Shown here: in pieces, positions 1-64,000 of the stretch
Layout of the letters: each line of letters begins with the position of its first letter
Numbering within the stretch: position 1 is the stretch's first letter
Notes under the pieces: generated by a model
What the model saw: only the letters and a program-made list of their open reading frames with translations
Database searches by the model: none
What the model was told of the DNA's origin: nothing
Translations under genes and position numbers: made by a program
From: Actinomycetes bacterium
Lineage (GTDB): Bacteria; Actinomycetota; Acidimicrobiia; IMCC26256; JANYLB01
Assembly (NCBI GenBank): GCA_025363815.1
Contig: JANYLB010000012.1
Span: 14,085-78,084 of the forward strand
Reading direction: 5' to 3'
Length of the DNA: 64,000 bases

Positions 1-1305
1 CCGCGGGTGCTCGATGGGATCGACGTGGCCGGGCGCGAATCGGCGTCGGTGCTGCAGCGGTTTCATCTGGGCGCGATGACACAACGGTGGCTCCCCGCGG
101 CGTACGAACCGATCGGCATCAGCCTTCCTGACGCACGCATCCTCCCCGAGTCCCGCACTCTTTTCAACGCCGACAACGCAGTGGTCGGCCGCCGGTACGA
201 CGTTGTCTCCCGTGTTCCCCCCGAAAAGCTCACCGCCGCGCAGATCGAAGCCACCGCCGGGCCGCTACCCGCCGCGCTCGAGCAGTACCTCGAACTCCCC
301 AACCGCTTCCCCACCACCGTCCGACGGACCGCTCGAGCGGTGACCGCGACTGCTCCCACCCCATACGACCGGGCGGTCGCGCTCCGGAACTTCTTCACCG
401 GAGGTTCCTTTGCCTACGACCTCGCGGTTCCCCCCGGAACCAGCAACCGCGCGATGGAAGAGTTCCTCACGGTCAAGCGCGGGTTCTGCCAGCAGTTCGC
501 CGGAACGTTCGCAGCGATGGCCCGCTCAGTGGGTCTCCCGTCGCGAGTCGTTGTCGGCTTCAACCCGGGGACCTACGACACCGCCGCCAGACTCTTCCGG
601 GTCACTGACGCCAACTCCCACGCGTGGGCCGAGGTTTGGCTCGCCGGGGTCGGGTGGACGCTGTTCGAGCCGACCCCCGCCGGCGTGCAGCCGGGCGCCA
701 CCGACCCCGGCATAGGGCTCCCGGCGCAGGCGAACCCGAACGCACCCCCTACCACCCCGACGACGATCGGGAGCGGCGCAACAACCGCGACTACGGCAGT
801 TTCCGCGGTTGGGGGGAACGGTGGACAAGTCTCTGTAGGCGGCAAGGGGTCAGACCCGAGTGAAGCTCCGAGCCGGGCCCGGTGGATCGCCTTGGGGGTC
901 GTCGCGATCGCGCTCGGGATGGTCGCCATTCGATCGGGCCGAATCTGGATTCGTCGGGCACGCCGCCGCGCCGCCCGCCGAGCCGGGACCCCGCGCGCCG
1001 CGGTCGTCGGAGCCTGGGCCGAAGCGCTCGATCGACTCGACGAGAACGGCGTGCGGATCTCGAGGTCCGACACACCGAGGGAGGTGGTCGAGGAAACCGC
1101 GTCCCGACCTCATCGCGCACCCGACGCCGAGATCGCGCTACGCCGCCTCGCCGATGCAACCGCACTCGCAATGTGGTCCCCCGCCGATCCGCCGCCCGGC
1201 GACGCGGCGCGGGCGTGGACCGACCTCGCCACGCTAGAACGCGCCCTGCGCGACGAGACCCCGCGCTCGACACGCATCCGGCGGTCGTTGGCTCGGGTGC
1301 TGTGA
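1..1305 (+). CDS. Transglutaminase-like (TgpA-type) membrane protein with C-terminal DUF4129-like region; 5' truncated by window edge
   Basis: Catalytic motifs GFCQQFA (Cys), SHAWAEV (His), FEPTP; Pro/Thr linker then TM helix WIALGVVAIALGMVAI; frame open from window start. Confidence 0.88.
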   Translation, partial: PRVLDGIDVAGRESASVLQRFHLGAMTQRWLPAAYEPIGISLPDARILPESRTLFNADNAVVGRRYDVVSRVPPEKLTAAQIEATAGPLPAALEQYLELPNRFPTTVRRTARAVTATAPTPYDRAVALRNFFTGGSFAYDLAVPPGTSNRAMEEFLTVKRGFCQQFAGTFAAMARSVGLPSRVVVGFNPGTYDTAARLFRVTDANSHAWAEVWLAGVGWTLFEPTPAGVQPGATDPGIGLPAQANPNAPPTTPTTIGSGATTATTAVSAVGGNGGQVSVGGKGSDPSEAPSRARWIALGVVAIALGMVAIRSGRIWIRRARRRAARRAGTPRAAVVGAWAEALDRLDENGVRISRSDTPREVVEETASRPHRAPDAEIALRRLADATALAMWSPADPPPGDAARAWTDLATLERALRDETPRSTRIRRSLARVL

Positions 1306-1318
1306 GCTCCGAGATCTC

Positions 1319-1693
1319 TTATGCGTTGTCGTCGCGGCGGAACTTGTCACGCCAGTGGGCACCGTCACCGAGAAAGCGAGTCAACGAGCCTCCACGAAGC
1401 GAGCTGGTGAGGCTCTGCATCCCGGCCCGACCGAGCTTGCGTGCGTTGCGCTCCATCACGAGCGAGCAGCCGAGCATCACCAGGAACCCGACGATGGCGA
1501 GCCAGGTCGTGCTCAGGGTCAGCACCAGCAACACGAGCCCGGCCACGAAGCCCACCACCGCCCAGCGGATCATCCGCGCGGCATGTCGATACAACGTGGT
1601 CTCGGAGACCTGTTGAACCAGTGCGGGATCGGTGGCGGTGAGATTCGCCTCGATCTCGCTCAGAATGCGTTGCTCTTCCTCGGAAAGGGGCAT
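1319..1693 (-). CDS. DUF3040 family membrane protein
   Basis: Typical N-terminus MPLSEEEQRILSEIEANLTATDP followed by two TM helices. Confidence 0.85.
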   Translation of the reverse strand: MPLSEEEQRILSEIEANLTATDPALVQQVSETTLYRHAARMIRWAVVGFVAGLVLLVLTLSTTWLAIVGFLVMLGCSLVMERNARKLGRAGMQSLTSSLRGGSLTRFLGDGAHWRDKFRRDDNA

Positions 1694-1837
1694 GGATACT
1701 CGTCGCCTCTGCCTTCGTGTCCCACCAACCGATCCCCGACGGGGACCGGCGAGCGGGTGCTACCGCCCAACGCCGACATTCTCGCGCACAGCCAGGGGTC
1801 ACTCAACGCGGTCTCAATTTGGCTCAGCTCCCGCCCC

Positions 1838-2908
1838 TCAATCGACGGCGCCGGGGATCGGCTGGAACACGATCGTCTCACCACCTGCCGCGGCCGAGCG
1901 ATAGGCGGCGTCCACCAGGCGATGGGCGGCCAGAGCGACGTCTACATCGGGATGACCCCGGGCGTCGGTGCCTTCGGTCGCCAGCGCGCTGAGAAACAGC
2001 CTGGCCGGCTCAGCGTAGGCCGAGAGCGACTTGGCCAGGATCTCGGGGAGGTCGAAGCGCGCCGCGTATGCCGGCGCCTCCCCGAGGAGAACCTCGGACC
2101 CCGACGACGTCTCAACGTGCAGCGGGCCCAGGTAGTCGTCCTCTGTCCAGCAGAATGCCTCCTCGAACAGCACCTCGAGTCGCCGGGTCGACGGGCGGGT
2201 CATGACCTGATGCCACACGCTGACCAGGGTGGCCACCGTGCCATCGGGATAGGCGAACCCTGCGGTCACCGCGTCCTCGATTCCCGGGTGGGAGAAGTGC
2301 GATGCGGTTCGGGCCGTGACCCGATCGGGATCACCGAGGATCCAGCGGAGGACGTCGACGTCGTGGATCGAGTGCTCGATCAGCGCCCCACCGCCGGCCT
2401 TCGCCACGTCGCAGCGCCACGTCGATCCGTACATCGCCTGGTTCGGGAAGTACTGGTCGTCGCGCAGCATCACCGCCATCGGCAGGCCGTAGCGGCCGTC
2501 GGCGACGATATCGGCAACGTTCGCGAACACAGGAGCGTGGCGGAGCACCAGACCCACCTGATTCGGTACTGCCCGCATCAGCCGGCCAACCCGTTCACAT
2601 TCGGCGAGGGTCGGTGCGAGTGGCTTCTCGCAGAACACCGCCATGCCTCTGGCCACGGCAGCTTCGACCGCCGGCAGGTGTGCAGAGGTCCACGAGCAGA
2701 TCCACGCAACATCGGCGCCGTCAAGCGCATCCTCGATGCTGTCGGCGGCAATGGCCCCGTGGGGTGCCGCCAACTTCTCCGCCCGACTCGCGTCGGGGTC
2801 GTAGGTCGTGACGACGCGCGCGTCAATCTCACCGACGTCGGCGAGCTGCTTGAGCGCGAACGAGTGCACGGTACCGATGTGGCCGCAACCGATCAGAGCG
2901 ATGCGCAT
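1838..2908 (-). CDS. Gfo/Idh/MocA family oxidoreductase
   Basis: MRIALIGCGHIG Rossmann motif, FCEKPLA, GGGALIEHSIHDVD; ATG at 2908 overlaps dinB stop (TGATG). Confidence 0.9.
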   Translation of the reverse strand: MRIALIGCGHIGTVHSFALKQLADVGEIDARVVTTYDPDASRAEKLAAPHGAIAADSIEDALDGADVAWICSWTSAHLPAVEAAVARGMAVFCEKPLAPTLAECERVGRLMRAVPNQVGLVLRHAPVFANVADIVADGRYGLPMAVMLRDDQYFPNQAMYGSTWRCDVAKAGGGALIEHSIHDVDVLRWILGDPDRVTARTASHFSHPGIEDAVTAGFAYPDGTVATLVSVWHQVMTRPSTRRLEVLFEEAFCWTEDDYLGPLHVETSSGSEVLLGEAPAYAARFDLPEILAKSLSAYAEPARLFLSALATEGTDARGHPDVDVALAAHRLVDAAYRSAAAGGETIVFQPIPGAVD

Positions 2909-4164
2909 CAGCCGTTCCTTGGTCGGGACCGGTCGGGATCGGCGTCTGGGTTTGGTCCCCACGCCGTGCCCCGCCGGCCGATTCGCATGCCGTCGCGGTC
3001 TACGAGCGTCGCCGGCCCGACGGCATCATCGCCGAACCGCGCCCGCACAACGTCGACTGCTTCTTCCAACGCACGTTGGTTCGGCTTCCGATCGCCGCCG
3101 AACGGCAGCGACTCCTGGATCGCGCCACCATCGACAAGTTGGAGGGCCGAGACGCCGAGCAGCCGTACCCCGGGCCCGCAATCGACCCCGTCGAGCAGCG
3201 AACGGGCCTGATCCTGGATGTCGCGAGCGAGGTCGGTCGGTTCGGGGCCGGTGTGGGATCGCGTGATCGTTCGGAAATCCCCGAACCGCACCTTCAGCTG
3301 CACCGTGCGGGCCGCCTTCGCCGACATCCGAAGCCGTATCGCCACCCGTTCACTCATCCGCACCAGCTCGCGAGCGAGCTCTTCGCGATCGGTGAGGTCC
3401 TGCGCGAATGTCTCCTCGTGGCCGATCGACTTCACCGACCGCTGCGGTTCCACCGGCCGTTGATCGTCGTTGTGCGCCAGCGCGTGGAGATGCCGGCCGT
3501 GGGCGTCGCCGAGCGCGGCGACGAGCGCGGCCTCGGGGATGGCTGCGAGGTCGCCGACCGTGTGGACCCCGAGACGATCGAGGCGTCGCCTGGTCGCGGG
3601 CCCGACACCCCAGAGGCGCCGGACCGACAGCGGGTGGAGAAACGACAGCTCTGCGCCCGGCTCGACGACGAGGAGTCCGTCTGGCTTGGCCAGACCGCTC
3701 GCCAGCTTCGCGAGCAACTTGGTCGTCGCACAACCCACAGAGGCCACGAGTCCGGTCTCCTCCTGCACCTGAGCGCGGATCGCCGCGCCCGTCGCCGGCC
3801 CCGAGCCGTGAGTGCGACGCCCTCCCGCGACATCCAGGAACGCCTCGTCGAACCCGATCGGTTCCACCAACGGTGTGTAGGAGGCCAGAATCGCAAGAAC
3901 CTGGGTGCTCGCGGATGAGTAGGCCTCGAAGCGGGGGGCGATGAACGCCGCGTGCGGACACGCCCGACGCGCTCTCGCCATCGGCATCGCCGAGTGGATG
4001 CCGTACACCCGCGCTTCGTAGCTTGCGGCCGCGACGACACCCCGATTGCCGAGCCCTCCGACCACCACCGGCCGGCCGCCAAGACTGGGATCAGCGAGTT
4101 GTTCCACCGACGCGTAGAACGCGTCGAGGTCGACATGAAGGATCGACGCCTCTGCCCGAGCCAC
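2908..4164 (-). CDS. dinB: DNA polymerase IV (Y-family)
   Basis: ILHVDLDAFYASVE, AASYEARVYGIHSAM, DEAFLD, AKLASGLAKPDG, KSIGHEETF little-finger motif. Confidence 0.96.
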   Translation of the reverse strand: MARAEASILHVDLDAFYASVEQLADPSLGGRPVVVGGLGNRGVVAAASYEARVYGIHSAMPMARARRACPHAAFIAPRFEAYSSASTQVLAILASYTPLVEPIGFDEAFLDVAGGRRTHGSGPATGAAIRAQVQEETGLVASVGCATTKLLAKLASGLAKPDGLLVVEPGAELSFLHPLSVRRLWGVGPATRRRLDRLGVHTVGDLAAIPEAALVAALGDAHGRHLHALAHNDDQRPVEPQRSVKSIGHEETFAQDLTDREELARELVRMSERVAIRLRMSAKAARTVQLKVRFGDFRTITRSHTGPEPTDLARDIQDQARSLLDGVDCGPGVRLLGVSALQLVDGGAIQESLPFGGDRKPNQRALEEAVDVVRARFGDDAVGPATLVDRDGMRIGRRGTAWGPNPDADPDRSRPRNG

Positions 4165-4172
4165 GCGTGCTC

Positions 4173-4688
4173 CTATTCGACCCTCACCTGGAGGACTTCG
4201 AAGTCATCGAGGCTCGAGCCGCGCACGTCGTAGCGGTAGCCGCGCCGGTCGGCGGGGCCCCACCGGCCGGTGAGCCAATCGGTCAACGGTTCGCGGACCC
4301 ACGCCAGACACGCGGCCAGGCGGTCGGCACACGCGTCGACCGGGACGAACGCGGCGTCGATGACGATCCCGTCGGGATCCTCCACCGTGAGCTCGCCGTC
4401 GAACTCGACCGCCCGGTGCACCTCACAGCGCATTCGCCAACCCAAGTCGACCGCTTCGGCGTGCACCTCGTAGAGCGGGCCCTCCCACGAACGCACCCGG
4501 AGCCCCGTTTCCTCTTCGACCTCGCGGGTCAAGCCGTCGAGCACCGACGCATCGGTCGGATCGATGACACCCCCGGGTGTGCTCCAATCGGTGCTGCCGC
4601 CCCGGCGCCGGTTGAGGACGAGCAGGAGCTCCCCCTCGCGTTCCATCAGCGCAGACGCGACGACCCACTCGCGAACGGTGTCGGCCAC
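4173..4688 (-). CDS. NUDIX hydrolase
   Basis: WSTPGG...LTREVEEETGL Nudix box; GTG start at 4688 just after ppm1 stop. Confidence 0.85.
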   Translation of the reverse strand: MADTVREWVVASALMEREGELLLVLNRRRGGSTDWSTPGGVIDPTDASVLDGLTREVEEETGLRVRSWEGPLYEVHAEAVDLGWRMRCEVHRAVEFDGELTVEDPDGIVIDAAFVPVDACADRLAACLAWVREPLTDWLTGRWGPADRRGYRYDVRGSSLDDFEVLQVRVE

Positions 4689-4692
4689 GGTC

Positions 4693-5433
4693 TCAGTGTG
4701 GCACCGGAGAGCCGGGTCCGCGCCGCAGGATCCGGTCGCGGACCGCCCACCAGGCGACGAGCAGGAGGGCCTCGACCACGATCCGACCCGACATCTTCGA
4801 GGTCCCGAGCTCACGATCACGAAACTCGATCGGCACCTCGGTGATTGATCCGCCCGCCCTCGTGACGCGATATGTCATCTCCACCTGGAATCCGTACCCC
4901 TCCGCCGCCACCTCGTCGAGAGGGAAGCTCGTCAACGCGTGACGGGAGTAAACGCGAAACCCGGCAGTGCAGTCGTGCACCGCCAGGCCGAGGAGCGCCC
5001 GGACGTAGAGGTTTCCTCCACGGGAGATCGCAAGCCGATACCAGGGCCATTTCGGTGTGCGTCCACCGGCCACGTACCGGGAACCGATCACTAGATCGGC
5101 GCCGCGTTCCGACGCGGCGAGCAGCGACGGCAATGCGTCGGGATCGTGCGACAGATCGGCGTCCATCTCGACAAACGTGTCGTAGTCTGCCTCGAGCCCC
5201 AACCTGAACCCGGCGCGGTAGGCCGAGCCGAGCCCCGACTTCGAGGCCCGCCGCAGAACCTCGATCTGATCGAGCTCGGAATTGAGCCGTTCGGCGATGT
5301 CGGCTGTGCCGTCGGGGCTGCCGTCATCGACGACGAGGATGTCGGCACCGGGAACGACGGCCCTGACCCGACGCAAGACGGTTTCGATGTTCTCGGACTC
5401 GTTGTAGGTGGGGAGCACGACAAGCGTCCGCAT
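4693..5433 (-). CDS. ppm1: Polyprenol monophosphomannose synthase (GT2)
   Basis: LPTYNE, VDDGSPDGT, GLGSAYRAGF, EMDADLSH, GSRYV, GYGFQVEM, SKMSG motifs. Confidence 0.92.
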   Translation of the reverse strand: MRTLVVLPTYNESENIETVLRRVRAVVPGADILVVDDGSPDGTADIAERLNSELDQIEVLRRASKSGLGSAYRAGFRLGLEADYDTFVEMDADLSHDPDALPSLLAASERGADLVIGSRYVAGGRTPKWPWYRLAISRGGNLYVRALLGLAVHDCTAGFRVYSRHALTSFPLDEVAAEGYGFQVEMTYRVTRAGGSITEVPIEFRDRELGTSKMSGRIVVEALLLVAWWAVRDRILRRGPGSPVPH

Positions 5434-5479
5434 CAGCGTTGGAGCCTACCGTCGTGCCCATTTGCCTACGATCAGGGCT

Positions 5480-5785
5480 GTGGAAGCCCCGAACCCGTCC
5501 TCTGAGGCCCAGCCCCCCGGCGTCCCCACGGCCGGGGTGGTCCTGGTCGCCTTCGTCGGAGTCGTCGTCGCCGGCCTCCTGGGCGCGCTCGCCGCGTATG
5601 GCATCGTCGACGTCGATTGCCGGGGTGGATGTGGCGCCAACGCCGCGCTGGCGGCGGTGGTCGGCGCGCTCATCGGGACAATCGGAGGTGGCATCGTCGC
5701 GGTGCTTGTGCTGCGGGCCCGGGCGCAGTGGCGCGTCCCCCGAGACGACGTCTCTCCAGATGACCCTTCTCAGAGCGTCGAGTAG
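5480..5785 (+). CDS. Small two-TM membrane protein, hypothetical
   Basis: Two hydrophobic helices flanking CRGGC loop; TACGAT -10 (5467-5472) 7 nt upstream of GTG 5480. Confidence 0.65.
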   Translation: MEAPNPSSEAQPPGVPTAGVVLVAFVGVVVAGLLGALAAYGIVDVDCRGGCGANAALAAVVGALIGTIGGGIVAVLVLRARAQWRVPRDDVSPDDPSQSVE

Positions 5786-6505
5786 CTACTCGAACGTGAG
5801 CTTGCGAAACGATTCCGCGTACCGGACGCCGACGGCGCGGCCGGCTTCTTCGGCTTGTTCGCCCAGCCACGTGCGGAACCAGGGCCCTGTCTGCGCGAGC
5901 TGGCTCGCGTGGCAGAACAACGCATCGATCTTGCGCCCGAGCGCGTCGGAGATGTCGACCCAGCAATTGGGCTCCAGCGTCCCCGACAGGTACGCAGTGG
6001 TGACGTCATGGACCGTGAGACCTTCGGCTAGTTGATCGGCGAAGTAGTGCGGGTTCCCCGAGGCCGGCGCGATCGCGTCGAGGGTCGCCCAACCGGTTAC
6101 CCGGTGATCACGGTGATTGAAGTAACCGTCGCCGAAGAAAACCGCGGTGGGATCGGGACAGAGCACGGCCTCTGGCCTCAGCTCTCGTACGTGGCGCACG
6201 ATCGCGGCCCGCAGATCCTGGTCATCAGGAAGCTCGCCGTCGGAGTAGTCGAGGTGGAAGTGGCCGGCGAGGCCGAGCGTGGTCGCCGCCGCGGCGGTCT
6301 CGGCCCGTCGCAACTCCGCGAGCTCACCCGGATCGGCCAAGGGGTCGGAGCTTCCCTTGTCGCCGCGCGTCGTGACAAGCACCCAGACTTCGCTACCGGC
6401 CTCGGCCCAGCGCGCCAGCGTGCCACCGGCGGAGATCTCGGGATCGTCGGGATGTGCGTAGACGGCTAGCGCGCGCGCGGGAACGAACGGGTCTGCGCTT
6501 GCCAT
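5786..6505 (-). CDS. PIG-L family deacetylase
   Basis: AHPDDPE, TRGDKGS, ELRRAE, NHRDH motifs; ATG 6505 overlaps tesB stop. Confidence 0.9.
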   Translation of the reverse strand: MASADPFVPARALAVYAHPDDPEISAGGTLARWAEAGSEVWVLVTTRGDKGSSDPLADPGELAELRRAETAAAATTLGLAGHFHLDYSDGELPDDQDLRAAIVRHVRELRPEAVLCPDPTAVFFGDGYFNHRDHRVTGWATLDAIAPASGNPHYFADQLAEGLTVHDVTTAYLSGTLEPNCWVDISDALGRKIDALFCHASQLAQTGPWFRTWLGEQAEEAGRAVGVRYAESFRKLTFE

Positions 6506-7371
6506 CAACCCTGCCTCATGGGGCGGATCAGGCCTTCCTGCATCACCGTCACCACCAGCACTCCATCTTGGCGAAAGATCTCGCCGCGGGCGAGGCCGCG
6601 CGCGCCGTGGGCGATGGGGCTGTCCTGGTGGTAGAGCAGCCACTCGTCGGCGCGGAACGGCTGATGGAACCACATCGCATGGTCGAGGCTCGCGACCATG
6701 AAGTTCCCGTCCTGCCAGTTGACGCCGTGCGGGAGCATCGCGGTATCGAGGATCGTGAGGTCCGACGCGTAGGCGACGATGCAGTCGTGCAGCAGCGGCT
6801 CGTCGGGCAGGGTCCCGTTCGCTCGGATCCACACGTCTTGATTCGGTGGTCGGGGCGCGTGGTCGAGCCACGACGGCATCTCGGTGGGGCGGGTATCGAT
6901 CGGACGATCGCGGGTGAGCCACTCCACGACGTCGGGCCCGAACTTGTCGAGGAACGGCTCGAGCCGCTCGCGGTACGTCGGAAGCGACTCCGGGGGAGCA
7001 ACGTCGGGCATCGGCGTCTGGTGCTCAGGCCCGGCTTCCACCACCTGGAACGACGCTTGCAGGTTGAAGATCGCGCGACCGTGCTGGATCGCAACAACCC
7101 GTCGGGTCGTAAAGCTCTTGCCGTCGCGGATGCGGTCGACCTCGTAGACGATCGGAATGCCGGGATCGCCCGACCGAAGGAAGTACGCGTGCAACGAGTG
7201 CACCGAGTGAGCGGCATCTACGGTACGGCCGGCGGCGACGAGCGCCTGGCCCGCGACCTGACCACCGAAGACGCGTTGCATCTTCTCGTCGGGGCTCATC
7301 CCCCGGAACAGATTGACTTCCAGCGCCTCGAGGTCGAGGAGCGCGATGAGGTCTTCGAGCGCGGAACTCAT
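6505..7371 (-). CDS. tesB: Acyl-CoA thioesterase II
   Basis: RVFGGQVAGQAL, HSLHAYFLR, RDGKSFTTRRV, AYASD, SLDHAMWFH, QEGLIR. Confidence 0.95.
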   Translation of the reverse strand: MSSALEDLIALLDLEALEVNLFRGMSPDEKMQRVFGGQVAGQALVAAGRTVDAAHSVHSLHAYFLRSGDPGIPIVYEVDRIRDGKSFTTRRVVAIQHGRAIFNLQASFQVVEAGPEHQTPMPDVAPPESLPTYRERLEPFLDKFGPDVVEWLTRDRPIDTRPTEMPSWLDHAPRPPNQDVWIRANGTLPDEPLLHDCIVAYASDLTILDTAMLPHGVNWQDGNFMVASLDHAMWFHQPFRADEWLLYHQDSPIAHGARGLARGEIFRQDGVLVVTVMQEGLIRPMRQG

Positions 7372-7443
7372 CCGGTGAAGGTATCCGAACGGGAAGCAAC
7401 CGTGTCCCTCGGGTTGTGACCCGACGCCGGTAGCGTGTCGGCG

Positions 7444-7887
7444 ATGACCCGCAAGGACACACTCGGCCACCTGCGTCGCGCCACGGAGCCCATGCTCCAG
7501 CCCGACGAGAGCTTCCTGGCGGGGTGCGCGGTGTGGATGGCCGACGAACGACCACGAGTCCCGCTCATCTTCACTGGTCGCGCCATCTACTTGATCGCGG
7601 TCACTGGTGAACGGTTGTTTGTCTTCGACACACCCCGACGGGGCAGGCCGCTTCTCGGAGCTGATCTTCTGCTCCAGCGACGGCACGACGCGCTGGATCT
7701 GCTCCGGGTCCGTACGCGCATCCCGATGCTCCAGCTCCGCATCTCGCCCGCGCCGGAGCGCGTCGTCATCCTCGAGTTCCGGCCTCGCGACCGCTCCCTA
7801 GCCCGCAATCTGATCAAGATGTTGCGCAGAGCGGCCGCGAACGGAGTGGAACCGCCGAGTACTCCGACGGCCGCCATCAACCTGTGA
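7444..7887 (+). CDS. Hypothetical protein (possible PH-like fold)
   Basis: ORF fills gap between tesB and glpK; TAGCGT -10 (7431-7436) 7 nt before ATG 7444; IAVTGERLFVF is reminiscent of bacterial PH domains. Confidence 0.6.
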   Translation: MTRKDTLGHLRRATEPMLQPDESFLAGCAVWMADERPRVPLIFTGRAIYLIAVTGERLFVFDTPRRGRPLLGADLLLQRRHDALDLLRVRTRIPMLQLRISPAPERVVILEFRPRDRSLARNLIKMLRRAAANGVEPPSTPTAAINL

Positions 7888-7909
7888 GCGATCGAGGCGG
7901 CGCGCCGGA

Positions 7910-9406
7910 GTGAACCACGAAGGCGTGATCGTCGCGATCGATGCGGGAACGACAGGGGTCCGGGCGTTTGGCGTCGACGGCAACGGACTCCCCCTGGCGT
8001 GGTCGTACCGGGAGTTCACACAACACTTCCCCCGACCGGGTTGGGTCGAGCACGATCCCGACGAGATATACGCGGCAACGCTCGCGGTTCTCGGCGACGT
8101 CGTCCGTGACCTCGACGAAGCCGGGCGACCGATCATCGCGATCGGCATCACGAACCAGCGCGAGACCACGGTCGTGTGGAGCGCCGACACCGGCCGGCCG
8201 CGGTATCGGGCGATCGTCTGGCAGGACCGCCGGACCGCGGCGCGCTGCGACGAGCTGAAGGCGGATGGGGTCGAACCATTGGTGCGGAGCCGCACCGGAC
8301 TCGTCCTCGATCCGTACTTCTCGGCCACGAAGCTGCAATGGCTCCTGACCGAGGGCGGCGTAACCATCGACGACGACCTGCGGTTCGGCACCATCGATTC
8401 GTGGTTGCTGTGGAAGCTGACCGGCGGCCCGGGGCCGACGGCGGTGCACGCCACCGACCCTTCGAACGCGTCGCGCACTCTTCTCTACGACATCGCAGCG
8501 CTCGAGTGGTCCGACGAGCTGTGCGAGCTGTTCGGCGTGCCCCGATCGTGCCTGCCGTCGGTGTTGGCGAACAGTGGCAGGTTCGGAATCACCGATCGAG
8601 CGTCGGCCGCGGGGCTGGCGGTGCCGGTGAGCGGCATGGCCGGTGACCAGCAAGCAGCCTTGTTCGGCCAGGCGTGCTTCGAAACGGGGATGGCCAAGAA
8701 CACCTACGGAACCGGCTCGTTCGTGCTGCTGAATCTCGGATCGGCACTTCCGCCACCGGCCGATGGTCTGTTGACGAGCGTCGCGTGGACCATCGGAGCG
8801 ACTACGACCTACGCGATGGAAGGCTCGATCTTCGTCACCGGCGCCGCCGTGCAGTGGCTACGCGACGGGCTCGGGATCATCGCGAGCGCGGCCGATACCG
8901 GGCCGCTCGCGGAGAGCGTCGACACCACCGGCGGCGTCTATTTTGTCCCCGCATTCACCGGTCTCGGCTCCCCTTACTGGGATCCATACGCCCGGGGTGC
9001 GATCCTCGGTCTCACCCGCGGCACCGGTCGCGCCGAGATCGCGCGGGCGACCGTTGAGGCGATGGCGTTCCAAACCGCCGACGTCGTCGAGGCGATGACC
9101 GCGGCCAGCGGCGCACGGGTGGCGGAGCTGCGGGTCGACGGCGGCGCGAGCCAGATGGACCTGCTGTGTCGCTTCCAGGCCGATCTCCTCGGAGTCCCGG
9201 TACGTCGACCCGTCATCCAGGAAACGACCGCCCTCGGTGCCGCCTACCTCGCCGGTCTCGCCGAGGACATCTGGGAAAGCCCGGCCGATGCCGCCGCGTC
9301 CTGGCGTGAGGAGGCCGTATTCGCTCCCGCTATGGGACTCGACGAGGTTGCGAGCCGCCGGGCCGGGTGGGCCCGCGCCGTCGAGCGGTCCCGCTCCTGG
9401 GCCTGA
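7910..9406 (+). CDS. glpK: Glycerol kinase
   Basis: IDAGTTG, GITNQRETT, IVWQDRRT, DPYFSATK, GDQQAALFGQ, KNTYGTG, LRVDGG, ETTALGAA. Confidence 0.96.
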   Translation: MNHEGVIVAIDAGTTGVRAFGVDGNGLPLAWSYREFTQHFPRPGWVEHDPDEIYAATLAVLGDVVRDLDEAGRPIIAIGITNQRETTVVWSADTGRPRYRAIVWQDRRTAARCDELKADGVEPLVRSRTGLVLDPYFSATKLQWLLTEGGVTIDDDLRFGTIDSWLLWKLTGGPGPTAVHATDPSNASRTLLYDIAALEWSDELCELFGVPRSCLPSVLANSGRFGITDRASAAGLAVPVSGMAGDQQAALFGQACFETGMAKNTYGTGSFVLLNLGSALPPPADGLLTSVAWTIGATTTYAMEGSIFVTGAAVQWLRDGLGIIASAADTGPLAESVDTTGGVYFVPAFTGLGSPYWDPYARGAILGLTRGTGRAEIARATVEAMAFQTADVVEAMTAASGARVAELRVDGGASQMDLLCRFQADLLGVPVRRPVIQETTALGAAYLAGLAEDIWESPADAAASWREEAVFAPAMGLDEVASRRAGWARAVERSRSWA

Positions 9407-9417
9407 TCAGATCGCGA

Positions 9418-10143
9418 TCAGCCCGCCAGGGTCGCGACCCGCACCGCATGGTCAACGACCTCGGGCGAGGCATCGACCGCGGGCCGGTCCGGCGTCGGCG
9501 ATTTGGTCGCGTAGCTGTCGGAGTACTCGTACCCGGACAGCTCGTGTATCTCGTACATGAGCTCGTCGGTGAGCTGACGCAACGCGAGGTGATCGTCGGC
9601 TCGACCTTCGTAGTGGGCCAGATCGATCGGCGAACCGAAGCGCACGGTGACCGTCCGGAACAACCGGGGCATCTTGGAGTCGGTCGGCTGGATCTCGTCG
9701 GTGCCGATCAGGCCGACCGGAACGAGCGGCGCCCCGGTGCGAAGCGCGAGGCGGGCCACGCCGGTGTGGCCCCTGTGGAGGAGACCACTTCGGGTGCGGG
9801 TCCCCTCGGGGTAGATCCCGAACTGCCCACCCTGATCGAGCACGGCAGTTGCCGCGTCGAGAGCACGCTGGCTGGCGCTCCCGCCCTCTCGGCGAATGGG
9901 GATCTGGCCGACGGCCCGGAAGAACCACGCCGAGCGCGGGTCGTCGAAGTACTCGGCCTTGGCAACGAACGTCATCCGCCGGCGCAGCACGAGCGGCAGG
10001 AAGATCGAATCGATGAACGAACGATGGTTCGCCGCATAGATCACGGCGCCGGCGGCGGGGATGTTGTCGCGCCCTTCGACCCGCACCCGGAAGGCACCGT
10101 AGAGCAGTGGCGTGAGCACAGCCTTGAGGATCCAGTACATCAC
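9418..10143 (-). CDS. Lysophospholipid (1-acylglycerol-3-phosphate) acyltransferase, PlsC family
   Basis: NHRSFID (HX4D), FVAKAEYF, YPEGTR motifs. Confidence 0.9.
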   Translation of the reverse strand: MMYWILKAVLTPLLYGAFRVRVEGRDNIPAAGAVIYAANHRSFIDSIFLPLVLRRRMTFVAKAEYFDDPRSAWFFRAVGQIPIRREGGSASQRALDAATAVLDQGGQFGIYPEGTRTRSGLLHRGHTGVARLALRTGAPLVPVGLIGTDEIQPTDSKMPRLFRTVTVRFGSPIDLAHYEGRADDHLALRQLTDELMYEIHELSGYEYSDSYATKSPTPDRPAVDASPEVVDHAVRVATLAG

Positions 10144-10235
10144 TGACGCGAGCGTAGGTGACGAACGTCGAACTGGCTACGGGCGATCGCGTGCGGCTAC
10201 CTCGTGCGGCCGAGGCAGTCGGAATCCGCGTCGTT

Positions 10236-10266
10236 CTTGACCGTCCGGACAAGTCGCCCGTAGCCT
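10236..10266 (+). promoter_or_regulatory. Sigma70-type promoter (TTGACC-N18-TAGCCT) with overlapping palindrome CTTGACCG-TC-CGGACAAG; probable TetR autoregulatory operator
   Basis: -35 at 10237-10242, -10 at 10261-10266, 8-bp arms with one mismatch at 10236-10253. Confidence 0.6.
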
Positions 10267-10274
10267 CCTCGGCC

Positions 10275-10859
10275 TTGGCGCGAAAGCTCACCCAACGCGG
10301 GAAGGACCGTCGCCGTCAGATCATGGCGGAGTCGACGCGCCTCTTCGCCGAGCGCGGGTTCCATCCAACCTCGGTCTCCGACATCGTCACCAGCATCGGC
10401 GTCGGCAAGGGCGTCTTCTACTGGTACTTCTCTTCCAAGGAAGAGCTGCTCGCCCAGTTGCTCGAAGCCGCGCAGCTCGATCTCCGTCGTCGCCAGCAGG
10501 CCGCGATAGGAGAGGAACCCGATCCGGTTCGACGGATCGAGCTCGGCATCCGCGCGTCCATGCAGTGGTTCTCTGAGCACCGCGACTCGCTGACCCTGTT
10601 CCAGTTCGCCGCTACAGAGGAACGCTTCGCGCCGGTGCTGCGTACCGGCCAGGAGATCGCAGTCGACGATCTCGCGCGCCACCTCAAAGACGCGGTCAGC
10701 GACGGACGCGCCGTCGACCAGGATGCCCAAGTCGTCGCCTACGCGATCCTCGGCGTAGTGCAGCAGTTGGCCCGAACGTTCCTGTTCAGCAGCGACGAAC
10801 CCGTCGGCCGAGTCGCCGACGCTGCAGTCGCGTTCTGCCTACGCGGCCTCGAGGGTTAG
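10275..10859 (+). CDS. TetR/AcrR family transcriptional regulator
   Basis: HTH LFAERGFHPTSVSDIVTSIGVGKGVFYWYFSSKEELL; likely TTG start 10275 after promoter (ORF track start 10158). Confidence 0.92.
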   Translation: MARKLTQRGKDRRRQIMAESTRLFAERGFHPTSVSDIVTSIGVGKGVFYWYFSSKEELLAQLLEAAQLDLRRRQQAAIGEEPDPVRRIELGIRASMQWFSEHRDSLTLFQFAATEERFAPVLRTGQEIAVDDLARHLKDAVSDGRAVDQDAQVVAYAILGVVQQLARTFLFSSDEPVGRVADAAVAFCLRGLEG

Positions 10860-10886
10860 CCCGCCCGCCGGCCAGATCCGAGAGAC

Positions 10887-12062
10887 TCAGCCGAGCTTGG
10901 TGAGGGCTTTGCGAATGCCGCGGACGGCTTGACCGATGCGCTGCTCGTTCTCGACGAGGGCGAATCGGACGAACCCCTCGCCGCCAGGTCCGAAGCCGAC
11001 GCCAGGCGACACTGCGACCTTCGCTTCGCGCACCAGGTGCTTGGCGAACTCGAGGCTGCCCATCTCCAGGTACGGCTCGGGGACCGGCGCCCATACGAAC
11101 ATCGTGCCCTTGGGCTTCTCGATCTCCCAGCCCAATCGGCCGAGGCCATCGATCAGCACGTCACGCCGACCCTTGTAGATCTCGTTGACCTCGAGCGGAT
11201 AGTCGGGCGCTTCGTTCATCGCCACGATCGACGCGATCTGGATCGGCTGGAACGTGCCGTAGTCGAGATAGCTCTTCAGCTTCGCGAGCGCGGCGACACA
11301 CTCCTCGTTTCCGAGTACGAAGCCCATTCGCCACCCGGCCATCGAGAACGACTTGGTGAGCGTGTACAGCTCGACGGCAACTTCGCTGGCCCCAGGTACC
11401 TGCAGGATCGAGGGCGGCTCGTAGCCGTCGAAGCCGAGATCGGCATAGGCGAAGTCGTGCACGAGAAGCACGTCATGGCTGCGGGCGAAATCGACCATGC
11501 GCTGCATGAAGGCAAGATCGACACATGTCGTGGTGGGGTTGTGCGGGAACGACAACACGATCACCCGCGGCCGTGGCCACGAGTCCTCCCATGCCTCCAG
11601 AAGGTTCTCGAAGAAATCCTGTTGCGGCCCCAATCGCACGTGGCGCACCTCGGCGCCGGCGAGGATAGGGCCCCAGATGTGGATCGGGTATGACGGGCTG
11701 GGCACCAGCGCGGCATCGCCGGGGGCGAGGAGCGTCCACATCAGATGCGAGAAACCCTCCTTGGCTCCAATGCTCGTGCACGCCTGCGTGTCGGGATCAA
11801 TCTCGACGCCGAACTTACGGCGATAGAGGTCGCTGATCGCGAGACGGAGCTTCGGGATGCCTCGGCTGGCCGAGTAGCGATGGTTCTTCGGGTTCTGCAC
11901 CGCTTCGCACAGCTTGTCGACCGCGACCTTCGGGCTCGGCACGTCGGGGTTGCCGAAACCGAGATCGATCACGTCCTCGCCGGCTCGGCGCGCGTCCATC
12001 TTCAACGCGTCAATGGTCGCGAAGACGTACGGCGGAAGGGCGTTGATCCGGCGAAACTCCAT
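10887..12062 (-). CDS. alaC: PLP-dependent class I/II aminotransferase, AlaC-like alanine transaminase
   Basis: [51 protein letters not shown] as recalled for AlaC. Confidence 0.82.
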
Positions 12063-12132
12063 GAATGTCACGGTACCAGCCGGCTCTTTTCCCGACCGGC
12101 CGTTTGGTTCACCCGACAGGTCGAGCCCGGGA

Positions 12133-13095
12133 TCAGCGAGTTGTCGCGCCGACCTCGTGGGGCTCGGCGTAGAACTGAGAGAACCACTTCCGGAACTTCA
12201 CGATCGGACCGTCGGTGTCGGCGAGCGCCGGCACGGCCAAGAACGTCTTGTTCTCCCAGATCGGCTGGTCTTCCTGGATCTGCTTGTTGATCTCACCGAC
12301 GAACGCGTTCGCGACGCTCGACGTCGTCCGCTCGTCGTCGAACTTGCGCACCGTGAAGTTGAATCGCACCTGGGTCGAGTCGTTGTCGATCGGTGTAGAG
12401 GTGGCGACGAGCAACGCGTCGACGATGCCGGTGAACCACGTCTTCGCGACGCCTGGACCGAAGCTGTAGACGTCGATGCGACCCTCGGTCACGCCACGCG
12501 GCGTCACGTACGCCTGCTTCGACAACATGGTCGCGGTATGACCTTCGGTCACGTAGCTCTCGCACTCCGCGACCTGATCGGTACCGTGGACATAGCGGAA
12601 GTGGGCGGGGTCGACCGTGTTCTCGGCCATCTCCTGCAGGATCGTGCCGATCGTGTAGCTCGATTTGTAGTAGTCGGAGAACGCAGGGGTGCCGACCTCG
12701 TCGAAGACGGGGACGTCCCAGAGCGGTGCGATCTCGTCGGGGTGGTACCAGGCGAACACGAGGTCGTTGGCTACGACGACGGGATAGGTGCGGACGTGGG
12801 CCTTACGGTTCAGTCGGTCGCTGTAAGGGATGTTCGTGCACGCGCCGGTTCCGTCGTAGGTCCACCCGTGGAACGGGCAGCGGATACAGCCGTCTTCGAC
12901 CGCGCCGCCCACACCGAGGTGCGCGCCCAGATGCGGGCAGAACGCATCCTGCAGATGGAACTCCCCTGCTTCGTCGCGCCAGAGCACCAGCTCGCGACCG
13001 AAGTACTTCAACGCCCTGACCCCGCCGGGATCGAGATCCTCAGGTTCAGCGACCTGGTACCAGGAATACGGGATGGGGAACGGGAAACGCGGCAT
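12133..13095 (-). CDS. Rieske non-heme iron steroid oxygenase/desaturase (KshA/Neverland superfamily)
   Basis: Rieske CPHLG...CPFHGW; mononuclear iron motif [13 protein letters not shown]; C-terminal DQPIWENK...FRKWFSQFY; ATG 13095. Confidence 0.88.
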
Positions 13096-13103
13096 TCGGA
13101 AAG

Positions 13104-13117
13104 TGAAACACGTTCCT
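13104..13117. promoter_or_regulatory. KstR-like box (TGAAACACGTTCCT)
   Basis: One mismatch to TnnAACnnGTTnnA, 8 nt upstream of Rieske oxygenase start. Confidence 0.65.
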
Positions 13118-13162
13118 ATTTCGTGCGCAAGCCTCCCGGTCCGGGGTGTGAGCGCCCGGCGC

Positions 13163-13918
13163 TCAGGAAGGCCAAGACAATCCGGCGAGCACACCGCCGT
13201 CGATCACGAACTCCGCGCCGGTGCAGTACGAGCTCTCGTCGGACGCGAGGAACACGACGAGCTGCGCGACCTCGTCGGGCTCCCCCACCCGCCCGAGGCT
13301 CGCCAGCTTCGAGAGATAGGGACGCGGGTCGAAGCCGAGCACCTCCTTCGAGGTCATCGGTGTCGCGATGGCGCCGGGGTGGACCGAGTTGACCCTGATC
13401 CCGGCCGAGCCCAGCTCGAGCGCCGCAGTCTTCGTGATCCCCCGCACCGCGAACTTGCTCGCCACGTACGCTCCTGTGGCTGGCGCGCCGGCGATGCCGT
13501 TGATCGACGAGAAGTTGACGATCGAGCCACCACCGCGCTCACGCATCGGCGCGATGACCGCGCGGAGCCCAAGCAGCGTGCCGAAGTAGTTGACCTCCAT
13601 CATCTTGCGGAAGGGCTCGACCGAACCCTCGAGCGGGCTCATGCCGGTGATGCCGGCACAGTTCACGAGCAGGTCTATGCCACCGAACGCGGCCACGGTC
13701 GCGTCGACCGCCTGGCTCCACTCATCCTCACTCGTGACGTCGAGCTTCATCGCGCACGCAGCATCACCGAGCTCGTCGGCGAGCGTCTGGGTTGGTTCGA
13801 TACTCACATCGGCGAGCATCACCCGGGCACCTTCGCCTATGAAACGACGCGCCGTCTGCGCGCCCATACCGCTACCCGCACCCGTGACGATTGCCACCTT
13901 GTCGTCGAGCCGTCCCAC
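13163..13918 (-). CDS. SDR, 3-alpha,20-beta-hydroxysteroid dehydrogenase-like
   Basis: [33 protein letters not shown]. Confidence 0.85.
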
Positions 13919-13931
13919 CAGTCCCCCTCGA

Positions 13932-15098
13932 CTACTCGGGCTTTTGGTTTCCTACGACCCACATGCTGAAGAACTGCGAGCCGCCGCCGTAGGCCTGGCC
14001 GAGGGCGAGTCCTGTCTTCAGCTCGACCTGGTAGTCGCCGGCGCGCTCGCGCACCTGCTGCGCGGCTTCACCGAAGCGGATCATCCCCGACGCCCCGATC
14101 GGGTTCGACGAAAGCACGCCGCCCGATGGGTTCCAGGGGATGTCGCCGTCGGGCGCGGTCGCGCCGGCCTCCGTGAGCTTCCATCCGTCGCCTTCGGCGC
14201 AGAACCCGAGGTTCTCGAGCCACATCGGCTCGTACCAGGAGAACGGCACGTAGACCTCGGCCATGTCGAAGTCTTCTCGCGGGTTGGTGATGCCCGCTTG
14301 TGCGTAGACATCGGCCGCACAATCGCGCCCGGCCTGCGGATTTATCTGGTCGCGCCCAGCGAACATCGTCGGTTCTGAACGCATCGCAGTGCCGTGGATC
14401 CAGGCCGCGGGACCGGGTGCCGCGTCGGCGACGTCTTCGCTGCCGATCACCAACGCCATCGCGCCATCGGAGCTTGGGCAGACATCGAGGTAGCGGAGCG
14501 GATCCCAGAGCAGGAACGACTCCTCGACCATCTTCAGGTCGATGTCGGCCAGGTGCAGGTGAGCCTTCGGGTTCCGCAACGCGGCAAGGCGGTCTTTCAC
14601 CGCCACGAGGTGGCCGATGTGACGGGGCGCGCCCGATCGAGCCATGTACGCCCGGATCAGGGGTGCGAAGTAGCCGCCGGCGCCGGCCACGAGCGGCGCC
14701 TGAAACGGCATCCCGACGGTGAGGCCCCACGTTGCGTTGCTCTCCGACTGCTTCTCAAACGCGACGGTGAGAACTCGCTTGTGGATCCCGGCCATCACGA
14801 GCTTCGCCGCGACGATCGCGGTTGAACCTCCGACGCTGCCGGCCGTGTGTACCCGCAGCATCGGCTTGTTCGCCGCTCCGAGCGCGTCGGCCAGGTACAT
14901 CTCGGGCATGAGCACGCCCTCGAACATGTCGGGCGCCTTGCCGATCACGACCGCGTCGATGTCGCCCCAGTCCATGCCGGCATCTTCGAGCGCTTCAACC
15001 GCCGCCTCACGCACGAGGCCGGCGATCGAGACGTCGTGACGAGCCGAGACGTGACGGGTCTGGCCGACTCCCACCACTGCTGTGCGGATTCCCGCCAT
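13932..15098 (-). CDS. ltp3: Thiolase-fold aldolase subunit Ltp3 (C24-branched sterol side chain)
   Basis: GKAPDMFEG, RVHTAGSVGGST, FEKQSESNA, EVYVPFSWYEPMWLENLGF, SSNPIGASG. Confidence 0.9.
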   Translation of the reverse strand: MAGIRTAVVGVGQTRHVSARHDVSIAGLVREAAVEALEDAGMDWGDIDAVVIGKAPDMFEGVLMPEMYLADALGAANKPMLRVHTAGSVGGSTAIVAAKLVMAGIHKRVLTVAFEKQSESNATWGLTVGMPFQAPLVAGAGGYFAPLIRAYMARSGAPRHIGHLVAVKDRLAALRNPKAHLHLADIDLKMVEESFLLWDPLRYLDVCPSSDGAMALVIGSEDVADAAPGPAAWIHGTAMRSEPTMFAGRDQINPQAGRDCAADVYAQAGITNPREDFDMAEVYVPFSWYEPMWLENLGFCAEGDGWKLTEAGATAPDGDIPWNPSGGVLSSNPIGASGMIRFGEAAQQVRERAGDYQVELKTGLALGQAYGGGSQFFSMWVVGNQKPE

Positions 15099-16156
15099 CA
15101 GTTCCGCTCCCCTTCGAGCACGCAGACGAGGTTCTGTTGCAGGCACGGACCCTGGGTCGCGTGGGCAACGCCGCGATGAACCGAACCGGAATGGATCCGA
15201 CTCGCGACCTCGCCGATACGGATGAGCCCGCTCGACATGATCGGGTTCGCGCCGAGCGGGCCCCCCGAGGGGTTCACCTCGGTCTCGGGCCCGAGACCGA
15301 GGGCAACCCGCAGGATCGGCTCCTCGTGGCTGAACTGGGTGTGGAGCTCGGCAACGTCGATCGGGCCGCCGCCGACATCGGCCGCGATCGCGGCCAGCCG
15401 CGTCGACTCGGAACGGGTCAGATCGCGGACGCCCATCGACTGCGGTTCGATGCGGTGCTCGATACCCCGGATCCACGCCGGTCGTTCACACGCGTGATTC
15501 GCGATCTCGGCAGCGGCAATCACAATTGCCGCTGCGCCATCGGTGATCGGGGCAATGTCGGCGTCACGCAGCGGCGCGTGGGTCACCGGCTCACCGAGGA
15601 GCACATCGGCACTCACGTCGCGACCCGCGATCGCGTGCAGATTCGCGAGTGCGGCGCGCCGATCGCGCGCCGCGATCTCAGCCATCTCGCGCTCGTTGGT
15701 CACATTCGCCGCGATCGCCGCGCACGCCTGAAGAGCCGCTAGATCCACCGTCGACGGCCACAGCGGCATCACCGAGTACGGATCGTTCTGCAGGTTGAAG
15801 ATCTCGTGCACGTCGCCGAGCGACGACTTGCCGAACCCGTAGATCAACGCGGAGTCGACGTCGCCGACCTGGATCGCGACCCACGCTTCGTACAGCGCCC
15901 AGGCCGCGTCCATCTCCAGATGGCTCTCCTTGATCGGCGGCCACGCGCCCACGGCGTCGAGCCCCTGCACGAACGTGAACGGCCCCCCCGACAGGTAGTC
16001 ACACGAACCCGACACGGTGAAGCCGATATCGTGGCGATCGATCCCAGATTGCGCGATCGCGTCGCGCACCACCGGGATCACGAATTCGACCTCGTTGCGC
16101 TCCCGGTCATGCTCGGCAATGTCCTGCGCGAACGCAATTACCGCGACATCTCTCAT
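15098..16156 (-). CDS. ltp4: Thiolase-fold aldolase subunit Ltp4
   Basis: SGSCDYLSG, WPPIKESHLEMDAAWALYEAW, YGFGKSS, HATQGPCLQQNLV; coupled to ltp3. Confidence 0.9.
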   Translation of the reverse strand: MRDVAVIAFAQDIAEHDRERNEVEFVIPVVRDAIAQSGIDRHDIGFTVSGSCDYLSGGPFTFVQGLDAVGAWPPIKESHLEMDAAWALYEAWVAIQVGDVDSALIYGFGKSSLGDVHEIFNLQNDPYSVMPLWPSTVDLAALQACAAIAANVTNEREMAEIAARDRRAALANLHAIAGRDVSADVLLGEPVTHAPLRDADIAPITDGAAAIVIAAAEIANHACERPAWIRGIEHRIEPQSMGVRDLTRSESTRLAAIAADVGGGPIDVAELHTQFSHEEPILRVALGLGPETEVNPSGGPLGANPIMSSGLIRIGEVASRIHSGSVHRGVAHATQGPCLQQNLVCVLEGERN

Positions 16157-16244
16157 GCTCCACGCTCCTGGAGGGCACGGGCCGCTCGGGCCTCGGCGTG
16201 GACGCCGCCGGACGGCAACGGCGTCGATTGAATCGGTCCCGGGC

Positions 16245-17207
16245 TCATGCGTACTCCCGGTAGCTCTCGTAGGGGGCATCGGGTTCGCCGTTCGGCTCGA
16301 ACCACTTGACGCTCGCGGCGTTGGCTACGAGCACATCGGCCCAGATCGCCTTGACCCGCAGACCCATCCGGACCTCGTCGGCTGCCAGACCCTGGATAAG
16401 GCCGAACCACGGCGTGTTCGCGCCATCGAGCAGGATCTGCGCGCAGACGTAGGGGATCTCCGGCGACGTCTCCGACAGCCCGGGCACGTTCACGACGCAG
16501 TACGTAGTCACTGTTCCGACATCGGCGACCTCGACCTCGATCTCGGTGGCCTCGCCCGATGTCGGGTCAGAGCCGCGCGGCGGGAGGTACACCTGGTCGG
16601 AACCGACGGCGCGTTGGCCGATCATCTTTCCCTGCGCGAGACCGAGGAGATACTTGCTCGGCGCGGTTCCTGCGTTGATCTCGTACTCGAGGCGGGTCGG
16701 GGTGACGATACCGGTGACGGGTTCCGCGTCGGGAGCGGGCTCCGGTATCACGAGCGGCTCCGAGCCCTCCGGAACGAATGCTTCGATGTCTCGGATCGAG
16801 CCGATCCGTTCCGTACGCCACCGGGGCTGGACCCGGAGTCCGACGCTGAGTGCGTCGGGTCCATCGACGGCGACCGCGTGCAGCATCGAGGTGTCGGCAC
16901 CGTCGAGGCGGATGAGCGCCCATCCGAACGGATGGTCCAACGGCTGCTTGTCGACGCGCGGCTGGGCGACCCACGTCCAGGCGGTCACGACTCCGCACGG
17001 TCCGACCTCGACGAACTCGCCCGTCGCCTGCGCGGTGTACGGGTCGTACTCGGTCGGCGGAACGAGCACCTTCCCGTCGCTCCCCCGCACGCCCTCGATC
17101 CGACCGTCACGCAACCCGGTGAGGAACCGGCCGATGACGGGACCGACGGAGCGGGTGTAGCCACCCGGGTATTCGAGGACGTGTTTCTCGACCAGCACTT
17201 CGGTCAT
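16245..17207 (-). CDS. Tandem DUF35 OB-fold protein (Rv3521-like)
   Basis: YTRSVGPVIGRFLTGLR, VPPTEYDP, LIRLDGADT; second OB domain ILLDGANT; upstream of ltp4-ltp3 as in mycobacteria. Confidence 0.88.
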   Translation of the reverse strand: MTEVLVEKHVLEYPGGYTRSVGPVIGRFLTGLRDGRIEGVRGSDGKVLVPPTEYDPYTAQATGEFVEVGPCGVVTAWTWVAQPRVDKQPLDHPFGWALIRLDGADTSMLHAVAVDGPDALSVGLRVQPRWRTERIGSIRDIEAFVPEGSEPLVIPEPAPDAEPVTGIVTPTRLEYEINAGTAPSKYLLGLAQGKMIGQRAVGSDQVYLPPRGSDPTSGEATEIEVEVADVGTVTTYCVVNVPGLSETSPEIPYVCAQILLDGANTPWFGLIQGLAADEVRMGLRVKAIWADVLVANAASVKWFEPNGEPDAPYESYREYA

Positions 17208-17258
17208 GCGGTTCCTTTCGCGTGGTGCGGCGCCAAGTCGGTAGTCGGCCAGGTTCGA

Positions 17259-18809
17259 TCAGATCGCGCGCTCGCGGCCTTCCCAGTACGGATCGCGTAG
17301 CTTGCGCTTCAGCAACTTGCCGGTTGGCTCACGCGGCAGCGCGTCCGAGAAGTCGATCGTCTTCGGCCACTTGTACTTCGCGAGCCGGGGTCGGAGGTAT
17401 TCGAGGATCTCTTCGGCGAGCGCGTCGCTCGGCTCTACACCGGGCGCGAGCTCGATGACCGCTTTGATCTGCTCACCCCAGTCGTCGTCGGGAATGCCGA
17501 ACACCGCCGCGTCGGCGACAATGGGGTTCGTCAGGATCTCGCCCTCGATCTCGGCCGGGTAGATGTTCACACCGCCGGAGATGATCATGTCGGACTTGCG
17601 GTCACACAGGAACAGGTAGCCGTCGTCGGTGAGATAGCCGATGTCGCCGACGGTGAAGAACCCGTCGAGACGGTTCTCCTCGGTTTTGGCCTTGTCGCCC
17701 TTGTATTCGAACTGCGCGGTGTCCATCTTCATGTAGACGGTTCCGGGTGTTCCGGCCTCGACGTCGTTGAACTCGTCGTCGACGATGCGCAGCGTAGAGA
17801 TGGGCCACGCGGTGCCGACGGTACCGGGATGCTCGAGCCACTGCTCGGGGGTTGCGAGCGTGCCGCCGCCTTCGGTGGCCGCGTAGTACTCGTAGATGAC
17901 CGGACCCCACCAGTCGAGCATCTTGGTTTTGACCTCGATCGGGCAGGGTGCCGCCGCGTGGATCGCCCACTGCATCGACGAGACGTCGTACTTGGCCCGC
18001 ACCTCTTCGGGGAGGGCGAGCATGCGGTGGAACTGCGTCGGGACCATGTGCGTGTGGGTGACGCCGTAGCGCTGGATCTTCTCGAGTGTGTCCTCGGGCT
18101 GCCACTTGTCCATGAACACGAGCGTGTGACCCGCGTGCAAGGCGTTTCCGCCGAAGGTGGTTACCGCGGTGTGATAATTCGGCGACGTCACGAGGTGGAC
18201 GTTCCCGCCCTGGGGCGGGATGCCGAACAGCATGAGGAACAGCGAGTTCATTTCCGCGCTGACGTCGACATCGGCGTCGACAAGGGTGCGGCGCACCCCC
18301 TTGGGCTGACCGGTTGTGCCAGAGGTGTAGTGCATCGTCTGGCCGGGGCGGCGATCATCGGGCCGGGTATCGGGCTGACCCTCGAGTAGTTCCTCAACCG
18401 GCCGGAAGCCGGGGATGGCTCCGCCGACGGAGAAGCGGGCAACCGCGGGAATGTCGAGCCCCTCGACAGCCGCGATGCCGGTCTCGGCGTAGCGCTGGTG
18501 CACGAAAAGGGTCTTCGCCTCGCAGTCCTCGACGATGTATGCGATCTCAGGACCGGTCAGGTGGAAGTTGATAGGGGTGAGGTAGAAGCCGGCCTGGGTC
18601 GCGGCGAGGAACAGCTCGACCGGCGCGATGCCGTTGGGCAGCATCGCGGCGATGGCATCACCGGGCTGGAGGCCCAGGCCGCGCAGACCGTGCACCAGCC
18701 GGTTCGACCGCGCGAGAAGCTCACCGGCCGAGTACTCGGTGCCATCGGGGTCGACGACCGCGAGATACGACGGATCTTCGGTCGCATGGACCCAGAACCC
18801 ACCGGCCAT
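17259..18809 (-). CDS. Acyl-CoA synthetase (AMP-forming)
   Basis: YTSGTTGQPKG, EYYAATEG, GDIGY, DRKSDMIISGGVNIYPAEIE, PTGKLLKR; SD-like GAGGGGG before ATG 18809. Confidence 0.93.
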   Translation of the reverse strand: MAGGFWVHATEDPSYLAVVDPDGTEYSAGELLARSNRLVHGLRGLGLQPGDAIAAMLPNGIAPVELFLAATQAGFYLTPINFHLTGPEIAYIVEDCEAKTLFVHQRYAETGIAAVEGLDIPAVARFSVGGAIPGFRPVEELLEGQPDTRPDDRRPGQTMHYTSGTTGQPKGVRRTLVDADVDVSAEMNSLFLMLFGIPPQGGNVHLVTSPNYHTAVTTFGGNALHAGHTLVFMDKWQPEDTLEKIQRYGVTHTHMVPTQFHRMLALPEEVRAKYDVSSMQWAIHAAAPCPIEVKTKMLDWWGPVIYEYYAATEGGGTLATPEQWLEHPGTVGTAWPISTLRIVDDEFNDVEAGTPGTVYMKMDTAQFEYKGDKAKTEENRLDGFFTVGDIGYLTDDGYLFLCDRKSDMIISGGVNIYPAEIEGEILTNPIVADAAVFGIPDDDWGEQIKAVIELAPGVEPSDALAEEILEYLRPRLAKYKWPKTIDFSDALPREPTGKLLKRKLRDPYWEGRERAI

Positions 18810-18853
18810 GCGTTTCCCCCTCGAGTCGCGTCCTCCGTGCGGAACGGCCCAAG

Positions 18854-18867
18854 TAGAACACGTTCTA
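18854..18867. promoter_or_regulatory. KstR operator (TAGAACACGTTCTA)
   Basis: Exact match to TnnAACnnGTTnnA in divergent ligase/echA19 intergenic region. Confidence 0.88.
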
Positions 18868-18925
18868 TTCGGAGGCCGCAACACGTTGGGCGGGCCCGCC
18901 CGATGAGCCCGCAACCGGCTCGACG

Positions 18926-18939
18926 TAGAATCGGTTCCA
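18926..18939. promoter_or_regulatory. Second KstR-like box (TAGAATCGGTTCCA)
   Basis: One mismatch to consensus, upstream of echA19. Confidence 0.65.
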
Positions 18940-18986
18940 CCACTCGGAAGCTCCGGGTGTCCCCTACGAGGAGCGCACCGAGACCC

Positions 18987-19799
18987 ATGGCCGACTTGCT
19001 GCCAATGAGCACCAGGCACTGCACCGTCGAGCGCGACGGCCATGTCGTCACGTTGACGATGAACCGACCCGAGGCTCGCAACGCCCTGAGCCCCGACATG
19101 CTCGTCGGCCTCGCCGACGGGTTCACCTACGTCGACGAGACCCCCGAGGTCCGCTGCGCGATTCTCACCGGTGCCGGCGGAACCTTCAGCTCCGGTGCCG
19201 ATCTCAAGGCGATGGGAACCCCTTCTGACGACGCGCACGTGCGCGAGCGAATGGCGTCGGAACCGAACCTGCACTGGAAGGGTCTGCTGCGCGATTACCG
19301 CCTGAAGAAGCCGCTCGTCGCGGCGATCGAGGGCTACGCCGTCGCCGGAGGGACCGAGATGCTTCAGGGAACCGACGTCCGCGTCGCGGCCGACACCGCG
19401 ATCTTCGGGGTATGGGAAGCACGCCGCGGGCTGTTCCCACTCGGTGGGTCGGCGGTTCGACTACCTCGCCAGATTCCCTACGCCCAGGCGATGGACATCC
19501 TCTTGTCGGCTCGACCGGTGACCGCGCATGAAGCGCTGCAGATCGGACTGATCTCGCGCCTCGCGCCAGAGGGGCACGCGCTGAGCGTCGCCCGCGCCGT
19601 GGCCGAACAGATCGCGGCGTGCGGTCCGCTGTCGACCCAGGCGATCCTGCGCGCGTTCCGCGAGACCGAAGGCATGCCCGATGCTGAAGCCATGACCCAT
19701 CAGGACACGATCGGCTGGGAGGTGTTCGCCTCCGAGGACGCCCAGGAAGGGCCGCTCGCGTTCAAGGAGAAGCGGGCACCCCGGTTCACGGGGAGATAA
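18987..19799 (+). CDS. echA19: Enoyl-CoA hydratase EchA19-like
   Basis: MNRPEARNALS, SSGADLK, AGGTEMLQGTDVRVA, EARRGLFPLGGSAVRLPRQIPY. Confidence 0.88.
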   Translation: MADLLPMSTRHCTVERDGHVVTLTMNRPEARNALSPDMLVGLADGFTYVDETPEVRCAILTGAGGTFSSGADLKAMGTPSDDAHVRERMASEPNLHWKGLLRDYRLKKPLVAAIEGYAVAGGTEMLQGTDVRVAADTAIFGVWEARRGLFPLGGSAVRLPRQIPYAQAMDILLSARPVTAHEALQIGLISRLAPEGHALSVARAVAEQIAACGPLSTQAILRAFRETEGMPDAEAMTHQDTIGWEVFASEDAQEGPLAFKEKRAPRFTGR

Positions 19800-19801
19800 C
19801 G

Positions 19802-20458
19802 ATGTCGGAAGCGGCACCGGGGTTTCCGGATGCAGCCGAGTTCGGTACACCCGAGCGGGCACAGATCGCGGAATCTGTCCGCGCCCTGATCGACACTTTG
19901 ATGCGCAACGACAACGCGGCACCGGGGACACTCATCGGTGCCGCCCAGATCGTCGATCAGGTCACTGCGTCGCTCGGCGGCGACCGACGCGCCGAAGGTG
20001 CCGGCTATCGCCCCCGCAGTCACGGCGACTACCTCCCGCGCAGCCCGGTCGTCGGCGACGCCAGCCCCCTGTCACCCCGCCTCGACTGGGAGGTCGTCGA
20101 CCGTCGCGTCTTCGCGACGGGTCGATTCGGCGCCGCCTACGAAGGCCCGCCCGGCTACGTGCACGGCGGAATGGTTGCCCTGGCATTCGATGAGGTGCTC
20201 GGCATCGTCAACATCGCCAACGACAACCCGGGGATGACCGCCACGCTGAAGATCCGGTATCGACGACCGACTCCGCTCTTCACCGATGTGCGCTTCGAGG
20301 CGTGGGTCGAGCAGGTAGAGGGGCGCCGCATCCACTCGCTCGCAGAGCTCTGGGCCGGTGACACGTTGTGCGCCGAGGCCGACGGGCTGTTCATCCAACC
20401 CCGCCCAGAGGTCGCGGCGCAGTACTTCGGTACCGACCCCGCGACCGGTTCCGGATAG
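19802..20458 (+). CDS. PaaI family (hotdog) thioesterase
   Basis: YEGPPGYVHGGMVALAFDEVLG, TATLKIRYRRPTPL. Confidence 0.9.
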   Translation: MSEAAPGFPDAAEFGTPERAQIAESVRALIDTLMRNDNAAPGTLIGAAQIVDQVTASLGGDRRAEGAGYRPRSHGDYLPRSPVVGDASPLSPRLDWEVVDRRVFATGRFGAAYEGPPGYVHGGMVALAFDEVLGIVNIANDNPGMTATLKIRYRRPTPLFTDVRFEAWVEQVEGRRIHSLAELWAGDTLCAEADGLFIQPRPEVAAQYFGTDPATGSG

Positions 20459-20479
20459 CGGATGGCGCTGCAAGCCGGC

Positions 20480-20493
20480 TGAAACCGGTTCTA
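20480..20493. promoter_or_regulatory. KstR operator (TGAAACCGGTTCTA), autoregulatory
   Basis: Exact match to TnnAACnnGTTnnA over the -35 region of kstR (-10 TACCCT at 20515-20520). Confidence 0.85.
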
Positions 20494-20526
20494 GTCAGAT
20501 TGACCTCATCCCGGTACCCTGCCGCG

Positions 20527-21144
20527 GTGGCCACGGCTCCCGAGCACCTGCCCGACAACACCCCGGCGGCCCGCGCCCAGGGCCGGGCGGCCGAGACCGC
20601 GGCCCGGCGGCGTCGCCTCCTCAAGGCCGCCACGACCCTCGCGGGTGAAGGCGGATACGACGCCGTGCACATGCGGGCGGTCGCGGCCCAGGCCGGCGTC
20701 GCCCTGGGCACCCTTTACCGGCACTACGCCTCCAAGGATCAGCTGCTCGTCGCGGTGCTGGTCGATCAAGCCGACGCGCTCCAGGGCGCGCTCACCCGTC
20801 GACCGGCGCGTGGGCGCACGAGCGCAGATCGTGTCGCAGACGTGCTCGAGCGAGCGTGCCGTGCCCTCGAGCGTGAGCCACGCCTCACGGGTGCGATGGT
20901 CACTGCCCTGTCTTCCACCGATCCGGGCGCGGCATCCGCGGTGCTCTCGGTCGAGGAACGGCTCCAGACGATGATGGCCGATGCGATCGACGGCGCGACC
21001 GTCAGCCAGCTCGACGCGGTGCTGCGCACTCTCGGCCACGTCTGGTTCTCGGCCATGGTCTCGTGGGTCGCCGGCAAGACCGACGGGAACCGGATGCGCG
21101 CCGACCTCGAGTCGGCCGCGCACCTTCTGCTCGATCCTCGCTGA
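20527..21144 (+). CDS. kstR: TetR-family cholesterol catabolism regulator KstR
   Basis: RRRRLLKAATTLAGEGGYDAVHMRAVAAQAGVALGTLYRHYASKDQLL resembles KstR HTH; own upstream KstR box; steroid gene context. Confidence 0.82.
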   Translation: MATAPEHLPDNTPAARAQGRAAETAARRRRLLKAATTLAGEGGYDAVHMRAVAAQAGVALGTLYRHYASKDQLLVAVLVDQADALQGALTRRPARGRTSADRVADVLERACRALEREPRLTGAMVTALSSTDPGAASAVLSVEERLQTMMADAIDGATVSQLDAVLRTLGHVWFSAMVSWVAGKTDGNRMRADLESAAHLLLDPR

Positions 21145-21152
21145 CCCCTGGC

Positions 21153-21998
21153 CTAGGAACCTCCCAGAGCGGGGATCACGAGCTCCCCGAGGCGGGTCGC
21201 GTTCTCGGGATCGGAGGAGTCGATCGGGCCGAGGATCACCCAGTCTGCTCCGAGCTCGGCGAACGCACGGATCCCCTCGGCCACCCGCTGCGGTCCCCCC
21301 ACGAGCACCCCCGCTCCGGCACCGAGCCGCTCCGCCTTCTCGTCTGCCTGTTCGTCAGTGCCACCGAGCACGACGAGGCCGCCCCACGAGAGCGTCAATG
21401 CGTCTGGGTCGCGTCCCGCCCCTGCCGCCAACCCCCGAACCTGGGCGGCTTCGGCGCCGAACCGGGACAAGCTGGCGCCCCATCGATTCCACCCGTCGGT
21501 CCGGGCTGCAACCGCCCCGACATGGGCAGCGCTCCCTCCGACCCATACGGGGTACCCCCGGTCCGCGAGCTCGGCGACGGTGGCTTCAACCGCCACGACC
21601 CGTTCGGCCTCGCTTCCGAAGCCGAGGCCGTAGCTCTCGTTCTCGATCCGGCTCTCCGAGTCGCCCGCGCCGACCGCCGCTATCAGCCGACCGCCACTCA
21701 CTCGCTGCACCGTGTCGAGGGCAACACCGAGAGTCGCCGGCGGCCGTAGGGTCGCGCGCGCCACGAGGGTGCCCAGGGCTACACGACTGGTTTCGGCCGC
21801 GACCGCGCCGAGCAAGGTGGAGCACTCGAGTGCCGGCCGCTCTGTGCCGTCGGCGGCAACCCGAAAGAGGTGGTCGTACACGAACACGCCGTCGACGCCG
21901 GCCGCCTCCGCTGCGATCGCTACCGCGATCGGGATCTGCGGATCGTCGCAGAACGACGGAAGCGTGATCCCGACTCGCAGCGGTGCCGGGCCGATCAT
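21153..21998 (-). CDS. LLM-class flavin-dependent oxidoreductase
   Basis: AEAAGVDGVFVYDH, LLGAVAAETSRVALGTLV, SGGRLIAAVGAG, VWVGG; start approximate. Confidence 0.85.
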   Translation of the reverse strand: MIGPAPLRVGITLPSFCDDPQIPIAVAIAAEAAGVDGVFVYDHLFRVAADGTERPALECSTLLGAVAAETSRVALGTLVARATLRPPATLGVALDTVQRVSGGRLIAAVGAGDSESRIENESYGLGFGSEAERVVAVEATVAELADRGYPVWVGGSAAHVGAVAARTDGWNRWGASLSRFGAEAAQVRGLAAGAGRDPDALTLSWGGLVVLGGTDEQADEKAERLGAGAGVLVGGPQRVAEGIRAFAELGADWVILGPIDSSDPENATRLGELVIPALGGS

Positions 21999-22011
21999 GC
22001 GATCGACCACG

Positions 22012-22956
22012 TCACCGGAGTAGCTTCCGCGCCATCGTCGCCGCGCCGATCGTTCCCGCCCGGTCACCCAGACCCGCCGCGACGATCGACGGGGTGGGTC
22101 GGTACCCGAAGCCTTCTACGTGACCATCGAAATACGCGCGGACCGGGCCGAGCAACAGGTCGCCCTCCTCGACGAGTCCTCCCGACACTACGATGATCTC
22201 GGGGTCGAGGATGTTCGCGAGTCCGACGAAGCCAAGCGCGACGAAGCCGGCGTATCGATCGATCAGCGCGAGCGCGTCGGGTGCGCCGGCCCGTGCCGCT
22301 TCCGACACGTGCGTACCGCGCACCGCGTCGGGATCGCCACCCGCGAGCTTCAACACCGCCGGAGCGGCGCCGATGACAGTGGCTTCCCGCGCCATGCGTC
22401 CGAGGGCATTGCCCGATGCCAGAGCTTCCCAGTGCCCGATCTCGCCGCACGCGCAGCGCGGACCGTCAAGGTCAATCGTGAAGTGTCCGATCTCAGCGGC
22501 AAAGCCGTGCGCGCCGCGTAAGACGCGCCCGTCGCTCACGATGGCGCCACCGATCCCGGTCCCCAGCGTGATCACCAGCGCATCCGAAACGCCCCGGGCG
22601 CCGCCATGGGCGAGCTCACCCCACGCTGCAGCGTTGGCGTCGTTGTCGACGACGGTGGGAAGCCCCGTTCCCTGCGCGATCTCAGCCCGCACCGGCGTGC
22701 CCAGGAACCCGGCGACATTGGGGGCGTAGTGAATGACGCCGGCACGGTCGACCATGCCCGCTGCGCCTATCCCGACCGCGGCTATCTCGTGGTCGGCTCG
22801 CAACGCGGCGATCAAACCTAGAATCTGTGCGCGCATCGACTCCCAGTCGAGCAGCGATGACACCCGTTGCTCCGCGACCACCCGACCATCGACGTCGACC
22901 ACCGCGGCACGAACGTTGGTTCCACCGATGTCGAGGCCGATCGTGAGCGCCGTCAT
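22012..22956 (-). CDS. glkA: ROK-family glucokinase
   Basis: GLDIGGT, DNDANAAAWGE, TLGTGIGG, AEIGH, CACGEIGHWE; conserved synteny with ArsA/SRPBCC. Confidence 0.85.
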   Translation of the reverse strand: MTALTIGLDIGGTNVRAAVVDVDGRVVAEQRVSSLLDWESMRAQILGLIAALRADHEIAAVGIGAAGMVDRAGVIHYAPNVAGFLGTPVRAEIAQGTGLPTVVDNDANAAAWGELAHGGARGVSDALVITLGTGIGGAIVSDGRVLRGAHGFAAEIGHFTIDLDGPRCACGEIGHWEALASGNALGRMAREATVIGAAPAVLKLAGGDPDAVRGTHVSEAARAGAPDALALIDRYAGFVALGFVGLANILDPEIIVVSGGLVEEGDLLLGPVRAYFDGHVEGFGYRPTPSIVAAGLGDRAGTIGAATMARKLLR

Positions 22957-22960
22957 TGCC

Positions 22961-23380
22961 TCACTCGACGTCGATGTTCTGCACCCGCGGTTCATCGACC
23001 CTCGGAGTCGCCGTTCGTGGCTTCGGTGGGCTCGCGAGCGGGTCATGGTCGGCAGTGCCAGACTCCTGCGCGAACGCGCTGCGCTGCGCTGCGAGAGTTT
23101 GCTCAAAGGCGTCGACGACAACCTTGATCGCAAGGGTGAGCTCGTGCGCCGCGTTGACGAGGTGCTCGGCCGCCTCTGGTCCCGCTTCGGTCAACGCGCT
23201 GAGGAAGGGACCCATCGTGCTGCCGGGGGCACCGAACAGGGGGTCATCACCCCAGTCGTCCCACCCATCGTCGCCGGTTGGCGGATCGGAGGCTGTGTCG
23301 GTGTGAGGGTCGGGGCCGGTCGGTTCGTCGACCGCGAAGAGTGGGTTGCGGCGCGGCGCGCCGGGATCGCGCAATGCCAT
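22961..23380 (-). CDS. Hypothetical protein (DUF5304-like)
   Basis: PEAAEHLVNAAHEL core and terminal VQNIDVE typical of the gene between ArsA and glucokinase. Confidence 0.65.
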   Translation of the reverse strand: MALRDPGAPRRNPLFAVDEPTGPDPHTDTASDPPTGDDGWDDWGDDPLFGAPGSTMGPFLSALTEAGPEAAEHLVNAAHELTLAIKVVVDAFEQTLAAQRSAFAQESGTADHDPLASPPKPRTATPRVDEPRVQNIDVE

Positions 23381-24579
23381 CAGACCTCCACTGGGGCTCC
23401 GTCGCGGGCACGCCGTGGCGGGAACTCCACCTTGAGCCGCTGACCGACGAGATGAGCGGCACCGACGTCACGGCGTTGGAGACTGTCGGGCAGGACCACG
23501 GCACGACGGTAGGCACCCACCGCGACGAGCAGCTCATCGTTGCGACGACCGAGCTGGATCTCGCGCCGCTCGACTCCCGGCAACGGCAGCGAGAGCACGA
23601 GCGTGTCGCCGAGAACCTCCACCCGCATTGGATCCACGGTCGCGAGCCGGGCGACGGGATCCCGCTCCGCGTAGAGCGTGGTACCGAAGCGGCGTAGTCG
23701 ATCAACACCTACGAGCTCGGCCGGCGCGAGCTCTGCAGTCAGAATCGGCGCGGGTGCGAACGCGTCGCCGATCTCGATCAGGTGCTGAGCCTCGGCCGCG
23801 CGCCATTCGGTGAACCAGGGATCCGAGACTGCACTCGGGAGCAGCCGGTTCACGATCACCGCGTCGACGTGGTAGCCGAAGAGCGAGAGGTAGGTGAAGG
23901 TGCGACGGGCCTCGGCGACTACGAGACGCTCCGCGTTGACCACCATTCGGGCACTCGTGATCTGTGGATCGATCAGCAGCTCCCGAACTCCGTCGAGACG
24001 GGTCGAGAAACGCGCAACCGCGTCGAACACCTTGTCGGACGCTATCGGAACGCTCATCATCCGGGTGAGAAAAGGTCGCATAGCGCGCGTGATACCCCGC
24101 TGAGCGGGGAACACCCGGTCCATGTACCAGCCGATCACGTCGGGGAGCGAGAGCAGCCGCAGAGTCTCGGCCGTGGGCGCGCAGTCGACGACGATGACGT
24201 CGTAGTCGCCTCCCGCGGCGAAGGCCTTGATGTCGGCGAGCGCGAAGACTTCGTCGAGACCGGGGATGACCGCGAGCTCCTCGGCTTCGACGGGCTCCGC
24301 GCCGGCCCAGTCGAAAAGGGCCACGAGATACTCCCGGACGGCATCCCATGCCGATTCGAGACGGACCCTGGCATCGAGCTGGATGCCGTGCAGACCCGCT
24401 GCGATCGGCGCGACCGCGTCACCCAGGGGAACGTCGTACGCGTCGGCGAGCGAATGGGCCGGGTCGGTCGAGCAGACAACGGTGCGCAGGCCGGCGTCGG
24501 CCGCGCGCAACGCGGTTGCCGCCGCCACTGTCGTCTTGCCGACTCCTCCCTTGCCGGTGAAGAGGAGGATTCGCGTCAA
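23380..24579 (-). CDS. ArsA/Get3-like ATPase with C-terminal HSP20-like domain
   Basis: FTGKGGVGKTT, STDPAHSL, VDCAPTAETLRLL; C-terminal LSLPLP...ELLVAVG...LKVEF. Confidence 0.92.
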   Translation of the reverse strand: MTRILLFTGKGGVGKTTVAAATALRAADAGLRTVVCSTDPAHSLADAYDVPLGDAVAPIAAGLHGIQLDARVRLESAWDAVREYLVALFDWAGAEPVEAEELAVIPGLDEVFALADIKAFAAGGDYDVIVVDCAPTAETLRLLSLPDVIGWYMDRVFPAQRGITRAMRPFLTRMMSVPIASDKVFDAVARFSTRLDGVRELLIDPQITSARMVVNAERLVVAEARRTFTYLSLFGYHVDAVIVNRLLPSAVSDPWFTEWRAAEAQHLIEIGDAFAPAPILTAELAPAELVGVDRLRRFGTTLYAERDPVARLATVDPMRVEVLGDTLVLSLPLPGVERREIQLGRRNDELLVAVGAYRRAVVLPDSLQRRDVGAAHLVGQRLKVEFPPRRARDGAPVEV

Positions 24580-25028
24580 GTCGACGCCTTGTTGATCCGC
24601 TCGATCTCCTTTTTCAGCTCACGCAGCGCGGTACCCATGATCATCCCCGCGGCGCGGCGCTTGATGAGGCCGGGAAGCGGCGCCGAGAGATCGACCGTGA
24701 GGTCGTAGTCGACCCGCGTTCCGTCGCCTTCGGGTTCAAAATGATAGGAACCGTCGAGGCGGCGGAGCATGTCGCCCTCAACCAGCTTCCACGACACCGA
24801 CTCCGGCGCGCCCGAGTACTCGTACGCCAACGTGTAGTGGAAGCTCTTGCCGAGCCCCGCAGCTCGGTACTCGACCTGCAGCGCGCGACCGCCCTCGTCG
24901 CGCTTGAGAATCGTCGCCTGCTTCACGTCGCGCGCCCATTCCGGGTACTTCTCGAAATCGATGACGACCTCGTAGCACCCCTGCGGTGATGCAGCGACGC
25001 TGATCCGTTCATTCGCCTGCTCGGCCAC
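24576..25028 (-). CDS. SRPBCC/START-like cyclase-family lipid-binding protein
   Basis: DFEKYPEWA, YTLAYEY, SWKLVEG, LDGSY, ALRELKKEIE; GTG 25028 with upstream AAGGGAG. Confidence 0.88.
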   Translation of the reverse strand: MAEQANERISVAASPQGCYEVVIDFEKYPEWARDVKQATILKRDEGGRALQVEYRAAGLGKSFHYTLAYEYSGAPESVSWKLVEGDMLRRLDGSYHFEPEGDGTRVDYDLTVDLSAPLPGLIKRRAAGMIMGTALRELKKEIERINKAST

Positions 25029-25548
25029 CCGCTCTCCCTTCTCGTCGTCCCCGCTCGCCCGCGCTCCGTGCCATCTTGGAACGGGCCGGCCGAACCGTCG
25101 TCGACTCGCGTGCCGGGAACGTTCCGTGCCGGGCCGCCCACATACCGGCAAGGCCGAGAGGGAGCATAGGGACCAGGAACCCCGCGGGGGCGCGAAACCC
25201 GGTCGTCGCCGCGATGAGGACCGCGAGACCCAATGCTCCGAACAGGTGCTTCTTCGTCGCGCTCGGTGCCGAACCCTGCAGGAGAAACAGGTTTGCGACC
25301 GAGACATCGTCGCCGCGAGCGCTTCGTACCAGGCCCAGCCCGAAGGCGTAGGTCCAGACGCCGAGCGACGCGAGGAACAACCCCACGGCCACGATCACCG
25401 ATACCGGATCGAGGGCGGTCATGCCCAGAGCCACGGGGATCGCGGTCACCGCGAATAGCGCGTCGGCAGCCCAGGAGACCTCGATCACCCGTCGACCATC
25501 CACAACCGCTGCGCTCACTCTCCGGGCCGGGTCACCGTCGCCAGTCAA
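25009..25548 (-). CDS. Hypothetical multi-pass membrane protein
   Basis: About four hydrophobic segments; in operon between GT4 and SRPBCC; start uncertain. Confidence 0.65.
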   Translation of the reverse strand: MTGDGDPARRVSAAVVDGRRVIEVSWAADALFAVTAIPVALGMTALDPVSVIVAVGLFLASLGVWTYAFGLGLVRSARGDDVSVANLFLLQGSAPSATKKHLFGALGLAVLIAATTGFRAPAGFLVPMLPLGLAGMWAARHGTFPARESTTVRPARSKMARSAGERGRREGRAGGRAGE

Positions 25549-25587
25549 CCTGTCCGCTCCGTTCGCTCCACATCACCAAGGTAATGC

Positions 25588-26724
25588 TCAGGGGGTGAGG
25601 AACGGCAACGCATCCACCGCGCCGCCGGCGACGGGTTTCAGGCGGGCGGCGAGGGTGTCGTAGGAGAAGTCGGCTACAGCACGCGCCCGGGCCGCGGCCC
25701 CGAAGCGATGGCGAGTGGACTCGTCTCCGAGCAGGGTCAAGAGGGCCCGGCGGACCTCGCCGACAGAGTGCGGATCGACCACGAACCCGGTCTCGCCGTC
25801 GACGACCGCTTCGTGCGATCCCCCGCTCCGACCGGCAACCGAAGGAACGCCACACGCGGCTGCCTCGAGGAAGACGATCCCGAATCCCTCCGCCTCCAGG
25901 CCGAGCCACCGATCCCGGCACGCCATCGCGAACACATCGGCACTGGCGTACAGCGCGGGCAGATCAACTTCGGGAACCCGACCGAGGAACCGAACTCGGC
26001 CGCCAACCCCCCTACGGGTCACCCGCGACTCGAGCCGAGCGCGATCTCGGCCGGCTCCGGCGATGGCGAGCTGCACCGAGGCATCGATACCCGCCATCGC
26101 GTCGATCACGACGTCGAAGCCCTTGCGCGGCACCAGCCGGCTGGTTCCAACCACCAGGGGCCGGAACGGGTCGAGGCCAAACCGCCGGCGGGTCGCGGCC
26201 CGCGCCCCGGAGTCGAGGGGCTTGAACCGAGTGATGTCGATTCCGGGTGGGATCACGAGGCCGCGAACCGGCCGGCCGGCGGCGTGGCGCACCTCGCGTG
26301 CCGGGTACTCCCCCGCCGCGATAATCCCGTCGGCCGCGCGCAGCACCCCTCTGGCCGCGAGATTGGGCCCTGGGATCCGACCCGGAAGCGTGATCTCCGC
26401 GCCGTGGGCGATCACAAGATGCGGCGCCGATGCCAGGCTTCGACCGACAATGCCGAGCGGCAGCATCGGGTCGATGAAGATCGCCGCGGCCCCGATGTCG
26501 CGGGCGAGCGCGTCTATGCGCGCCGCCACGCCGGGTCGCGGCAGCAGAACGGATCGGGTGATCCGCTCGATGGGGAACGTCTGCGCCGAGTCGAATGCGG
26601 CGGCGCCGCCGTAGGAAGTGGTGAGGACCGTCGTGTCGGGCAGCCGCCGGAACAGCTCGTACAGGTACGACTGGATCCCGCCGAACTTGGGCGGAAAGTC
26701 ATTGGTGACGAGCAGCGAGCTCAC
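25588..26724 (-). CDS. pimB: GT4 glycosyltransferase, phosphatidylinositol mannosyltransferase PimB'-like
   Basis: LLVTNDFPPKFGGIQSY, HGAE, SRLVPRKG, EGFGIVFLEAAACG; Rv2188c-like synteny. Confidence 0.85.
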   Translation of the reverse strand: MSSLLVTNDFPPKFGGIQSYLYELFRRLPDTTVLTTSYGGAAAFDSAQTFPIERITRSVLLPRPGVAARIDALARDIGAAAIFIDPMLPLGIVGRSLASAPHLVIAHGAEITLPGRIPGPNLAARGVLRAADGIIAAGEYPAREVRHAAGRPVRGLVIPPGIDITRFKPLDSGARAATRRRFGLDPFRPLVVGTSRLVPRKGFDVVIDAMAGIDASVQLAIAGAGRDRARLESRVTRRGVGGRVRFLGRVPEVDLPALYASADVFAMACRDRWLGLEAEGFGIVFLEAAACGVPSVAGRSGGSHEAVVDGETGFVVDPHSVGEVRRALLTLLGDESTRHRFGAAARARAVADFSYDTLAARLKPVAGGAVDALPFLTP

Positions 26725-26764
26725 TCGTTCGGATGCTCTCGTCGGACCCCAACTCTGACGTTGC

Positions 26765-26778
26765 CAGAACGAGTTTGA
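26765..26778. promoter_or_regulatory. KstR-like box (CAGAACGAGTTTGA)
   Basis: One mismatch to consensus, 40 nt upstream of GT4 start in a 61-nt intergenic gap. Confidence 0.5.
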
Positions 26779-26785
26779 TCTGGCT

Positions 26786-28045
26786 TCATGGCGGATCGGG
26801 CTCGAGGTATTGCTGGGCCAGCTTGGCAGCCTCGTGGTCGCGTGGCGCAGCACCACGGGTCCGCGGGTCGATGCCGCTGCGTAGCAGCACGAGCCCGCCA
26901 ATCGCAAAGACAGCACCTCCGGCAAACGCCCAGCGATACCCACCAACGGCCGCGATGGCGCCGAGAATAAACGCGCCGAGGCCCTGAGAGAGATCGAAGA
27001 AGCTGCTCATCGTGCCCACGACCGACGACCGTTCCGCCTCGCTCACGCCGGTGAGCGCGAGGGTCATGATCGCGGGATACAGCAACGACATCCCCGACGC
27101 GAACACGATGGTCCCGACGATCAAGCCGATGACGCTCGGCCACGCTGCGATGACGAGCATCCCCAACGCGCCCACCCCGGTGGCCCACGTCCCTGCACGG
27201 CGCGGGCCGAGGCGATCCGGCAGCCGCGCGCCGACCATCCGGATGACCAGGATCAGCGCTCCGTAGAGGAAGAGGATGCCGCTCGAGTCGCTGAGCCCGA
27301 TGTCGGAAACGTAGAGCGGCACGAACGCAGCGAATCCCGCGAGGCTGACGAGACCGAGGAACAGCACCAGACCCGGCGCGAGGGCAGAACGGTTGATGAG
27401 CGGAGGCCGCTTCCCATCAGTCAACTCGGTCCGCAGCGCGACCACATCTCGGGTGCTCAACCCGATGATCGCCGCGAGCGCCGCCAGCCCGGCCGACACG
27501 AGCCAGACCGCGTCGAACCGATCGTTGCCGAGCAGAGTCTCGCCCAGAGCCGGCCCGAACGCGAGTCCGCCGTACACGGCGACCGACCAGTAGCTGATCG
27601 CCTCCCCCCGACGATCGGCGGGAGCGAGATCGGTGACGAGCGTTCCCGCGCCGACGAAGAATGCGGCCTCGCCGACACCGCCGAGCACGCGCACCGCGAG
27701 CAACCCGGCAAAGTTCGTCGACCCCACGTAGAGCACACCAGACAACGAGACCACCAGCGCACCGCCAACGATCAGCACGCGGCGTCCGAAGCGGTCGCCC
27801 ATGCGACCGGCGAGCGGTCGCAGCAGCACCGCACCCACCGAGAAAGCGCCGACGGCGACGCCGACCGCGACGCTCCCCCCGCCGAGACTGTGTTCGACGT
27901 AGATCGGCACGACGGGAAGCAGCATCCCCAGCGCGAGAAAATATGCGGCCCCTGCGCCGATCACGAGCATCAACCGACCGGTCAGCAGCCGTTCGCGACG
28001 CGGCGTCCCTGATGCGGGCACGGCGGGGATCTCAGCCATCGACAT
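26786..28045 (-). CDS. MFS transporter
   Basis: About 12 TM helices, motif A GRMGDRFGRR. Confidence 0.92.
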   Translation of the reverse strand: MSMAEIPAVPASGTPRRERLLTGRLMLVIGAGAAYFLALGMLLPVVPIYVEHSLGGGSVAVGVAVGAFSVGAVLLRPLAGRMGDRFGRRVLIVGGALVVSLSGVLYVGSTNFAGLLAVRVLGGVGEAAFFVGAGTLVTDLAPADRRGEAISYWSVAVYGGLAFGPALGETLLGNDRFDAVWLVSAGLAALAAIIGLSTRDVVALRTELTDGKRPPLINRSALAPGLVLFLGLVSLAGFAAFVPLYVSDIGLSDSSGILFLYGALILVIRMVGARLPDRLGPRRAGTWATGVGALGMLVIAAWPSVIGLIVGTIVFASGMSLLYPAIMTLALTGVSEAERSSVVGTMSSFFDLSQGLGAFILGAIAAVGGYRWAFAGGAVFAIGGLVLLRSGIDPRTRGAAPRDHEAAKLAQQYLEPDPP

Positions 28046-29253
28046 CAGCCTGACGCGCGGGCATGCGCGAGCGCGTCGCGCAAGCTCGCCCGCTCGGAGA
28101 TCATCTTGCGATACTGCATGAGTTGGCGAGCCCGACTGAATGCCAACGCGCCGACCAACCGGCCGCGGCGACCGAACAGGGCGACAAACTGGCGGCTGTC
28201 GAGCTCGCCGTGGGTTATCTCGAGATCATCAGACGGTCCGAAACGGCCCGCGCACTGGATCTTCACTCCGTATTGATCGGACCAGACAAACGGCACCGGA
28301 GCGAATCCCTCGACTTCGTCTCCGGCGGCCCGACGCAGCAGGCTCCGCGCCGCGAACACCCCCTGCTCGGCCGCGTTCGTCCAGTGTTCGAGGCGCATTA
28401 CCTCGCCGTCGAAAAGCGCGTTCGGCCACCGGCAGAGGTCGCCGGCGGCGACGACTCCCGGCGCGGCATGCAGCGTCTCGTCGCACACCACGCCGTCGTC
28501 GAGAACCAGCCCGCAGGTCTCGAGCCAGCGGGTCTCCGGCACGACGCCGATCGCGACGATTAACACGTCACACGGGATCGTCGAACCGTCGCCAAGACGA
28601 ATCCGCTCGACTCGGACATCGCCTTCGACCGCTTCGAAGCTCACGCCAAGGCGGAGGTCGACGCCTTCTTCGACCTGTATGGCCGCGAGGCGCGCGCCGA
28701 TGCGCGTGCCGACGCCCCGCACCATCGGCTGGGGTAGGGCTTCGAGCACAGTCACTTCGAGGCCGCGCTTGCGACAGGTCGAAGCGACCTCCGATCCGAT
28801 GAACCCCGCGCCGATCACCACCACGCGGGCGCCCATATCGAGACGCTGTCTGATCGCGAGGCAGTCGTCGATCGTGCGCAACGTGAAGACGCCATCGAGC
28901 GCGGGAATCGACGGGAGGGTTCGGGGTGTCGATCCGGTCGCGATCACGAGTCCGTCGAAGGCCACCTTCGTCCCGCCTGCGAGCGCGAGCTCCTGCGTGG
29001 CGAGGTCGAGCCCCGTCGCCGCCGTTCCCAGCCGCAGCTCGAGATCGAGATCGTCGTACGGCTGCTTGCGCAGGACCGTCCGGTCGTGCTCCCACTCCCC
29101 CGCGAGCAGCTCCTTGGACAGAGGAGGCCGGTCGTAGGGCAGATGCGGCTCGGCGCCAACGAGAACGAGGCGGCCGGTGAACCCCTCGTGGCGCAGGGTT
29201 TCGACGGCCCTAAGGCCCGCAAGGGACGCGCCGACGACAGCGATGGTATTCAT
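28045..29253 (-). CDS. NAD(P)H-ferredoxin reductase
   Basis: VGASLAG, PYDRPPLSK, IATG, IGAGFIGSE, AAGD, RLEHWTNA, WSDQY. Confidence 0.93.
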   Translation of the reverse strand: MNTIAVVGASLAGLRAVETLRHEGFTGRLVLVGAEPHLPYDRPPLSKELLAGEWEHDRTVLRKQPYDDLDLELRLGTAATGLDLATQELALAGGTKVAFDGLVIATGSTPRTLPSIPALDGVFTLRTIDDCLAIRQRLDMGARVVVIGAGFIGSEVASTCRKRGLEVTVLEALPQPMVRGVGTRIGARLAAIQVEEGVDLRLGVSFEAVEGDVRVERIRLGDGSTIPCDVLIVAIGVVPETRWLETCGLVLDDGVVCDETLHAAPGVVAAGDLCRWPNALFDGEVMRLEHWTNAAEQGVFAARSLLRRAAGDEVEGFAPVPFVWSDQYGVKIQCAGRFGPSDDLEITHGELDSRQFVALFGRRGRLVGALAFSRARQLMQYRKMISERASLRDALAHARASG

Positions 29254-29284
29254 CAATTTTGTTCCACTCGCTACGACGTCCGGA

Positions 29285-29476
29285 TCAGCCCTCGAGCGAT
29301 ATGGCCTGGGTCGGGCACATCCGGACGGCTTCCTCGACCAGTGCCCGCTTATCCTCCGGTGGCTCCTCCTGGAGCACGTAGAGGAAGTTGTCGTCGCGCA
29401 CCTCGAAGATGTCGGGGGCGATACCCATGCACACCGCGTTGCTCGTGCACTTCTCGAAGTCGACGACGATCTTCAT
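29285..29476 (-). CDS. fdxD: [3Fe-4S] ferredoxin, FdxD-like
   Basis: CTSNAVCMGIAPDIF...CP (CxxNxxC...CP); SD GGAGG upstream; resembles recalled Rv3503c. Confidence 0.8.
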   Translation of the reverse strand: MKIVVDFEKCTSNAVCMGIAPDIFEVRDDNFLYVLQEEPPEDKRALVEEAVRMCPTQAISLEG

Positions 29477-29540
29477 CCCGGAGGACCTCCTAGTTCCAGT
29501 GCACTCGGCGGCCGTCCGGGTGCGCCCGCACCCTACCCGG

Positions 29541-29566
29541 TGATAAGAAACCTGACGTTCTTGTCA
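29541..29566. promoter_or_regulatory. Inverted repeat TGATAAGAA-N8-TTCTTGTCA containing TGAC-N6-GTCA
   Basis: AT-rich dyad in divergent ferredoxin/ligase intergenic region. Confidence 0.5.
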
Positions 29567-29591
29567 TACACCAGTGGTTCTGGGAGCCTGC

Positions 29592-31760
29592 ATGTCCGAA
29601 CGCAACCTGCCGGTCGACGTCTCCGGACGGGCGCTCGCGCTACGCGACGTCGATCTCGATGTCTTCCTGCACCCGAAGACCATCGCGGTCATCGGGGCCT
29701 CCGAGCAGTCGCGTAAGCCGAACACCGCGATGACCGCCAAGTTCGAGGCTTGGGCCAGAGTGCACGGCGCGACGTTCTACCCGGTGCACCCCGAGTACGA
29801 GACCGTGCTCGGGCACCCGGTCTACCGCTCCGTCTTCGACATCCCCGGTGAGCTCGACCTCGCGATCGTTCTCACCGGACGCGCGGTCGAAACCTTCGAG
29901 CAGGTGCTGGCACGCAAAGCCAAGTTCGCGGTGATCTTCGCGGCCGGGTTCTCCGAGACGGGCAAAGAGGGCGAGAAGCTCGAGCAGCGTCTCACCGATC
30001 TCGTCGAGGCGGGCGACGTCCGGCTTCTCGGGCCGAACACCAACCTCAACGCGTTCGAGACCTTCCGCGACGACCTCGAGGGCCCGTCGATCGCGCTCAT
30101 CACCCAGTCCGGCCACCAGGGCCGTCCGGTGTTCCAGGGTCAAGAGCTCGGGATGCGGATCACCCACTGGGCGCCCACCGGCAACGAGGTCGACCTCGAG
30201 TTCGCCGACTTTTGCCGGTACTTCGCCGACCAGCCCGAGGTCGGGGTGATCGCCTGCTACATCGAGGGGTTCAAGGACGGCCGCTCTTTGATGCTGGCAG
30301 CAGATCATGCCGCGAAGCTCCAGAAGCCGATCGTGATGGTGAAGGTCGGTCGCACCGACGAAGGTCGATCGATGGCGCAGAGCCACACCGGCCACCTGAC
30401 CGGCTCCGACGCGATCACCGACGCGGTCTTCACCGAGTTCGGCGTCACCCGCGTCGACGGCCTCGATGAGCTGCTCGAGGTATCGGCCGCGCTCGCCCGC
30501 ACCCGTCCAGTCGATGGACCGCCGAAGTGGTCCAAGGCCGGCCCCGGGGTGTGCGTCTACGCCATCTCCGGTGGTACCGGCGCGCACATGGCCGACATGG
30601 TCGCGGCCGCGGGCCTCCGACTCCCCCACCTCACGAAGCCGACACAACTGGCGTTGCACGACGGCCTGATCCCTCCATACCTGCGAGTCAGCAACCCTGT
30701 CGACTCCGGCGGACCGCCGGTTGCCGACCGGCGCGGCCGTCAGATCATCGACGCGATCCTCGCCGACAAGAACGTCGACATCCTCGTGGTGCCCATCACC
30801 GGCGCTGTCGTCACGTTCAGCGACCCGTTCACCCGTGACCTGATCGCCGCGGCAGAGACGACCGACAAGCCGATCTTCGTCATCTGGGGATCGCCGCCCG
30901 GCACCGACGACACCTACTACCGACGCCTCCTCGACGGTGGGTTGCCGACCTTTCGCACCTTCGGGAACTGCGTCGCCGCGATCCGCGCCTACGCCGACTA
31001 CTGGACGTTCGCCCGACGGTACCGGTCACCATTCCGCGACGCGCCGCTCGAGCAGTCGGCGTCAGCAGGAAAGGCTCGCAAGATCCTCGCAGAGGCCGCG
31101 CCCGGCGAGGCGTTGTCTGAGCACAAATCGAAGCAGCTGCTCAAGTCCTACGGGATCAAGTCGAGTCGCGACGTGTTGTGCATCTCCGCCGCGGCCGCGG
31201 CCAAAGCCGCCGCCTCGCTCAGCTACCCGGTCGTCATGAAGATCTCGTCGCCCGACCTGACCCACAAGAGCGAGCTCGGGCTCGTGAAGGTCGGCATCGG
31301 CTCGGCCCGCGACGTGCGCACCGCGTACGACGACTTGATCCGCAAGGCCAAACGGGTGGGCGGAAAGGCGGCGCGTCTAGAAGGGGTGCTCGTTTGCGAG
31401 CAAGTCGGCGGCGGCGTCGAGGTCGTCGTGGGTGTATCGCACGACGACCTGTTCGGCCCGGTCGTTATGGCCGGCCTCGGTGGAGTGTTCGTCGAGGTCC
31501 TCAAAGACGTCACATTCCGTGTTCCTCCGTTCCCCCGAGCCGAGGCCGGGCGGATGCTGCGCGAGCTCAAAGGGTTCCCGATGCTCGAGGGCGTCCGGGG
31601 CGCCGCCCCCGCCGATCTCGAAGCCCTGCTCGACGTCCTCATGAATGTGCAACGACTCGCGCTCGATCTCAGCGGTGAGATCACCGAGCTCGACATCAAT
31701 CCGATCGTCGTGAAACCTCGCGGCGCCGTAGCCCTCGACGCATTGGTGGTTCGCGCATGA
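29592..31760 (+). CDS. ADP-forming acyl-CoA ligase (acetate-CoA ligase family, fused CoA-binding + ATP-grasp)
   Basis: AVIGAS, AAGFSETG, LGPNT, TQSGH, SHTGHL (phospho-His), NPVD, YPVVMK, HKSELG, ELDINP. Confidence 0.92.
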   Translation: MSERNLPVDVSGRALALRDVDLDVFLHPKTIAVIGASEQSRKPNTAMTAKFEAWARVHGATFYPVHPEYETVLGHPVYRSVFDIPGELDLAIVLTGRAVETFEQVLARKAKFAVIFAAGFSETGKEGEKLEQRLTDLVEAGDVRLLGPNTNLNAFETFRDDLEGPSIALITQSGHQGRPVFQGQELGMRITHWAPTGNEVDLEFADFCRYFADQPEVGVIACYIEGFKDGRSLMLAADHAAKLQKPIVMVKVGRTDEGRSMAQSHTGHLTGSDAITDAVFTEFGVTRVDGLDELLEVSAALARTRPVDGPPKWSKAGPGVCVYAISGGTGAHMADMVAAAGLRLPHLTKPTQLALHDGLIPPYLRVSNPVDSGGPPVADRRGRQIIDAILADKNVDILVVPITGAVVTFSDPFTRDLIAAAETTDKPIFVIWGSPPGTDDTYYRRLLDGGLPTFRTFGNCVAAIRAYADYWTFARRYRSPFRDAPLEQSASAGKARKILAEAAPGEALSEHKSKQLLKSYGIKSSRDVLCISAAAAAKAAASLSYPVVMKISSPDLTHKSELGLVKVGIGSARDVRTAYDDLIRKAKRVGGKAARLEGVLVCEQVGGGVEVVVGVSHDDLFGPVVMAGLGGVFVEVLKDVTFRVPPFPRAEAGRMLRELKGFPMLEGVRGAAPADLEALLDVLMNVQRLALDLSGEITELDINPIVVKPRGAVALDALVVRA

Positions 31761-32605
31761 GCGCCGACAGTTCTCCCGATTTCGACAAGTTGGCCGACGA
31801 AGAGCTCATCGCCGAGCACTCCGGCGGGGTGCTGCGCCTCACCATCAATCGGGTCGAGAAGGGCAACGCGATCCCGTGGTATGTGCGCGAGCGGCTGATC
31901 CAGCACTTCCTCGACGCGCACGTGGATCTCGCGGTGCGTTGTGTCGTGCTCAGCGCCACGGGCGAACGCCACTTCTGCACCGGCGCCGACCTGAGCGTTC
32001 CGAACCCGATGGTCAAGACGCCCGACGGCGCGCCCGACCGCCCTGTCGGCGTAGCCACCAACATGATGCGCCGCGGCTTCGAACGTCTGATGGAGACGAT
32101 CCTCGACTGCCAGAAGCCGGTGATCGTCGCCCTGAACGGCACCGCCGCCGGCGGCGGCTCACTGCTCGCCCTCGCCGCCGATCTCGTCATCGCGGCCGAC
32201 ACCGCCCGCATCATCCAGGTGTTCGTGCGCCGAGGTCTCGTTCCCGATGGCGGAGTGGCCTACCTGCTTCCCCGGCTTGTCGGAATGCACAAGGCCAAGG
32301 AGCTCCTGTTCTTCGGTGACGACCTCTCGGCCGTAGACGCGGAACGCCTCGGCATCGTGAACAAGGTCGTTCCGGCCGCCGAGCTGCGGGCCGCAACCGA
32401 CGAATGGGCGACGCGCCTCGCCGACGGGCCGACGAAGGCGATCGGTTGGTCGAAGCACCTTCTCAATCTCGCGTTCGAGGTACCCCGCTCGCAGCACCTG
32501 GAGACCGAGGCGACCCTCGTGGAGATGAACACCCACACCGAAGACTCGAAGGAGGGTGTCGCTTCGTTCATGGAGCGGCGCCAGCCGACCTGGCAGGGCT
32601 GGTAG
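31757..32605 (+). CDS. Enoyl-CoA hydratase/isomerase
   Basis: FCTGADL, NGTAAGGG, FVRRGLVPDGG, EGVASFMERRQP; ATGA overlap. Confidence 0.9.
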   Translation: MSADSSPDFDKLADEELIAEHSGGVLRLTINRVEKGNAIPWYVRERLIQHFLDAHVDLAVRCVVLSATGERHFCTGADLSVPNPMVKTPDGAPDRPVGVATNMMRRGFERLMETILDCQKPVIVALNGTAAGGGSLLALAADLVIAADTARIIQVFVRRGLVPDGGVAYLLPRLVGMHKAKELLFFGDDLSAVDAERLGIVNKVVPAAELRAATDEWATRLADGPTKAIGWSKHLLNLAFEVPRSQHLETEATLVEMNTHTEDSKEGVASFMERRQPTWQGW

Positions 32606-32608
32606 TCG

Positions 32609-33787
32609 GTGGCGAGTCCCCAAGCGGCCAAGTCCATCCGCGGCAGCACCGCGATCGTCGGGATCGGCCAGACCGCGTTCGGCAAGGGGCTTGTCGACAC
32701 CGAGCTATCGCTCGCGTGCCAGGCCGTGTCGCTCGCGCTCGATGACGCGGGCATCGCGCCGGCAGAGATCGACGGGCTCGCTTCGTTCACCCTCGAGCAC
32801 GATCGCGAGGTCGATCTCGCCCGCAACGTAGGGCTCGGCGACATCACCTGGTTCTCGCAGGTCGGCTACGGCGGTGGCGCCGCGTGTGGTGTCGTCGGTC
32901 AGGCCGCGATGGCTGTCGCCACCGGGCAGGCGAACGTCGTCGTGGCCTGGCGGGCCCGCAAGCGCGCCGACCCGGCGAGCCGACCATGGGCCCAGGTCGG
33001 CGGGCGGCTCGCCGGCAACCACCAGTGGACGCGGCCGTTCGGTTTGCTCAGACCAGTCGACGAGATCGCGATGCTCACCCGGCGGTACATGCACGAGTTC
33101 GGCGCGACCCGCGACCACCTCGCCAACGTGGCGTTGGCGTTTCGCAAACACGCCAACGCCAACCCGAACGCGGCCATGCACGACAAGATTCTCACGCGCG
33201 ACCAGTACCTCGCAGCGCGGTGGATCTCCGAACCGCTATGCCTGTTCGACAACTGCCTCGAGACCGACGGCGCGCTCGCGGTGGTCATCACCTCGGCCGA
33301 ACGGGCCAGGGATCTCGCGACGACTCCCGCCTACATCCACGCGTTCGCGCAAGGAATTCCCCCTCAGCACCAGACCATGACGAACTACTTCAATGAAGAC
33401 CCCTTGCGCGGACCGGCCTGGGCGTGTGCCTCGCGCCTCTGGAGAAACGCCGAGGTGACCCCTGCAGACGTGAAGGTCGCACAGCTCTACGACGCGTTCA
33501 GCCCGCTCATCCCGCTCTCACTCGAGGGCTACGGGTTCTGCGAACGCGGTGAGGGCGGGCCCTTCACCGACAACGGGAACCTCGAGTGGCCCGACGGAGG
33601 CTTGCCGACGAACACCGCGGGTGGCGGCATGAGTGAGGCGTATGTGCACGGGTTCAACCTGGTGATCGAAGGCGTGCGGCAGATCCGCGGCACGTCGACG
33701 AGCCAGGTCGATGGCGCCGACGTCTCCCTTGTGACCAGCGGCGAAGGCGTACCGACGAGCGCGCTGCTGCTCACTGTGGACGCCTGA
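32609..33787 (+). CDS. Thiolase-fold Ltp2-like aldolase (lipid-transfer protein family)
   Basis: IVGIGQT, YGGGAACG, DNCLETDGA, LYDAF, GGMSEAYVHG. Confidence 0.88.
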   Translation: MASPQAAKSIRGSTAIVGIGQTAFGKGLVDTELSLACQAVSLALDDAGIAPAEIDGLASFTLEHDREVDLARNVGLGDITWFSQVGYGGGAACGVVGQAAMAVATGQANVVVAWRARKRADPASRPWAQVGGRLAGNHQWTRPFGLLRPVDEIAMLTRRYMHEFGATRDHLANVALAFRKHANANPNAAMHDKILTRDQYLAARWISEPLCLFDNCLETDGALAVVITSAERARDLATTPAYIHAFAQGIPPQHQTMTNYFNEDPLRGPAWACASRLWRNAEVTPADVKVAQLYDAFSPLIPLSLEGYGFCERGEGGPFTDNGNLEWPDGGLPTNTAGGGMSEAYVHGFNLVIEGVRQIRGTSTSQVDGADVSLVTSGEGVPTSALLLTVDA

Positions 33788-34224
33788 TGGCCGACGACTT
33801 TCTCCTCCCCGATATCGAGGACCCCACATCGGCTCCGTTCTGGGCCGGCACGGGCCGGGGCGAGTTGACGGTGCAGGCGTGCGGCAGCTGCGGCCGGTGG
33901 CGCATGCCGCCCCGGCCGATGTGCCCGCACTGCCGCTCACTCGAGGTGGAGTGGGTTCCTACCTCGGGGCGCGCGACTGTTTGGTCGTTCGTGATCGCTC
34001 ACCCACCCCTACTCCCCGCCTACGCGGAGTTCGCGCCCTACAACGTGATCACAGTCATGCTCGACGACGACCCGCGGATCCGCTTCGTCGGCAACCTGGT
34101 GTCCGGCCCCGACGGTTCGATCGGCGAGATCGACGCGACAACCATCGTGATCGGAGAACCCGTCGAGGTCGTCTTCACCCGGATCGACGACGTCACCCTC
34201 CCGAGATGGGTGCGCCGTTCCTGA
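33787..34224 (+). CDS. DUF35 Zn-ribbon/OB-fold protein
   Basis: PFWAG, CGSC...CPHC zinc ribbon, SGRATVWSF; TGATG coupling. Confidence 0.9.
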   Translation: MADDFLLPDIEDPTSAPFWAGTGRGELTVQACGSCGRWRMPPRPMCPHCRSLEVEWVPTSGRATVWSFVIAHPPLLPAYAEFAPYNVITVMLDDDPRIRFVGNLVSGPDGSIGEIDATTIVIGEPVEVVFTRIDDVTLPRWVRRS

Positions 34225-34231
34225 TTGCTCG

Positions 34232-34287
34232 CGAAGCGGCGCCGGCCTCACCGGAGGGGGGATTCCGGGAGAACGGCGCCGACTTCG
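34232..34287. terminator. Long GC-rich hairpin between convergent genes; probable terminator
   Basis: CGAAG-CGGCGCCG...CCGGA-loop-TCCGG...CGGCGCCG-A-CTTCG pairing; no U-tract. Confidence 0.5.
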
Positions 34288-34305
34288 TGGCTCTCGGGGG
34301 GATCT

Positions 34306-34446
34306 TCAGGCGGCCTTGCGCACGACGTTGCGCTTCACGCCGCCGCGGAGAACATCCAGAGTGCGCTCCCACCGGAGCTGTCGGGCGATCCACAGGACGG
34401 CCTCGCGGTCGCTCACTTGGTGCTGAGCCTGCATCGCTGCGTTCAT
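34306..34446 (-). CDS. 46-aa orphan small protein (MNAAMQAQHQVSDREAVLWIARQLRWERTLDVLRGGVKRNVVRKAA)
   Basis: Strong SD GGAGGT 4 nt before ATG 34446; dedicated MerR-type promoter upstream; hairpin downstream. Confidence 0.72.
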   Translation of the reverse strand: MNAAMQAQHQVSDREAVLWIARQLRWERTLDVLRGGVKRNVVRKAA

Positions 34447-34507
34447 CGTTACCTCCCTGGAGCTTCTCGGCCCGACTGATCTGTCGGCCTCTATACTTGG
34501 TGCCGCA

Positions 34508-34545
34508 ACACTGAGAGTAAACACTCTCAGTGTATCTGATGTCAA
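34508..34545 (-). promoter_or_regulatory. MerR-type promoter TTGACA-N20-TACTCT with perfect 11-bp dyad ACACTGAGAGT-AAAC-ACTCTCAGTGT
   Basis: -35 at 34545-34540, -10 at 34519-34514, dyad at 34508-34533; adjacent divergent MerR gene. Confidence 0.8.
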
Positions 34546-34549
34546 CTTA

Positions 34550-34565
34550 TGTGACGACAGTCACA
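34550..34565. promoter_or_regulatory. CRP/GlxR consensus site TGTGA-CGACAG-TCACA
   Basis: Exact TGTGA-N6-TCACA. Confidence 0.7.
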
Positions 34566-34586
34566 AGCTCCTGACTGGGGGATCCG

Positions 34587-35309
34587 GTGACCGAAGAGCC
34601 GGCGTTGGACCTTCGAATCGACGACCTGGCCCGCGACAGCGGCCTGACTGTCGACACGATCCGCTTCTACCAACGTGAAGGCCTCCTCCCCGCCGCCCTG
34701 CGGGTCGGCCGGACGAAGGTCTACGGCCCCGCTCACCGGGAGCGGCTCGAGCAGATCCGCGACCTCCGCCAGCGACGCTTTTCGCTCGCGGCGATCAAGG
34801 CGCTGCTCGATTCGGAGCGGCCGGGCATCGTCGAGGGAATCTTCGGCGGCAGCACTGCCGACTACTCGCTCGAACAGCTCGTCACCCGCTCAGGCGTCGA
34901 TCCGGGGCTCGCCTACCGACTTCGAGATTCCGGCCTGTTGCGCGATCCCGCCGAGTTCGGGCGCGACGCGTACGACGCGGCCGACCTCGACCTCCTACGG
35001 GCCGTGGCCGAGCTTGCCCGCCTCGGTCTCCCCGGCGACGTGATCGTCGAGCTCACGAACATCTATACCGAAGGCGTCGAACGCATGCAGTCGCAGGTGC
35101 TCGACCTGTTCACGGGCAAGCGGGGACCGGGCTGGAAAGACGCAGACGAGCTGCGAGAGTTCCAGACCAACGCCGCCGCGTCAGCAGGAGAGCTCCTCCC
35201 GACCGTGACCCGGATGGTCGGTTACGTGCACCAACGGACTCTTCAACGACTCACGTTGGGTGCGATCAGGAATGCCGATCCGTCTCCCGGGCGCGACGAG
35301 CTCATCTAG
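34587..35309 (+). CDS. MerR family transcriptional regulator (second degenerate HTH-like segment)
   Basis: IDDLARDSGLTVDTIRFYQREGLL...YGPAHRERLEQIRDL; second segment SLEQLVTRSGVD...LRDSGLL; no Cys. Confidence 0.9.
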   Translation: MTEEPALDLRIDDLARDSGLTVDTIRFYQREGLLPAALRVGRTKVYGPAHRERLEQIRDLRQRRFSLAAIKALLDSERPGIVEGIFGGSTADYSLEQLVTRSGVDPGLAYRLRDSGLLRDPAEFGRDAYDAADLDLLRAVAELARLGLPGDVIVELTNIYTEGVERMQSQVLDLFTGKRGPGWKDADELREFQTNAAASAGELLPTVTRMVGYVHQRTLQRLTLGAIRNADPSPGRDELI

Positions 35310-35330
35310 GAGCTCGTTGCCGCGATCGGG

Positions 35331-36494
35331 TCAGTCGTCGAGGTCCCAGATCCGACGGGCGTTGCCGCCGGTGATCTTCGCCCGCTCGCCTTCGGGCAGC
35401 TGACGCATCGTGTCCTCGATGGTCTTGCGCGAGTAAGGCCAATCATTGCCGTGGTGGGGATAGTCGCTCGACCACATCATGTTGTCGACGCCGATCTCGT
35501 GACGGAGCGTGATCCCGGCGCGATCGGTGATGAACGTCGCCGCGTTGTTGCGATACCAGTAGGTCGACGGCGGCTCGCTGATCGGGAGCTGACCCCAGGC
35601 GCGGTTGCGCCAGTACCGGTCGTCGAGCGCCTCGAGCAGGTGCGGCAACCAGCCCACGCCAGTCTCGATCCAGCACACCTGCAGCTGTGGAAACCGCTCG
35701 TAGACACCTTGGAAGAGCATCGCGGTGATGTTCCCTGCCGCCATCGAGAACACGTGGCTCATGCCACCGATCGCCTTGGCCCTGGCCGCCTCGGTATCCA
35801 TCTGGTAGAGCTGGTTACCCGACTTCGCGGCGGCCTTGCGGCCCGACGCTCGCTGGGCGCGACTGATGATGTTGATGTGCACCGACACCGGCATTCCCTC
35901 GTCGCACGCCGCGGCCCAGAACGGGTCGTCTTCGGGTGAGAGGCTCGTTTTTCCCGACGGCCAGTTCGAGATCACGACTCCCTTGGCGCCGCGGGCCTTC
36001 GCCTTGCGGAGCGCGTCGATCGAGGTGTCAATGCCGAGGGATGGGATCTGCGGGAGACCGATGAGGCGCTTGCGGTCCGGCGCGCAGAACTCCTCGAGGA
36101 GGAAGTTGTTGTACGCCTCGACGCCTGCGAGCACAAAATTGTCGTCGTCGTCGCCCAAGAAATGGCTCATCGTTCGTTGGGGTGCGAACAGCACCTCGGC
36201 CCAAACGCCGTCGGTGTCCATGTCCTTCAGCCGCTCGGTGCCGTTGTAGCAGCCGGCGCGGGCCTCTTCGTAGGTGACCCCGAACCAGCGAAATTTGTCC
36301 CACGCCATGCCCGGCGTGGCGACGAGGCCAATTGGGTCCGGGTCACCGCCGACCGCGGTTTGCCAGGCGTCGCCACCCTCGTGGTCCTTCACCAGCTTCG
36401 GCGCCTTGTCCCGGTATTTCTCGGGCAACCAGTTGGTCCAGATGTCGGGCGGCTCGAGGATGTGGCAGTCGGCGTCGACGATTCGGTCGGGCAT
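35331..36494 (-). CDS. Amidohydrolase family protein (Amidohydro_2)
   Basis: DADCHILEP, AYNNF, DPFWAA, SVHI, IETGVGW, MWSSDYPH, GGNARRIW. Confidence 0.92.
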   Translation of the reverse strand: MPDRIVDADCHILEPPDIWTNWLPEKYRDKAPKLVKDHEGGDAWQTAVGGDPDPIGLVATPGMAWDKFRWFGVTYEEARAGCYNGTERLKDMDTDGVWAEVLFAPQRTMSHFLGDDDDNFVLAGVEAYNNFLLEEFCAPDRKRLIGLPQIPSLGIDTSIDALRKAKARGAKGVVISNWPSGKTSLSPEDDPFWAAACDEGMPVSVHINIISRAQRASGRKAAAKSGNQLYQMDTEAARAKAIGGMSHVFSMAAGNITAMLFQGVYERFPQLQVCWIETGVGWLPHLLEALDDRYWRNRAWGQLPISEPPSTYWYRNNAATFITDRAGITLRHEIGVDNMMWSSDYPHHGNDWPYSRKTIEDTMRQLPEGERAKITGGNARRIWDLDD

Positions 36495-36521
36495 GGCTCG
36501 TCCTCCGGGAGTGCGGGTCGG

Positions 36522-36567
36522 CGTCCAACAGTTGGGACGTCCAACAGTAGGCTGACACGAGCGTCAG
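36522..36567. promoter_or_regulatory. Direct repeat CGTCCAACAGT x2 plus palindrome CTGAC-ACGAGC-GTCAG
   Basis: Repeats at 36522-36532 and 36538-36548; dyad 36552-36567; divergent intergenic region. Confidence 0.5.
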
Positions 36568-36609
36568 GAAAAGTGCCCCCGACAACTAAGCATCTGGAGA
36601 AGAGACGAC

Positions 36610-38901
36610 GTGGCGACGCCTCTGTTGCAGGGCCTGGCGGTGGTGGACCTCGCGAGTGAGCCCGCTGTCATGACCGGACGCATCCTCGCGGATCTCGGCG
36701 CCGACGTGGTGCGCCCCGAGCTCGAGTCGGGCGATCCGGGCCGCGCGGACGCACCTCGGTTCGCGGCGTGGAACGCCGGAAAGCGTTCTGTGGTGGTGAG
36801 CGGGTCCGACGATCCGGCGTTACTGGCTCTGGTTGGCGAGGCCCAGGTGGTCATCGACACCCCAGGGTGTCCCGGGGTGCTCGACGTCGACCCGAGCGCC
36901 GGCCCGGGTGCAGTTTGGGTCCGGGTCACCCCCTTCGGACTCGACGGTCCTCGTTCGGGTTGGCGGGCAACCGATCTCGGAGTGATGGCCGCGAGCGGCA
37001 ACCTCTTCTGCACCGGCGATCCGGACCGCCAGCCCGTGCGCTGCGCCGAACCCGCGTCGTACGCACACACCGGACCAGAAGCGGCCTTCGCCGCGCTCAC
37101 TGCGCTCGCGAGCGGTCGACCCCAGATCGTCGACGTCTCCATGCAAGAGGTCGTGTTCGTCGCGAACATGACGACACCGGCGCGCTTCCCACAGACGGGG
37201 TTCCGTGGCGCGCGCAGGGGGGCGAACATCGGTCGCACGCGCGAGATCTGGCCGACGCTCGACGGGTTCGTGAGCTTCGGGCTGCGCGGCGGCAAGGCCC
37301 GCGTCGCGAGCCTCGTACTCCTCACCTCTCTCGTCGACACACCGGCCCTGCGAGCGATGGACTGGTCGGAGTACTCACCCAACACGGCCGACGATGCAAC
37401 GTTGCGGGCCATCGAGGCCGACGTCGCCGAGTACTTCGCACAGCACACGATGCAGGAGCTGTACGACATCGCGTGCGAGACGAACCTGATGCTCGCGCCG
37501 ACCAACTCTCCACGTGAGGTGCACGCGAGCGCGCAGCTCGACGCACGAGGGTTCTTCGGTCCGGTAGGTGACGACGCGCGCTTCCCCCGGTCGTTCGCAG
37601 TTGTCCGGGCCGCCGATGGCAACGTCGCATCCGCCCGCCCCTCCGCGCCCGCACCCGAGCTCGGCTCCACCGCCATCGAAGATGCATTGGGTCGACCGAG
37701 CCCCTCAGCGCACCACTATCGACCAAACGGAGCCGGCGGTGTGGGTGTATCGCCGGCGTGGAACGGTTTGAAGATCTTGGAGTTCGGATCGGGCGCGGCA
37801 GGACCGATCGCGACGCGTTATTTCGCGGAGCACGGGGCGACGGTGCTGCGGGTCGAGAGCACGAGCCGGCCCGACTTCCTGCGGGTGTACGCCCTCGGAC
37901 CGAAGAATCCCCACGGGCTGGAGGGGTCACCGATGTATGACGGTTTGAACGTCGGGAAGGCCGACGTGACGTTCAACCTGAAACACCCCAAAGCCGTCGA
38001 GCTCGTCCGTCGGCTCGCGCTCGACTGGGCCGATGTGGTGGCTGAGAACTTCGCGCCGCGTGCGATGAAGGGATTCGGGCTCGACTACGACACGCTCGTG
38101 ACCCATCGACCCGACCTGGTGATGGTCAGTGCCTGCCTCAACGGCCAGACCGGGCCCCACAAGGACTACCCGGGGTTCGGCGGGCAAGGCTCGGCGCTCT
38201 CGGGGTACAACTGGTTGACCGGCTGGCCCGATCGCGAGCCCGTCGGCCCTCACGGAACCATCACCGACTCGCTCGCTCCTCGCTTCGTCGCCACCGCTGT
38301 CGCAGCCGGGCTCCTTCACCGCCGCCGCACAGGTCGCGGTGTGTACCTCGACGTGAGCCAGGTCGAGGCAGCCCTGTACACGCTGTCGCCGTGGCTGATC
38401 CGATACGCGCGCGACGGTGTGAGCGGTACGCGCATGGGCAACGATCATCCGGGCGCGCTCCTCCACGGCCTCTTCCCATGCGCCGATGAAGGCGACATCG
38501 GCGACCGATGGGTCGCCATTGCCGCGTGGACCGACGACGAGCAGACACGGCTACACGCGATCACCGGACCCGACGTCGCCGCGTGGACCGCCAGTCGAAC
38601 CCGCATCGAAGTTGCCGACGCACTCCAGGCGGTCGGGGTCGAAGCCGTACCCGTCGAGGACTTCGCTGACCTGCACGACGATCCCCAAGTCGCGCACCGC
38701 GAGCACTTCGTCGCGCTCACCCACCCGTTCCTTGGCGATGGACTCTACGAACGAAACGGCTTTCGACTTTCGGACGCCCCGAGTGGGTACTCCCGTAGTG
38801 GTCCGACCCTCGGCCAGGATCAGGATTGGGTGCTCGACGAAGTCCTGGGGCTCTCCCCCTCCGAACGGGCCGAGCTGGCCGACGACGGGGTCTTCGACTG
38901 A
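36610..38901 (+). CDS. Family III CoA-transferase, fused double CaiB/BaiF domains
   Basis: Domain 1 LADLGADVV...NAGKRSV; domain 2 FAEHGATVLRVES...NVGK...ADVVAENFAP...GTITD. Confidence 0.9.
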   Translation: MATPLLQGLAVVDLASEPAVMTGRILADLGADVVRPELESGDPGRADAPRFAAWNAGKRSVVVSGSDDPALLALVGEAQVVIDTPGCPGVLDVDPSAGPGAVWVRVTPFGLDGPRSGWRATDLGVMAASGNLFCTGDPDRQPVRCAEPASYAHTGPEAAFAALTALASGRPQIVDVSMQEVVFVANMTTPARFPQTGFRGARRGANIGRTREIWPTLDGFVSFGLRGGKARVASLVLLTSLVDTPALRAMDWSEYSPNTADDATLRAIEADVAEYFAQHTMQELYDIACETNLMLAPTNSPREVHASAQLDARGFFGPVGDDARFPRSFAVVRAADGNVASARPSAPAPELGSTAIEDALGRPSPSAHHYRPNGAGGVGVSPAWNGLKILEFGSGAAGPIATRYFAEHGATVLRVESTSRPDFLRVYALGPKNPHGLEGSPMYDGLNVGKADVTFNLKHPKAVELVRRLALDWADVVAENFAPRAMKGFGLDYDTLVTHRPDLVMVSACLNGQTGPHKDYPGFGGQGSALSGYNWLTGWPDREPVGPHGTITDSLAPRFVATAVAAGLLHRRRTGRGVYLDVSQVEAALYTLSPWLIRYARDGVSGTRMGNDHPGALLHGLFPCADEGDIGDRWVAIAAWTDDEQTRLHAITGPDVAAWTASRTRIEVADALQAVGVEAVPVEDFADLHDDPQVAHREHFVALTHPFLGDGLYERNGFRLSDAPSGYSRSGPTLGQDQDWVLDEVLGLSPSERAELADDGVFD

Positions 38902-38931
38902 ACGGCTATCGCGCCCAGCGCGGATCCTCGA

Positions 38932-38950
38932 CCTGACGCCCCGTCAGATC
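38932..38950. promoter_or_regulatory. Candidate C/D-ring operator CCTGA-CGCCCCG-TCAGATC
   Basis: Palindrome upstream of -10 TATTCT (38958-38963) of ipdE1; motif recurs at 42213 and 54005. Confidence 0.6.
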
Positions 38951-38972
38951 TCGGGACTATTCTCCCGATCCG

Positions 38973-40187
38973 ATGGATCTCACGTTCTCCGCAGCCGACG
39001 ACGCCTTCCGCGTCGAGGCCCGAGCGTGGCTCAGCGAGCAGCTCACCGGTGATTTCGCGGGTGTGAGAGGCCGTGGCGGACCGGGCGACGAGCACGAGCT
39101 GTTCGACGAGCGACTCGCGTGGGAGCGCGCCCTCGGCGCGGCCCGGTGGACGTGCCTGTCGTTCCCCGAGCAGTACGGCGGGCGCGAGGCCACCCTCCTG
39201 CAGCAGGTGATCTTCTACGAGGAGTACGCCCGCGCCGGTGGGCCCGGACGCGTCGGCATCGTCGGTGAAGGCCTGATCGGCCCGACCATCCTCCACTTCG
39301 GCACCGACGAGCAGCGAGCCCGCTTTCTCCCGAAGATCGCAAGCGGTGAGGAGCTCTGGTGTCAGGGCTACTCGGAACCCAACGCCGGCTCCGACCTCGC
39401 GAACATCCAGACACGGGCCGAGCTCGTCTCTGGTCCTGACGGCGACGAGTGGACCATCACCGGCCAGAAGACCTGGACGTCACTGGCACAGTGGTCCGAT
39501 TGGTGCTTCGTGCTCTGTCGCACCGACCGGACGACGCCCCGCCACCGCGGGATCTCCTACCTGCTGGTACCGATGCGACAAGCAGGAATCGAAATCCGCC
39601 CGATCATCCAGCTCACCGGCACCTCGGAGTTCAACGAGACCTTCTTCGACGGCGCGCGCACCGCGGCCGAGAACGTGGTCGGCGACATCAACGGCGGCTG
39701 GCGTGTCGCAATGGGCACGCTCGCCTTCGAGCGAGGCGCCTCAACGCTCGGCCAGCAACTCACCTTCGAGCACGAGCTGAACGCGATCACCCGGGTCGCA
39801 CAGAAGAACGGCACCGCCGCCGAACCGGTAACGCGCCAACGCATCGCCGACATGTGGATCGGGTTGCGGATCATGCGCTACACCGCATTGCGAAGCCTGA
39901 GCGCCATGGGAAGCGGCGAGCTCACTCCTCAGACCGCGATTCACAAGCTCTACTGGGCGAGTCTCCACCGCGCGCTCGGCGAGCTCGCCGTCGATGTGCT
40001 CGGCGCCGACGCGATGATCGCCGAGGGAGTCTCCGGCGACGGGGCTTCATACGAGCTTGGCCCCGCGCAGCGACTGTTGTTGTGGACGCGCGCCGACACG
40101 ATCTACGGCGGTTCGAATCAGGTACAACGCAACATCATCGGCGAGCGGGCGCTCGGCCTGCCGCCCGAGCCGAAGGTGACATCTTGA
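38973..40187 (+). CDS. ipdE1: Acyl-CoA dehydrogenase IpdE1 (FadE30)
   Basis: RGRGGPGDEHE, QQVIFYEEYARA, WCQGYSEPNAGSDLA, TLAFERG, RADTIYGGSNQVQRNIIGER. Confidence 0.85.
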   Translation: MDLTFSAADDAFRVEARAWLSEQLTGDFAGVRGRGGPGDEHELFDERLAWERALGAARWTCLSFPEQYGGREATLLQQVIFYEEYARAGGPGRVGIVGEGLIGPTILHFGTDEQRARFLPKIASGEELWCQGYSEPNAGSDLANIQTRAELVSGPDGDEWTITGQKTWTSLAQWSDWCFVLCRTDRTTPRHRGISYLLVPMRQAGIEIRPIIQLTGTSEFNETFFDGARTAAENVVGDINGGWRVAMGTLAFERGASTLGQQLTFEHELNAITRVAQKNGTAAEPVTRQRIADMWIGLRIMRYTALRSLSAMGSGELTPQTAIHKLYWASLHRALGELAVDVLGADAMIAEGVSGDGASYELGPAQRLLLWTRADTIYGGSNQVQRNIIGERALGLPPEPKVTS

Positions 40188-40960
40188 GCATCCCGCAACC
40201 ACCCGCGTATCCCGAGGGGAAGGCGCTCCTCGACGGCCGAGCCGTGCTTGTAACAGCGGCCGCCGGAACAGGGATCGGCTTCGCCACCGCACTGCGATGC
40301 GCGGAGGAAGGCGCCCGCCTCGTGATCAGCGATTCCCACGAGCGCCGTCTCGCCGAGGCCGCCGAGAAGCTCGGAGACGCCGTAGCCGCCGCGGTTCCGT
40401 GCGACGTCACCGACGAAGACCAAGTGCAGCGGCTGTTCGCCGCGGCCGAAGATGCCACCGGCGGGATCGACGTGCTCGTGAACAACGCCGGCCTCGGTGG
40501 TCAGGTCGATCTCGTCGACATGACCGACGATCAGTGGCTGAAGGTCCTCGACGTAACGCTCAATGGCACGTTCCGCTGCATGCGGACCGCGCTCCGGCTC
40601 ATGACCCCTCGCCGAGCCGGTGTGATCGTCAACAACGCGTCGGTGCTCGGCTGGCGCGCGCAGGCAGGCCAAGCCCACTACGCCGCCGCGAAGGCAGGCG
40701 TGATGGCACTCACCCGGTGCGCAGCGATCGAGGCGGCGCCATCGGGTGTGCGGGTCAACGCGGTTGCGCCCAGCTTGGCGATGCATCCGTTTCTCGCCAA
40801 GGCCAGCAGCGAGGAGCTACTCACCGAGCTCACCGAGCGCGAGGCATTCGGCCGCGCCGCACAACCGTGGGAGGTCGCGAACGTGATCGTGTTCCTGGCC
40901 AGCGACTACTCGTCGTACATGACCGGCGAGGTGCTCTCCGTGTCGAGTCAGCACCCTTGA
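40184..40960 (+). CDS. ipdF: SDR IpdF (Rv3559c-like, HIP-CoA 5-oxo reductase)
   Basis: VTAAAGTGIG, SDSHERRL, NNASVLGWRAQ, YAAAK, SVSSQHP; TTG overlapping ipdE1 stop. Confidence 0.9.
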   Translation: MSIPQPPAYPEGKALLDGRAVLVTAAAGTGIGFATALRCAEEGARLVISDSHERRLAEAAEKLGDAVAAAVPCDVTDEDQVQRLFAAAEDATGGIDVLVNNAGLGGQVDLVDMTDDQWLKVLDVTLNGTFRCMRTALRLMTPRRAGVIVNNASVLGWRAQAGQAHYAAAKAGVMALTRCAAIEAAPSGVRVNAVAPSLAMHPFLAKASSEELLTELTEREAFGRAAQPWEVANVIVFLASDYSSYMTGEVLSVSSQHP

Positions 40961-41394
40961 TGGTCGACAAGGCCGCGTTGGGTCAGGCGGGAAAGCCGTT
41001 CGCCATGCCGATCGAGCGGGGAAAGATCCGCGAGTACGCACGCGCGATCGGCTCATCGCACCCCGACTACATCGACGCCGACGACCCGGTGGTGCCCGCG
41101 CACTTCCTAACGACCACGTTCTTCTGGGAGAACGACACAGGCAATCCGTGGGACCGCGTGGCGATGTCGCCGCAACGGGGAATGCACGCCGAGCAGGAGT
41201 ACGTGTTTCACGGCGAGCCACCCCGGGCGGGCATTCGGCTGATGTGCACGAGCCGGATTGACAAGATCTATGAGAAGACCAGCCGTAGCGGGAACGAGCT
41301 CACCTTCGTGGAGATGGTCACCGAGTTCCGCGATTCCCGAGGCGTGCTCGTCGCCGAGGCCAAGATGACTGCGGTCGAAACCGGCGAAGCATGA
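40960..41394 (+). CDS. MaoC N-terminal-type (FAS1/HadA-like) dehydratase subunit
   Basis: IERGKIREYARAIG, HAEQEY; TGATG coupling to ipdF. Confidence 0.85.
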   Translation: MVDKAALGQAGKPFAMPIERGKIREYARAIGSSHPDYIDADDPVVPAHFLTTTFFWENDTGNPWDRVAMSPQRGMHAEQEYVFHGEPPRAGIRLMCTSRIDKIYEKTSRSGNELTFVEMVTEFRDSRGVLVAEAKMTAVETGEA

Positions 41395-41786
41395 CCATCC
41401 CCGCTCCCCCACCGCCGCTCGTCTTCGGACCGATCACCCGCACCGACATCGTTCGGTATCAGGGCGCGTCGGGCGACTTCCAACCGATTCACCACGACGA
41501 GCCCTTCGCCCGGGATGCGGGCTACGACGCACCGCTCGTGGTCGGCATGCTGGGGGCCGGGCTGCTCACGACATGGGCAACCGACTGGCTCGGTCCGGCC
41601 AACGTGCGTCGTTCCCGCGTGCGGTGGACCGAACGGGTGTGGCCCGACGACACGCTCACCTGCTCGGGCGCGATTGAACGCGCCTATGAGGAAGGCGGCG
41701 AAGCCAGGGTCGACCTCGTGCTCGAGGCCGTGAACCAGAACGGCATCGTGGTGGTCAAGGGGTGGATGACGTTCGTCGGGGAATGA
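41391..41786 (+). CDS. MaoC (HadB-like) catalytic dehydratase subunit
   Basis: Hydratase-2 motif YQGASGDFQPIHHD. Confidence 0.88.
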   Translation: MTIPAPPPPLVFGPITRTDIVRYQGASGDFQPIHHDEPFARDAGYDAPLVVGMLGAGLLTTWATDWLGPANVRRSRVRWTERVWPDDTLTCSGAIERAYEEGGEARVDLVLEAVNQNGIVVVKGWMTFVGE

Positions 41787-41838
41787 GCCCGGAGCGGCAG
41801 CCGCCGCAAATGAGGCCGTGGGCTAGCGTCTCGCCGTC

Positions 41839-42129
41839 ATGGGTTGCTGTTTCGTTGTCGCGCTTCTCGCAATCGGGCCCCGGTTTGTTCTCTTGCTCAT
41901 GTGGCTCTCCACGACGCTGGTCGACCGCGCGTTCAACGGGTTCCTTCTCCCGTTGCTCGGCGTGCTCTTCCTCCCGTGGACCACCCTCTTCTATGTATTC
42001 GCGTATCAACCGATCAACGGGGTCGCCGGCATCGGCTGGTTCTTCGTGGCTTTCGGCTTCTTCTGCGATATCGCGTCTTACTCCGGTGGCGGCAGGGCTC
42101 AGCGTCGGCAGGCGAGACAGGCGCACTAG
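41839..42129 (+). CDS. Small hydrophobic membrane protein, hypothetical
   Basis: GPRF, LLGVLFLPWTTLFY; about 3 TM; TAGCGT upstream. Confidence 0.72.
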   Translation: MGCCFVVALLAIGPRFVLLLMWLSTTLVDRAFNGFLLPLLGVLFLPWTTLFYVFAYQPINGVAGIGWFFVAFGFFCDIASYSGGGRAQRRQARQAH

Positions 42130-42212
42130 CGCCGCGCGCGCTCGACCGATGCCGGAGCGATCCGTGCCGGCTGGGTGCCGCCAACCCGTGCCCGTATAAG
42201 GTGACCACTCGA

Positions 42213-42229
42213 TCTGAGCGCCCATCAGA
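42213..42229. promoter_or_regulatory. Candidate C/D-ring operator TCTGA-GCGCCCA-TCAGA
   Basis: Palindrome 9 nt upstream of echA20 start. Confidence 0.6.
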
Positions 42230-42238
42230 AAGCGTGCG

Positions 42239-43000
42239 ATGCCCATAACGAGCACCGTCGACGAGCGCGGCGTCGCCGAAGTCGTCATGGACAACCCGCC
42301 GGTCAACGCGCTGACAGTGGCCGGGTGGTTCGAGCTGGCCTCGACCGTGCGCGGGCTCGGCGAAGACCCCGAGGTCCGGGTGGTGGTGCTCCGGGCCGCG
42401 GGTCGCGGATTCAACGCCGGCGTCGACATCAAGGAGATGCAGGCGACCGATGGCTTCGAGGCGCTGATCAACGCCAACCGCGGCTGCTACGCCGCATTCG
42501 CGGCCGTCTACGAGTGCGCGGTCCCGGTGATCGCCGCGGTCAACGGCCACTGCCTCGGTGGCGGTATCGGCCTCGTCGGCAACGCCGACGTGATCGTGGC
42601 GTCCGACGATGCCACTTTCGGCCTCCCCGAGGTCGACCGCGGCGCGCTCGGCGCTGCTACCCACCTGGCCCGCCTCGTTCCCCAGCACAAGATGCGGGCG
42701 ATGGTCTACACCGGCGCGACTGCGACCGCCGCCGAGCTGCACCACCACGGATCGGTGCTCCGGGTCGTGCCGATCGCGGAGCTTCGCGACGCCGCGTTCG
42801 AAGTCGCGATCCAGATCGCGGCGAAGAGCCCCGCGGTCATCCGGGCGGCCAAGGAATCGCTCAACGGCATCGACCCGATCGACGTGAAGCGGAGCTACCG
42901 CTTCGAGCAGGGATTCACCTTCGAGCTGAACCTCTCCGGCGTCGCCGACGAGCACCGCGACGCCTTCGTCACCAAACGGGAGACCGACACGTCGAGATGA
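42239..43000 (+). CDS. echA20: Crotonase EchA20 (ring D hydrolase)
   Basis: PPVNAL, GFNAGVDIKEMQ, ANRGCYAAFAAVYECAVPV, PEVDRGALGAATHL, SYRFEQGFT. Confidence 0.93.
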   Translation: MPITSTVDERGVAEVVMDNPPVNALTVAGWFELASTVRGLGEDPEVRVVVLRAAGRGFNAGVDIKEMQATDGFEALINANRGCYAAFAAVYECAVPVIAAVNGHCLGGGIGLVGNADVIVASDDATFGLPEVDRGALGAATHLARLVPQHKMRAMVYTGATATAAELHHHGSVLRVVPIAELRDAAFEVAIQIAAKSPAVIRAAKESLNGIDPIDVKRSYRFEQGFTFELNLSGVADEHRDAFVTKRETDTSR

Positions 43001-43003
43001 ACC

Positions 43004-43852
43004 GTGCCCGATAAGCGAATATCCGAAGACGACGTCGTCGCCGAGCTGCGCGACGGCATGACCATAGGCATCGGCGGGTGGGGATCCCGGCGCAAGCCGA
43101 TGAGCCTCGTGCGCGCGATCGCCCGGTCGTCGCTGCGCGATCTCACCATCGTGAGCTACGGCGGCCCCGATGTAGGGCTCCTTTGCGCGACCGGCAAGGT
43201 CGAACGAGTCGTTTATGCGTTCGTGTCACTCGACTCGATCCCACTCGAGCCGCACTTCCGGGTCGCCCGTCAGACGGGCGCCGTCTCCACCCTGGAGCTC
43301 GACGAAGGCATGTTTCTCCTCGGTCTCCAGGCCGCGGCCTGGCGGGTGCCATTCCTGCCGACACGGGTCGGGCTCGGCTCCGACGTCGTCGACCGCCAGC
43401 CGGAGATCCGCACCGTCGTCTCCCCCTACGACGACGGTGAAGAGCTCGTCGCGGCGCCGGCGTTGCGGCTCGACGCCGCGCTCGTGCACATGCACAGGGG
43501 CGACGCAGGGGGCAACGGCCAGTACCTCAACGTCGACCCCTACTTCGATGACCTGTTCTGCATGGCGGCCGATCGCCGGTTCATGAGCGTGGAGCAGGTG
43601 CAAGAAACTGAGGACCTCCGGGGCAACGGACCGCTGCAGACGTTGAAGATAAATCGCCTGATGACTGATGGAATCGTCGAAGCTCCGTTCGGTGCCCACT
43701 TCACCGAGTGTGTGCCCGACTACCCCCGCGACGAGGCATTCCAAAAGGAGTACGCCGGGAGCGCTAAGTCGGCCGACGCATGGGTCGCGTGGCGCACGAA
43801 ATACCTCGACTGCGGCGGTCACGACGAATACCGAAAGGTCGTTGGGCTGTGA
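43004..43852 (+). CDS. ipdA: IpdA, ring C hydrolase alpha subunit (class II CoA-transferase fold)
   Basis: GIGGWGSRRKPM, YGGPDVGLL, FVSLDSIPLEP, ELDEGM, DPYFDDLF. Confidence 0.95.
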   Translation: MPDKRISEDDVVAELRDGMTIGIGGWGSRRKPMSLVRAIARSSLRDLTIVSYGGPDVGLLCATGKVERVVYAFVSLDSIPLEPHFRVARQTGAVSTLELDEGMFLLGLQAAAWRVPFLPTRVGLGSDVVDRQPEIRTVVSPYDDGEELVAAPALRLDAALVHMHRGDAGGNGQYLNVDPYFDDLFCMAADRRFMSVEQVQETEDLRGNGPLQTLKINRLMTDGIVEAPFGAHFTECVPDYPRDEAFQKEYAGSAKSADAWVAWRTKYLDCGGHDEYRKVVGL

Positions 43853-44625
43853 GCTCAGCATCGGGTCTCGTCACCAGGGCCGAGTATTGCGTGATCGCGG
43901 TCGCGGAGTGCTTCCGCGGCGACGGCGAGATCCTCGCCAACCCCATCGGCACGATTCCCATGATCGGCGGGCGGCTCGCACGCGCCAGCTTCGAGCCCGA
44001 CCTGGTGATGACCGACGGCGAGGCCACGTTTGTGACCGGGCCCTACCCTGTCGGCCCGACCGACGTGGTCAAGGTCGTCGAAGCGTGGAACCCCTACCGC
44101 TCGATGTTCGACGTGGTCTGGTCAGGTCGCCGGCACGTGATGATGGGCGCGTCGCAGATCGACCGGTTCGGCAACCAGAACTTCGCTTTCGTGGGCTCGT
44201 GGGACCAGCCGAAGGCGCAGCTGCTCGGCTTCCGCGGCGCGCCGGGCAACACGATCCAGAACACGACTTCGTACTGGGTCCCCAACCACTCGCCCAAGGT
44301 GTTCGTCACCAAGGTCGACGTGGTGAGCGGCGTCGGATACGACCGAGCCGCTGCTCTCGGCCCGGAGGCGTCACGGTTCCACGAGATCCGCCGGGTGGTA
44401 ACAAACCTCGGCGTGCTCGACTTCGACACTCCCGACCACACGATGCGGCTGCGATCGACGCACCCCGGTGTGACCGTCGACGAGATCGTCGCCGCGACCG
44501 GGTTCGACCTCGTGGTGCCCGAAGATGTCGGCGTCACCCGCGACCCCAGCCCCGATGAGCTCGAGCTCATCCAGGAGACCATCGACCCGCACGATCTCCG
44601 GGGCCAGGAAGTCCCCACTCCATGA
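43849..44625 (+). CDS. ipdB: IpdB, ring C hydrolase beta subunit
   Basis: TRAEYC, GARLAR-like GGRLAR, GRRHVMMGASQIDRFGNQN, RGAPGN, YWVPNHS. Confidence 0.95.
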   Translation: MSSASGLVTRAEYCVIAVAECFRGDGEILANPIGTIPMIGGRLARASFEPDLVMTDGEATFVTGPYPVGPTDVVKVVEAWNPYRSMFDVVWSGRRHVMMGASQIDRFGNQNFAFVGSWDQPKAQLLGFRGAPGNTIQNTTSYWVPNHSPKVFVTKVDVVSGVGYDRAAALGPEASRFHEIRRVVTNLGVLDFDTPDHTMRLRSTHPGVTVDEIVAATGFDLVVPEDVGVTRDPSPDELELIQETIDPHDLRGQEVPTP

Positions 44626-45692
44626 GCACCCATCGTGCGCTGAGCACGCGCGCGTGCGAGCTTTTCGGGGTCAAGTACCCGATCGTGCAGACGGGGATGG
44701 GCTGGGTCTCGGGCGCGCGCCTGACTGCGGCAACGAGCGCAGCCGGTGGGCTCGGAATTCTGGCGTCGGCAACGATGACCCTCGACGAGCTGCGCACCGC
44801 GATTCACGAGGTGAGGCAGCGCACCGACAACCCGTTCGGTGTGAATCTCCGCTCCGATCAGCCCGACGTCAACAACCGCATTCGACTGATCGTCGACGAG
44901 CACGTGCGGGTAGCGAGCTTCGCCCAGGCGCCGGGCGAGAGACTCGTGAAGACGCTGAAGGACGCCGGAGTCGTCGTGATGCCTACGGTCGGCGCCCGGA
45001 GGCACGCGGAGAAGGTCGCGGCCTGGGGCGTCGATGCGGTCATCGCCCAGGGAGCCGAGGGAGGCGGTCACACCGGCACGGTGCCGACCAGCCTGCTGCT
45101 TCCCCTGGTCGCCGAAGCCGTCGACATCCCGGTGCTCGGCGCCGGCGGCTTCTTCGACGGCCGGGGACTGGTGGCCGCGCTCGCCTACGGCGCGGCCGGC
45201 ATAGCCATGGGAACCCGTTTCCTCCTGACGCGCGAGAGCACCGTGCCCGACGACGTGAAGGCCGTCTACCTCACTACGCCAATCACCGGAACAGTCGTGA
45301 CGACGGCGATCGACGGTCACCCGCAGCGCGTGATCCTCACCGATGTGATCGAGCGCCTGTCGGGCTCGAGCCGCCTGACTGCGCTTCCCCGCGCGGTGCG
45401 CAACGCACTGGAGTTCCGCAAGCTCACCGGTACATCGGTCGGTGACCTCGCCCGTGAAGGCCTCGCTATGCGCAAGAGCCAGAACCTCACCCTGGCCCAA
45501 CTCGCGATGGCCGCCAACGCACCGATGCTCACCCGTGCCGCGATGGTCGATGGCCGACTCGACGCGGGCATTCTGCCGACCGGCCAGAACGTCGGCGTGA
45601 TCGACGAGCTCCCGACCGTCGCCGAGCTGATCGCACGCATCATGGAACAGGCCGACGCGACGCTGCGCCGCCTCGAAGGGAACAACGCATGA
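44622..45692 (+). CDS. ipdC: IpdC (nitronate monooxygenase / 2-NPD family flavoprotein)
   Basis: PIVQTGMGWV, RHAEKV, QGAEGGGHTG, AGGFFDGRGL, ANAPML; follows ipdAB. Confidence 0.92.
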   Translation: MSTHRALSTRACELFGVKYPIVQTGMGWVSGARLTAATSAAGGLGILASATMTLDELRTAIHEVRQRTDNPFGVNLRSDQPDVNNRIRLIVDEHVRVASFAQAPGERLVKTLKDAGVVVMPTVGARRHAEKVAAWGVDAVIAQGAEGGGHTGTVPTSLLLPLVAEAVDIPVLGAGGFFDGRGLVAALAYGAAGIAMGTRFLLTRESTVPDDVKAVYLTTPITGTVVTTAIDGHPQRVILTDVIERLSGSSRLTALPRAVRNALEFRKLTGTSVGDLAREGLAMRKSQNLTLAQLAMAANAPMLTRAAMVDGRLDAGILPTGQNVGVIDELPTVAELIARIMEQADATLRRLEGNNA

Positions 45693-45708
45693 TCCAGGAG
45701 ACGAGCCC

Positions 45709-46134
45709 ATGACGAAGCCGAAGGTTGCCGCCATCGAAGGGTGGTTCACCACCGGCGACGAGCCGAAGCTGCTCGCGAGCCGAGGCGCCACCACCGGCAG
45801 CGTCTTCTTCCCCAAAAGCCTCGCGTTCTCTCGCAACCCCGCTGCCCCTGCGGAGGAGCTCGAAGAGACCACGCTGGGGCGGCGCGGTCGGGTGTGGTCT
45901 TGGACGACCAACCACTACCAGCCGCCGGCGCCGTATATCTCGCCCGAGCCGTTCGTTCCTTACACCGTTGTCGCCGTCGAGCTGCCCGACGAGAAGATGG
46001 TGGTGCTCGGGCAACTGGCCGCGGGCGACGATCCCGACACCCTGTCTGTCGGCGCGGAAGTCGAGCTCGTGCTCGGCACCCTTTTCGAAGACGACGAAGC
46101 GGAGCGCCTCATGTGGAACTGGAAATTGGTATGA
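45709..46134 (+). CDS. DUF35 OB-fold protein lacking zinc-ribbon cysteines
   Basis: GRVWSWT, YQPPAPY, AVELPDEKMVVLGQ; SD AGGAG; no Cys. Confidence 0.85.
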   Translation: MTKPKVAAIEGWFTTGDEPKLLASRGATTGSVFFPKSLAFSRNPAAPAEELEETTLGRRGRVWSWTTNHYQPPAPYISPEPFVPYTVVAVELPDEKMVVLGQLAAGDDPDTLSVGAEVELVLGTLFEDDEAERLMWNWKLV

Positions 46135-47327
46135 GTGCTCCGGAGGGTGTCGCGGTTCTCGGGGTCGGCATGCACCCCTGGGGCAAATGGGGTCGCAACT
46201 TCGTCGAGTACGGCGTGGTCGCCGCCCGAGCTGCACTCGATGATGCCTGCGTCGACTGGCGCGACGTGCAATTCGTCGCCGGCGGCGAGACCGTTCGCAA
46301 CGGCTACCCCGGTTACGTCGCCGGCGCGTCGATCGCGCAGGCCCTCGGGTGGCAGGGAGCTCCTGTCTCTTCGTCGTACGCGGCCTGCGCCTCGGGTGCT
46401 ACGGCGCTCAACGCTGCTCGCGCGCAGATTCTCGCCGGTCTCGTCGACGTCGCGCTCGTCGTGGGTGCCGATACGACTCCGAAGGGATTCCTCGCGCCCA
46501 ACGCCGGTGAGCGGGGTGACGATCCCGACTGGCTGCGGTTCCGGCTCCTCGGCGCGACAAACCCCACTTACTTCGGCTTGTACGCGCGCCGGCGCATGGA
46601 GGTCTTCGGTGCCACGCAGTCCGACTTCGCCAAGGTGAAGGTGAAGAACGCGCGCCATGGCCTCCACAACCCGAACGCGCGGTTCCGCAAGGAGGTCACA
46701 GAGGCTGACGTCGACGCGTCTCCCGTGGTTTCGGATCCGCTGCGGTTGCTCGAGATCTGCGCCACGAGCGATGGTGCGGCAGCGATCGTGCTGTCGAGCC
46801 TCGACTACGCCAAGTCGAAGGGAGCGAAGGCTCCGGTGCGGATCGCGGCGGTATCGACGGTGACGCCCACCTACCCGAACACTGTGATCGAGATGCCGAA
46901 CTTCGCGACCGACTCCGCGGCCGCGGTCGCGTTGCCCGAACGCACCTTCCGCGACTCGATCGCGTACGCCGCATACGAACAGGCCGGTTTGGGGCCGCAA
47001 GACATGAGTCTCGCCGAGGTCTACGACCTCTCGACCGCGCTCGAGCTCGACTGGTACGAGAACATCGGGCTCTGCGAGGCCGGTCAAGCCGAACGACTCC
47101 TGAACGACGGCGACACGACCATCGGTGGTCGCATCCCGGTGAATCCGAGCGGCGGGCTCGCCTGCTTCGGCGAAGCGGTGCCCGCGCAGGCCATCGCGCA
47201 GGTCTGCGAGCTCACCTGGCAGCTCCGCGGCGTTGCCGGCGAACGCCAGGTCGAGGGCGCGACCGCGGGGATCTCCGTGAACCAGGGGCTCTTCGGGCAC
47301 GGCTCGTCGGTGATCGCCGTCCGCTGA
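46131..47327 (+). CDS. Thiolase-fold lipid-transfer (SCP2-type) protein
   Basis: GMHPWGKWG, AACASG, ICATSDGAAA, EVYDLS, VNPSGGL, NQGLFGHG. Confidence 0.88.
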   Translation: MSAPEGVAVLGVGMHPWGKWGRNFVEYGVVAARAALDDACVDWRDVQFVAGGETVRNGYPGYVAGASIAQALGWQGAPVSSSYAACASGATALNAARAQILAGLVDVALVVGADTTPKGFLAPNAGERGDDPDWLRFRLLGATNPTYFGLYARRRMEVFGATQSDFAKVKVKNARHGLHNPNARFRKEVTEADVDASPVVSDPLRLLEICATSDGAAAIVLSSLDYAKSKGAKAPVRIAAVSTVTPTYPNTVIEMPNFATDSAAAVALPERTFRDSIAYAAYEQAGLGPQDMSLAEVYDLSTALELDWYENIGLCEAGQAERLLNDGDTTIGGRIPVNPSGGLACFGEAVPAQAIAQVCELTWQLRGVAGERQVEGATAGISVNQGLFGHGSSVIAVR

Positions 47328-47379
47328 GCGTTCTGTATTACGGCGGCCGGCTCCTCCCCGCCACCTAGTGTGAGCGGCC

Positions 47380-49002
47380 GTGGCCGACTGCTGGAACCTC
47401 GCTGACCTGTTCGAAGCCGTTGCCGACGTAGCCCAAGATCGCGAAGCGGTCGTCTCCGACAATCGCCGACTCACTTACAGAGAGCTCGACGAACGAGCCA
47501 CGCGCCTTGCGCACCACCTGGCCGCGAACGGCGTGCAGGCCGGCGACCACGTGGGAATCTACGCGTACAACGGCCCCGAGTGGATCGAGGCGATGTTCGC
47601 CGCCTGGAAGATCCGCGCGGTTCCGATCAACGTCAACTACCGCTACGTCGAGGCAGAGCTTCGCTACTTGTTCGACAACGCGGATCTGGTCGCGCTGGTA
47701 CACGGCCGCGAGTTCGTGCCGCGAATCGCCGCAGTCAGGGATGAGTGTCCGAAGCTAAGGGTCTTCGTTTCAATCGATGATGATACCGATGAGGATCTTT
47801 CTGCGATCGGCGCGATCGAGTACGAAACCGCGCTGGGCGGCGCCTCACCCGAGCGCGATTTCGCGCCCCGCTCCCCCGCTGATCTCTACATCCTCTACAC
47901 GGGCGGCACCACCGGGATGCCGAAGGGCGTCATGTGGCGCCAGACCGACTACTTCAACTCGACTATCGGCGCGCTCATGCGCATGGGTGGCGCGCCGTTC
48001 GAGTCGTTCGACGAGGTAATCGAAGAAGCAAGGACCGCTACCGGAACCGTCGGGTTCCCGCTCGCGCCGCTCATGCACGGTGCGGCGCAGTGGGTCGCGA
48101 CCATGCTCCTCATCCAGGGCAACAAGGTCGTGCTCTCGTCGGCGCGCCGTCTCGACCCAGTCGCGACCTGGCGCACCATCGAGCGCGAGAAGGTGATGAC
48201 GACGAGCCTCGTCGGCGACGCCATGGCCCGTCCGCTCATCGAAGCCCTCGATCTGGCCGAGCTCGCCGACATCGATCTCTCCGCGTTCTTCGTGATCGGC
48301 TCGGGCGGAGCGATCCTCTCCCCTACGGTGAAGGAAGCAATAGCGAAGCGTCTACCGAACGTCCTCGTGATCGACTCTCTCGGGGCGTCGGAGACCGGAT
48401 ACCAGGGCACCGTCGCAGGATCCGACTCAGAGGGCAAACCCCGCTTCGCAATGGGCGAGCACACGACGGTGCTCGATGACTCAGGCAAGCCCGTGGTCCC
48501 TGGAGACGGTGTGATCGGGCGCCTCGCCCGTCGCGGCTACATGCCCATCGGCTATTACAAGGACCCCGAGAAGACCGCAGCGACATTCATCGAGATCGAC
48601 GGCGAACGGTGGGCCCTTCCCGGCGATATGGCTCGCGTCGAGGCCGACCAAACGATCACACTCCTCGGGCGCGGTTCGGTGAGCATCAACTCGGGCGGCG
48701 AGAAGGTCTACCCCGAAGAGGTCGAGCTCGCGCTGAAGTCGCACCCCGACGTGTTCGATGTCGTCGTCGTGGGTGTGCCCGACCAACGCTGGGGCGAGCG
48801 CGTCGTTGCTGTCGTGAAGGCTCGCCCCGGAGCGACCCCCGACGCGGGTGAGCTGGCCGAACATGCTCGGGCCACGATCGCGGGTTACAAGGTGCCGCGT
48901 GCGATCGTCGTGGTCGACGAGATGGTGCGCTCACCTTCAGGCAAGGCCGACTACCGCTGGGCGAAGGCCACCGCGGTGGCCGATGCAGCCGGCACTGCCT
49001 GA
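47380..49002 (+). CDS. fadD19: Acyl-CoA synthetase, FadD19-like steroid-CoA ligase
   Basis: NLADLFE, NVNYRY, YTGGTTGMPKGVMWRQ, VGDAMARP, GRGSVSINSGGEKVYPEEVE, RSPSGKADYRWA. Confidence 0.78.
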   Translation: MADCWNLADLFEAVADVAQDREAVVSDNRRLTYRELDERATRLAHHLAANGVQAGDHVGIYAYNGPEWIEAMFAAWKIRAVPINVNYRYVEAELRYLFDNADLVALVHGREFVPRIAAVRDECPKLRVFVSIDDDTDEDLSAIGAIEYETALGGASPERDFAPRSPADLYILYTGGTTGMPKGVMWRQTDYFNSTIGALMRMGGAPFESFDEVIEEARTATGTVGFPLAPLMHGAAQWVATMLLIQGNKVVLSSARRLDPVATWRTIEREKVMTTSLVGDAMARPLIEALDLAELADIDLSAFFVIGSGGAILSPTVKEAIAKRLPNVLVIDSLGASETGYQGTVAGSDSEGKPRFAMGEHTTVLDDSGKPVVPGDGVIGRLARRGYMPIGYYKDPEKTAATFIEIDGERWALPGDMARVEADQTITLLGRGSVSINSGGEKVYPEEVELALKSHPDVFDVVVVGVPDQRWGERVVAVVKARPGATPDAGELAEHARATIAGYKVPRAIVVVDEMVRSPSGKADYRWAKATAVADAAGTA

Positions 49003-49023
49003 GCACGAACCCTCTCCCACGGC

Positions 49024-50190
49024 ATGCAACATTCGCGCCAGGCGCCGCCGCGCATCCCGCGCCTCTTGTACGTCGCGGTCGCCGTCGAGGCCCTCGGCTA
49101 CGGGGGGATCTTCGCGCTGCTCGCTGATCTCCAGAACCGCTACGGCCTCCCGACCTACGGCCTCGGCCTCATCGGGGGAGCCAGCTTCCTCGCCGGTCTC
49201 GTCGCGCAGGTCTCCCTCGCTCGCTACGCCGACCGCGGCTATACCCGCCTCCTGCTCCGATCGGGGCTCGCCGTAGCGGCTGGTGGGATGCTGTGGTTCG
49301 GCCTTGCTACGCACCTCTGGGAGTTCATCGGCGCGCGAGTGCTCCTGGGTCTCGGCTCCGGGGTCTTCATCCCCGCGACCCGCCGAGTGGTGGTGAGTCG
49401 AGCGGGTGACCGCGCGGGTGAGGCACTGGGGCGCCTGGCCAGCGTCGAGGTCGGTGGGTTCATCGCCGGCCCCCCGATCGCCGCGTTGATAGCGGGGACG
49501 CTCGGGCTCCACGCACCATTCATCGTGTTCGCCGTCGCGCTGGCGGTCACGTCACCAGCGGTCGCCCGCCTCGACGAGCCTCCCGTCGAGGCACAAGGAG
49601 ACAAACGGGTCGTTCGGATGTTGCTTCGCCGGCGGGGAGTGCTCGCCGGCCTGTCACTCGGAGCCGCTCTGTTCCTATCGATCGGTGTGTTCGACGCGAT
49701 GTGGGCCAAGTACATGAACGACCTCGGCGCGAGCACCGCCGTGATCGCTGTGACCCTGGCCCTATTCGCGCTCCCACTAGTCGCGCTCAGCCCGTTCGGC
49801 GGCCGCATCGCGGATCGTCGAGGCCCTGTCCGCAGCTCGGTGCTCGCGCTGGCCATCAGCGTGCCCTGCATCGTGGGCTACGGGTTGACCGGCTCAATCG
49901 CCTTCGCCTGCGTCCTCGCGCTGGTGCACTCGTTCTGCGATGCCGTGACCACACCCGCGAGCCAGACTGCCGTCGCCAGGGCCGCCCCAGCGTCGCTCGC
50001 CGCGGCCGGTCAGGGGCTCTACGGCGCGGTCGGGGCCGCTGCGGCGGCGTTCGCTGCCTTCGGCGCTGCCCCCCTCTACGGAGCGGCCGGGCCCGAGGTC
50101 ATGTGGGCCGTCTGCGGCGGGCTCGTCGGCGTGCTCGCACTCGCGGCCTTCCTGTTGGGACGCGGCAGCACCGTCGACCAACTCCGTTAG
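49024..50190 (+). CDS. MFS transporter
   Basis: About 12 hydrophobic helices, ARYADRG and GRIADRRG loops. Confidence 0.88.
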   Translation: MQHSRQAPPRIPRLLYVAVAVEALGYGGIFALLADLQNRYGLPTYGLGLIGGASFLAGLVAQVSLARYADRGYTRLLLRSGLAVAAGGMLWFGLATHLWEFIGARVLLGLGSGVFIPATRRVVVSRAGDRAGEALGRLASVEVGGFIAGPPIAALIAGTLGLHAPFIVFAVALAVTSPAVARLDEPPVEAQGDKRVVRMLLRRRGVLAGLSLGAALFLSIGVFDAMWAKYMNDLGASTAVIAVTLALFALPLVALSPFGGRIADRRGPVRSSVLALAISVPCIVGYGLTGSIAFACVLALVHSFCDAVTTPASQTAVARAAPASLAAAGQGLYGAVGAAAAAFAAFGAAPLYGAAGPEVMWAVCGGLVGVLALAAFLLGRGSTVDQLR

Positions 50191-50272
50191 CCCCGAGTCT
50201 CCCCGTCGGTACTAGTCAGCTTTTCCCCGGGGCGATCCAATGGAAGGCGAGATCCCGAGCGGCACGGGCTTC

Positions 50273-52237
50273 TCAGTTGTGGCCGTCGCGCACGACGAGG
50301 GCCACGACGCGCATCGTGATGATCGTCGCGAGGAACATGCCCGAGTATCCGATTGCCGCGAGGATAGAAGCGTCTCTCGCGTCCGGCTCCTGCGCGGAGG
50401 CGAGCAACAGGAGCGCCGATACCACGAGACTGAACAACCCAACCGCGGCGAGCACTGCTCGGTTGAGGAGCGTCAGCACGAAGGCGGCGTCGTCGGGGTC
50501 GGCGTAGCGACGACTGCGGATGCTCAGCTGACCGCTCCGGAGCTGATTCGCAATTGCCTCGGCGGAATCGGGCAATGTCCGCAGTGACGGAAGGCTGCGC
50601 AGCAGCTCCTGGTTCAGCTGCGCCTGGAGCGCGTCGGAGTCGGCAGGAGTGACCATCGGACGCGCCAACTCGGCCGCGTGGGTCGCGGTCGAATACCCCG
50701 GCGCGAGCGTCCTGAGGGTGCCGTCGAGCGTGATGAGCGCCCGGGCGAGCAGCGTGAACGAATGCGGGACCGATAGGTGGTTCCGCCGCAACACGCCGAT
50801 CATCGCCTGGAACATCCCGACGTCGAGACCCCCGCCATGGCTCACATGCACGGCGAGGAACCGGCCGAGATCCGACTCGAGGCGGCTGACGTCGGCACCC
50901 GGCGGGGGCGGCGCGATCGCGAGCACCGCTCGTCGCAGCAACGCAGGATCGTTCAACTCCGTCGCGAGCAGCATCCCGCCGAGCGCTTGGAGCGTGACCG
51001 CGTCGAGCACACCCGTCGAGCCGAAGTCGAGCAGCACGAGCGTGCCGTCGGCCTCCACGAGGATGTTGCCCGGATGGGGATCGGCGTGGAAGATGCCGTC
51101 GGAGAGCGTCTGGGCGAGGAACGAGCCGAGGAGCCGGTTGGCGAGCACCTCGCGTGACACCGGTGCAGCGTCGACCGAGGCCGCGTCGGCGATCGAATGC
51201 CCTCCCATCTCCTCGAGCACGAGCATCCGCCGCGTCGACACGTGTTCGTAAACCTGGGGAATGCGGACGCCCTCATCGGCCCGGCGATTCCCTCGGACCC
51301 GCGCCTCTGATCGGGCCTCGGCAGTGAAGTCGAGCTCCTCTTCCACCGCATCTGTGAACTCGCGCACCAGCGAGATGATGTCGACCCGAAGCCCGAGGGT
51401 CGTGCGACGCTGCAGGAATCCCGCGAGCGACAACATCGCCTGCGTGTCCCGCGAGACGATGTCGGCAATGCCCGGACGCTGGACCTTGACGACGACCCGT
51501 TCGCCTGTCGTCAGCACGGCGCGGTGCACCTGACCGATCGACGCCGCCGCTAGCGGCTCCCAATCGAACGACACGAACACATCTTCGACCGGCCGGCCCA
51601 GCTCCTCCTCGACCACGGTGCGGATGCCGGCGGCCGACTCCGGGGCCACGCCCGCCTGGAGCTCGGTGAGCTGGGTGATCAGCGGCGCGGGAAGGAGGTC
51701 GCCGCGCGTCGACGCGACCTGTCCGAGCTTCACGAACATCCCACCGCATTCCTCGAGGGTCGCCCGTAGGCACAAACCGAATGCGGGATCGGCGATCCCG
51801 ACAGACGAGGCGAAGCGCCGGTGCAGCAACCCCTGGCGCTTTGCGATGCGCAACACCTGCTGGAAGCGAAGCGGGGGCGCGATGGTGCGCTGCACCCGCC
51901 GGACCGGGTGGGGCATTTGCGGGAGCCGACCCAGGTGATCCTCATTGGTCCTACGGCCCGGGCTCGCGATGAACTCCCACGCGATCGCGAGACCCATAGT
52001 GGAGATGATCGAGAACGCCGCCACCCGAATCGCGAGATCCAGGTTTGACGGCAGCCGGTCCTGGTATGACACCGCCGCGACCAAGACGCCGAGCACGAAG
52101 CCGAGCACACCGGTGATCACGCTGCGCAGCGCAGCGCGCCGGATGCCGAGGAGGCGCGATGCCAACCAGGCCAGGAACAGCACCGGAAACAGGATCGCGA
52201 CAAGCTCAATGGTGTCGTGGACGACGATGTTGATCAC
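50273..52237 (-). CDS. ABC1/AarF/UbiB family kinase with N- and C-terminal TM helices
   Basis: FVKLGQ, AAASIGQVH, VVKVQRP, EELDF, FHADPHPGN, LLDFG. Confidence 0.93.
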   Translation of the reverse strand: MINIVVHDTIELVAILFPVLFLAWLASRLLGIRRAALRSVITGVLGFVLGVLVAAVSYQDRLPSNLDLAIRVAAFSIISTMGLAIAWEFIASPGRRTNEDHLGRLPQMPHPVRRVQRTIAPPLRFQQVLRIAKRQGLLHRRFASSVGIADPAFGLCLRATLEECGGMFVKLGQVASTRGDLLPAPLITQLTELQAGVAPESAAGIRTVVEEELGRPVEDVFVSFDWEPLAAASIGQVHRAVLTTGERVVVKVQRPGIADIVSRDTQAMLSLAGFLQRRTTLGLRVDIISLVREFTDAVEEELDFTAEARSEARVRGNRRADEGVRIPQVYEHVSTRRMLVLEEMGGHSIADAASVDAAPVSREVLANRLLGSFLAQTLSDGIFHADPHPGNILVEADGTLVLLDFGSTGVLDAVTLQALGGMLLATELNDPALLRRAVLAIAPPPPGADVSRLESDLGRFLAVHVSHGGGLDVGMFQAMIGVLRRNHLSVPHSFTLLARALITLDGTLRTLAPGYSTATHAAELARPMVTPADSDALQAQLNQELLRSLPSLRTLPDSAEAIANQLRSGQLSIRSRRYADPDDAAFVLTLLNRAVLAAVGLFSLVVSALLLLASAQEPDARDASILAAIGYSGMFLATIITMRVVALVVRDGHN

Positions 52238-52289
52238 GCTCGGGCCCGATCACCGATGGGCTGTATCACGATGACATGCTCCATTCTCT

Positions 52290-53018
52290 CTAGGGATCAC
52301 GACGCTCGACGATGACCGTGCCGATCACGGCCAGGCCGACGGCCCACGCCGCGTACACGAGCACGGCGACGAACCACAGCGAGAGGCCACTGCGGATGCT
52401 GGTGGCGGGAATCGATGCGAACGCCGCGCGGAACGGAAGCACCGAGCCCAGGCCTTCGGACGCGAACACCGTCACCAAGGATTCGAGCACGAACATGTCG
52501 AGGAGCACCGCGGTGATGCCCAGAGCCGAGTTGCGGGTGATCGATCCTACGGCGATACCTAGGGCCACTGAGATTCCCGCGGCAAGGACATATCCGGAGA
52601 CGGTCTCGACCAGGCGAGCGTCGATCGGGATCGAATGGCCGTAGCTATTCGCCACGATGCTCGCGACCACGAACGATCCGGCGATGGCGATGAGCGCGCT
52701 CACGAGCCCGACCGCGACGCCGAAGATCATCTTCGCGAGAATGAGCCGACTGCAATCGGGGACTGAGGTGAAGGTCGCTCGGATGGTCCCGAAGCGGTAC
52801 TCCTGCGCGATGAGCTGGACGCCGAGCACGAGGAGCAGCACGATCACGAAGGTCGAGCTCACCGCGAGCGACTCGGCCGGATCGCGACCCTTGGAGGAAT
52901 CGACGGCGATTCCGGCGATCAAGAGCGCGACCACGACCGCGACCGCGACCGCGATCATCACCCAGGGGCTACGAACCGAGCGGAACTTGATCCACTCCCC
53001 GCGCAGCAACGCGCTCAC
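52290..53018 (-). CDS. ABC-2 type transporter permease
   Basis: EWIKFRSVRS, EYRFGTIRATF, six TM, C-terminal RRDP. Confidence 0.88.
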   Translation of the reverse strand: MSALLRGEWIKFRSVRSPWVMIAVAVAVVVALLIAGIAVDSSKGRDPAESLAVSSTFVIVLLLVLGVQLIAQEYRFGTIRATFTSVPDCSRLILAKMIFGVAVGLVSALIAIAGSFVVASIVANSYGHSIPIDARLVETVSGYVLAAGISVALGIAVGSITRNSALGITAVLLDMFVLESLVTVFASEGLGSVLPFRAAFASIPATSIRSGLSLWFVAVLVYAAWAVGLAVIGTVIVERRDP

Positions 53019-53977
53019 GAACCCGCCTCGCCGGCCCGGAATTCCTGGGTCTTGGAGGTGAGGCGGAGGAACGCGTCCTCGAGCGACGGCTCGCGCGGGG
53101 TGAGCTCGTGCAGCACGATTCCGTTCGCCGCCGCGAGCTCGCCGACCGAAGCCGCGTCGAGGCCCGTCACATCGAGCCGCAGGGACTCGCCGGCCCCGCC
53201 ACCTTCAACCCCGCCACCTTCAGCCCCGACATCGTCGACGACCACGGCGGCACCGGTGCGCGCGATTAGCTCACCGAGTCGGCGCGCGTCGGGGCTCACG
53301 ACAGTGACGAGGGGACGTCCTTGCGTGCCGAGCACGTCGTGCAGAGAACCGGAGGCGAGCAGCCGGCCCTTTCCGATCACTACGAGCTCGTCGACGACCT
53401 GACCGAGCTCCGACAGTAGGTGGCTGGAGACGAACACGCTCCGGCCCTGATCGGCGAGGTAACGCATGGACCTGCGGATCCACAAGATCCCCTCGGGGTC
53501 GAGGCCGTTCGCGGGTTCGTCGAGAATCATCACCGGCGGGTCGCCGAGGAGCGCAAGAGCGAGACCGAGGTGCTGGGACATCCCCAACGAGAACCCACCT
53601 GCTCGGCGTGTCGCCACATCGGCGAGGCCCACAAGACCGAGCACCTCGTCGACCCGCGCGTCGGGAATCCGATTGGTGGCCGCGAACATGGCCAGGTGGT
53701 TGCGGGCCGACCGTCGGGGGTGAACCCCCTCGGCGTCGAGGAGCGCACCGACCGAACGCATAGGATCCGCCAGCTCCCGATACCGGTGTCCGTCGAACGT
53801 CGCCTGCCCCGAGTCGGCCCTGTCCAGTGCGAGCATCACCCGCATGGTCGTCGACTTGCCGGCGCCATTCGGCCCGACAAATCCCGTCACCGCGCCGGGG
53901 CGGACAGAGAAGCTGAGGCCGTCGACGGCGAGGACACTCCCAAATCGTTTGGTGATCCCCGACACCTCGATCTGCAT
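53015..53977 (-). CDS. ABC transporter ATP-binding protein
   Basis: GPNGAGKST, FSLGM, ILDEPANGLDP, VSSHLL. Confidence 0.93.
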   Translation of the reverse strand: MQIEVSGITKRFGSVLAVDGLSFSVRPGAVTGFVGPNGAGKSTTMRVMLALDRADSGQATFDGHRYRELADPMRSVGALLDAEGVHPRRSARNHLAMFAATNRIPDARVDEVLGLVGLADVATRRAGGFSLGMSQHLGLALALLGDPPVMILDEPANGLDPEGILWIRRSMRYLADQGRSVFVSSHLLSELGQVVDELVVIGKGRLLASGSLHDVLGTQGRPLVTVVSPDARRLGELIARTGAAVVVDDVGAEGGGVEGGGAGESLRLDVTGLDAASVGELAAANGIVLHELTPREPSLEDAFLRLTSKTQEFRAGEAGS

Positions 53978-54004
53978 CCGAGGGATGGTAGGTCTTCGGC
54001 CGAT

Positions 54005-54023
54005 TCTGACCGGGCGCCAGATC
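54005..54023. promoter_or_regulatory. Candidate C/D-ring operator TCTGA-CCGGGCG-CCAGATC
   Basis: One-mismatch palindrome upstream of -10 TAGCCT of fadE31. Confidence 0.55.
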
Positions 54024-54045
54024 GGCTTGTAGCCTCGCAAACCGC

Positions 54046-55185
54046 ATGGACCTCACGTGGAGCGCCGACGAGCAAGCCTTCCGGGCCGAGGCCAGAGCCT
54101 GGCTCGAGACGAACGTTCCACCAGCGGGCCTGGCTTCGGGCGACACCCGCGAGGGCTTCGCCCGACACCTCGAGTGGGAACGCGCGCTGTTCGACGCTCG
54201 CTGGGCCGTCGTCTCATGGCCGCAGGCCTACGGCGGACGCGACGCGAGCTTGTGGGAATGGCTCATCTTCGAAGAGGAGTACTCCCGGGCGGGTGCACCA
54301 CAGCGGGTGACCCAGAACGGAATCTTTCTGCTCGCGCCGACGCTCTTCGAGTTCGGCACGCCCGGCCAGCGCGACCGCTTCCTCCCCACGATGGCGAGCG
54401 GGGAGGAGACGTGGTGTCAGGGCTGGTCGGAACCCGATGCCGGGAGTGACCTCGCCGCCATATCGAGCCGCGCCGTGCGCGACGAGCTTGCCGGCGGGTG
54501 GCGGCTCAGCGGTCAGAAGACATGGACGACCAGAGGCGCTTTCTGCACGCACCTCTTCGGCCTCTACCGCACAGACTCCGATGCGGAACGCCACCGCGGT
54601 CTGACGTACTTCCTCGTTCCCCTCGACACCCCCGGCGTGACTGTGCGCGGCTTCGGTCGGCTCGACGGCGACGAAGGGTTCGCCGATGTGTTTTGCGACG
54701 ACGTGTTCGTCCCGGATGATCTCGTCCTCGGTGAGGTCGACCAGGGATGGAAGGTGGCGATGGCCACCACAGGCTCCGAACGGGGCCTCACGCTGCGAAG
54801 CCCCGGTCGGTTTCTCGCCACCACGTCACGCCTCGTCGAGCTCGCGCGCGAGCGCGGCGCCGCCGATCCGTTGGTTCGCCAACGGATCGCCCAGGGTCAG
54901 ATCGACGCGGAGGCCTACCAGCTCCAGACGCTCGCGACCGTAACCAAGCTGAGTGCCGGCGAGCACCCTGGCGCGGAGTCGAGCCTCACCAAGGTCTTCT
55001 GGTCCGAGCTCGACGTGCAGCTCCACGAAACCGCGCTCGGTCTCGCCGGCCACGATGCTGAGCTCGAGGATTCGCCGTGGATGAAAGGCTGGCAGTTCGC
55101 CCTCTCCGGCCCGATCTACGCGGGAACCAACGAGATCCAACGCAACGTGATCGCCGAGCGCGTACTCGGCCTTCCCCGGAAGTAG
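54046..55185 (+). CDS. fadE31: Acyl-CoA dehydrogenase FadE31-like
   Basis: DTREGFARHLEWE, WLIFEEEY, QNGIFLLAPT, WSEPDAGSDLA, ERGLTLRSPGRF, GPIYAGTNEIQRN. Confidence 0.88.
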   Translation: MDLTWSADEQAFRAEARAWLETNVPPAGLASGDTREGFARHLEWERALFDARWAVVSWPQAYGGRDASLWEWLIFEEEYSRAGAPQRVTQNGIFLLAPTLFEFGTPGQRDRFLPTMASGEETWCQGWSEPDAGSDLAAISSRAVRDELAGGWRLSGQKTWTTRGAFCTHLFGLYRTDSDAERHRGLTYFLVPLDTPGVTVRGFGRLDGDEGFADVFCDDVFVPDDLVLGEVDQGWKVAMATTGSERGLTLRSPGRFLATTSRLVELARERGAADPLVRQRIAQGQIDAEAYQLQTLATVTKLSAGEHPGAESSLTKVFWSELDVQLHETALGLAGHDAELEDSPWMKGWQFALSGPIYAGTNEIQRNVIAERVLGLPRK

Positions 55186-55190
55186 GGCCG

Positions 55191-56147
55191 ATGCGGTTCG
55201 CGTTCACAGAGAACCAACTCGCGTTCCGCGACGCGGTGCACGACCTCCTCGCGAAGGAGTGCCCACCATCGGTCGTGCGCGACGCGTGGACAAACGAGAC
55301 TGGTCGTAGCTCGACCGCGTGGACCGAGCTGGCCAAGATGGGAGTGCTCGGTGCACTCGTACCCGAGGCCCAGGGCGGCCTGGGCCTCTCCGAGATCGAC
55401 GTCGTGCTGCTGGCCGAGGAGACGGGTCGGGTCGCGCTCCCCGAACCGTTCGTTGAGCACATGCTGGTCGGCGCGCCCCTCCTCGCCACCGAAGCGGCGG
55501 CTTCGGGCATTACAACGGTGACGGCCGGCGATCCCCTAGTTCCCTACGCCGATACCGCCGACACGATCGTGCGCCTCGGCCACGAGAGCTTCGTCGCGGA
55601 TCGCGACGATTCCACGTTGGAAGCACACCGCTCGGTCGACCACAGTCGGCGCCTGTTCAGCGTCGAGACCTCCGGATCGCCGCGGGCGCTCGACGCCGCC
55701 GAGGTCTCGACTGCCTACTGGCGCGGCACGCTCGGGTTCTCCGCCCAGCTCGTCGGCCTCGGCCACCACCTACTCGCTACCACTGTCGAGTACGTGGTTG
55801 CCCGCCGCCAGTTCGGCGTACCCATCGGCTCGTTCCAAGCGATCAAGCACAAGCTTGCCGACGTGCGGATCGCTCTCGAGTTCGCCGCGCCGCTGGTGTA
55901 CCGGGCCGCATACTCGCTCACGGTCTCCGACCCTGCCGCGCGGACCCACGTCGCGATGGCCAAGGCGGCGTCGGCCGACGCCGCGACCCTCGCGGCGCGC
56001 CATGCCCTGCAGTGCCACGGAGCCATGGGGTATTCCTTCGAATACGACCTGCACCTCTGGATCAAGCGCGTCTGGGCGTTGGCCGCGGCCTGGGGCGACG
56101 CGACCTGGCACCGCGAGCTCGTCGCGCGCGCGATCCTTGACACCTGA
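55191..56147 (+). CDS. fadE32: Acyl-CoA dehydrogenase beta subunit FadE32-like
   Basis: MRFAF, EETGRVALP, RRQFGVPIGSFQAIKH, LQCHGAMGY, DLHLWIKR; follows fadE31. Confidence 0.82.
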   Translation: MRFAFTENQLAFRDAVHDLLAKECPPSVVRDAWTNETGRSSTAWTELAKMGVLGALVPEAQGGLGLSEIDVVLLAEETGRVALPEPFVEHMLVGAPLLATEAAASGITTVTAGDPLVPYADTADTIVRLGHESFVADRDDSTLEAHRSVDHSRRLFSVETSGSPRALDAAEVSTAYWRGTLGFSAQLVGLGHHLLATTVEYVVARRQFGVPIGSFQAIKHKLADVRIALEFAAPLVYRAAYSLTVSDPAARTHVAMAKAASADAATLAARHALQCHGAMGYSFEYDLHLWIKRVWALAAAWGDATWHRELVARAILDT

Positions 56148-56195
56148 TGCAACCCCGCCATCGCCCGGTGGCGTTCGAGAAAGCTGGATGACCCG

Positions 56196-57344
56196 ATGCC
56201 CGAGGCCTACATCGTCGACACGCTCCGCACCCCTGTTGGCCGCCGCGGTGGTGGACTGAGCGGCGTGCACCCAGCGGACTTGGGCGCGCACACCATCTCC
56301 GCCTTGATGGACCGCACCGGGATCGATCCGGCTGCCGTCGAAGACGTCTACTTCGGCTGCGTCGACGCGATCGGTCCGCAGGCGGGCGACATCGCTCGCA
56401 CCTCCTGGCTCGCCGCGGGCTTGCCCGAGCACGTGCCGGGCACGACGATCGACCGGCAGTGCGGGTCGAGCCAGCAGGCTGTGCACTTCGCCGCCCAAGC
56501 AGTGATGAGTGGCACCAACGACGTGATCGTGGCCGGCGGCGTGCAGAACATGAGCCAGATCCCCATCTCCTCGGCGATGAGGATGGCCGAGCCGCTCGGG
56601 TTCACCGACCCGTTCAGCGGTTCGAAGGGTTGGGTGGCTCGCTACGGCACCCAGGAGGTGAGCCAGTTCCGCGGCGCGGAGCTCATCGCGCAGAGATGGG
56701 ACGTCACGCGCGACGAGATGGAGGCGTTCGCGGTCGAGTCTCATGAGCGCGCTCTGCGCGCGCAGGCCGAGGGGCGGTTCGACCGCGAGATCGTCCCGTT
56801 CGGCGAGATCAGCCGCGACGAAGGCCCGCGTGAACCGAACTGGGACAAGATCCGCTCGCTCCCTCCACTCGTCGAAGGCGGACGTCTCACCGCCGCGCTG
56901 GCCAGCCAGATCTCCGACGCATCTAGCGCGATGCTCGTGGTGAGCGAGCAGGCGTTGGCCGTCCACGGGCTGACGCCGCGCGCTCGGATACACCACCTGA
57001 GCGTGCGCGGCGACGACCCCATCTTCATGCTCAGCGCACCCATCCCGGCCACCGCTTACGCGTTGGAACGCAGCGGGATGTCGCTCGACGACATCGACCT
57101 TGTCGAGATCAACGAGGCCTTCGCGTCGGTGGTGCTCGCGTGGCAGCGTGAGACCGGTGCCGACCTCGCCAAAGTGAACGTGAACGGCGGCGCGATCGCG
57201 CTCGGACATCCCCTCGGCGCGACCGGCGTGCGCCTCATGACCACCTTGTTGAACGAGCTGGAACGCACCGGCGGCCGCTACGGCCTCCAGACCATGTGCG
57301 AGGGAGGTGGCCAGGCCAACGTCACCATCATCGAACGGTTGTAG
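56196..57344 (+). CDS. fadA6: Thiolase FadA6
   Basis: HPADLGAH, GPQAGDIAR, DRQCGSSQQA, SQFRGAE, NEAFA, GHPLGATG, MCEGGGQAN. Confidence 0.9.
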   Translation: MPEAYIVDTLRTPVGRRGGGLSGVHPADLGAHTISALMDRTGIDPAAVEDVYFGCVDAIGPQAGDIARTSWLAAGLPEHVPGTTIDRQCGSSQQAVHFAAQAVMSGTNDVIVAGGVQNMSQIPISSAMRMAEPLGFTDPFSGSKGWVARYGTQEVSQFRGAELIAQRWDVTRDEMEAFAVESHERALRAQAEGRFDREIVPFGEISRDEGPREPNWDKIRSLPPLVEGGRLTAALASQISDASSAMLVVSEQALAVHGLTPRARIHHLSVRGDDPIFMLSAPIPATAYALERSGMSLDDIDLVEINEAFASVVLAWQRETGADLAKVNVNGGAIALGHPLGATGVRLMTTLLNELERTGGRYGLQTMCEGGGQANVTIIERL

Positions 57345-57408
57345 GTACCCGCTCGGCCTCGCCATCGCGCGCAGCGTCGCCAACTTCGGCCTCAACTGCC
57401 TCTGATAC

Positions 57409-57745
57409 CACGATCCGTGAGCTTCGCGAAGTACTACTTGCGGGAAGTAGCCACGCGCGCGAGAAGATCACCCATCGACCCCTGCCGCTCACTCCCCCAC
57501 TGGAGCAGTACATGGCAAGCCCGGAAGCGTGGTTGGACCTCTACGAGAGCTATCTCGGAGAGCGCCTTCCCGACGAGACGACATTGCGCAAGCTCGCCTT
57601 CACCGCGTGTGACGGAGACTCCCTCGCGCTCATGACCGGGATGCTGCACACGATCCGTGACCTCTCCGAGCAGCTCGCCCAGTTCTACGGCAACGCGCCC
57701 ACCGATGTGCTCCGCATGGAGGTATTCCTGCCCGTCGCCCGCTGA
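57409..57745 (+). pseudogene. Orphan ORF or 3' gene remnant of unknown family
   Basis: Open frame to TGA 57745 with protein-like composition; no convincing RBS/start (first ATG 57512). Confidence 0.35.
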
Positions 57746-57754
57746 GCGGCGGGT

Positions 57755-58594
57755 CTACGCCACGACCAGATCGGCGTAGCGGTCGAGCGCGGCCAACACG
57801 ACGTCGGCCGGTGCCGACGGCAGGTTGAGCACCACTTCCTCGATACCGAGTGTGGCGTAGTAGTCGAGCTTGCCCTGCTCGGGCATCGATCCGAAGGGCA
57901 CGATCCGCAACGTCGACGGATCGCGCCCGGCCGACTCCGCCGCCGCGTGGAGATCGCCCAGCGCGCTGCGTATTCCCGCGCCGCCGATCGGGATCCAACC
58001 GTCGGCATACTCGACGACGTGTGCGAACAACTTCGGTCCTGCCGCGCCACCAATCAGCACCGGCGGGCCGGGACGCTGCACCGGCTTGGGCCACGACCAG
58101 CTCGGCGCGAATCGCACATGCTCGCCTTCGAAGCCGGCTACGTCATCGGTCCAGAGTCGCTGCATGGCGAGCACGTGCTCGCGCACGACCGCGCGGCGCT
58201 CCCGCATCGAGTGGCCGTGATCTTCGAGCTCATCCTCGTTCCAACCGAATCCGACTCCGAACACGAACCGCCCACCACTCAGCAAATCCAGCGAGGCGAC
58301 GGCCTTCGCGGTCACTATGGGCTCCCGCTGCGCGACCAAACAGATCCCGGTTCCGAGCACGATTCGCTTCGTGACCGCAGCCGCGGCCGCGAGCGCCACC
58401 AGCGGGTCCAGGGTGCGCCTGTACTCTTCGCGAAGCTCGGAATCGCCCGTCGGCGGCGGCGTGCGTCGCGACACCGGGATGTGGGTGTGCTCGGGCAGGT
58501 ACATCGACGCGAGCCCGCGCTCCTCGACCGCGCGTGCGAGCGTGATCGGATCGATGGATCGGTCGGTGGCGAACATGGTCACTCCGAGGCGCAC
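57755..58594 (-). CDS. LLM-class F420-dependent oxidoreductase (Rv2161c-like)
   Basis: MFATD, PEHTHIPVSRRTP, DPLVAL, AKAVASLDLLSGGRF, GFGWN, WPKP; GTG 58594. Confidence 0.9.
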   Translation of the reverse strand: MRLGVTMFATDRSIDPITLARAVEERGLASMYLPEHTHIPVSRRTPPPTGDSELREEYRRTLDPLVALAAAAAVTKRIVLGTGICLVAQREPIVTAKAVASLDLLSGGRFVFGVGFGWNEDELEDHGHSMRERRAVVREHVLAMQRLWTDDVAGFEGEHVRFAPSWSWPKPVQRPGPPVLIGGAAGPKLFAHVVEYADGWIPIGGAGIRSALGDLHAAAESAGRDPSTLRIVPFGSMPEQGKLDYYATLGIEEVVLNLPSAPADVVLAALDRYADLVVA

Positions 58595-58615
58595 GCCGGG
58601 TACGGTACGCCCTTC

Positions 58616-59521
58616 ATGGGAATCTGCGAGGGACGCGTCGTCATCGTCACCGGGGCCGGCCGAGGGATCGGCCGCGGCCACGCGCTGGAGTTCGCCCGCC
58701 AGGGCGCCAAGGTGGTTGTCAACGACCTCGGAGCCGAGCTCGACGGCTCGGGTGGCTCGACGGGACCCGCCGGTGAGGTCGTCGACGAGATCAGGGCAGC
58801 GGGCGGCCAGGCGGTCGCCAATGGCGACGACGTCGCCGACTGGAACGGCGCCCAGGCCATCGTGGGTTCGGCAATCGACGCCTTCGGCGGCCTCGACGTC
58901 GTCGTGAACAACGCCGGGTTCCTGCGCGATCGGATGGTCGTGGGTACCAGCGAAGACGAGTGGGACGCGGTGATCCGGGTCCACCTGAAGGGGCACTTCT
59001 GCGTGACCCGCTTCGCCGGCGCCTACTGGCGCGAGCAGGCCAAAGCCGGCGCTCCGGTCGACGGTCGCATCATCAACACCAGCTCGGGCGCGGGTCTCCT
59101 CGGCAGCGTCGGCCAAGGCGCCTACTCGGCCGCGAAGGCCGGCATCGCCGCGCTCACGCTCGTTGAGGCAGCCGAGCTGGGGCGTTACGGCGTGACCGCG
59201 AACGCGATCGCACCCGCGGCTCGCACCCGGATGACCGAAGCAGTCTTCGCACAGACCATGGCCAAGCCCGACGAAGGGTTCGACGTCATGGCACCAGAGA
59301 ACGTCGCTCCGCTCGTCGTCTGGCTCGGCAGCGTTGACTCCGTCGACATCACCGGGCGGGTGTTCGAGGTAGAGGGCGGCATCCTCTCCGTCGCCGACGG
59401 ATGGCAACACGGCCGGACGATCGACCAAGGCCGCCGTTGGGAGCCCGACGAGATCGGCGCCGCAGTGCGTGACCTAATCGCTCAGGCGCCCGAACCCGCA
59501 GCGGTCTACGGCGCGAGCTGA
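58616..59521 (+). CDS. SDR, Rv3548c-like (steroid C/D-ring cluster)
   Basis: MGICEGRVVIVTGAGRGIG, NNAGFLRDRM, VHLKGHF, YSAAK, AARTRMTE. Confidence 0.88.
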   Translation: MGICEGRVVIVTGAGRGIGRGHALEFARQGAKVVVNDLGAELDGSGGSTGPAGEVVDEIRAAGGQAVANGDDVADWNGAQAIVGSAIDAFGGLDVVVNNAGFLRDRMVVGTSEDEWDAVIRVHLKGHFCVTRFAGAYWREQAKAGAPVDGRIINTSSGAGLLGSVGQGAYSAAKAGIAALTLVEAAELGRYGVTANAIAPAARTRMTEAVFAQTMAKPDEGFDVMAPENVAPLVVWLGSVDSVDITGRVFEVEGGILSVADGWQHGRTIDQGRRWEPDEIGAAVRDLIAQAPEPAAVYGAS

Positions 59522-59546
59522 CCTCGCCTCACCTACCCCACCCGGG

Positions 59547-60761
59547 CTAGGTGAGGCGTTCGACGATCATCGCCATGCCCTGACCGCCACCGACGCACAT
59601 CGTCTCGAGCCCGTAGCGTCCGCCCCGGTCCTCCAGGCCGTTCAGGAGCGTTGTCATGATGCGAGCGCCGGTCATGCCGAACGGGTGGCCGAGTGCGATG
59701 GCACCGCCGTTCACATTGAGCTTCTCCCACGGGATTCCGAGGTGCTTCGCCGACGGAACGACCTGCGCCGCGAAGGCCTCGTTGATCTCGACGAGGTCGA
59801 TGTCGTCGATCGAGAGTCCGGCGCGGGCGAGGGCACTACGGCTCGCGTCGACCGGTCCGAGCCCCATGATCTCTGGGTCCAGCGCGGAGACCCCGCTCGA
59901 AACGATCCGAGCGATGGGGGTGATGCCGAGCTGCGTTGCTCTGGTGTCGCTCATGACCACAACGGCCGCGGCACCGTCGTTCAGTGGACACGCGTTACCC
60001 GCCGTGACCGAACCGTCGGGGCGGAACACGGGCTTCAAACCCGCGAGCTTCTCGACGGTCGTGCCGTCACGTGGACAGTCGTCGATCGCGACGACAGCGC
60101 CGTCGGGTGTGGTGATCGGGGTGATCTCCCGCTCGAAGAAGCCATTGCCCTGTGCCGCTACGGCCCGCTGCTGCGACCGCGCCGCGAACTCGTCCATCTC
60201 GTTGCGCGTCACGCCTTCGATCTCGGCAACGTTCTCCGCTGTCTGACCCATCGCGATGTAGACGTCAGGGACGCCGGCGAACGGTGTCCACGCGCCTTGC
60301 CCGCCGGCAGAGCGGGCCTTGCTGCGCGCCATCGCGTCGCCGTGCACCGCCTTGTTGATCGTTCCGGGCATGCCGTCGGACTTGCCCAGACCGAATCGGC
60401 TCACGCACTCGACGCCCGCCGCGATGAACACGTCGCCTTCGTCGGCGCGGATCGCGTGCGCAGCCATGCGGATGGTCTGCAGCGATGACGAGCAGTACCG
60501 GTTGACGGTCGTGCCCGGCACCCCCGCCAGTCCGGCCTGAATGCTGACAACCCGAGCGAGGTTGTACCCCGCCTCCCCTGCCGGCTGGGCGCAGCCCAAC
60601 ATCAGGTCTTCGATCTCGCCCGGGTCGAGCTGCGGAACCTGGGCCAGCACCGCGCGGACGATCGTCGCGGCGAGGTCATCGGGGCGCACGTCGACCAGCG
60701 ATCCCTTGTTGGCCCTCCCGATCGGGCTTCGGGCGGTGGCGACGATCACGGGAACGGACAT
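59547..60761 (-). CDS. Acetyl-CoA C-acyltransferase (thiolase, FadA-like)
   Basis: RSPIGRANKGSL, NRYCSSSLQT, MGQTAENV, NEAFA, GHPFGMTG, MCVGGGQG; SD AGGAG before ATG 60761. Confidence 0.93.
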   Translation of the reverse strand: MSVPVIVATARSPIGRANKGSLVDVRPDDLAATIVRAVLAQVPQLDPGEIEDLMLGCAQPAGEAGYNLARVVSIQAGLAGVPGTTVNRYCSSSLQTIRMAAHAIRADEGDVFIAAGVECVSRFGLGKSDGMPGTINKAVHGDAMARSKARSAGGQGAWTPFAGVPDVYIAMGQTAENVAEIEGVTRNEMDEFAARSQQRAVAAQGNGFFEREITPITTPDGAVVAIDDCPRDGTTVEKLAGLKPVFRPDGSVTAGNACPLNDGAAAVVVMSDTRATQLGITPIARIVSSGVSALDPEIMGLGPVDASRSALARAGLSIDDIDLVEINEAFAAQVVPSAKHLGIPWEKLNVNGGAIALGHPFGMTGARIMTTLLNGLEDRGGRYGLETMCVGGGQGMAMIVERLT

Positions 60762-60864
60762 GCAGGTCTCCTGGACTGGGGCGGATGCCGACACCCTATT
60801 TGCCCGGGCCGACCGTTTGGCCCACGGAGATCCACCGACCGGTCCGAATCGCTACCCTCGCAGC

Positions 60865-61710
60865 ATGCGCACCCGAGGCGGGGTCGAGGATCTCGTCGTC
60901 GTCGACCTCGACGATCCTGACGAAGTCGCGAGTCGAGGCCCGACAGCACAGCGCCACCACTTCGAGGATCGCTACGCGGAGCTGCCTTTCGGCCTCGGGA
61001 CGGTCCCTCGCCGCCTCGACCACACCCCCTGGTACCTGCGCCCACGCGTCTTGGCCTTCATCGCGATCGCACTGATCGGCTTCGTTGCTCTCGCCGGCGG
61101 CAGCGGCAGCGAAGTGGCGGGTGAGCCCGCCCTCCCCTTGATCGAGGCCCGCACGCACGTGCACCTGATACTGCAACACAACCAGACGTCGACAGTCCTC
61201 GATGTCGACGGTGCCCTCCTGCGACCGGTTCTGCCGTCCGACATCTCGATGTGTTGCCAGGCGCCGGAGCCCACCGACACCGTCGGCACCTCACCCGGCC
61301 GAGAGCTGATCGCGCGGGGCAGGCGAATCATCGCCTGGCTGTCCATTTCGTGCCGCCGGTGCGCGCTCACCGCCACCGACACGTCGTCGGGCCGCACCCG
61401 TACGATCGCCACCTACGACCCAGGAGGCCGCCCGCTCGCGGCCTCGATATCGCCGGACGAGCGATCCGTGGCCCTGCTCGACTCCACCGGGATCGGCCGC
61501 ATGGGTGTCCGTGTCGTGAACCTTCGTACCGGCCGGGTCACCACCGCCGGTGTCGTCACCAACAGGGCCCTGATGACCTGGTCCCGTGACGGTCGTTGGC
61601 TCTTCGCACCGTCGGGGATCGATCTCGTCGCGATCGACAGCCGGCGAGGTCTCGCCGCCAGGGTCGACCTGCACGTTCCACCATTCGAGAGCTTCGGAGC
61701 TAGCTTCTGA
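60865..61710 (+). CDS. Hypothetical membrane-anchored protein with partial beta-propeller (TolB/WD40-like) repeats
   Basis: Single TM VLAFIAIALIGFVALAG; ISPDERSVA and WSRDGRWLF blade motifs; TACCCT 6 nt before ATG. Confidence 0.6.
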   Translation: MRTRGGVEDLVVVDLDDPDEVASRGPTAQRHHFEDRYAELPFGLGTVPRRLDHTPWYLRPRVLAFIAIALIGFVALAGGSGSEVAGEPALPLIEARTHVHLILQHNQTSTVLDVDGALLRPVLPSDISMCCQAPEPTDTVGTSPGRELIARGRRIIAWLSISCRRCALTATDTSSGRTRTIATYDPGGRPLAASISPDERSVALLDSTGIGRMGVRVVNLRTGRVTTAGVVTNRALMTWSRDGRWLFAPSGIDLVAIDSRRGLAARVDLHVPPFESFGASF

Positions 61711-61749
61711 GCGCACAAGGTCGACGCCCCGAGCCGCCGGCACAAGCCA

Positions 61750-62532
61750 CTACGCGGGCATGAAGGCGCCGCCATCGACGCAGAGGACCTGACCGGTCAC
61801 GAGCCTGGCGTCGTCGGAGGCGAAGTACACCGCAGTTCCGGTTAGGTCTTCCGGCTCGAGCTTCTTCTTCATCGCGCTCATGAACTCGGGGATCATGTCG
61901 ATGAACTCCGGCGGCACGATCTTCTTCGTTGCCTCGGTCATCGTTACCCCGGGCGCGATGCAGTTCACGGTGACGTTGTAAGGGCCGAGCTGTCCGGCGA
62001 GGAACTTGGTGAGCCCGATGACGCCCCACTTGGTCTGGCTGTAGCTGAACGCGCTGACCTCGTGGAACTCCCCCATGTCCATCGGGATGTTGTATGTGTA
62101 TGCCGCACCCGAAGACTGGTTGATGATCCGACCACCGCCGTTCTTCACCATCACCGGCGCGCACGCCCTGGCCATGAGCCAGGCGCCGTGGAGGTTAACG
62201 TTGAACACCATCTTCAGGTACTCGAAATCGTTGTTCGCGTTGTCGATGTCGTAGTAGATCGCCGCGTTGTTGATGAGGATGTCGATCGTGCCGTGCTGAG
62301 CCTCGACCGCGGCGGCGCACGCATTGGCCGACTCCTCACTCGAGATGTCTGTCTTCACGAACGTCGCGTCACCCTGGCCTGCGAGCCGCTTCATCGCGGA
62401 GGCGGCTCGTTCCTCGTTGAGCTCCGCGACCACGACCTTCGCCCCTTCGGCGAGGAACCGCTCCGCGTACGCGAGGCCGATGCCCTGGCCCGCGCCGGTG
62501 ATGATGGCGACCTTGTCGTCGAGACGACCCAT
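61750..62532 (-). CDS. SDR oxidoreductase
   Basis: TGAGQGIG, NNAA, YSQTK, NCIAPG, TGQVLCVDGG. Confidence 0.92.
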   Translation of the reverse strand: MGRLDDKVAIITGAGQGIGLAYAERFLAEGAKVVVAELNEERAASAMKRLAGQGDATFVKTDISSEESANACAAAVEAQHGTIDILINNAAIYYDIDNANNDFEYLKMVFNVNLHGAWLMARACAPVMVKNGGGRIINQSSGAAYTYNIPMDMGEFHEVSAFSYSQTKWGVIGLTKFLAGQLGPYNVTVNCIAPGVTMTEATKKIVPPEFIDMIPEFMSAMKKKLEPEDLTGTAVYFASDDARLVTGQVLCVDGGAFMPA

Positions 62533-62611
62533 GATGATGCTCCTTCTTGAGATGTCGGCCTTGAGGTGTCGGCTCGCCGACGGGTTGGCGGACCGAGCTG
62601 TTGATCGGGGC

Positions 62612-63112
62612 TTACTTGGGCTTGCGAGCGATGAGGTTGAACGTCTCGGTCACGACCGGTGTGCCGTCGGCGGCGTCGGTCCACTTCGTGGTGATCACCA
62701 CGAAGGTCATGAGCGCACTGTCGGATTCCTTCTCGTAGATGTCGACGACCTCGCCCGCGCCATCGAGCACCATCCCGACCTCGACGGTTGCGTGGTAGGT
62801 GAACTCCTGCTCGCCATGCAGCACGAGCGCGCCCTGACCGAACAGCGTCCCCATCACCTTGTGCATGGGATTCTCGCCGCCGGTCGGGTCAGCAGGCTGC
62901 TCCTCGGCGAACGATCCCCAGAACGGCAACGCGAACGTGAACGTGGGCGGCGCGGGGATGTTCCCGAAGCCCGCTGCAGCTGCGGCCGCGGCATCGTGGT
63001 ACACGGGGTTGTCGTCCTTCACCGCGTCCGCGAACGCGGTAACCGGCCCGCGTTCAACGCGCACCCGCTTCGCCGTCGTGGGCTTACCGATGATGCTCCT
63101 GTCGACTGCCAT
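62612..63112 (-). CDS. MaoC N-terminal-type dehydratase subunit
   Basis: VERGPVTAFA, NPVY, PAPPTF, LHGEQEFTY. Confidence 0.88.
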   Translation of the reverse strand: MAVDRSIIGKPTTAKRVRVERGPVTAFADAVKDDNPVYHDAAAAAAAGFGNIPAPPTFTFALPFWGSFAEEQPADPTGGENPMHKVMGTLFGQGALVLHGEQEFTYHATVEVGMVLDGAGEVVDIYEKESDSALMTFVVITTKWTDAADGTPVVTETFNLIARKPK

Positions 63113-63158
63113 CTCTGTCCGCTCCCTCTTGGCGCCACGCTGCGGGTGCCGATTATGG

Positions 63159-63172
63159 TGACGCCGGCGTCA
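63159..63172. promoter_or_regulatory. Perfect palindrome TGAC-GCCGGC-GTCA
   Basis: Centre of divergent MaoC/SDR intergenic region. Confidence 0.5.
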
Positions 63173-63201
63173 GTTTTCATTTCCGGGGGAGGATCACGCA
63201 A

Positions 63202-64000
63202 ATGGGCATGCTCGACGGCAAGGTTGCCATCGTCACGGGAGCCGGAAACGGGGTCGGGCGCGGCGAAGCCGTGATGCTCGCCGACCACGGCGCGAAGGTG
63301 GTTGTCAACGACCTAGGCACCTCGGTCAGCGGCGACGGCGCCGACCAGAAGATCGCCGATCAGGTGGTCGAGGTCATCAAGAGCCGAGGCGGTGAGGCAG
63401 TCGCGAACGGCGACAGCGTCTCCGATTACGACGGCGCCAAGAACATCGTCAAGACCGCCATCGATACCTTCGGGCGGCTCGACATCCTCGTCAACAACGC
63501 CGGGGTCCTGCGAGACAAGATGATGTTCTCGATGGCGCCAGAAGACTTCGACGCCGTGATCAAGGTCCACCTCTACGGAGGGTGGAACACGATGCGTCAT
63601 GCGTCGGAGTACTGGCGCAACGAGTCGAAGGAAGGCCGCCAGCCGAGCGCCGCGATCATCAACACCGTCTCCAGTGCAGGCCTCCAGGGGCAGGCGAGCC
63701 AGATCAACTACGGCGCGGCCAAAGCCGGGATCGCCGCAATGACTGTCATCGCCAGCCTTGAGCTCAGCCGCTACGGCGTGCGAGCCAACTGCATCGGCCC
63801 CGGCGGTTTGACCCGCATGGTCGGTCAGACCATGAAAGATGTCGAGGTTCGCAACCCCGAGGAATACGAGACGTTCGACCGCATGAACCCGGGCAACTCC
63901 GCCCCCGCGGTCGTCTGGCTCGCCTCCGACGACTCGAAGCCGATCACGGGCCAGGTGCTCCGAATGGTCGGAAACTCCCTCTGCGTGTACAAGCCGTGGG
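63202..64000 (+). CDS. SDR (hsd4A/Rv3548c-like), 3' truncated by window end; absent from ORF track
   Basis: SD GGAGG then [41 protein letters not shown]; frame open to 64000. Confidence 0.9.
   Translation, partial: MGMLDGKVAIVTGAGNGVGRGEAVMLADHGAKVVVNDLGTSVSGDGADQKIADQVVEVIKSRGGEAVANGDSVSDYDGAKNIVKTAIDTFGRLDILVNNAGVLRDKMMFSMAPEDFDAVIKVHLYGGWNTMRHASEYWRNESKEGRQPSAAIINTVSSAGLQGQASQINYGAAKAGIAAMTVIASLELSRYGVRANCIGPGGLTRMVGQTMKDVEVRNPEEYETFDRMNPGNSAPAVVWLASDDSKPITGQVLRMVGNSLCVYKPW

Follow-up and report, generated by a model that had tools for sequence, protein, structure and literature searches.

The three palindromes that precede the C/D-ring (ipd) operons in the window, the whole 64,000-nucleotide stretch analyzed here, are genuine copies of a conserved DNA switch, rATCTGACG-N3-CGTCAGATy, which occurs at 12 promoters of the source genome (G000), beyond the ipd operons. 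The motif, its conservation, its co-occurrence with a regulator, and its mutual exclusion with the KstR2 box are established computationally. The palindromes are very probably operators of a homodimeric TetR_C_38 repressor encoded outside the window (G000:C9:66076-66708), which would control its own gene as well as the catabolic operons; within this model we infer physical binding, repression over activation, the promoter positions, the effector, and the identity with Streptomyces SCO4421/SAV3818. The ipd gene set (echA20, ipdAB, ipdC, ipdF, fadE30-32, fadA6, fadD3) is present in the source genome (Table 1).

Table 1. Palindromes, putative −10 boxes, and genes of the C/D-ring operons in the window.
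Feature	Position	Strand	Remarks
Operator copy 1 (putative; near-consensus)	38930-38950		GACCTGACGCCCCGTCAGATC; covers predicted −35 region of ipdE1-ipdF operon
Putative −10 box TATTCT	38958..38963	+	Starts 18 bp past site 1 centre, 9 bp before ATG
Acyl-CoA dehydrogenase, IpdE1/FadE30-like	38973..40187	+	Synteny with ipdF; no specific family model match; name presumptive
SDR, IpdF-like	40184..40960	+	PRK07831 (which we take to be IpdF) over cut-off
Two MaoC-type dehydratase genes	40960..41786	+	Probably co-transcribed
Putative −10 box TAAGGT	42197..42202	+	Starts 24 bp before site 2 centre
Operator copy 2 (putative)	42211-42231		GATCTGAGCGCCCATCAGAAA; 5' of echA20-ipdABC; degenerate here, near-consensus in relatives
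EchA20-like enoyl-CoA hydratase	42239..43000	+	PRK07938 (presumably EchA20) over cut-off
IpdA	43004..43852	+	E 3e-101 to PDB 6co6, 6e-98 to 6con (presumably the Rhodococcus and M. tuberculosis IpdAB structures)
IpdB-like CoA-transferase beta subunit	43849..44625	+	Synteny
IpdC-like (nitronate monooxygenase/FabK family)	44622..45692	+	Synteny
OB-fold (ChsH2-C) gene and thiolase-like gene	45709..47327	+	PRK06059 (thiolase-like gene); within echA20 operon here
Operator copy 3 (putative; degenerate)	54003-54023		ATTCTGACCGGGCGCCAGATC; between fadE31 and divergent ABC ATPase gene
Putative −10 box TAGCCT	54030..54035	+	Starts 17 bp past site 3 centre
Acyl-CoA dehydrogenase pair, FadE31/FadE32-like	54046..56147	+	Synteny; names presumptive
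FadA6-like thiolase	56196..57344	+	PRK07801 (taken here as FadA6) over cut-off

The original prediction placed three strings at promoters of these operons; all three are present at those places, and all are intergenic, centred 33, 18, and 33 bp 5' of the gene starts at 38973, 42239, and 54046, where promoters are predicted. The consensus it gave, yCTGA-N7-yCAGATC, described a real palindrome but is corrected here to the symmetric form above, of which sites 2 and 3 are degenerate copies. Site 1 scores 28.4, and the same site lies at −32 in G002, G004, and G005; a consensus version of site 3 is found at the identical offset in G003. Scores under a Streptomyces-derived matrix are 24.1, 12.9, and 11.9 for sites 1, 2, and 3, respectively. 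While the palindrome is, as had been proposed, common to all three C/D-ring operons in this genome, it also occurs outside them and only the echA20 site is widely conserved: a conservation check on orthologous promoters found the motif before echA20 in 16 of the 27 relatives for which upstream sequence was available, but before ipdE1 in 5 of 29 and fadE31 in 6 of 30.

The bare core CTGA-N7-TCAG shows no genome-wide excess (27 places, versus 13-34 for other spacers) and was rejected as a descriptor, whereas TCTGA-N7-TCAGA is enriched genome-wide (6 versus 0-2 for other spacers) and matrix matches are mostly intergenic. In the window, CTGA-N7-YCAGA has four strand matches at these three places against 0.81 expected, a count reached in 1 of 100 shuffles; this test is lenient because the pattern was derived from the sites themselves. 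A matrix built from the three sites only returned 11 intergenic positions among its 12 top genome matches (8 of 9 non-seed), in a genome that is 10% intergenic by our own gene caller. When the matrix was instead built from the nine other sites, with the three left out, the window sites ranked first, second, and fourth, the third match being coding. The Streptomyces-derived matrix, whose independence is incomplete since the G000 matrix was used to pick its sites, placed 11 of its top 15 genome matches in intergenic DNA, compared with a maximum of 7 for 30 column-shuffled matrices.

The 12 promoter-proximal sites score between 21.6 and 31.7, and the next promoter-proximal score is 15.9, with one coding match set aside. 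Targets of these roughly 12 promoters include amidohydrolases, CoA-transferases, further acyl-CoA dehydrogenases, a sulfatase, and an ABC binding protein; further sites had been predicted before a FadD3-family ligase and a regulator gene, and both were found. No IpdE2/FadE33 was identified above the family cut-off in the source genome. Homologs of the OB-fold/thiolase-like pair have their own operator in G345, G289, G184, and G157. The literature searched held no published description of the motif, though DAP-seq supplementary tables may hold one.

A TetR_C_38 (PF19352) repressor encoded on a different contig is the likely binder. Only one of 20 TetR genes, the candidate on contig C9, has a motif site within 400 bp upstream. 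Its product matches PF00440 (TetR HTH) as well as PF19352, and its structure model (pLDDT 92.7) has a helical ligand-binding domain in an EthR-like fold. At least two strict sites occur in 29 of the 39 relatives having the regulator and in 1 of the 22 without it; across a phylum sample of 301 genomes (34 with IpdA), the corresponding counts are 23 of 29 with a strong PF19352 match and 2 of 272 without. Nine relatives with echA20 and no regulator match contain zero or one strict site each. All 23 aligned rows, from Acidimicrobiia to Streptomyces, share the HTH segment ATFYQYF (one row in another alignment reads ASFYQYF). The association is imperfect: strict sites are absent despite a regulator match in relatives G013, G028, G043, and G056, as well as in G142, and no site precedes echA20 in G017, G022, G024, G040, G043, and G053, though the regulator is present. 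Among 30 orthologous loci fetched, 12 have an upstream site and 18 lack a strong one; at the start of the Streptomyces regulator itself the site is weak (score 2.8). Co-occurrence of motif and regulator could partly stem from co-inheritance of the whole catabolic cluster, and related genomes are not independent.

The palindromes overlap promoters predicted from TAnnnT boxes. Over 62 sites, these boxes cluster in two places relative to the site centre, +17/+18 (22 counts) and −25 to −23 (16 counts), against a distal background mean of 0.09 per offset. The TAAGGT box lies upstream of site 2, with similar hexamers at this place before echA20 in relatives, so operator 2 would fall just after the transcription start; such a position is incompatible with a typical activator site. 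This geometry bears on an improbable alternative, in which a non-TetR factor or activator uses the palindrome and the left half-site CTGACG doubles as a −35 element, or in which the palindrome is an alternative-sigma promoter element. At sites 1 and 3, a TAnnnT box does follow the CTGAC hexamer by 18-19 bp, and G283 has three strict sites and ipd genes, yet no regulator orthologue was detected there. However, the site is a symmetric 19-bp dyad with a free centre, its echA20 copy falls after the −10 box, and it co-occurs tightly with one TetR family over distant lineages.

A second palindrome with the same half-site and a 4-bp spacer, TGAC[AG]-N4-[CT]GTCA, has 36 genome matches, 26 of them intergenic, and tracks a paralogous TetR. 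We find it hard to credit that this paralogue (C14:27903) or another (C47:80258), both in G000 and with the HTH RTSHGTFYLYF, binds the 3-bp-spacer (N3) motif, or that one protein reads both spacers. The two are the closest paralogues (28-29% identity), among similar genes, and the common half-site would fit such a reading, but their occurrence and the segregation of the two forms led us to reject them as N3 binders. The C47:80258-type protein is present in G021 and G019, where strict N3 sites number zero, and was not found in G345, G114, and G289, which have 7, 7, and 18 sites. The N4 form precedes C14:27903 as well as the orthologous genes of G003 and G021. The forms segregate independently across relatives, with 12-14 N4 and no N3 sites in G021, G019, and G037 and 0-1 N4 and 3-9 N3 sites in G001, G025, G032, and G042; Streptomyces loci are almost all N3 (236 matches versus 5 N4).

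In mycobacteria, the same operons are controlled by KstR2, and the data support its replacement here by another regulator. No KstR2 orthologue was matched at E 1e-12 in the source genome (89% complete), and none of 61 relatives has a KstR2-level match, the best reaching 38% identity; orthologues among actinomycetes exceed 50% (PMC3068626). The KstR2 box AnCAAGnnCTTGnT has two matches in the genome and its relaxed form three, all coding; neither form occurs on the window's contig, and the three promoters lack the box, as do their orthologous counterparts in KstR2-negative genomes. Before echA20, KstR2-positive genomes have a KstR2-type box in 11 of 12 examined and the new motif in 0 of 12, whereas KstR2-negative genomes have the new motif in 11 of 19 and the box in 0 of 19; this mutual exclusion therefore supports replacement. 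Together with the echA20 sites in 16 of 27 relatives and the different candidate protein, these absences bear out the original prediction of a regulator other than KstR2. Its phrase "different or divergent regulator" of HIP catabolism is probably right as to a different protein, but the regulon reaches far beyond HIP catabolism.

The binder looks like a separate protein rather than a divergent KstR2, with 22.7 bits to true KstR2 and placement in separate clades of a regulator tree that is midpoint-rooted and carries a long-branch warning. That a KstR2 orthologue with a changed DNA-binding head acts here, for example the TetR at window 10275-10859, or that kstR2 is missing from the assembly, is largely refuted and highly unlikely. 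The completeness of 89% leaves room for a missing gene, the window TetR is the genome's only TetR_C_24 match (28.3 bits, cut-off 26.4), and divergent KstR2-like proteins (36-38%) occur in 2 of 61 relatives, G038 and G020, with the G038 gene adjoining ipdAB. However, the window TetR reaches 42 bits to KstR2 structures, compared with 203-235 for true Streptomyces KstR2, and has no motif site upstream; it was rejected both as KstR2 and as binder. Streptomyces, moreover, have a true KstR2 with its own box at their echA20-ipd operons and the new motif elsewhere in the same genomes; seven Streptomyces-type genomes were checked, and in these a KstR2-type box, not the new motif, precedes echA20. It is extremely improbable that the palindromes are RNA hairpins (terminators or attenuators) or repeat-element remnants, a function rejected as unsupported. 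Of the three, only site 1 folds as RNA (z = −3.1); z is −1.2 for site 2 and +0.2 for site 3. Sites 1 and 3 precede the predicted start and so would not be transcribed, and conservation extends to the sequence of the arms and their exact spacing, not just to their pairing.

Under the TetR_C_38 model, a dimer over the −35 region or just past the transcription start would block RNA polymerase, and a small ligand would release it, the most plausible being a pathway intermediate that is a CoA-thioester or lipophilic. Besides its own gene, the regulator would control roughly a dozen CoA-dependent catabolic operons, among them the ipd genes in Acidimicrobiia and in several further actinobacterial families without KstR2; KstR2 would hold echA20-ipdABC instead in Streptomyces and mycobacteria-like genomes. 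Though a mechanistically ordinary TetR switch, it would give a conserved Streptomyces regulator (SCO4421/SAV3818 by synteny) a predicted binding site and target list. In 18 of the 19 sampled ipd genomes that lack KstR2, C/D-ring genes fall under this predicted non-orthologous regulator, and KstR2-box searches would therefore miss those regulons. The regulon also outlines an unassigned CoA-dependent pathway co-regulated with Ipd enzymes where canonical A/B-ring enzymes were not found, and the N3/N4 pair, with its common half-site, may be a natural case of paralogues separating specificity by spacing.

A wider joint reading is offered tentatively, as it is unlikely to hold in full. This TetR would be the older ipd regulator in Actinomycetota, displaced by KstR2 only in the mycobacteria-like and Streptomyces lineages. 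Its regulon (a FadD3-family ligase, amidohydrolases, acyl-CoA dehydrogenase pairs, thiolase/OB-fold pairs, and flavin/F420 oxidoreductases) would mark an undescribed upper pathway, CoA-dependent and feeding the Ipd enzymes, in which polycyclic steroid- or terpenoid-like rings are opened without KstD or HsaC. Part of the regulon would have passed, in Acidimicrobiia, to a paralogous repressor that reads the same half-site with one more base in the spacer, and the effect of SAV3818 on antibiotic yield would act through acyl-CoA supply. No KstD-type or HsaC-type match was found in G000, and no HsaC-type match in three other motif-bearing genomes. IpdA is present in seven of nine sampled Streptomyces, a genus most of whose members are reported to lack the canonical pathway (PMC4810484).

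In Streptomyces, 80 loci around the regulator contain 237 sites, 215 of them non-coding (0 with a reversed matrix), preceding homologs of the same target genes. The Streptomyces orthologue shares 39-42% identity with the candidate, the same clade (support 99/99), and the same Pfam C-terminal family; it lies two genes from afsK and adjoins kbpA, with an afsK-type motif in 80 of 80 loci. Published passages describe SCO4421 as a TetR near afsK (SCO4423; PMC3878966) and SAV3816 as afsK-av (PMC5640586); from this gene order and these two papers, rather than direct sequence comparison, the orthologue appears to be SCO4421/SAV3818. SCO4167, which has the largest regulon in the Streptomyces DAP-seq atlas, was set aside, as nothing tied it to the candidate and synteny pointed to SCO4421. 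In the same passages, deletion of SCO4421, which is expressed in spores, gave no phenotype (PMC3878966), and SAV3818 stimulates antibiotic production (PMC3742746, PMC5640586), namely of avermectin, by a mechanism they leave undescribed (PMC5640586); this stimulation fits repression only indirectly. Neither binding site nor targets appear in those passages (PMC3878966, PMC5640586). TetR sites of SAV151 and PccD, as given in passages of PMC10933834, have the TGAC half-site in common with the new motif, but have other arms and spacing, no N3 dyad, and other regulators.

The closest solved fold predicted for the candidate is that of M. tuberculosis EthR (Foldseek TM 0.75, 24% identity), also its best phmmer match. 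EthR has a lipophilic ligand tunnel; unlike the candidate, it regulates locally, and its long operator is bound cooperatively. KstR (Rv3574) likewise belongs to the TetR repressors and has a steroid/lipid regulon that is dispersed. A KstR-like gene lies at window 20527-21144 and KstR-type boxes occur in the genome, one inside the C9 cluster; KstR differs in C-terminal family (TetR_C_20) and box, and is not the binder of this motif. KstR2 also exerts TetR-family control of echA20-ipdABC, ipdF-fadE30, fadE31/32, fadA6, and fadD3 through a promoter palindrome; it is autoregulated, and its effector is HIP-CoA. In contrast, the candidate is a different protein (TetR_C_38, 22.7 bits to KstR2), its predicted site is an odd 19-21-bp palindrome, ATCTGACG-N3-CGTCAGAT, rather than the 14-bp AnCAAGnnCTTGnT, and about 12 promoters carry it, compared with three for KstR2.

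The three palindromes that the original prediction placed before the C/D-ring operons are present as described, each intergenic and ahead of an operon head (see the table). The gene identities assumed there are likewise borne out: the IpdA of the window matches solved IpdA chains (E values of 3e-101 and 6e-98), and the EchA20-, IpdF-, and FadA6-like proteins score above the NCBIfam cut-offs of PRK07938, PRK07831, and PRK07801, respectively, which we take to be mycobacterial EchA20, IpdF, and FadA6; the names given to the fadE genes rest on synteny. By itself, the core CTGA-N7-TCAG is no commoner in the genome than its counterparts with other spacers (27 places vs. 13–34). A matrix built from the three window sites alone places 11 of its 12 best genome matches between genes, in a genome that is 10% intergenic by our own gene caller; after iteration, the consensus is rATCTGACG-N3-CGTCAGATy (hereafter N3). 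When the matrix is instead built on nine other sites, the three take ranks 1, 2, and 4 in the window. The echA20-ipdABC operon also contains an inserted OB-fold and thiolase-like pair, a separate operator-bearing unit in the genome G345.

Matrix scanning identified 12 promoter-proximal N3 sites in the genome (scores 21.6–31.7). Sites had been foreseen before fadD3 and a regulator gene, and contig C9 holds both. Three further intergenic matches, on C6, C26, and C45 (19.6–21.2), have no obvious target, and three matches (20.7–22.6) are coding.

Operators, boxes, and associated genes (window coordinates unless a contig is named)
Feature	Position	Context
N3 site 1	38930-38950	before ipdE1-ipdF
N3 site 2	42211-42231	before echA20-ipdABC
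N3 site 3	54003-54023	before fadE31-fadE32-fadA6
N3 site	C9	before FadD3-family ligase (733 bits, cut-off 657)
N3 site	C9	before amidohydrolase, divergent from deacylase-like gene
N3 site	C9	before SDR
N3 site	C9	before second amidohydrolase
N3 site	C9	before acyl-CoA dehydrogenase pair
N3 site	C9	before TetR gene, divergent from family III CoA-transferase
N3 site	C2	before acyl-CoA dehydrogenase
N3 site	C62	before SnoaL-like gene and ABC binding protein
N3 site	C43	before sulfatase
N4 sites	29553-29566; 36553-36566; 63159-63172	
N4 site	C14:27697	before paralogous TetR C14:27903; 22 more intergenic sites outside the window
KstR-type boxes	18854-18867, 20480-20493	one before KstR-like gene itself, the other between acyl-CoA ligase and echA19-like gene
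KstR-type box	C9:12420	inside C9 cluster
KstR-like gene	20527-21144	TetR_C_20
TetR gene	10275-10859	divergent from acyltransferase-like gene
Inverted repeat	34508-34533	upstream of MerR-family gene 34587-35309
OB-fold and thiolase-like pair	45709-47327	within echA20-ipdABC operon

Among the 20 TetR genes of the genome, only C9:66076-66708 has an upstream site (score 28.6; next best 4.4). Its product carries the TetR_C_38 domain (PF19352), its predicted model (pLDDT 92.7) has an EthR-like fold (TM 0.75), and the names among its homologues point to Acidimicrobiia; the upstream site recurs at 12 of 30 orthologue loci. Of the relatives, 29 of the 39 with a regulator match carry at least two strict sites (19-bp pattern), vs. 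1 of the 22 without; the sole exception, G003, is a 76% complete genome, and one of the 39 positives (G013) has a match only 33% identical, probably a paralogue of the N4 type described below. By family, this split is 14, 1, 0, 8; its P value is given no weight, because kin are not independent. In a phylum sample of 301 genomes, PF19352 matches strongly (E below 1e-15) in 29, of which 23 have at least two sites, vs. 2 of the other 272; this is the only tally to include G179 (flagged unpublished; no regulator, one site). On sequence evidence, we consider the C9 protein a strong candidate for the repressor that reads this operator.

The proposal that a different or divergent regulator stands in KstR2's place is upheld at the echA20-ipd promoter by the mutual exclusion of box and motif and by the lack of a KstR2 match in this incomplete genome. 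PMC3068626 gives the motif of KstR2 with the three places where it lies, and PMC5380842 the enzymes of the KstR2 regulon. The Streptomyces ipd cluster encodes a true KstR2 (235 and 203 bits against PDB 2ibd and 4w97) and has KstR2-type boxes; with this protein as query, no match was recovered in the present genome at E 1e-12, and the best match across 61 genomes reached 38%. The Streptomyces box, AnCAAAnn[CT]TTGnT, is one base off the mycobacterial consensus (loci L115–L118, L127–L130).

IpdA is encoded in 34 of the 301 phylum-sample genomes; with nine candidates scored per genome, KstR2 was found at E 2e-56 or better in 15 of them and not in the other 19, 18 of which have a TetR_C_38 protein. 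Twelve KstR2-positive genomes were examined before echA20: 11 match a KstR2-type pattern there, the remaining one carries a variant form, and the new motif is in none of the 12; in the KstR2-negative genomes the new motif stands there in 11 of 19 and the KstR2 box in 0 of 19. Among the misses, echA20 is internal to its operon in G068, G141, G155 (with a site 828 bp upstream), and G169, a degenerate motif occupies the same place in G253 and G319, and the upstream score is 11.3 in G283; the last is G024. As an exception, two genomes of one Acidimicrobiia family (L143, G038:C162; L144, G020:C83) also carry divergent KstR2-like proteins (36–38%), with the G038 gene lying immediately before ipdA-ipdB. 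At this promoter, KstR2 appears clearly replaced by a regulator that is not its orthologue. A TetR gene elsewhere in the window, which passed TetR_C_24 weakly, was rejected as a KstR2.

Conservation upstream of ipd orthologues held at echA20 and was poor at the other two operons. From 61 genomes (our own and 60 relatives), the best 30 of 47 bearing echA20 were surveyed; three loci had no upstream sequence, and among the remaining 27 a site scoring at least 15 precedes echA20 in 16 and a KstR2 box in none. The ipdE1 site is kept in 5 of 29 and the fadE31 site in 6 of 30, in surveys of the best 30 of 38 and 45 genomes; the former lies at exactly −32 in G002, G004, and G005. Of the three sites, the one before echA20 is stable, and given the lesser conservation of the others, the predicted triple control is a trait limited to this genome and its close kin.

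The element at window 36553, conserved in all four relatives with the orthologous gene in the fetched stretch (11 stretches examined), is an instance of another motif, TGAC[AG]-N4-[CT]GTCA (N4), which shares the N3 half-site and has 36 matches in the genome, 26 of them intergenic. N4 also precedes the orthologue of the paralogous TetR gene C14:27903 in G003 and G021. That N4 would be an operator separate from N3 is borne out because the counts of the two vary independently across relatives, the paralogue type occurs in genomes that lack N3 and not in those rich in N3, and the candidate regulator and the paralogue fall in separate clades; N4 is probably read by the C14 protein. Two G345 operons under N3 sites have homologues here under N4 sites (window 29553; C9:95720), which suggests a regulon divided between paralogous TetRs. 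Two genomes without the regulator (G021, G039; L050, L051) carry at the echA20 promoter a degenerate motif copy with one extra base, which may be an N3 site in decay or in transition to the N4 form.

TAnnnT boxes start 17–18 bp after the site centre or 23–25 bp before it. Sites 1 and 3 (box after the centre) would overlie the −35 region of transcripts that are nearly leaderless, and site 2 (box before it) would begin at about +1; both positions would be compatible with a TetR dimer that represses sterically and lets go when its ligand binds. The target genes make a CoA-thioester a plausible ligand; HIP-CoA cannot be assumed, because the Streptomyces regulon excludes echA20-ipdABC.

As to the wider pathway, the KstR-like protein scores 145 bits, below the cut-off of 280, and the genome has seven intergenic KstR-type boxes. 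No KstD-type flavoprotein was found in this incomplete genome, where the sole FAD_binding_2 matches are NadB and SdhA. The HsaC-type extradiol dioxygenase model matched in G002 and in none of the other four of five genomes (this incomplete one, G345, G184, G289); these four have ipd genes. The accessible part of PMC4810484 reports 55 of 57 Streptomyces genomes without the steroid pathway, whereas IpdA occurs in 7 of the 9 sampled here. Separately, an inverted repeat of two exactly matching 11-bp arms, 4 bp apart, is possibly the operator of a MerR-family gene.

Literature on KstR2 in Acidimicrobiia, TetR sites, afsK, and SCO4421/SAV3818, in which subscription papers were thinly covered, yielded no description of the motif or regulon. 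One review table lists other TetR sites; the available portions of PMC7807495, PMC7324645, and PMC9782250 contain nothing on either, and the DAP-seq atlas, in the main text available, does not mention SCO4421, though its supplements may contain the motif. The operator is real and well conserved, its proposed mechanism is ordinary, and it is apparently undescribed in the papers searched.

The regulator is present in all nine genomes of family f51, whose closest named relatives are all Streptomyces. Around the regulator gene of G345, 60 kb hold 11 sites scoring at least 15, which precede homologues (38–71% identity) of genes on our contigs C9 and C47. This region (G345:C1:3550001-3610000; L119–L121) sets afsR-afsK-kbpA inside a CoA-dependent catabolic cluster of ~60 kb with about a dozen operator copies, one before a FadD3-family ligase. 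Over 80 named loci, 237 sites were found, 215 of them non-coding, and the reversed matrix gave 0. In 69 stretches from 11 genomes, picked by pattern match or closeness to the regulator, 84 of 89 sites lie outside called ORFs, and the recurrent first genes are amidohydrolases, acyl-CoA dehydrogenases, the FadD3-family ligase, an OB-fold gene, and fadE31-like genes. G323 and G268 retain the regulator with one strict site each, and have no FadD3-family ligase above cut-off and no IpdA match. The Streptomyces regulator gene adjoins kbpA and afsK, near afsR (NCBIfam above cut-off). According to the accessible text of the respective papers, SCO4421 is a TetR near afsK SCO4423 (PMC3878966), SAV3816 is afsK-av, and SAV3818 stimulates avermectin production by an unknown mechanism (PMC5640586); by this gene order, the Streptomyces orthologue is assigned to SCO4421/SAV3818.
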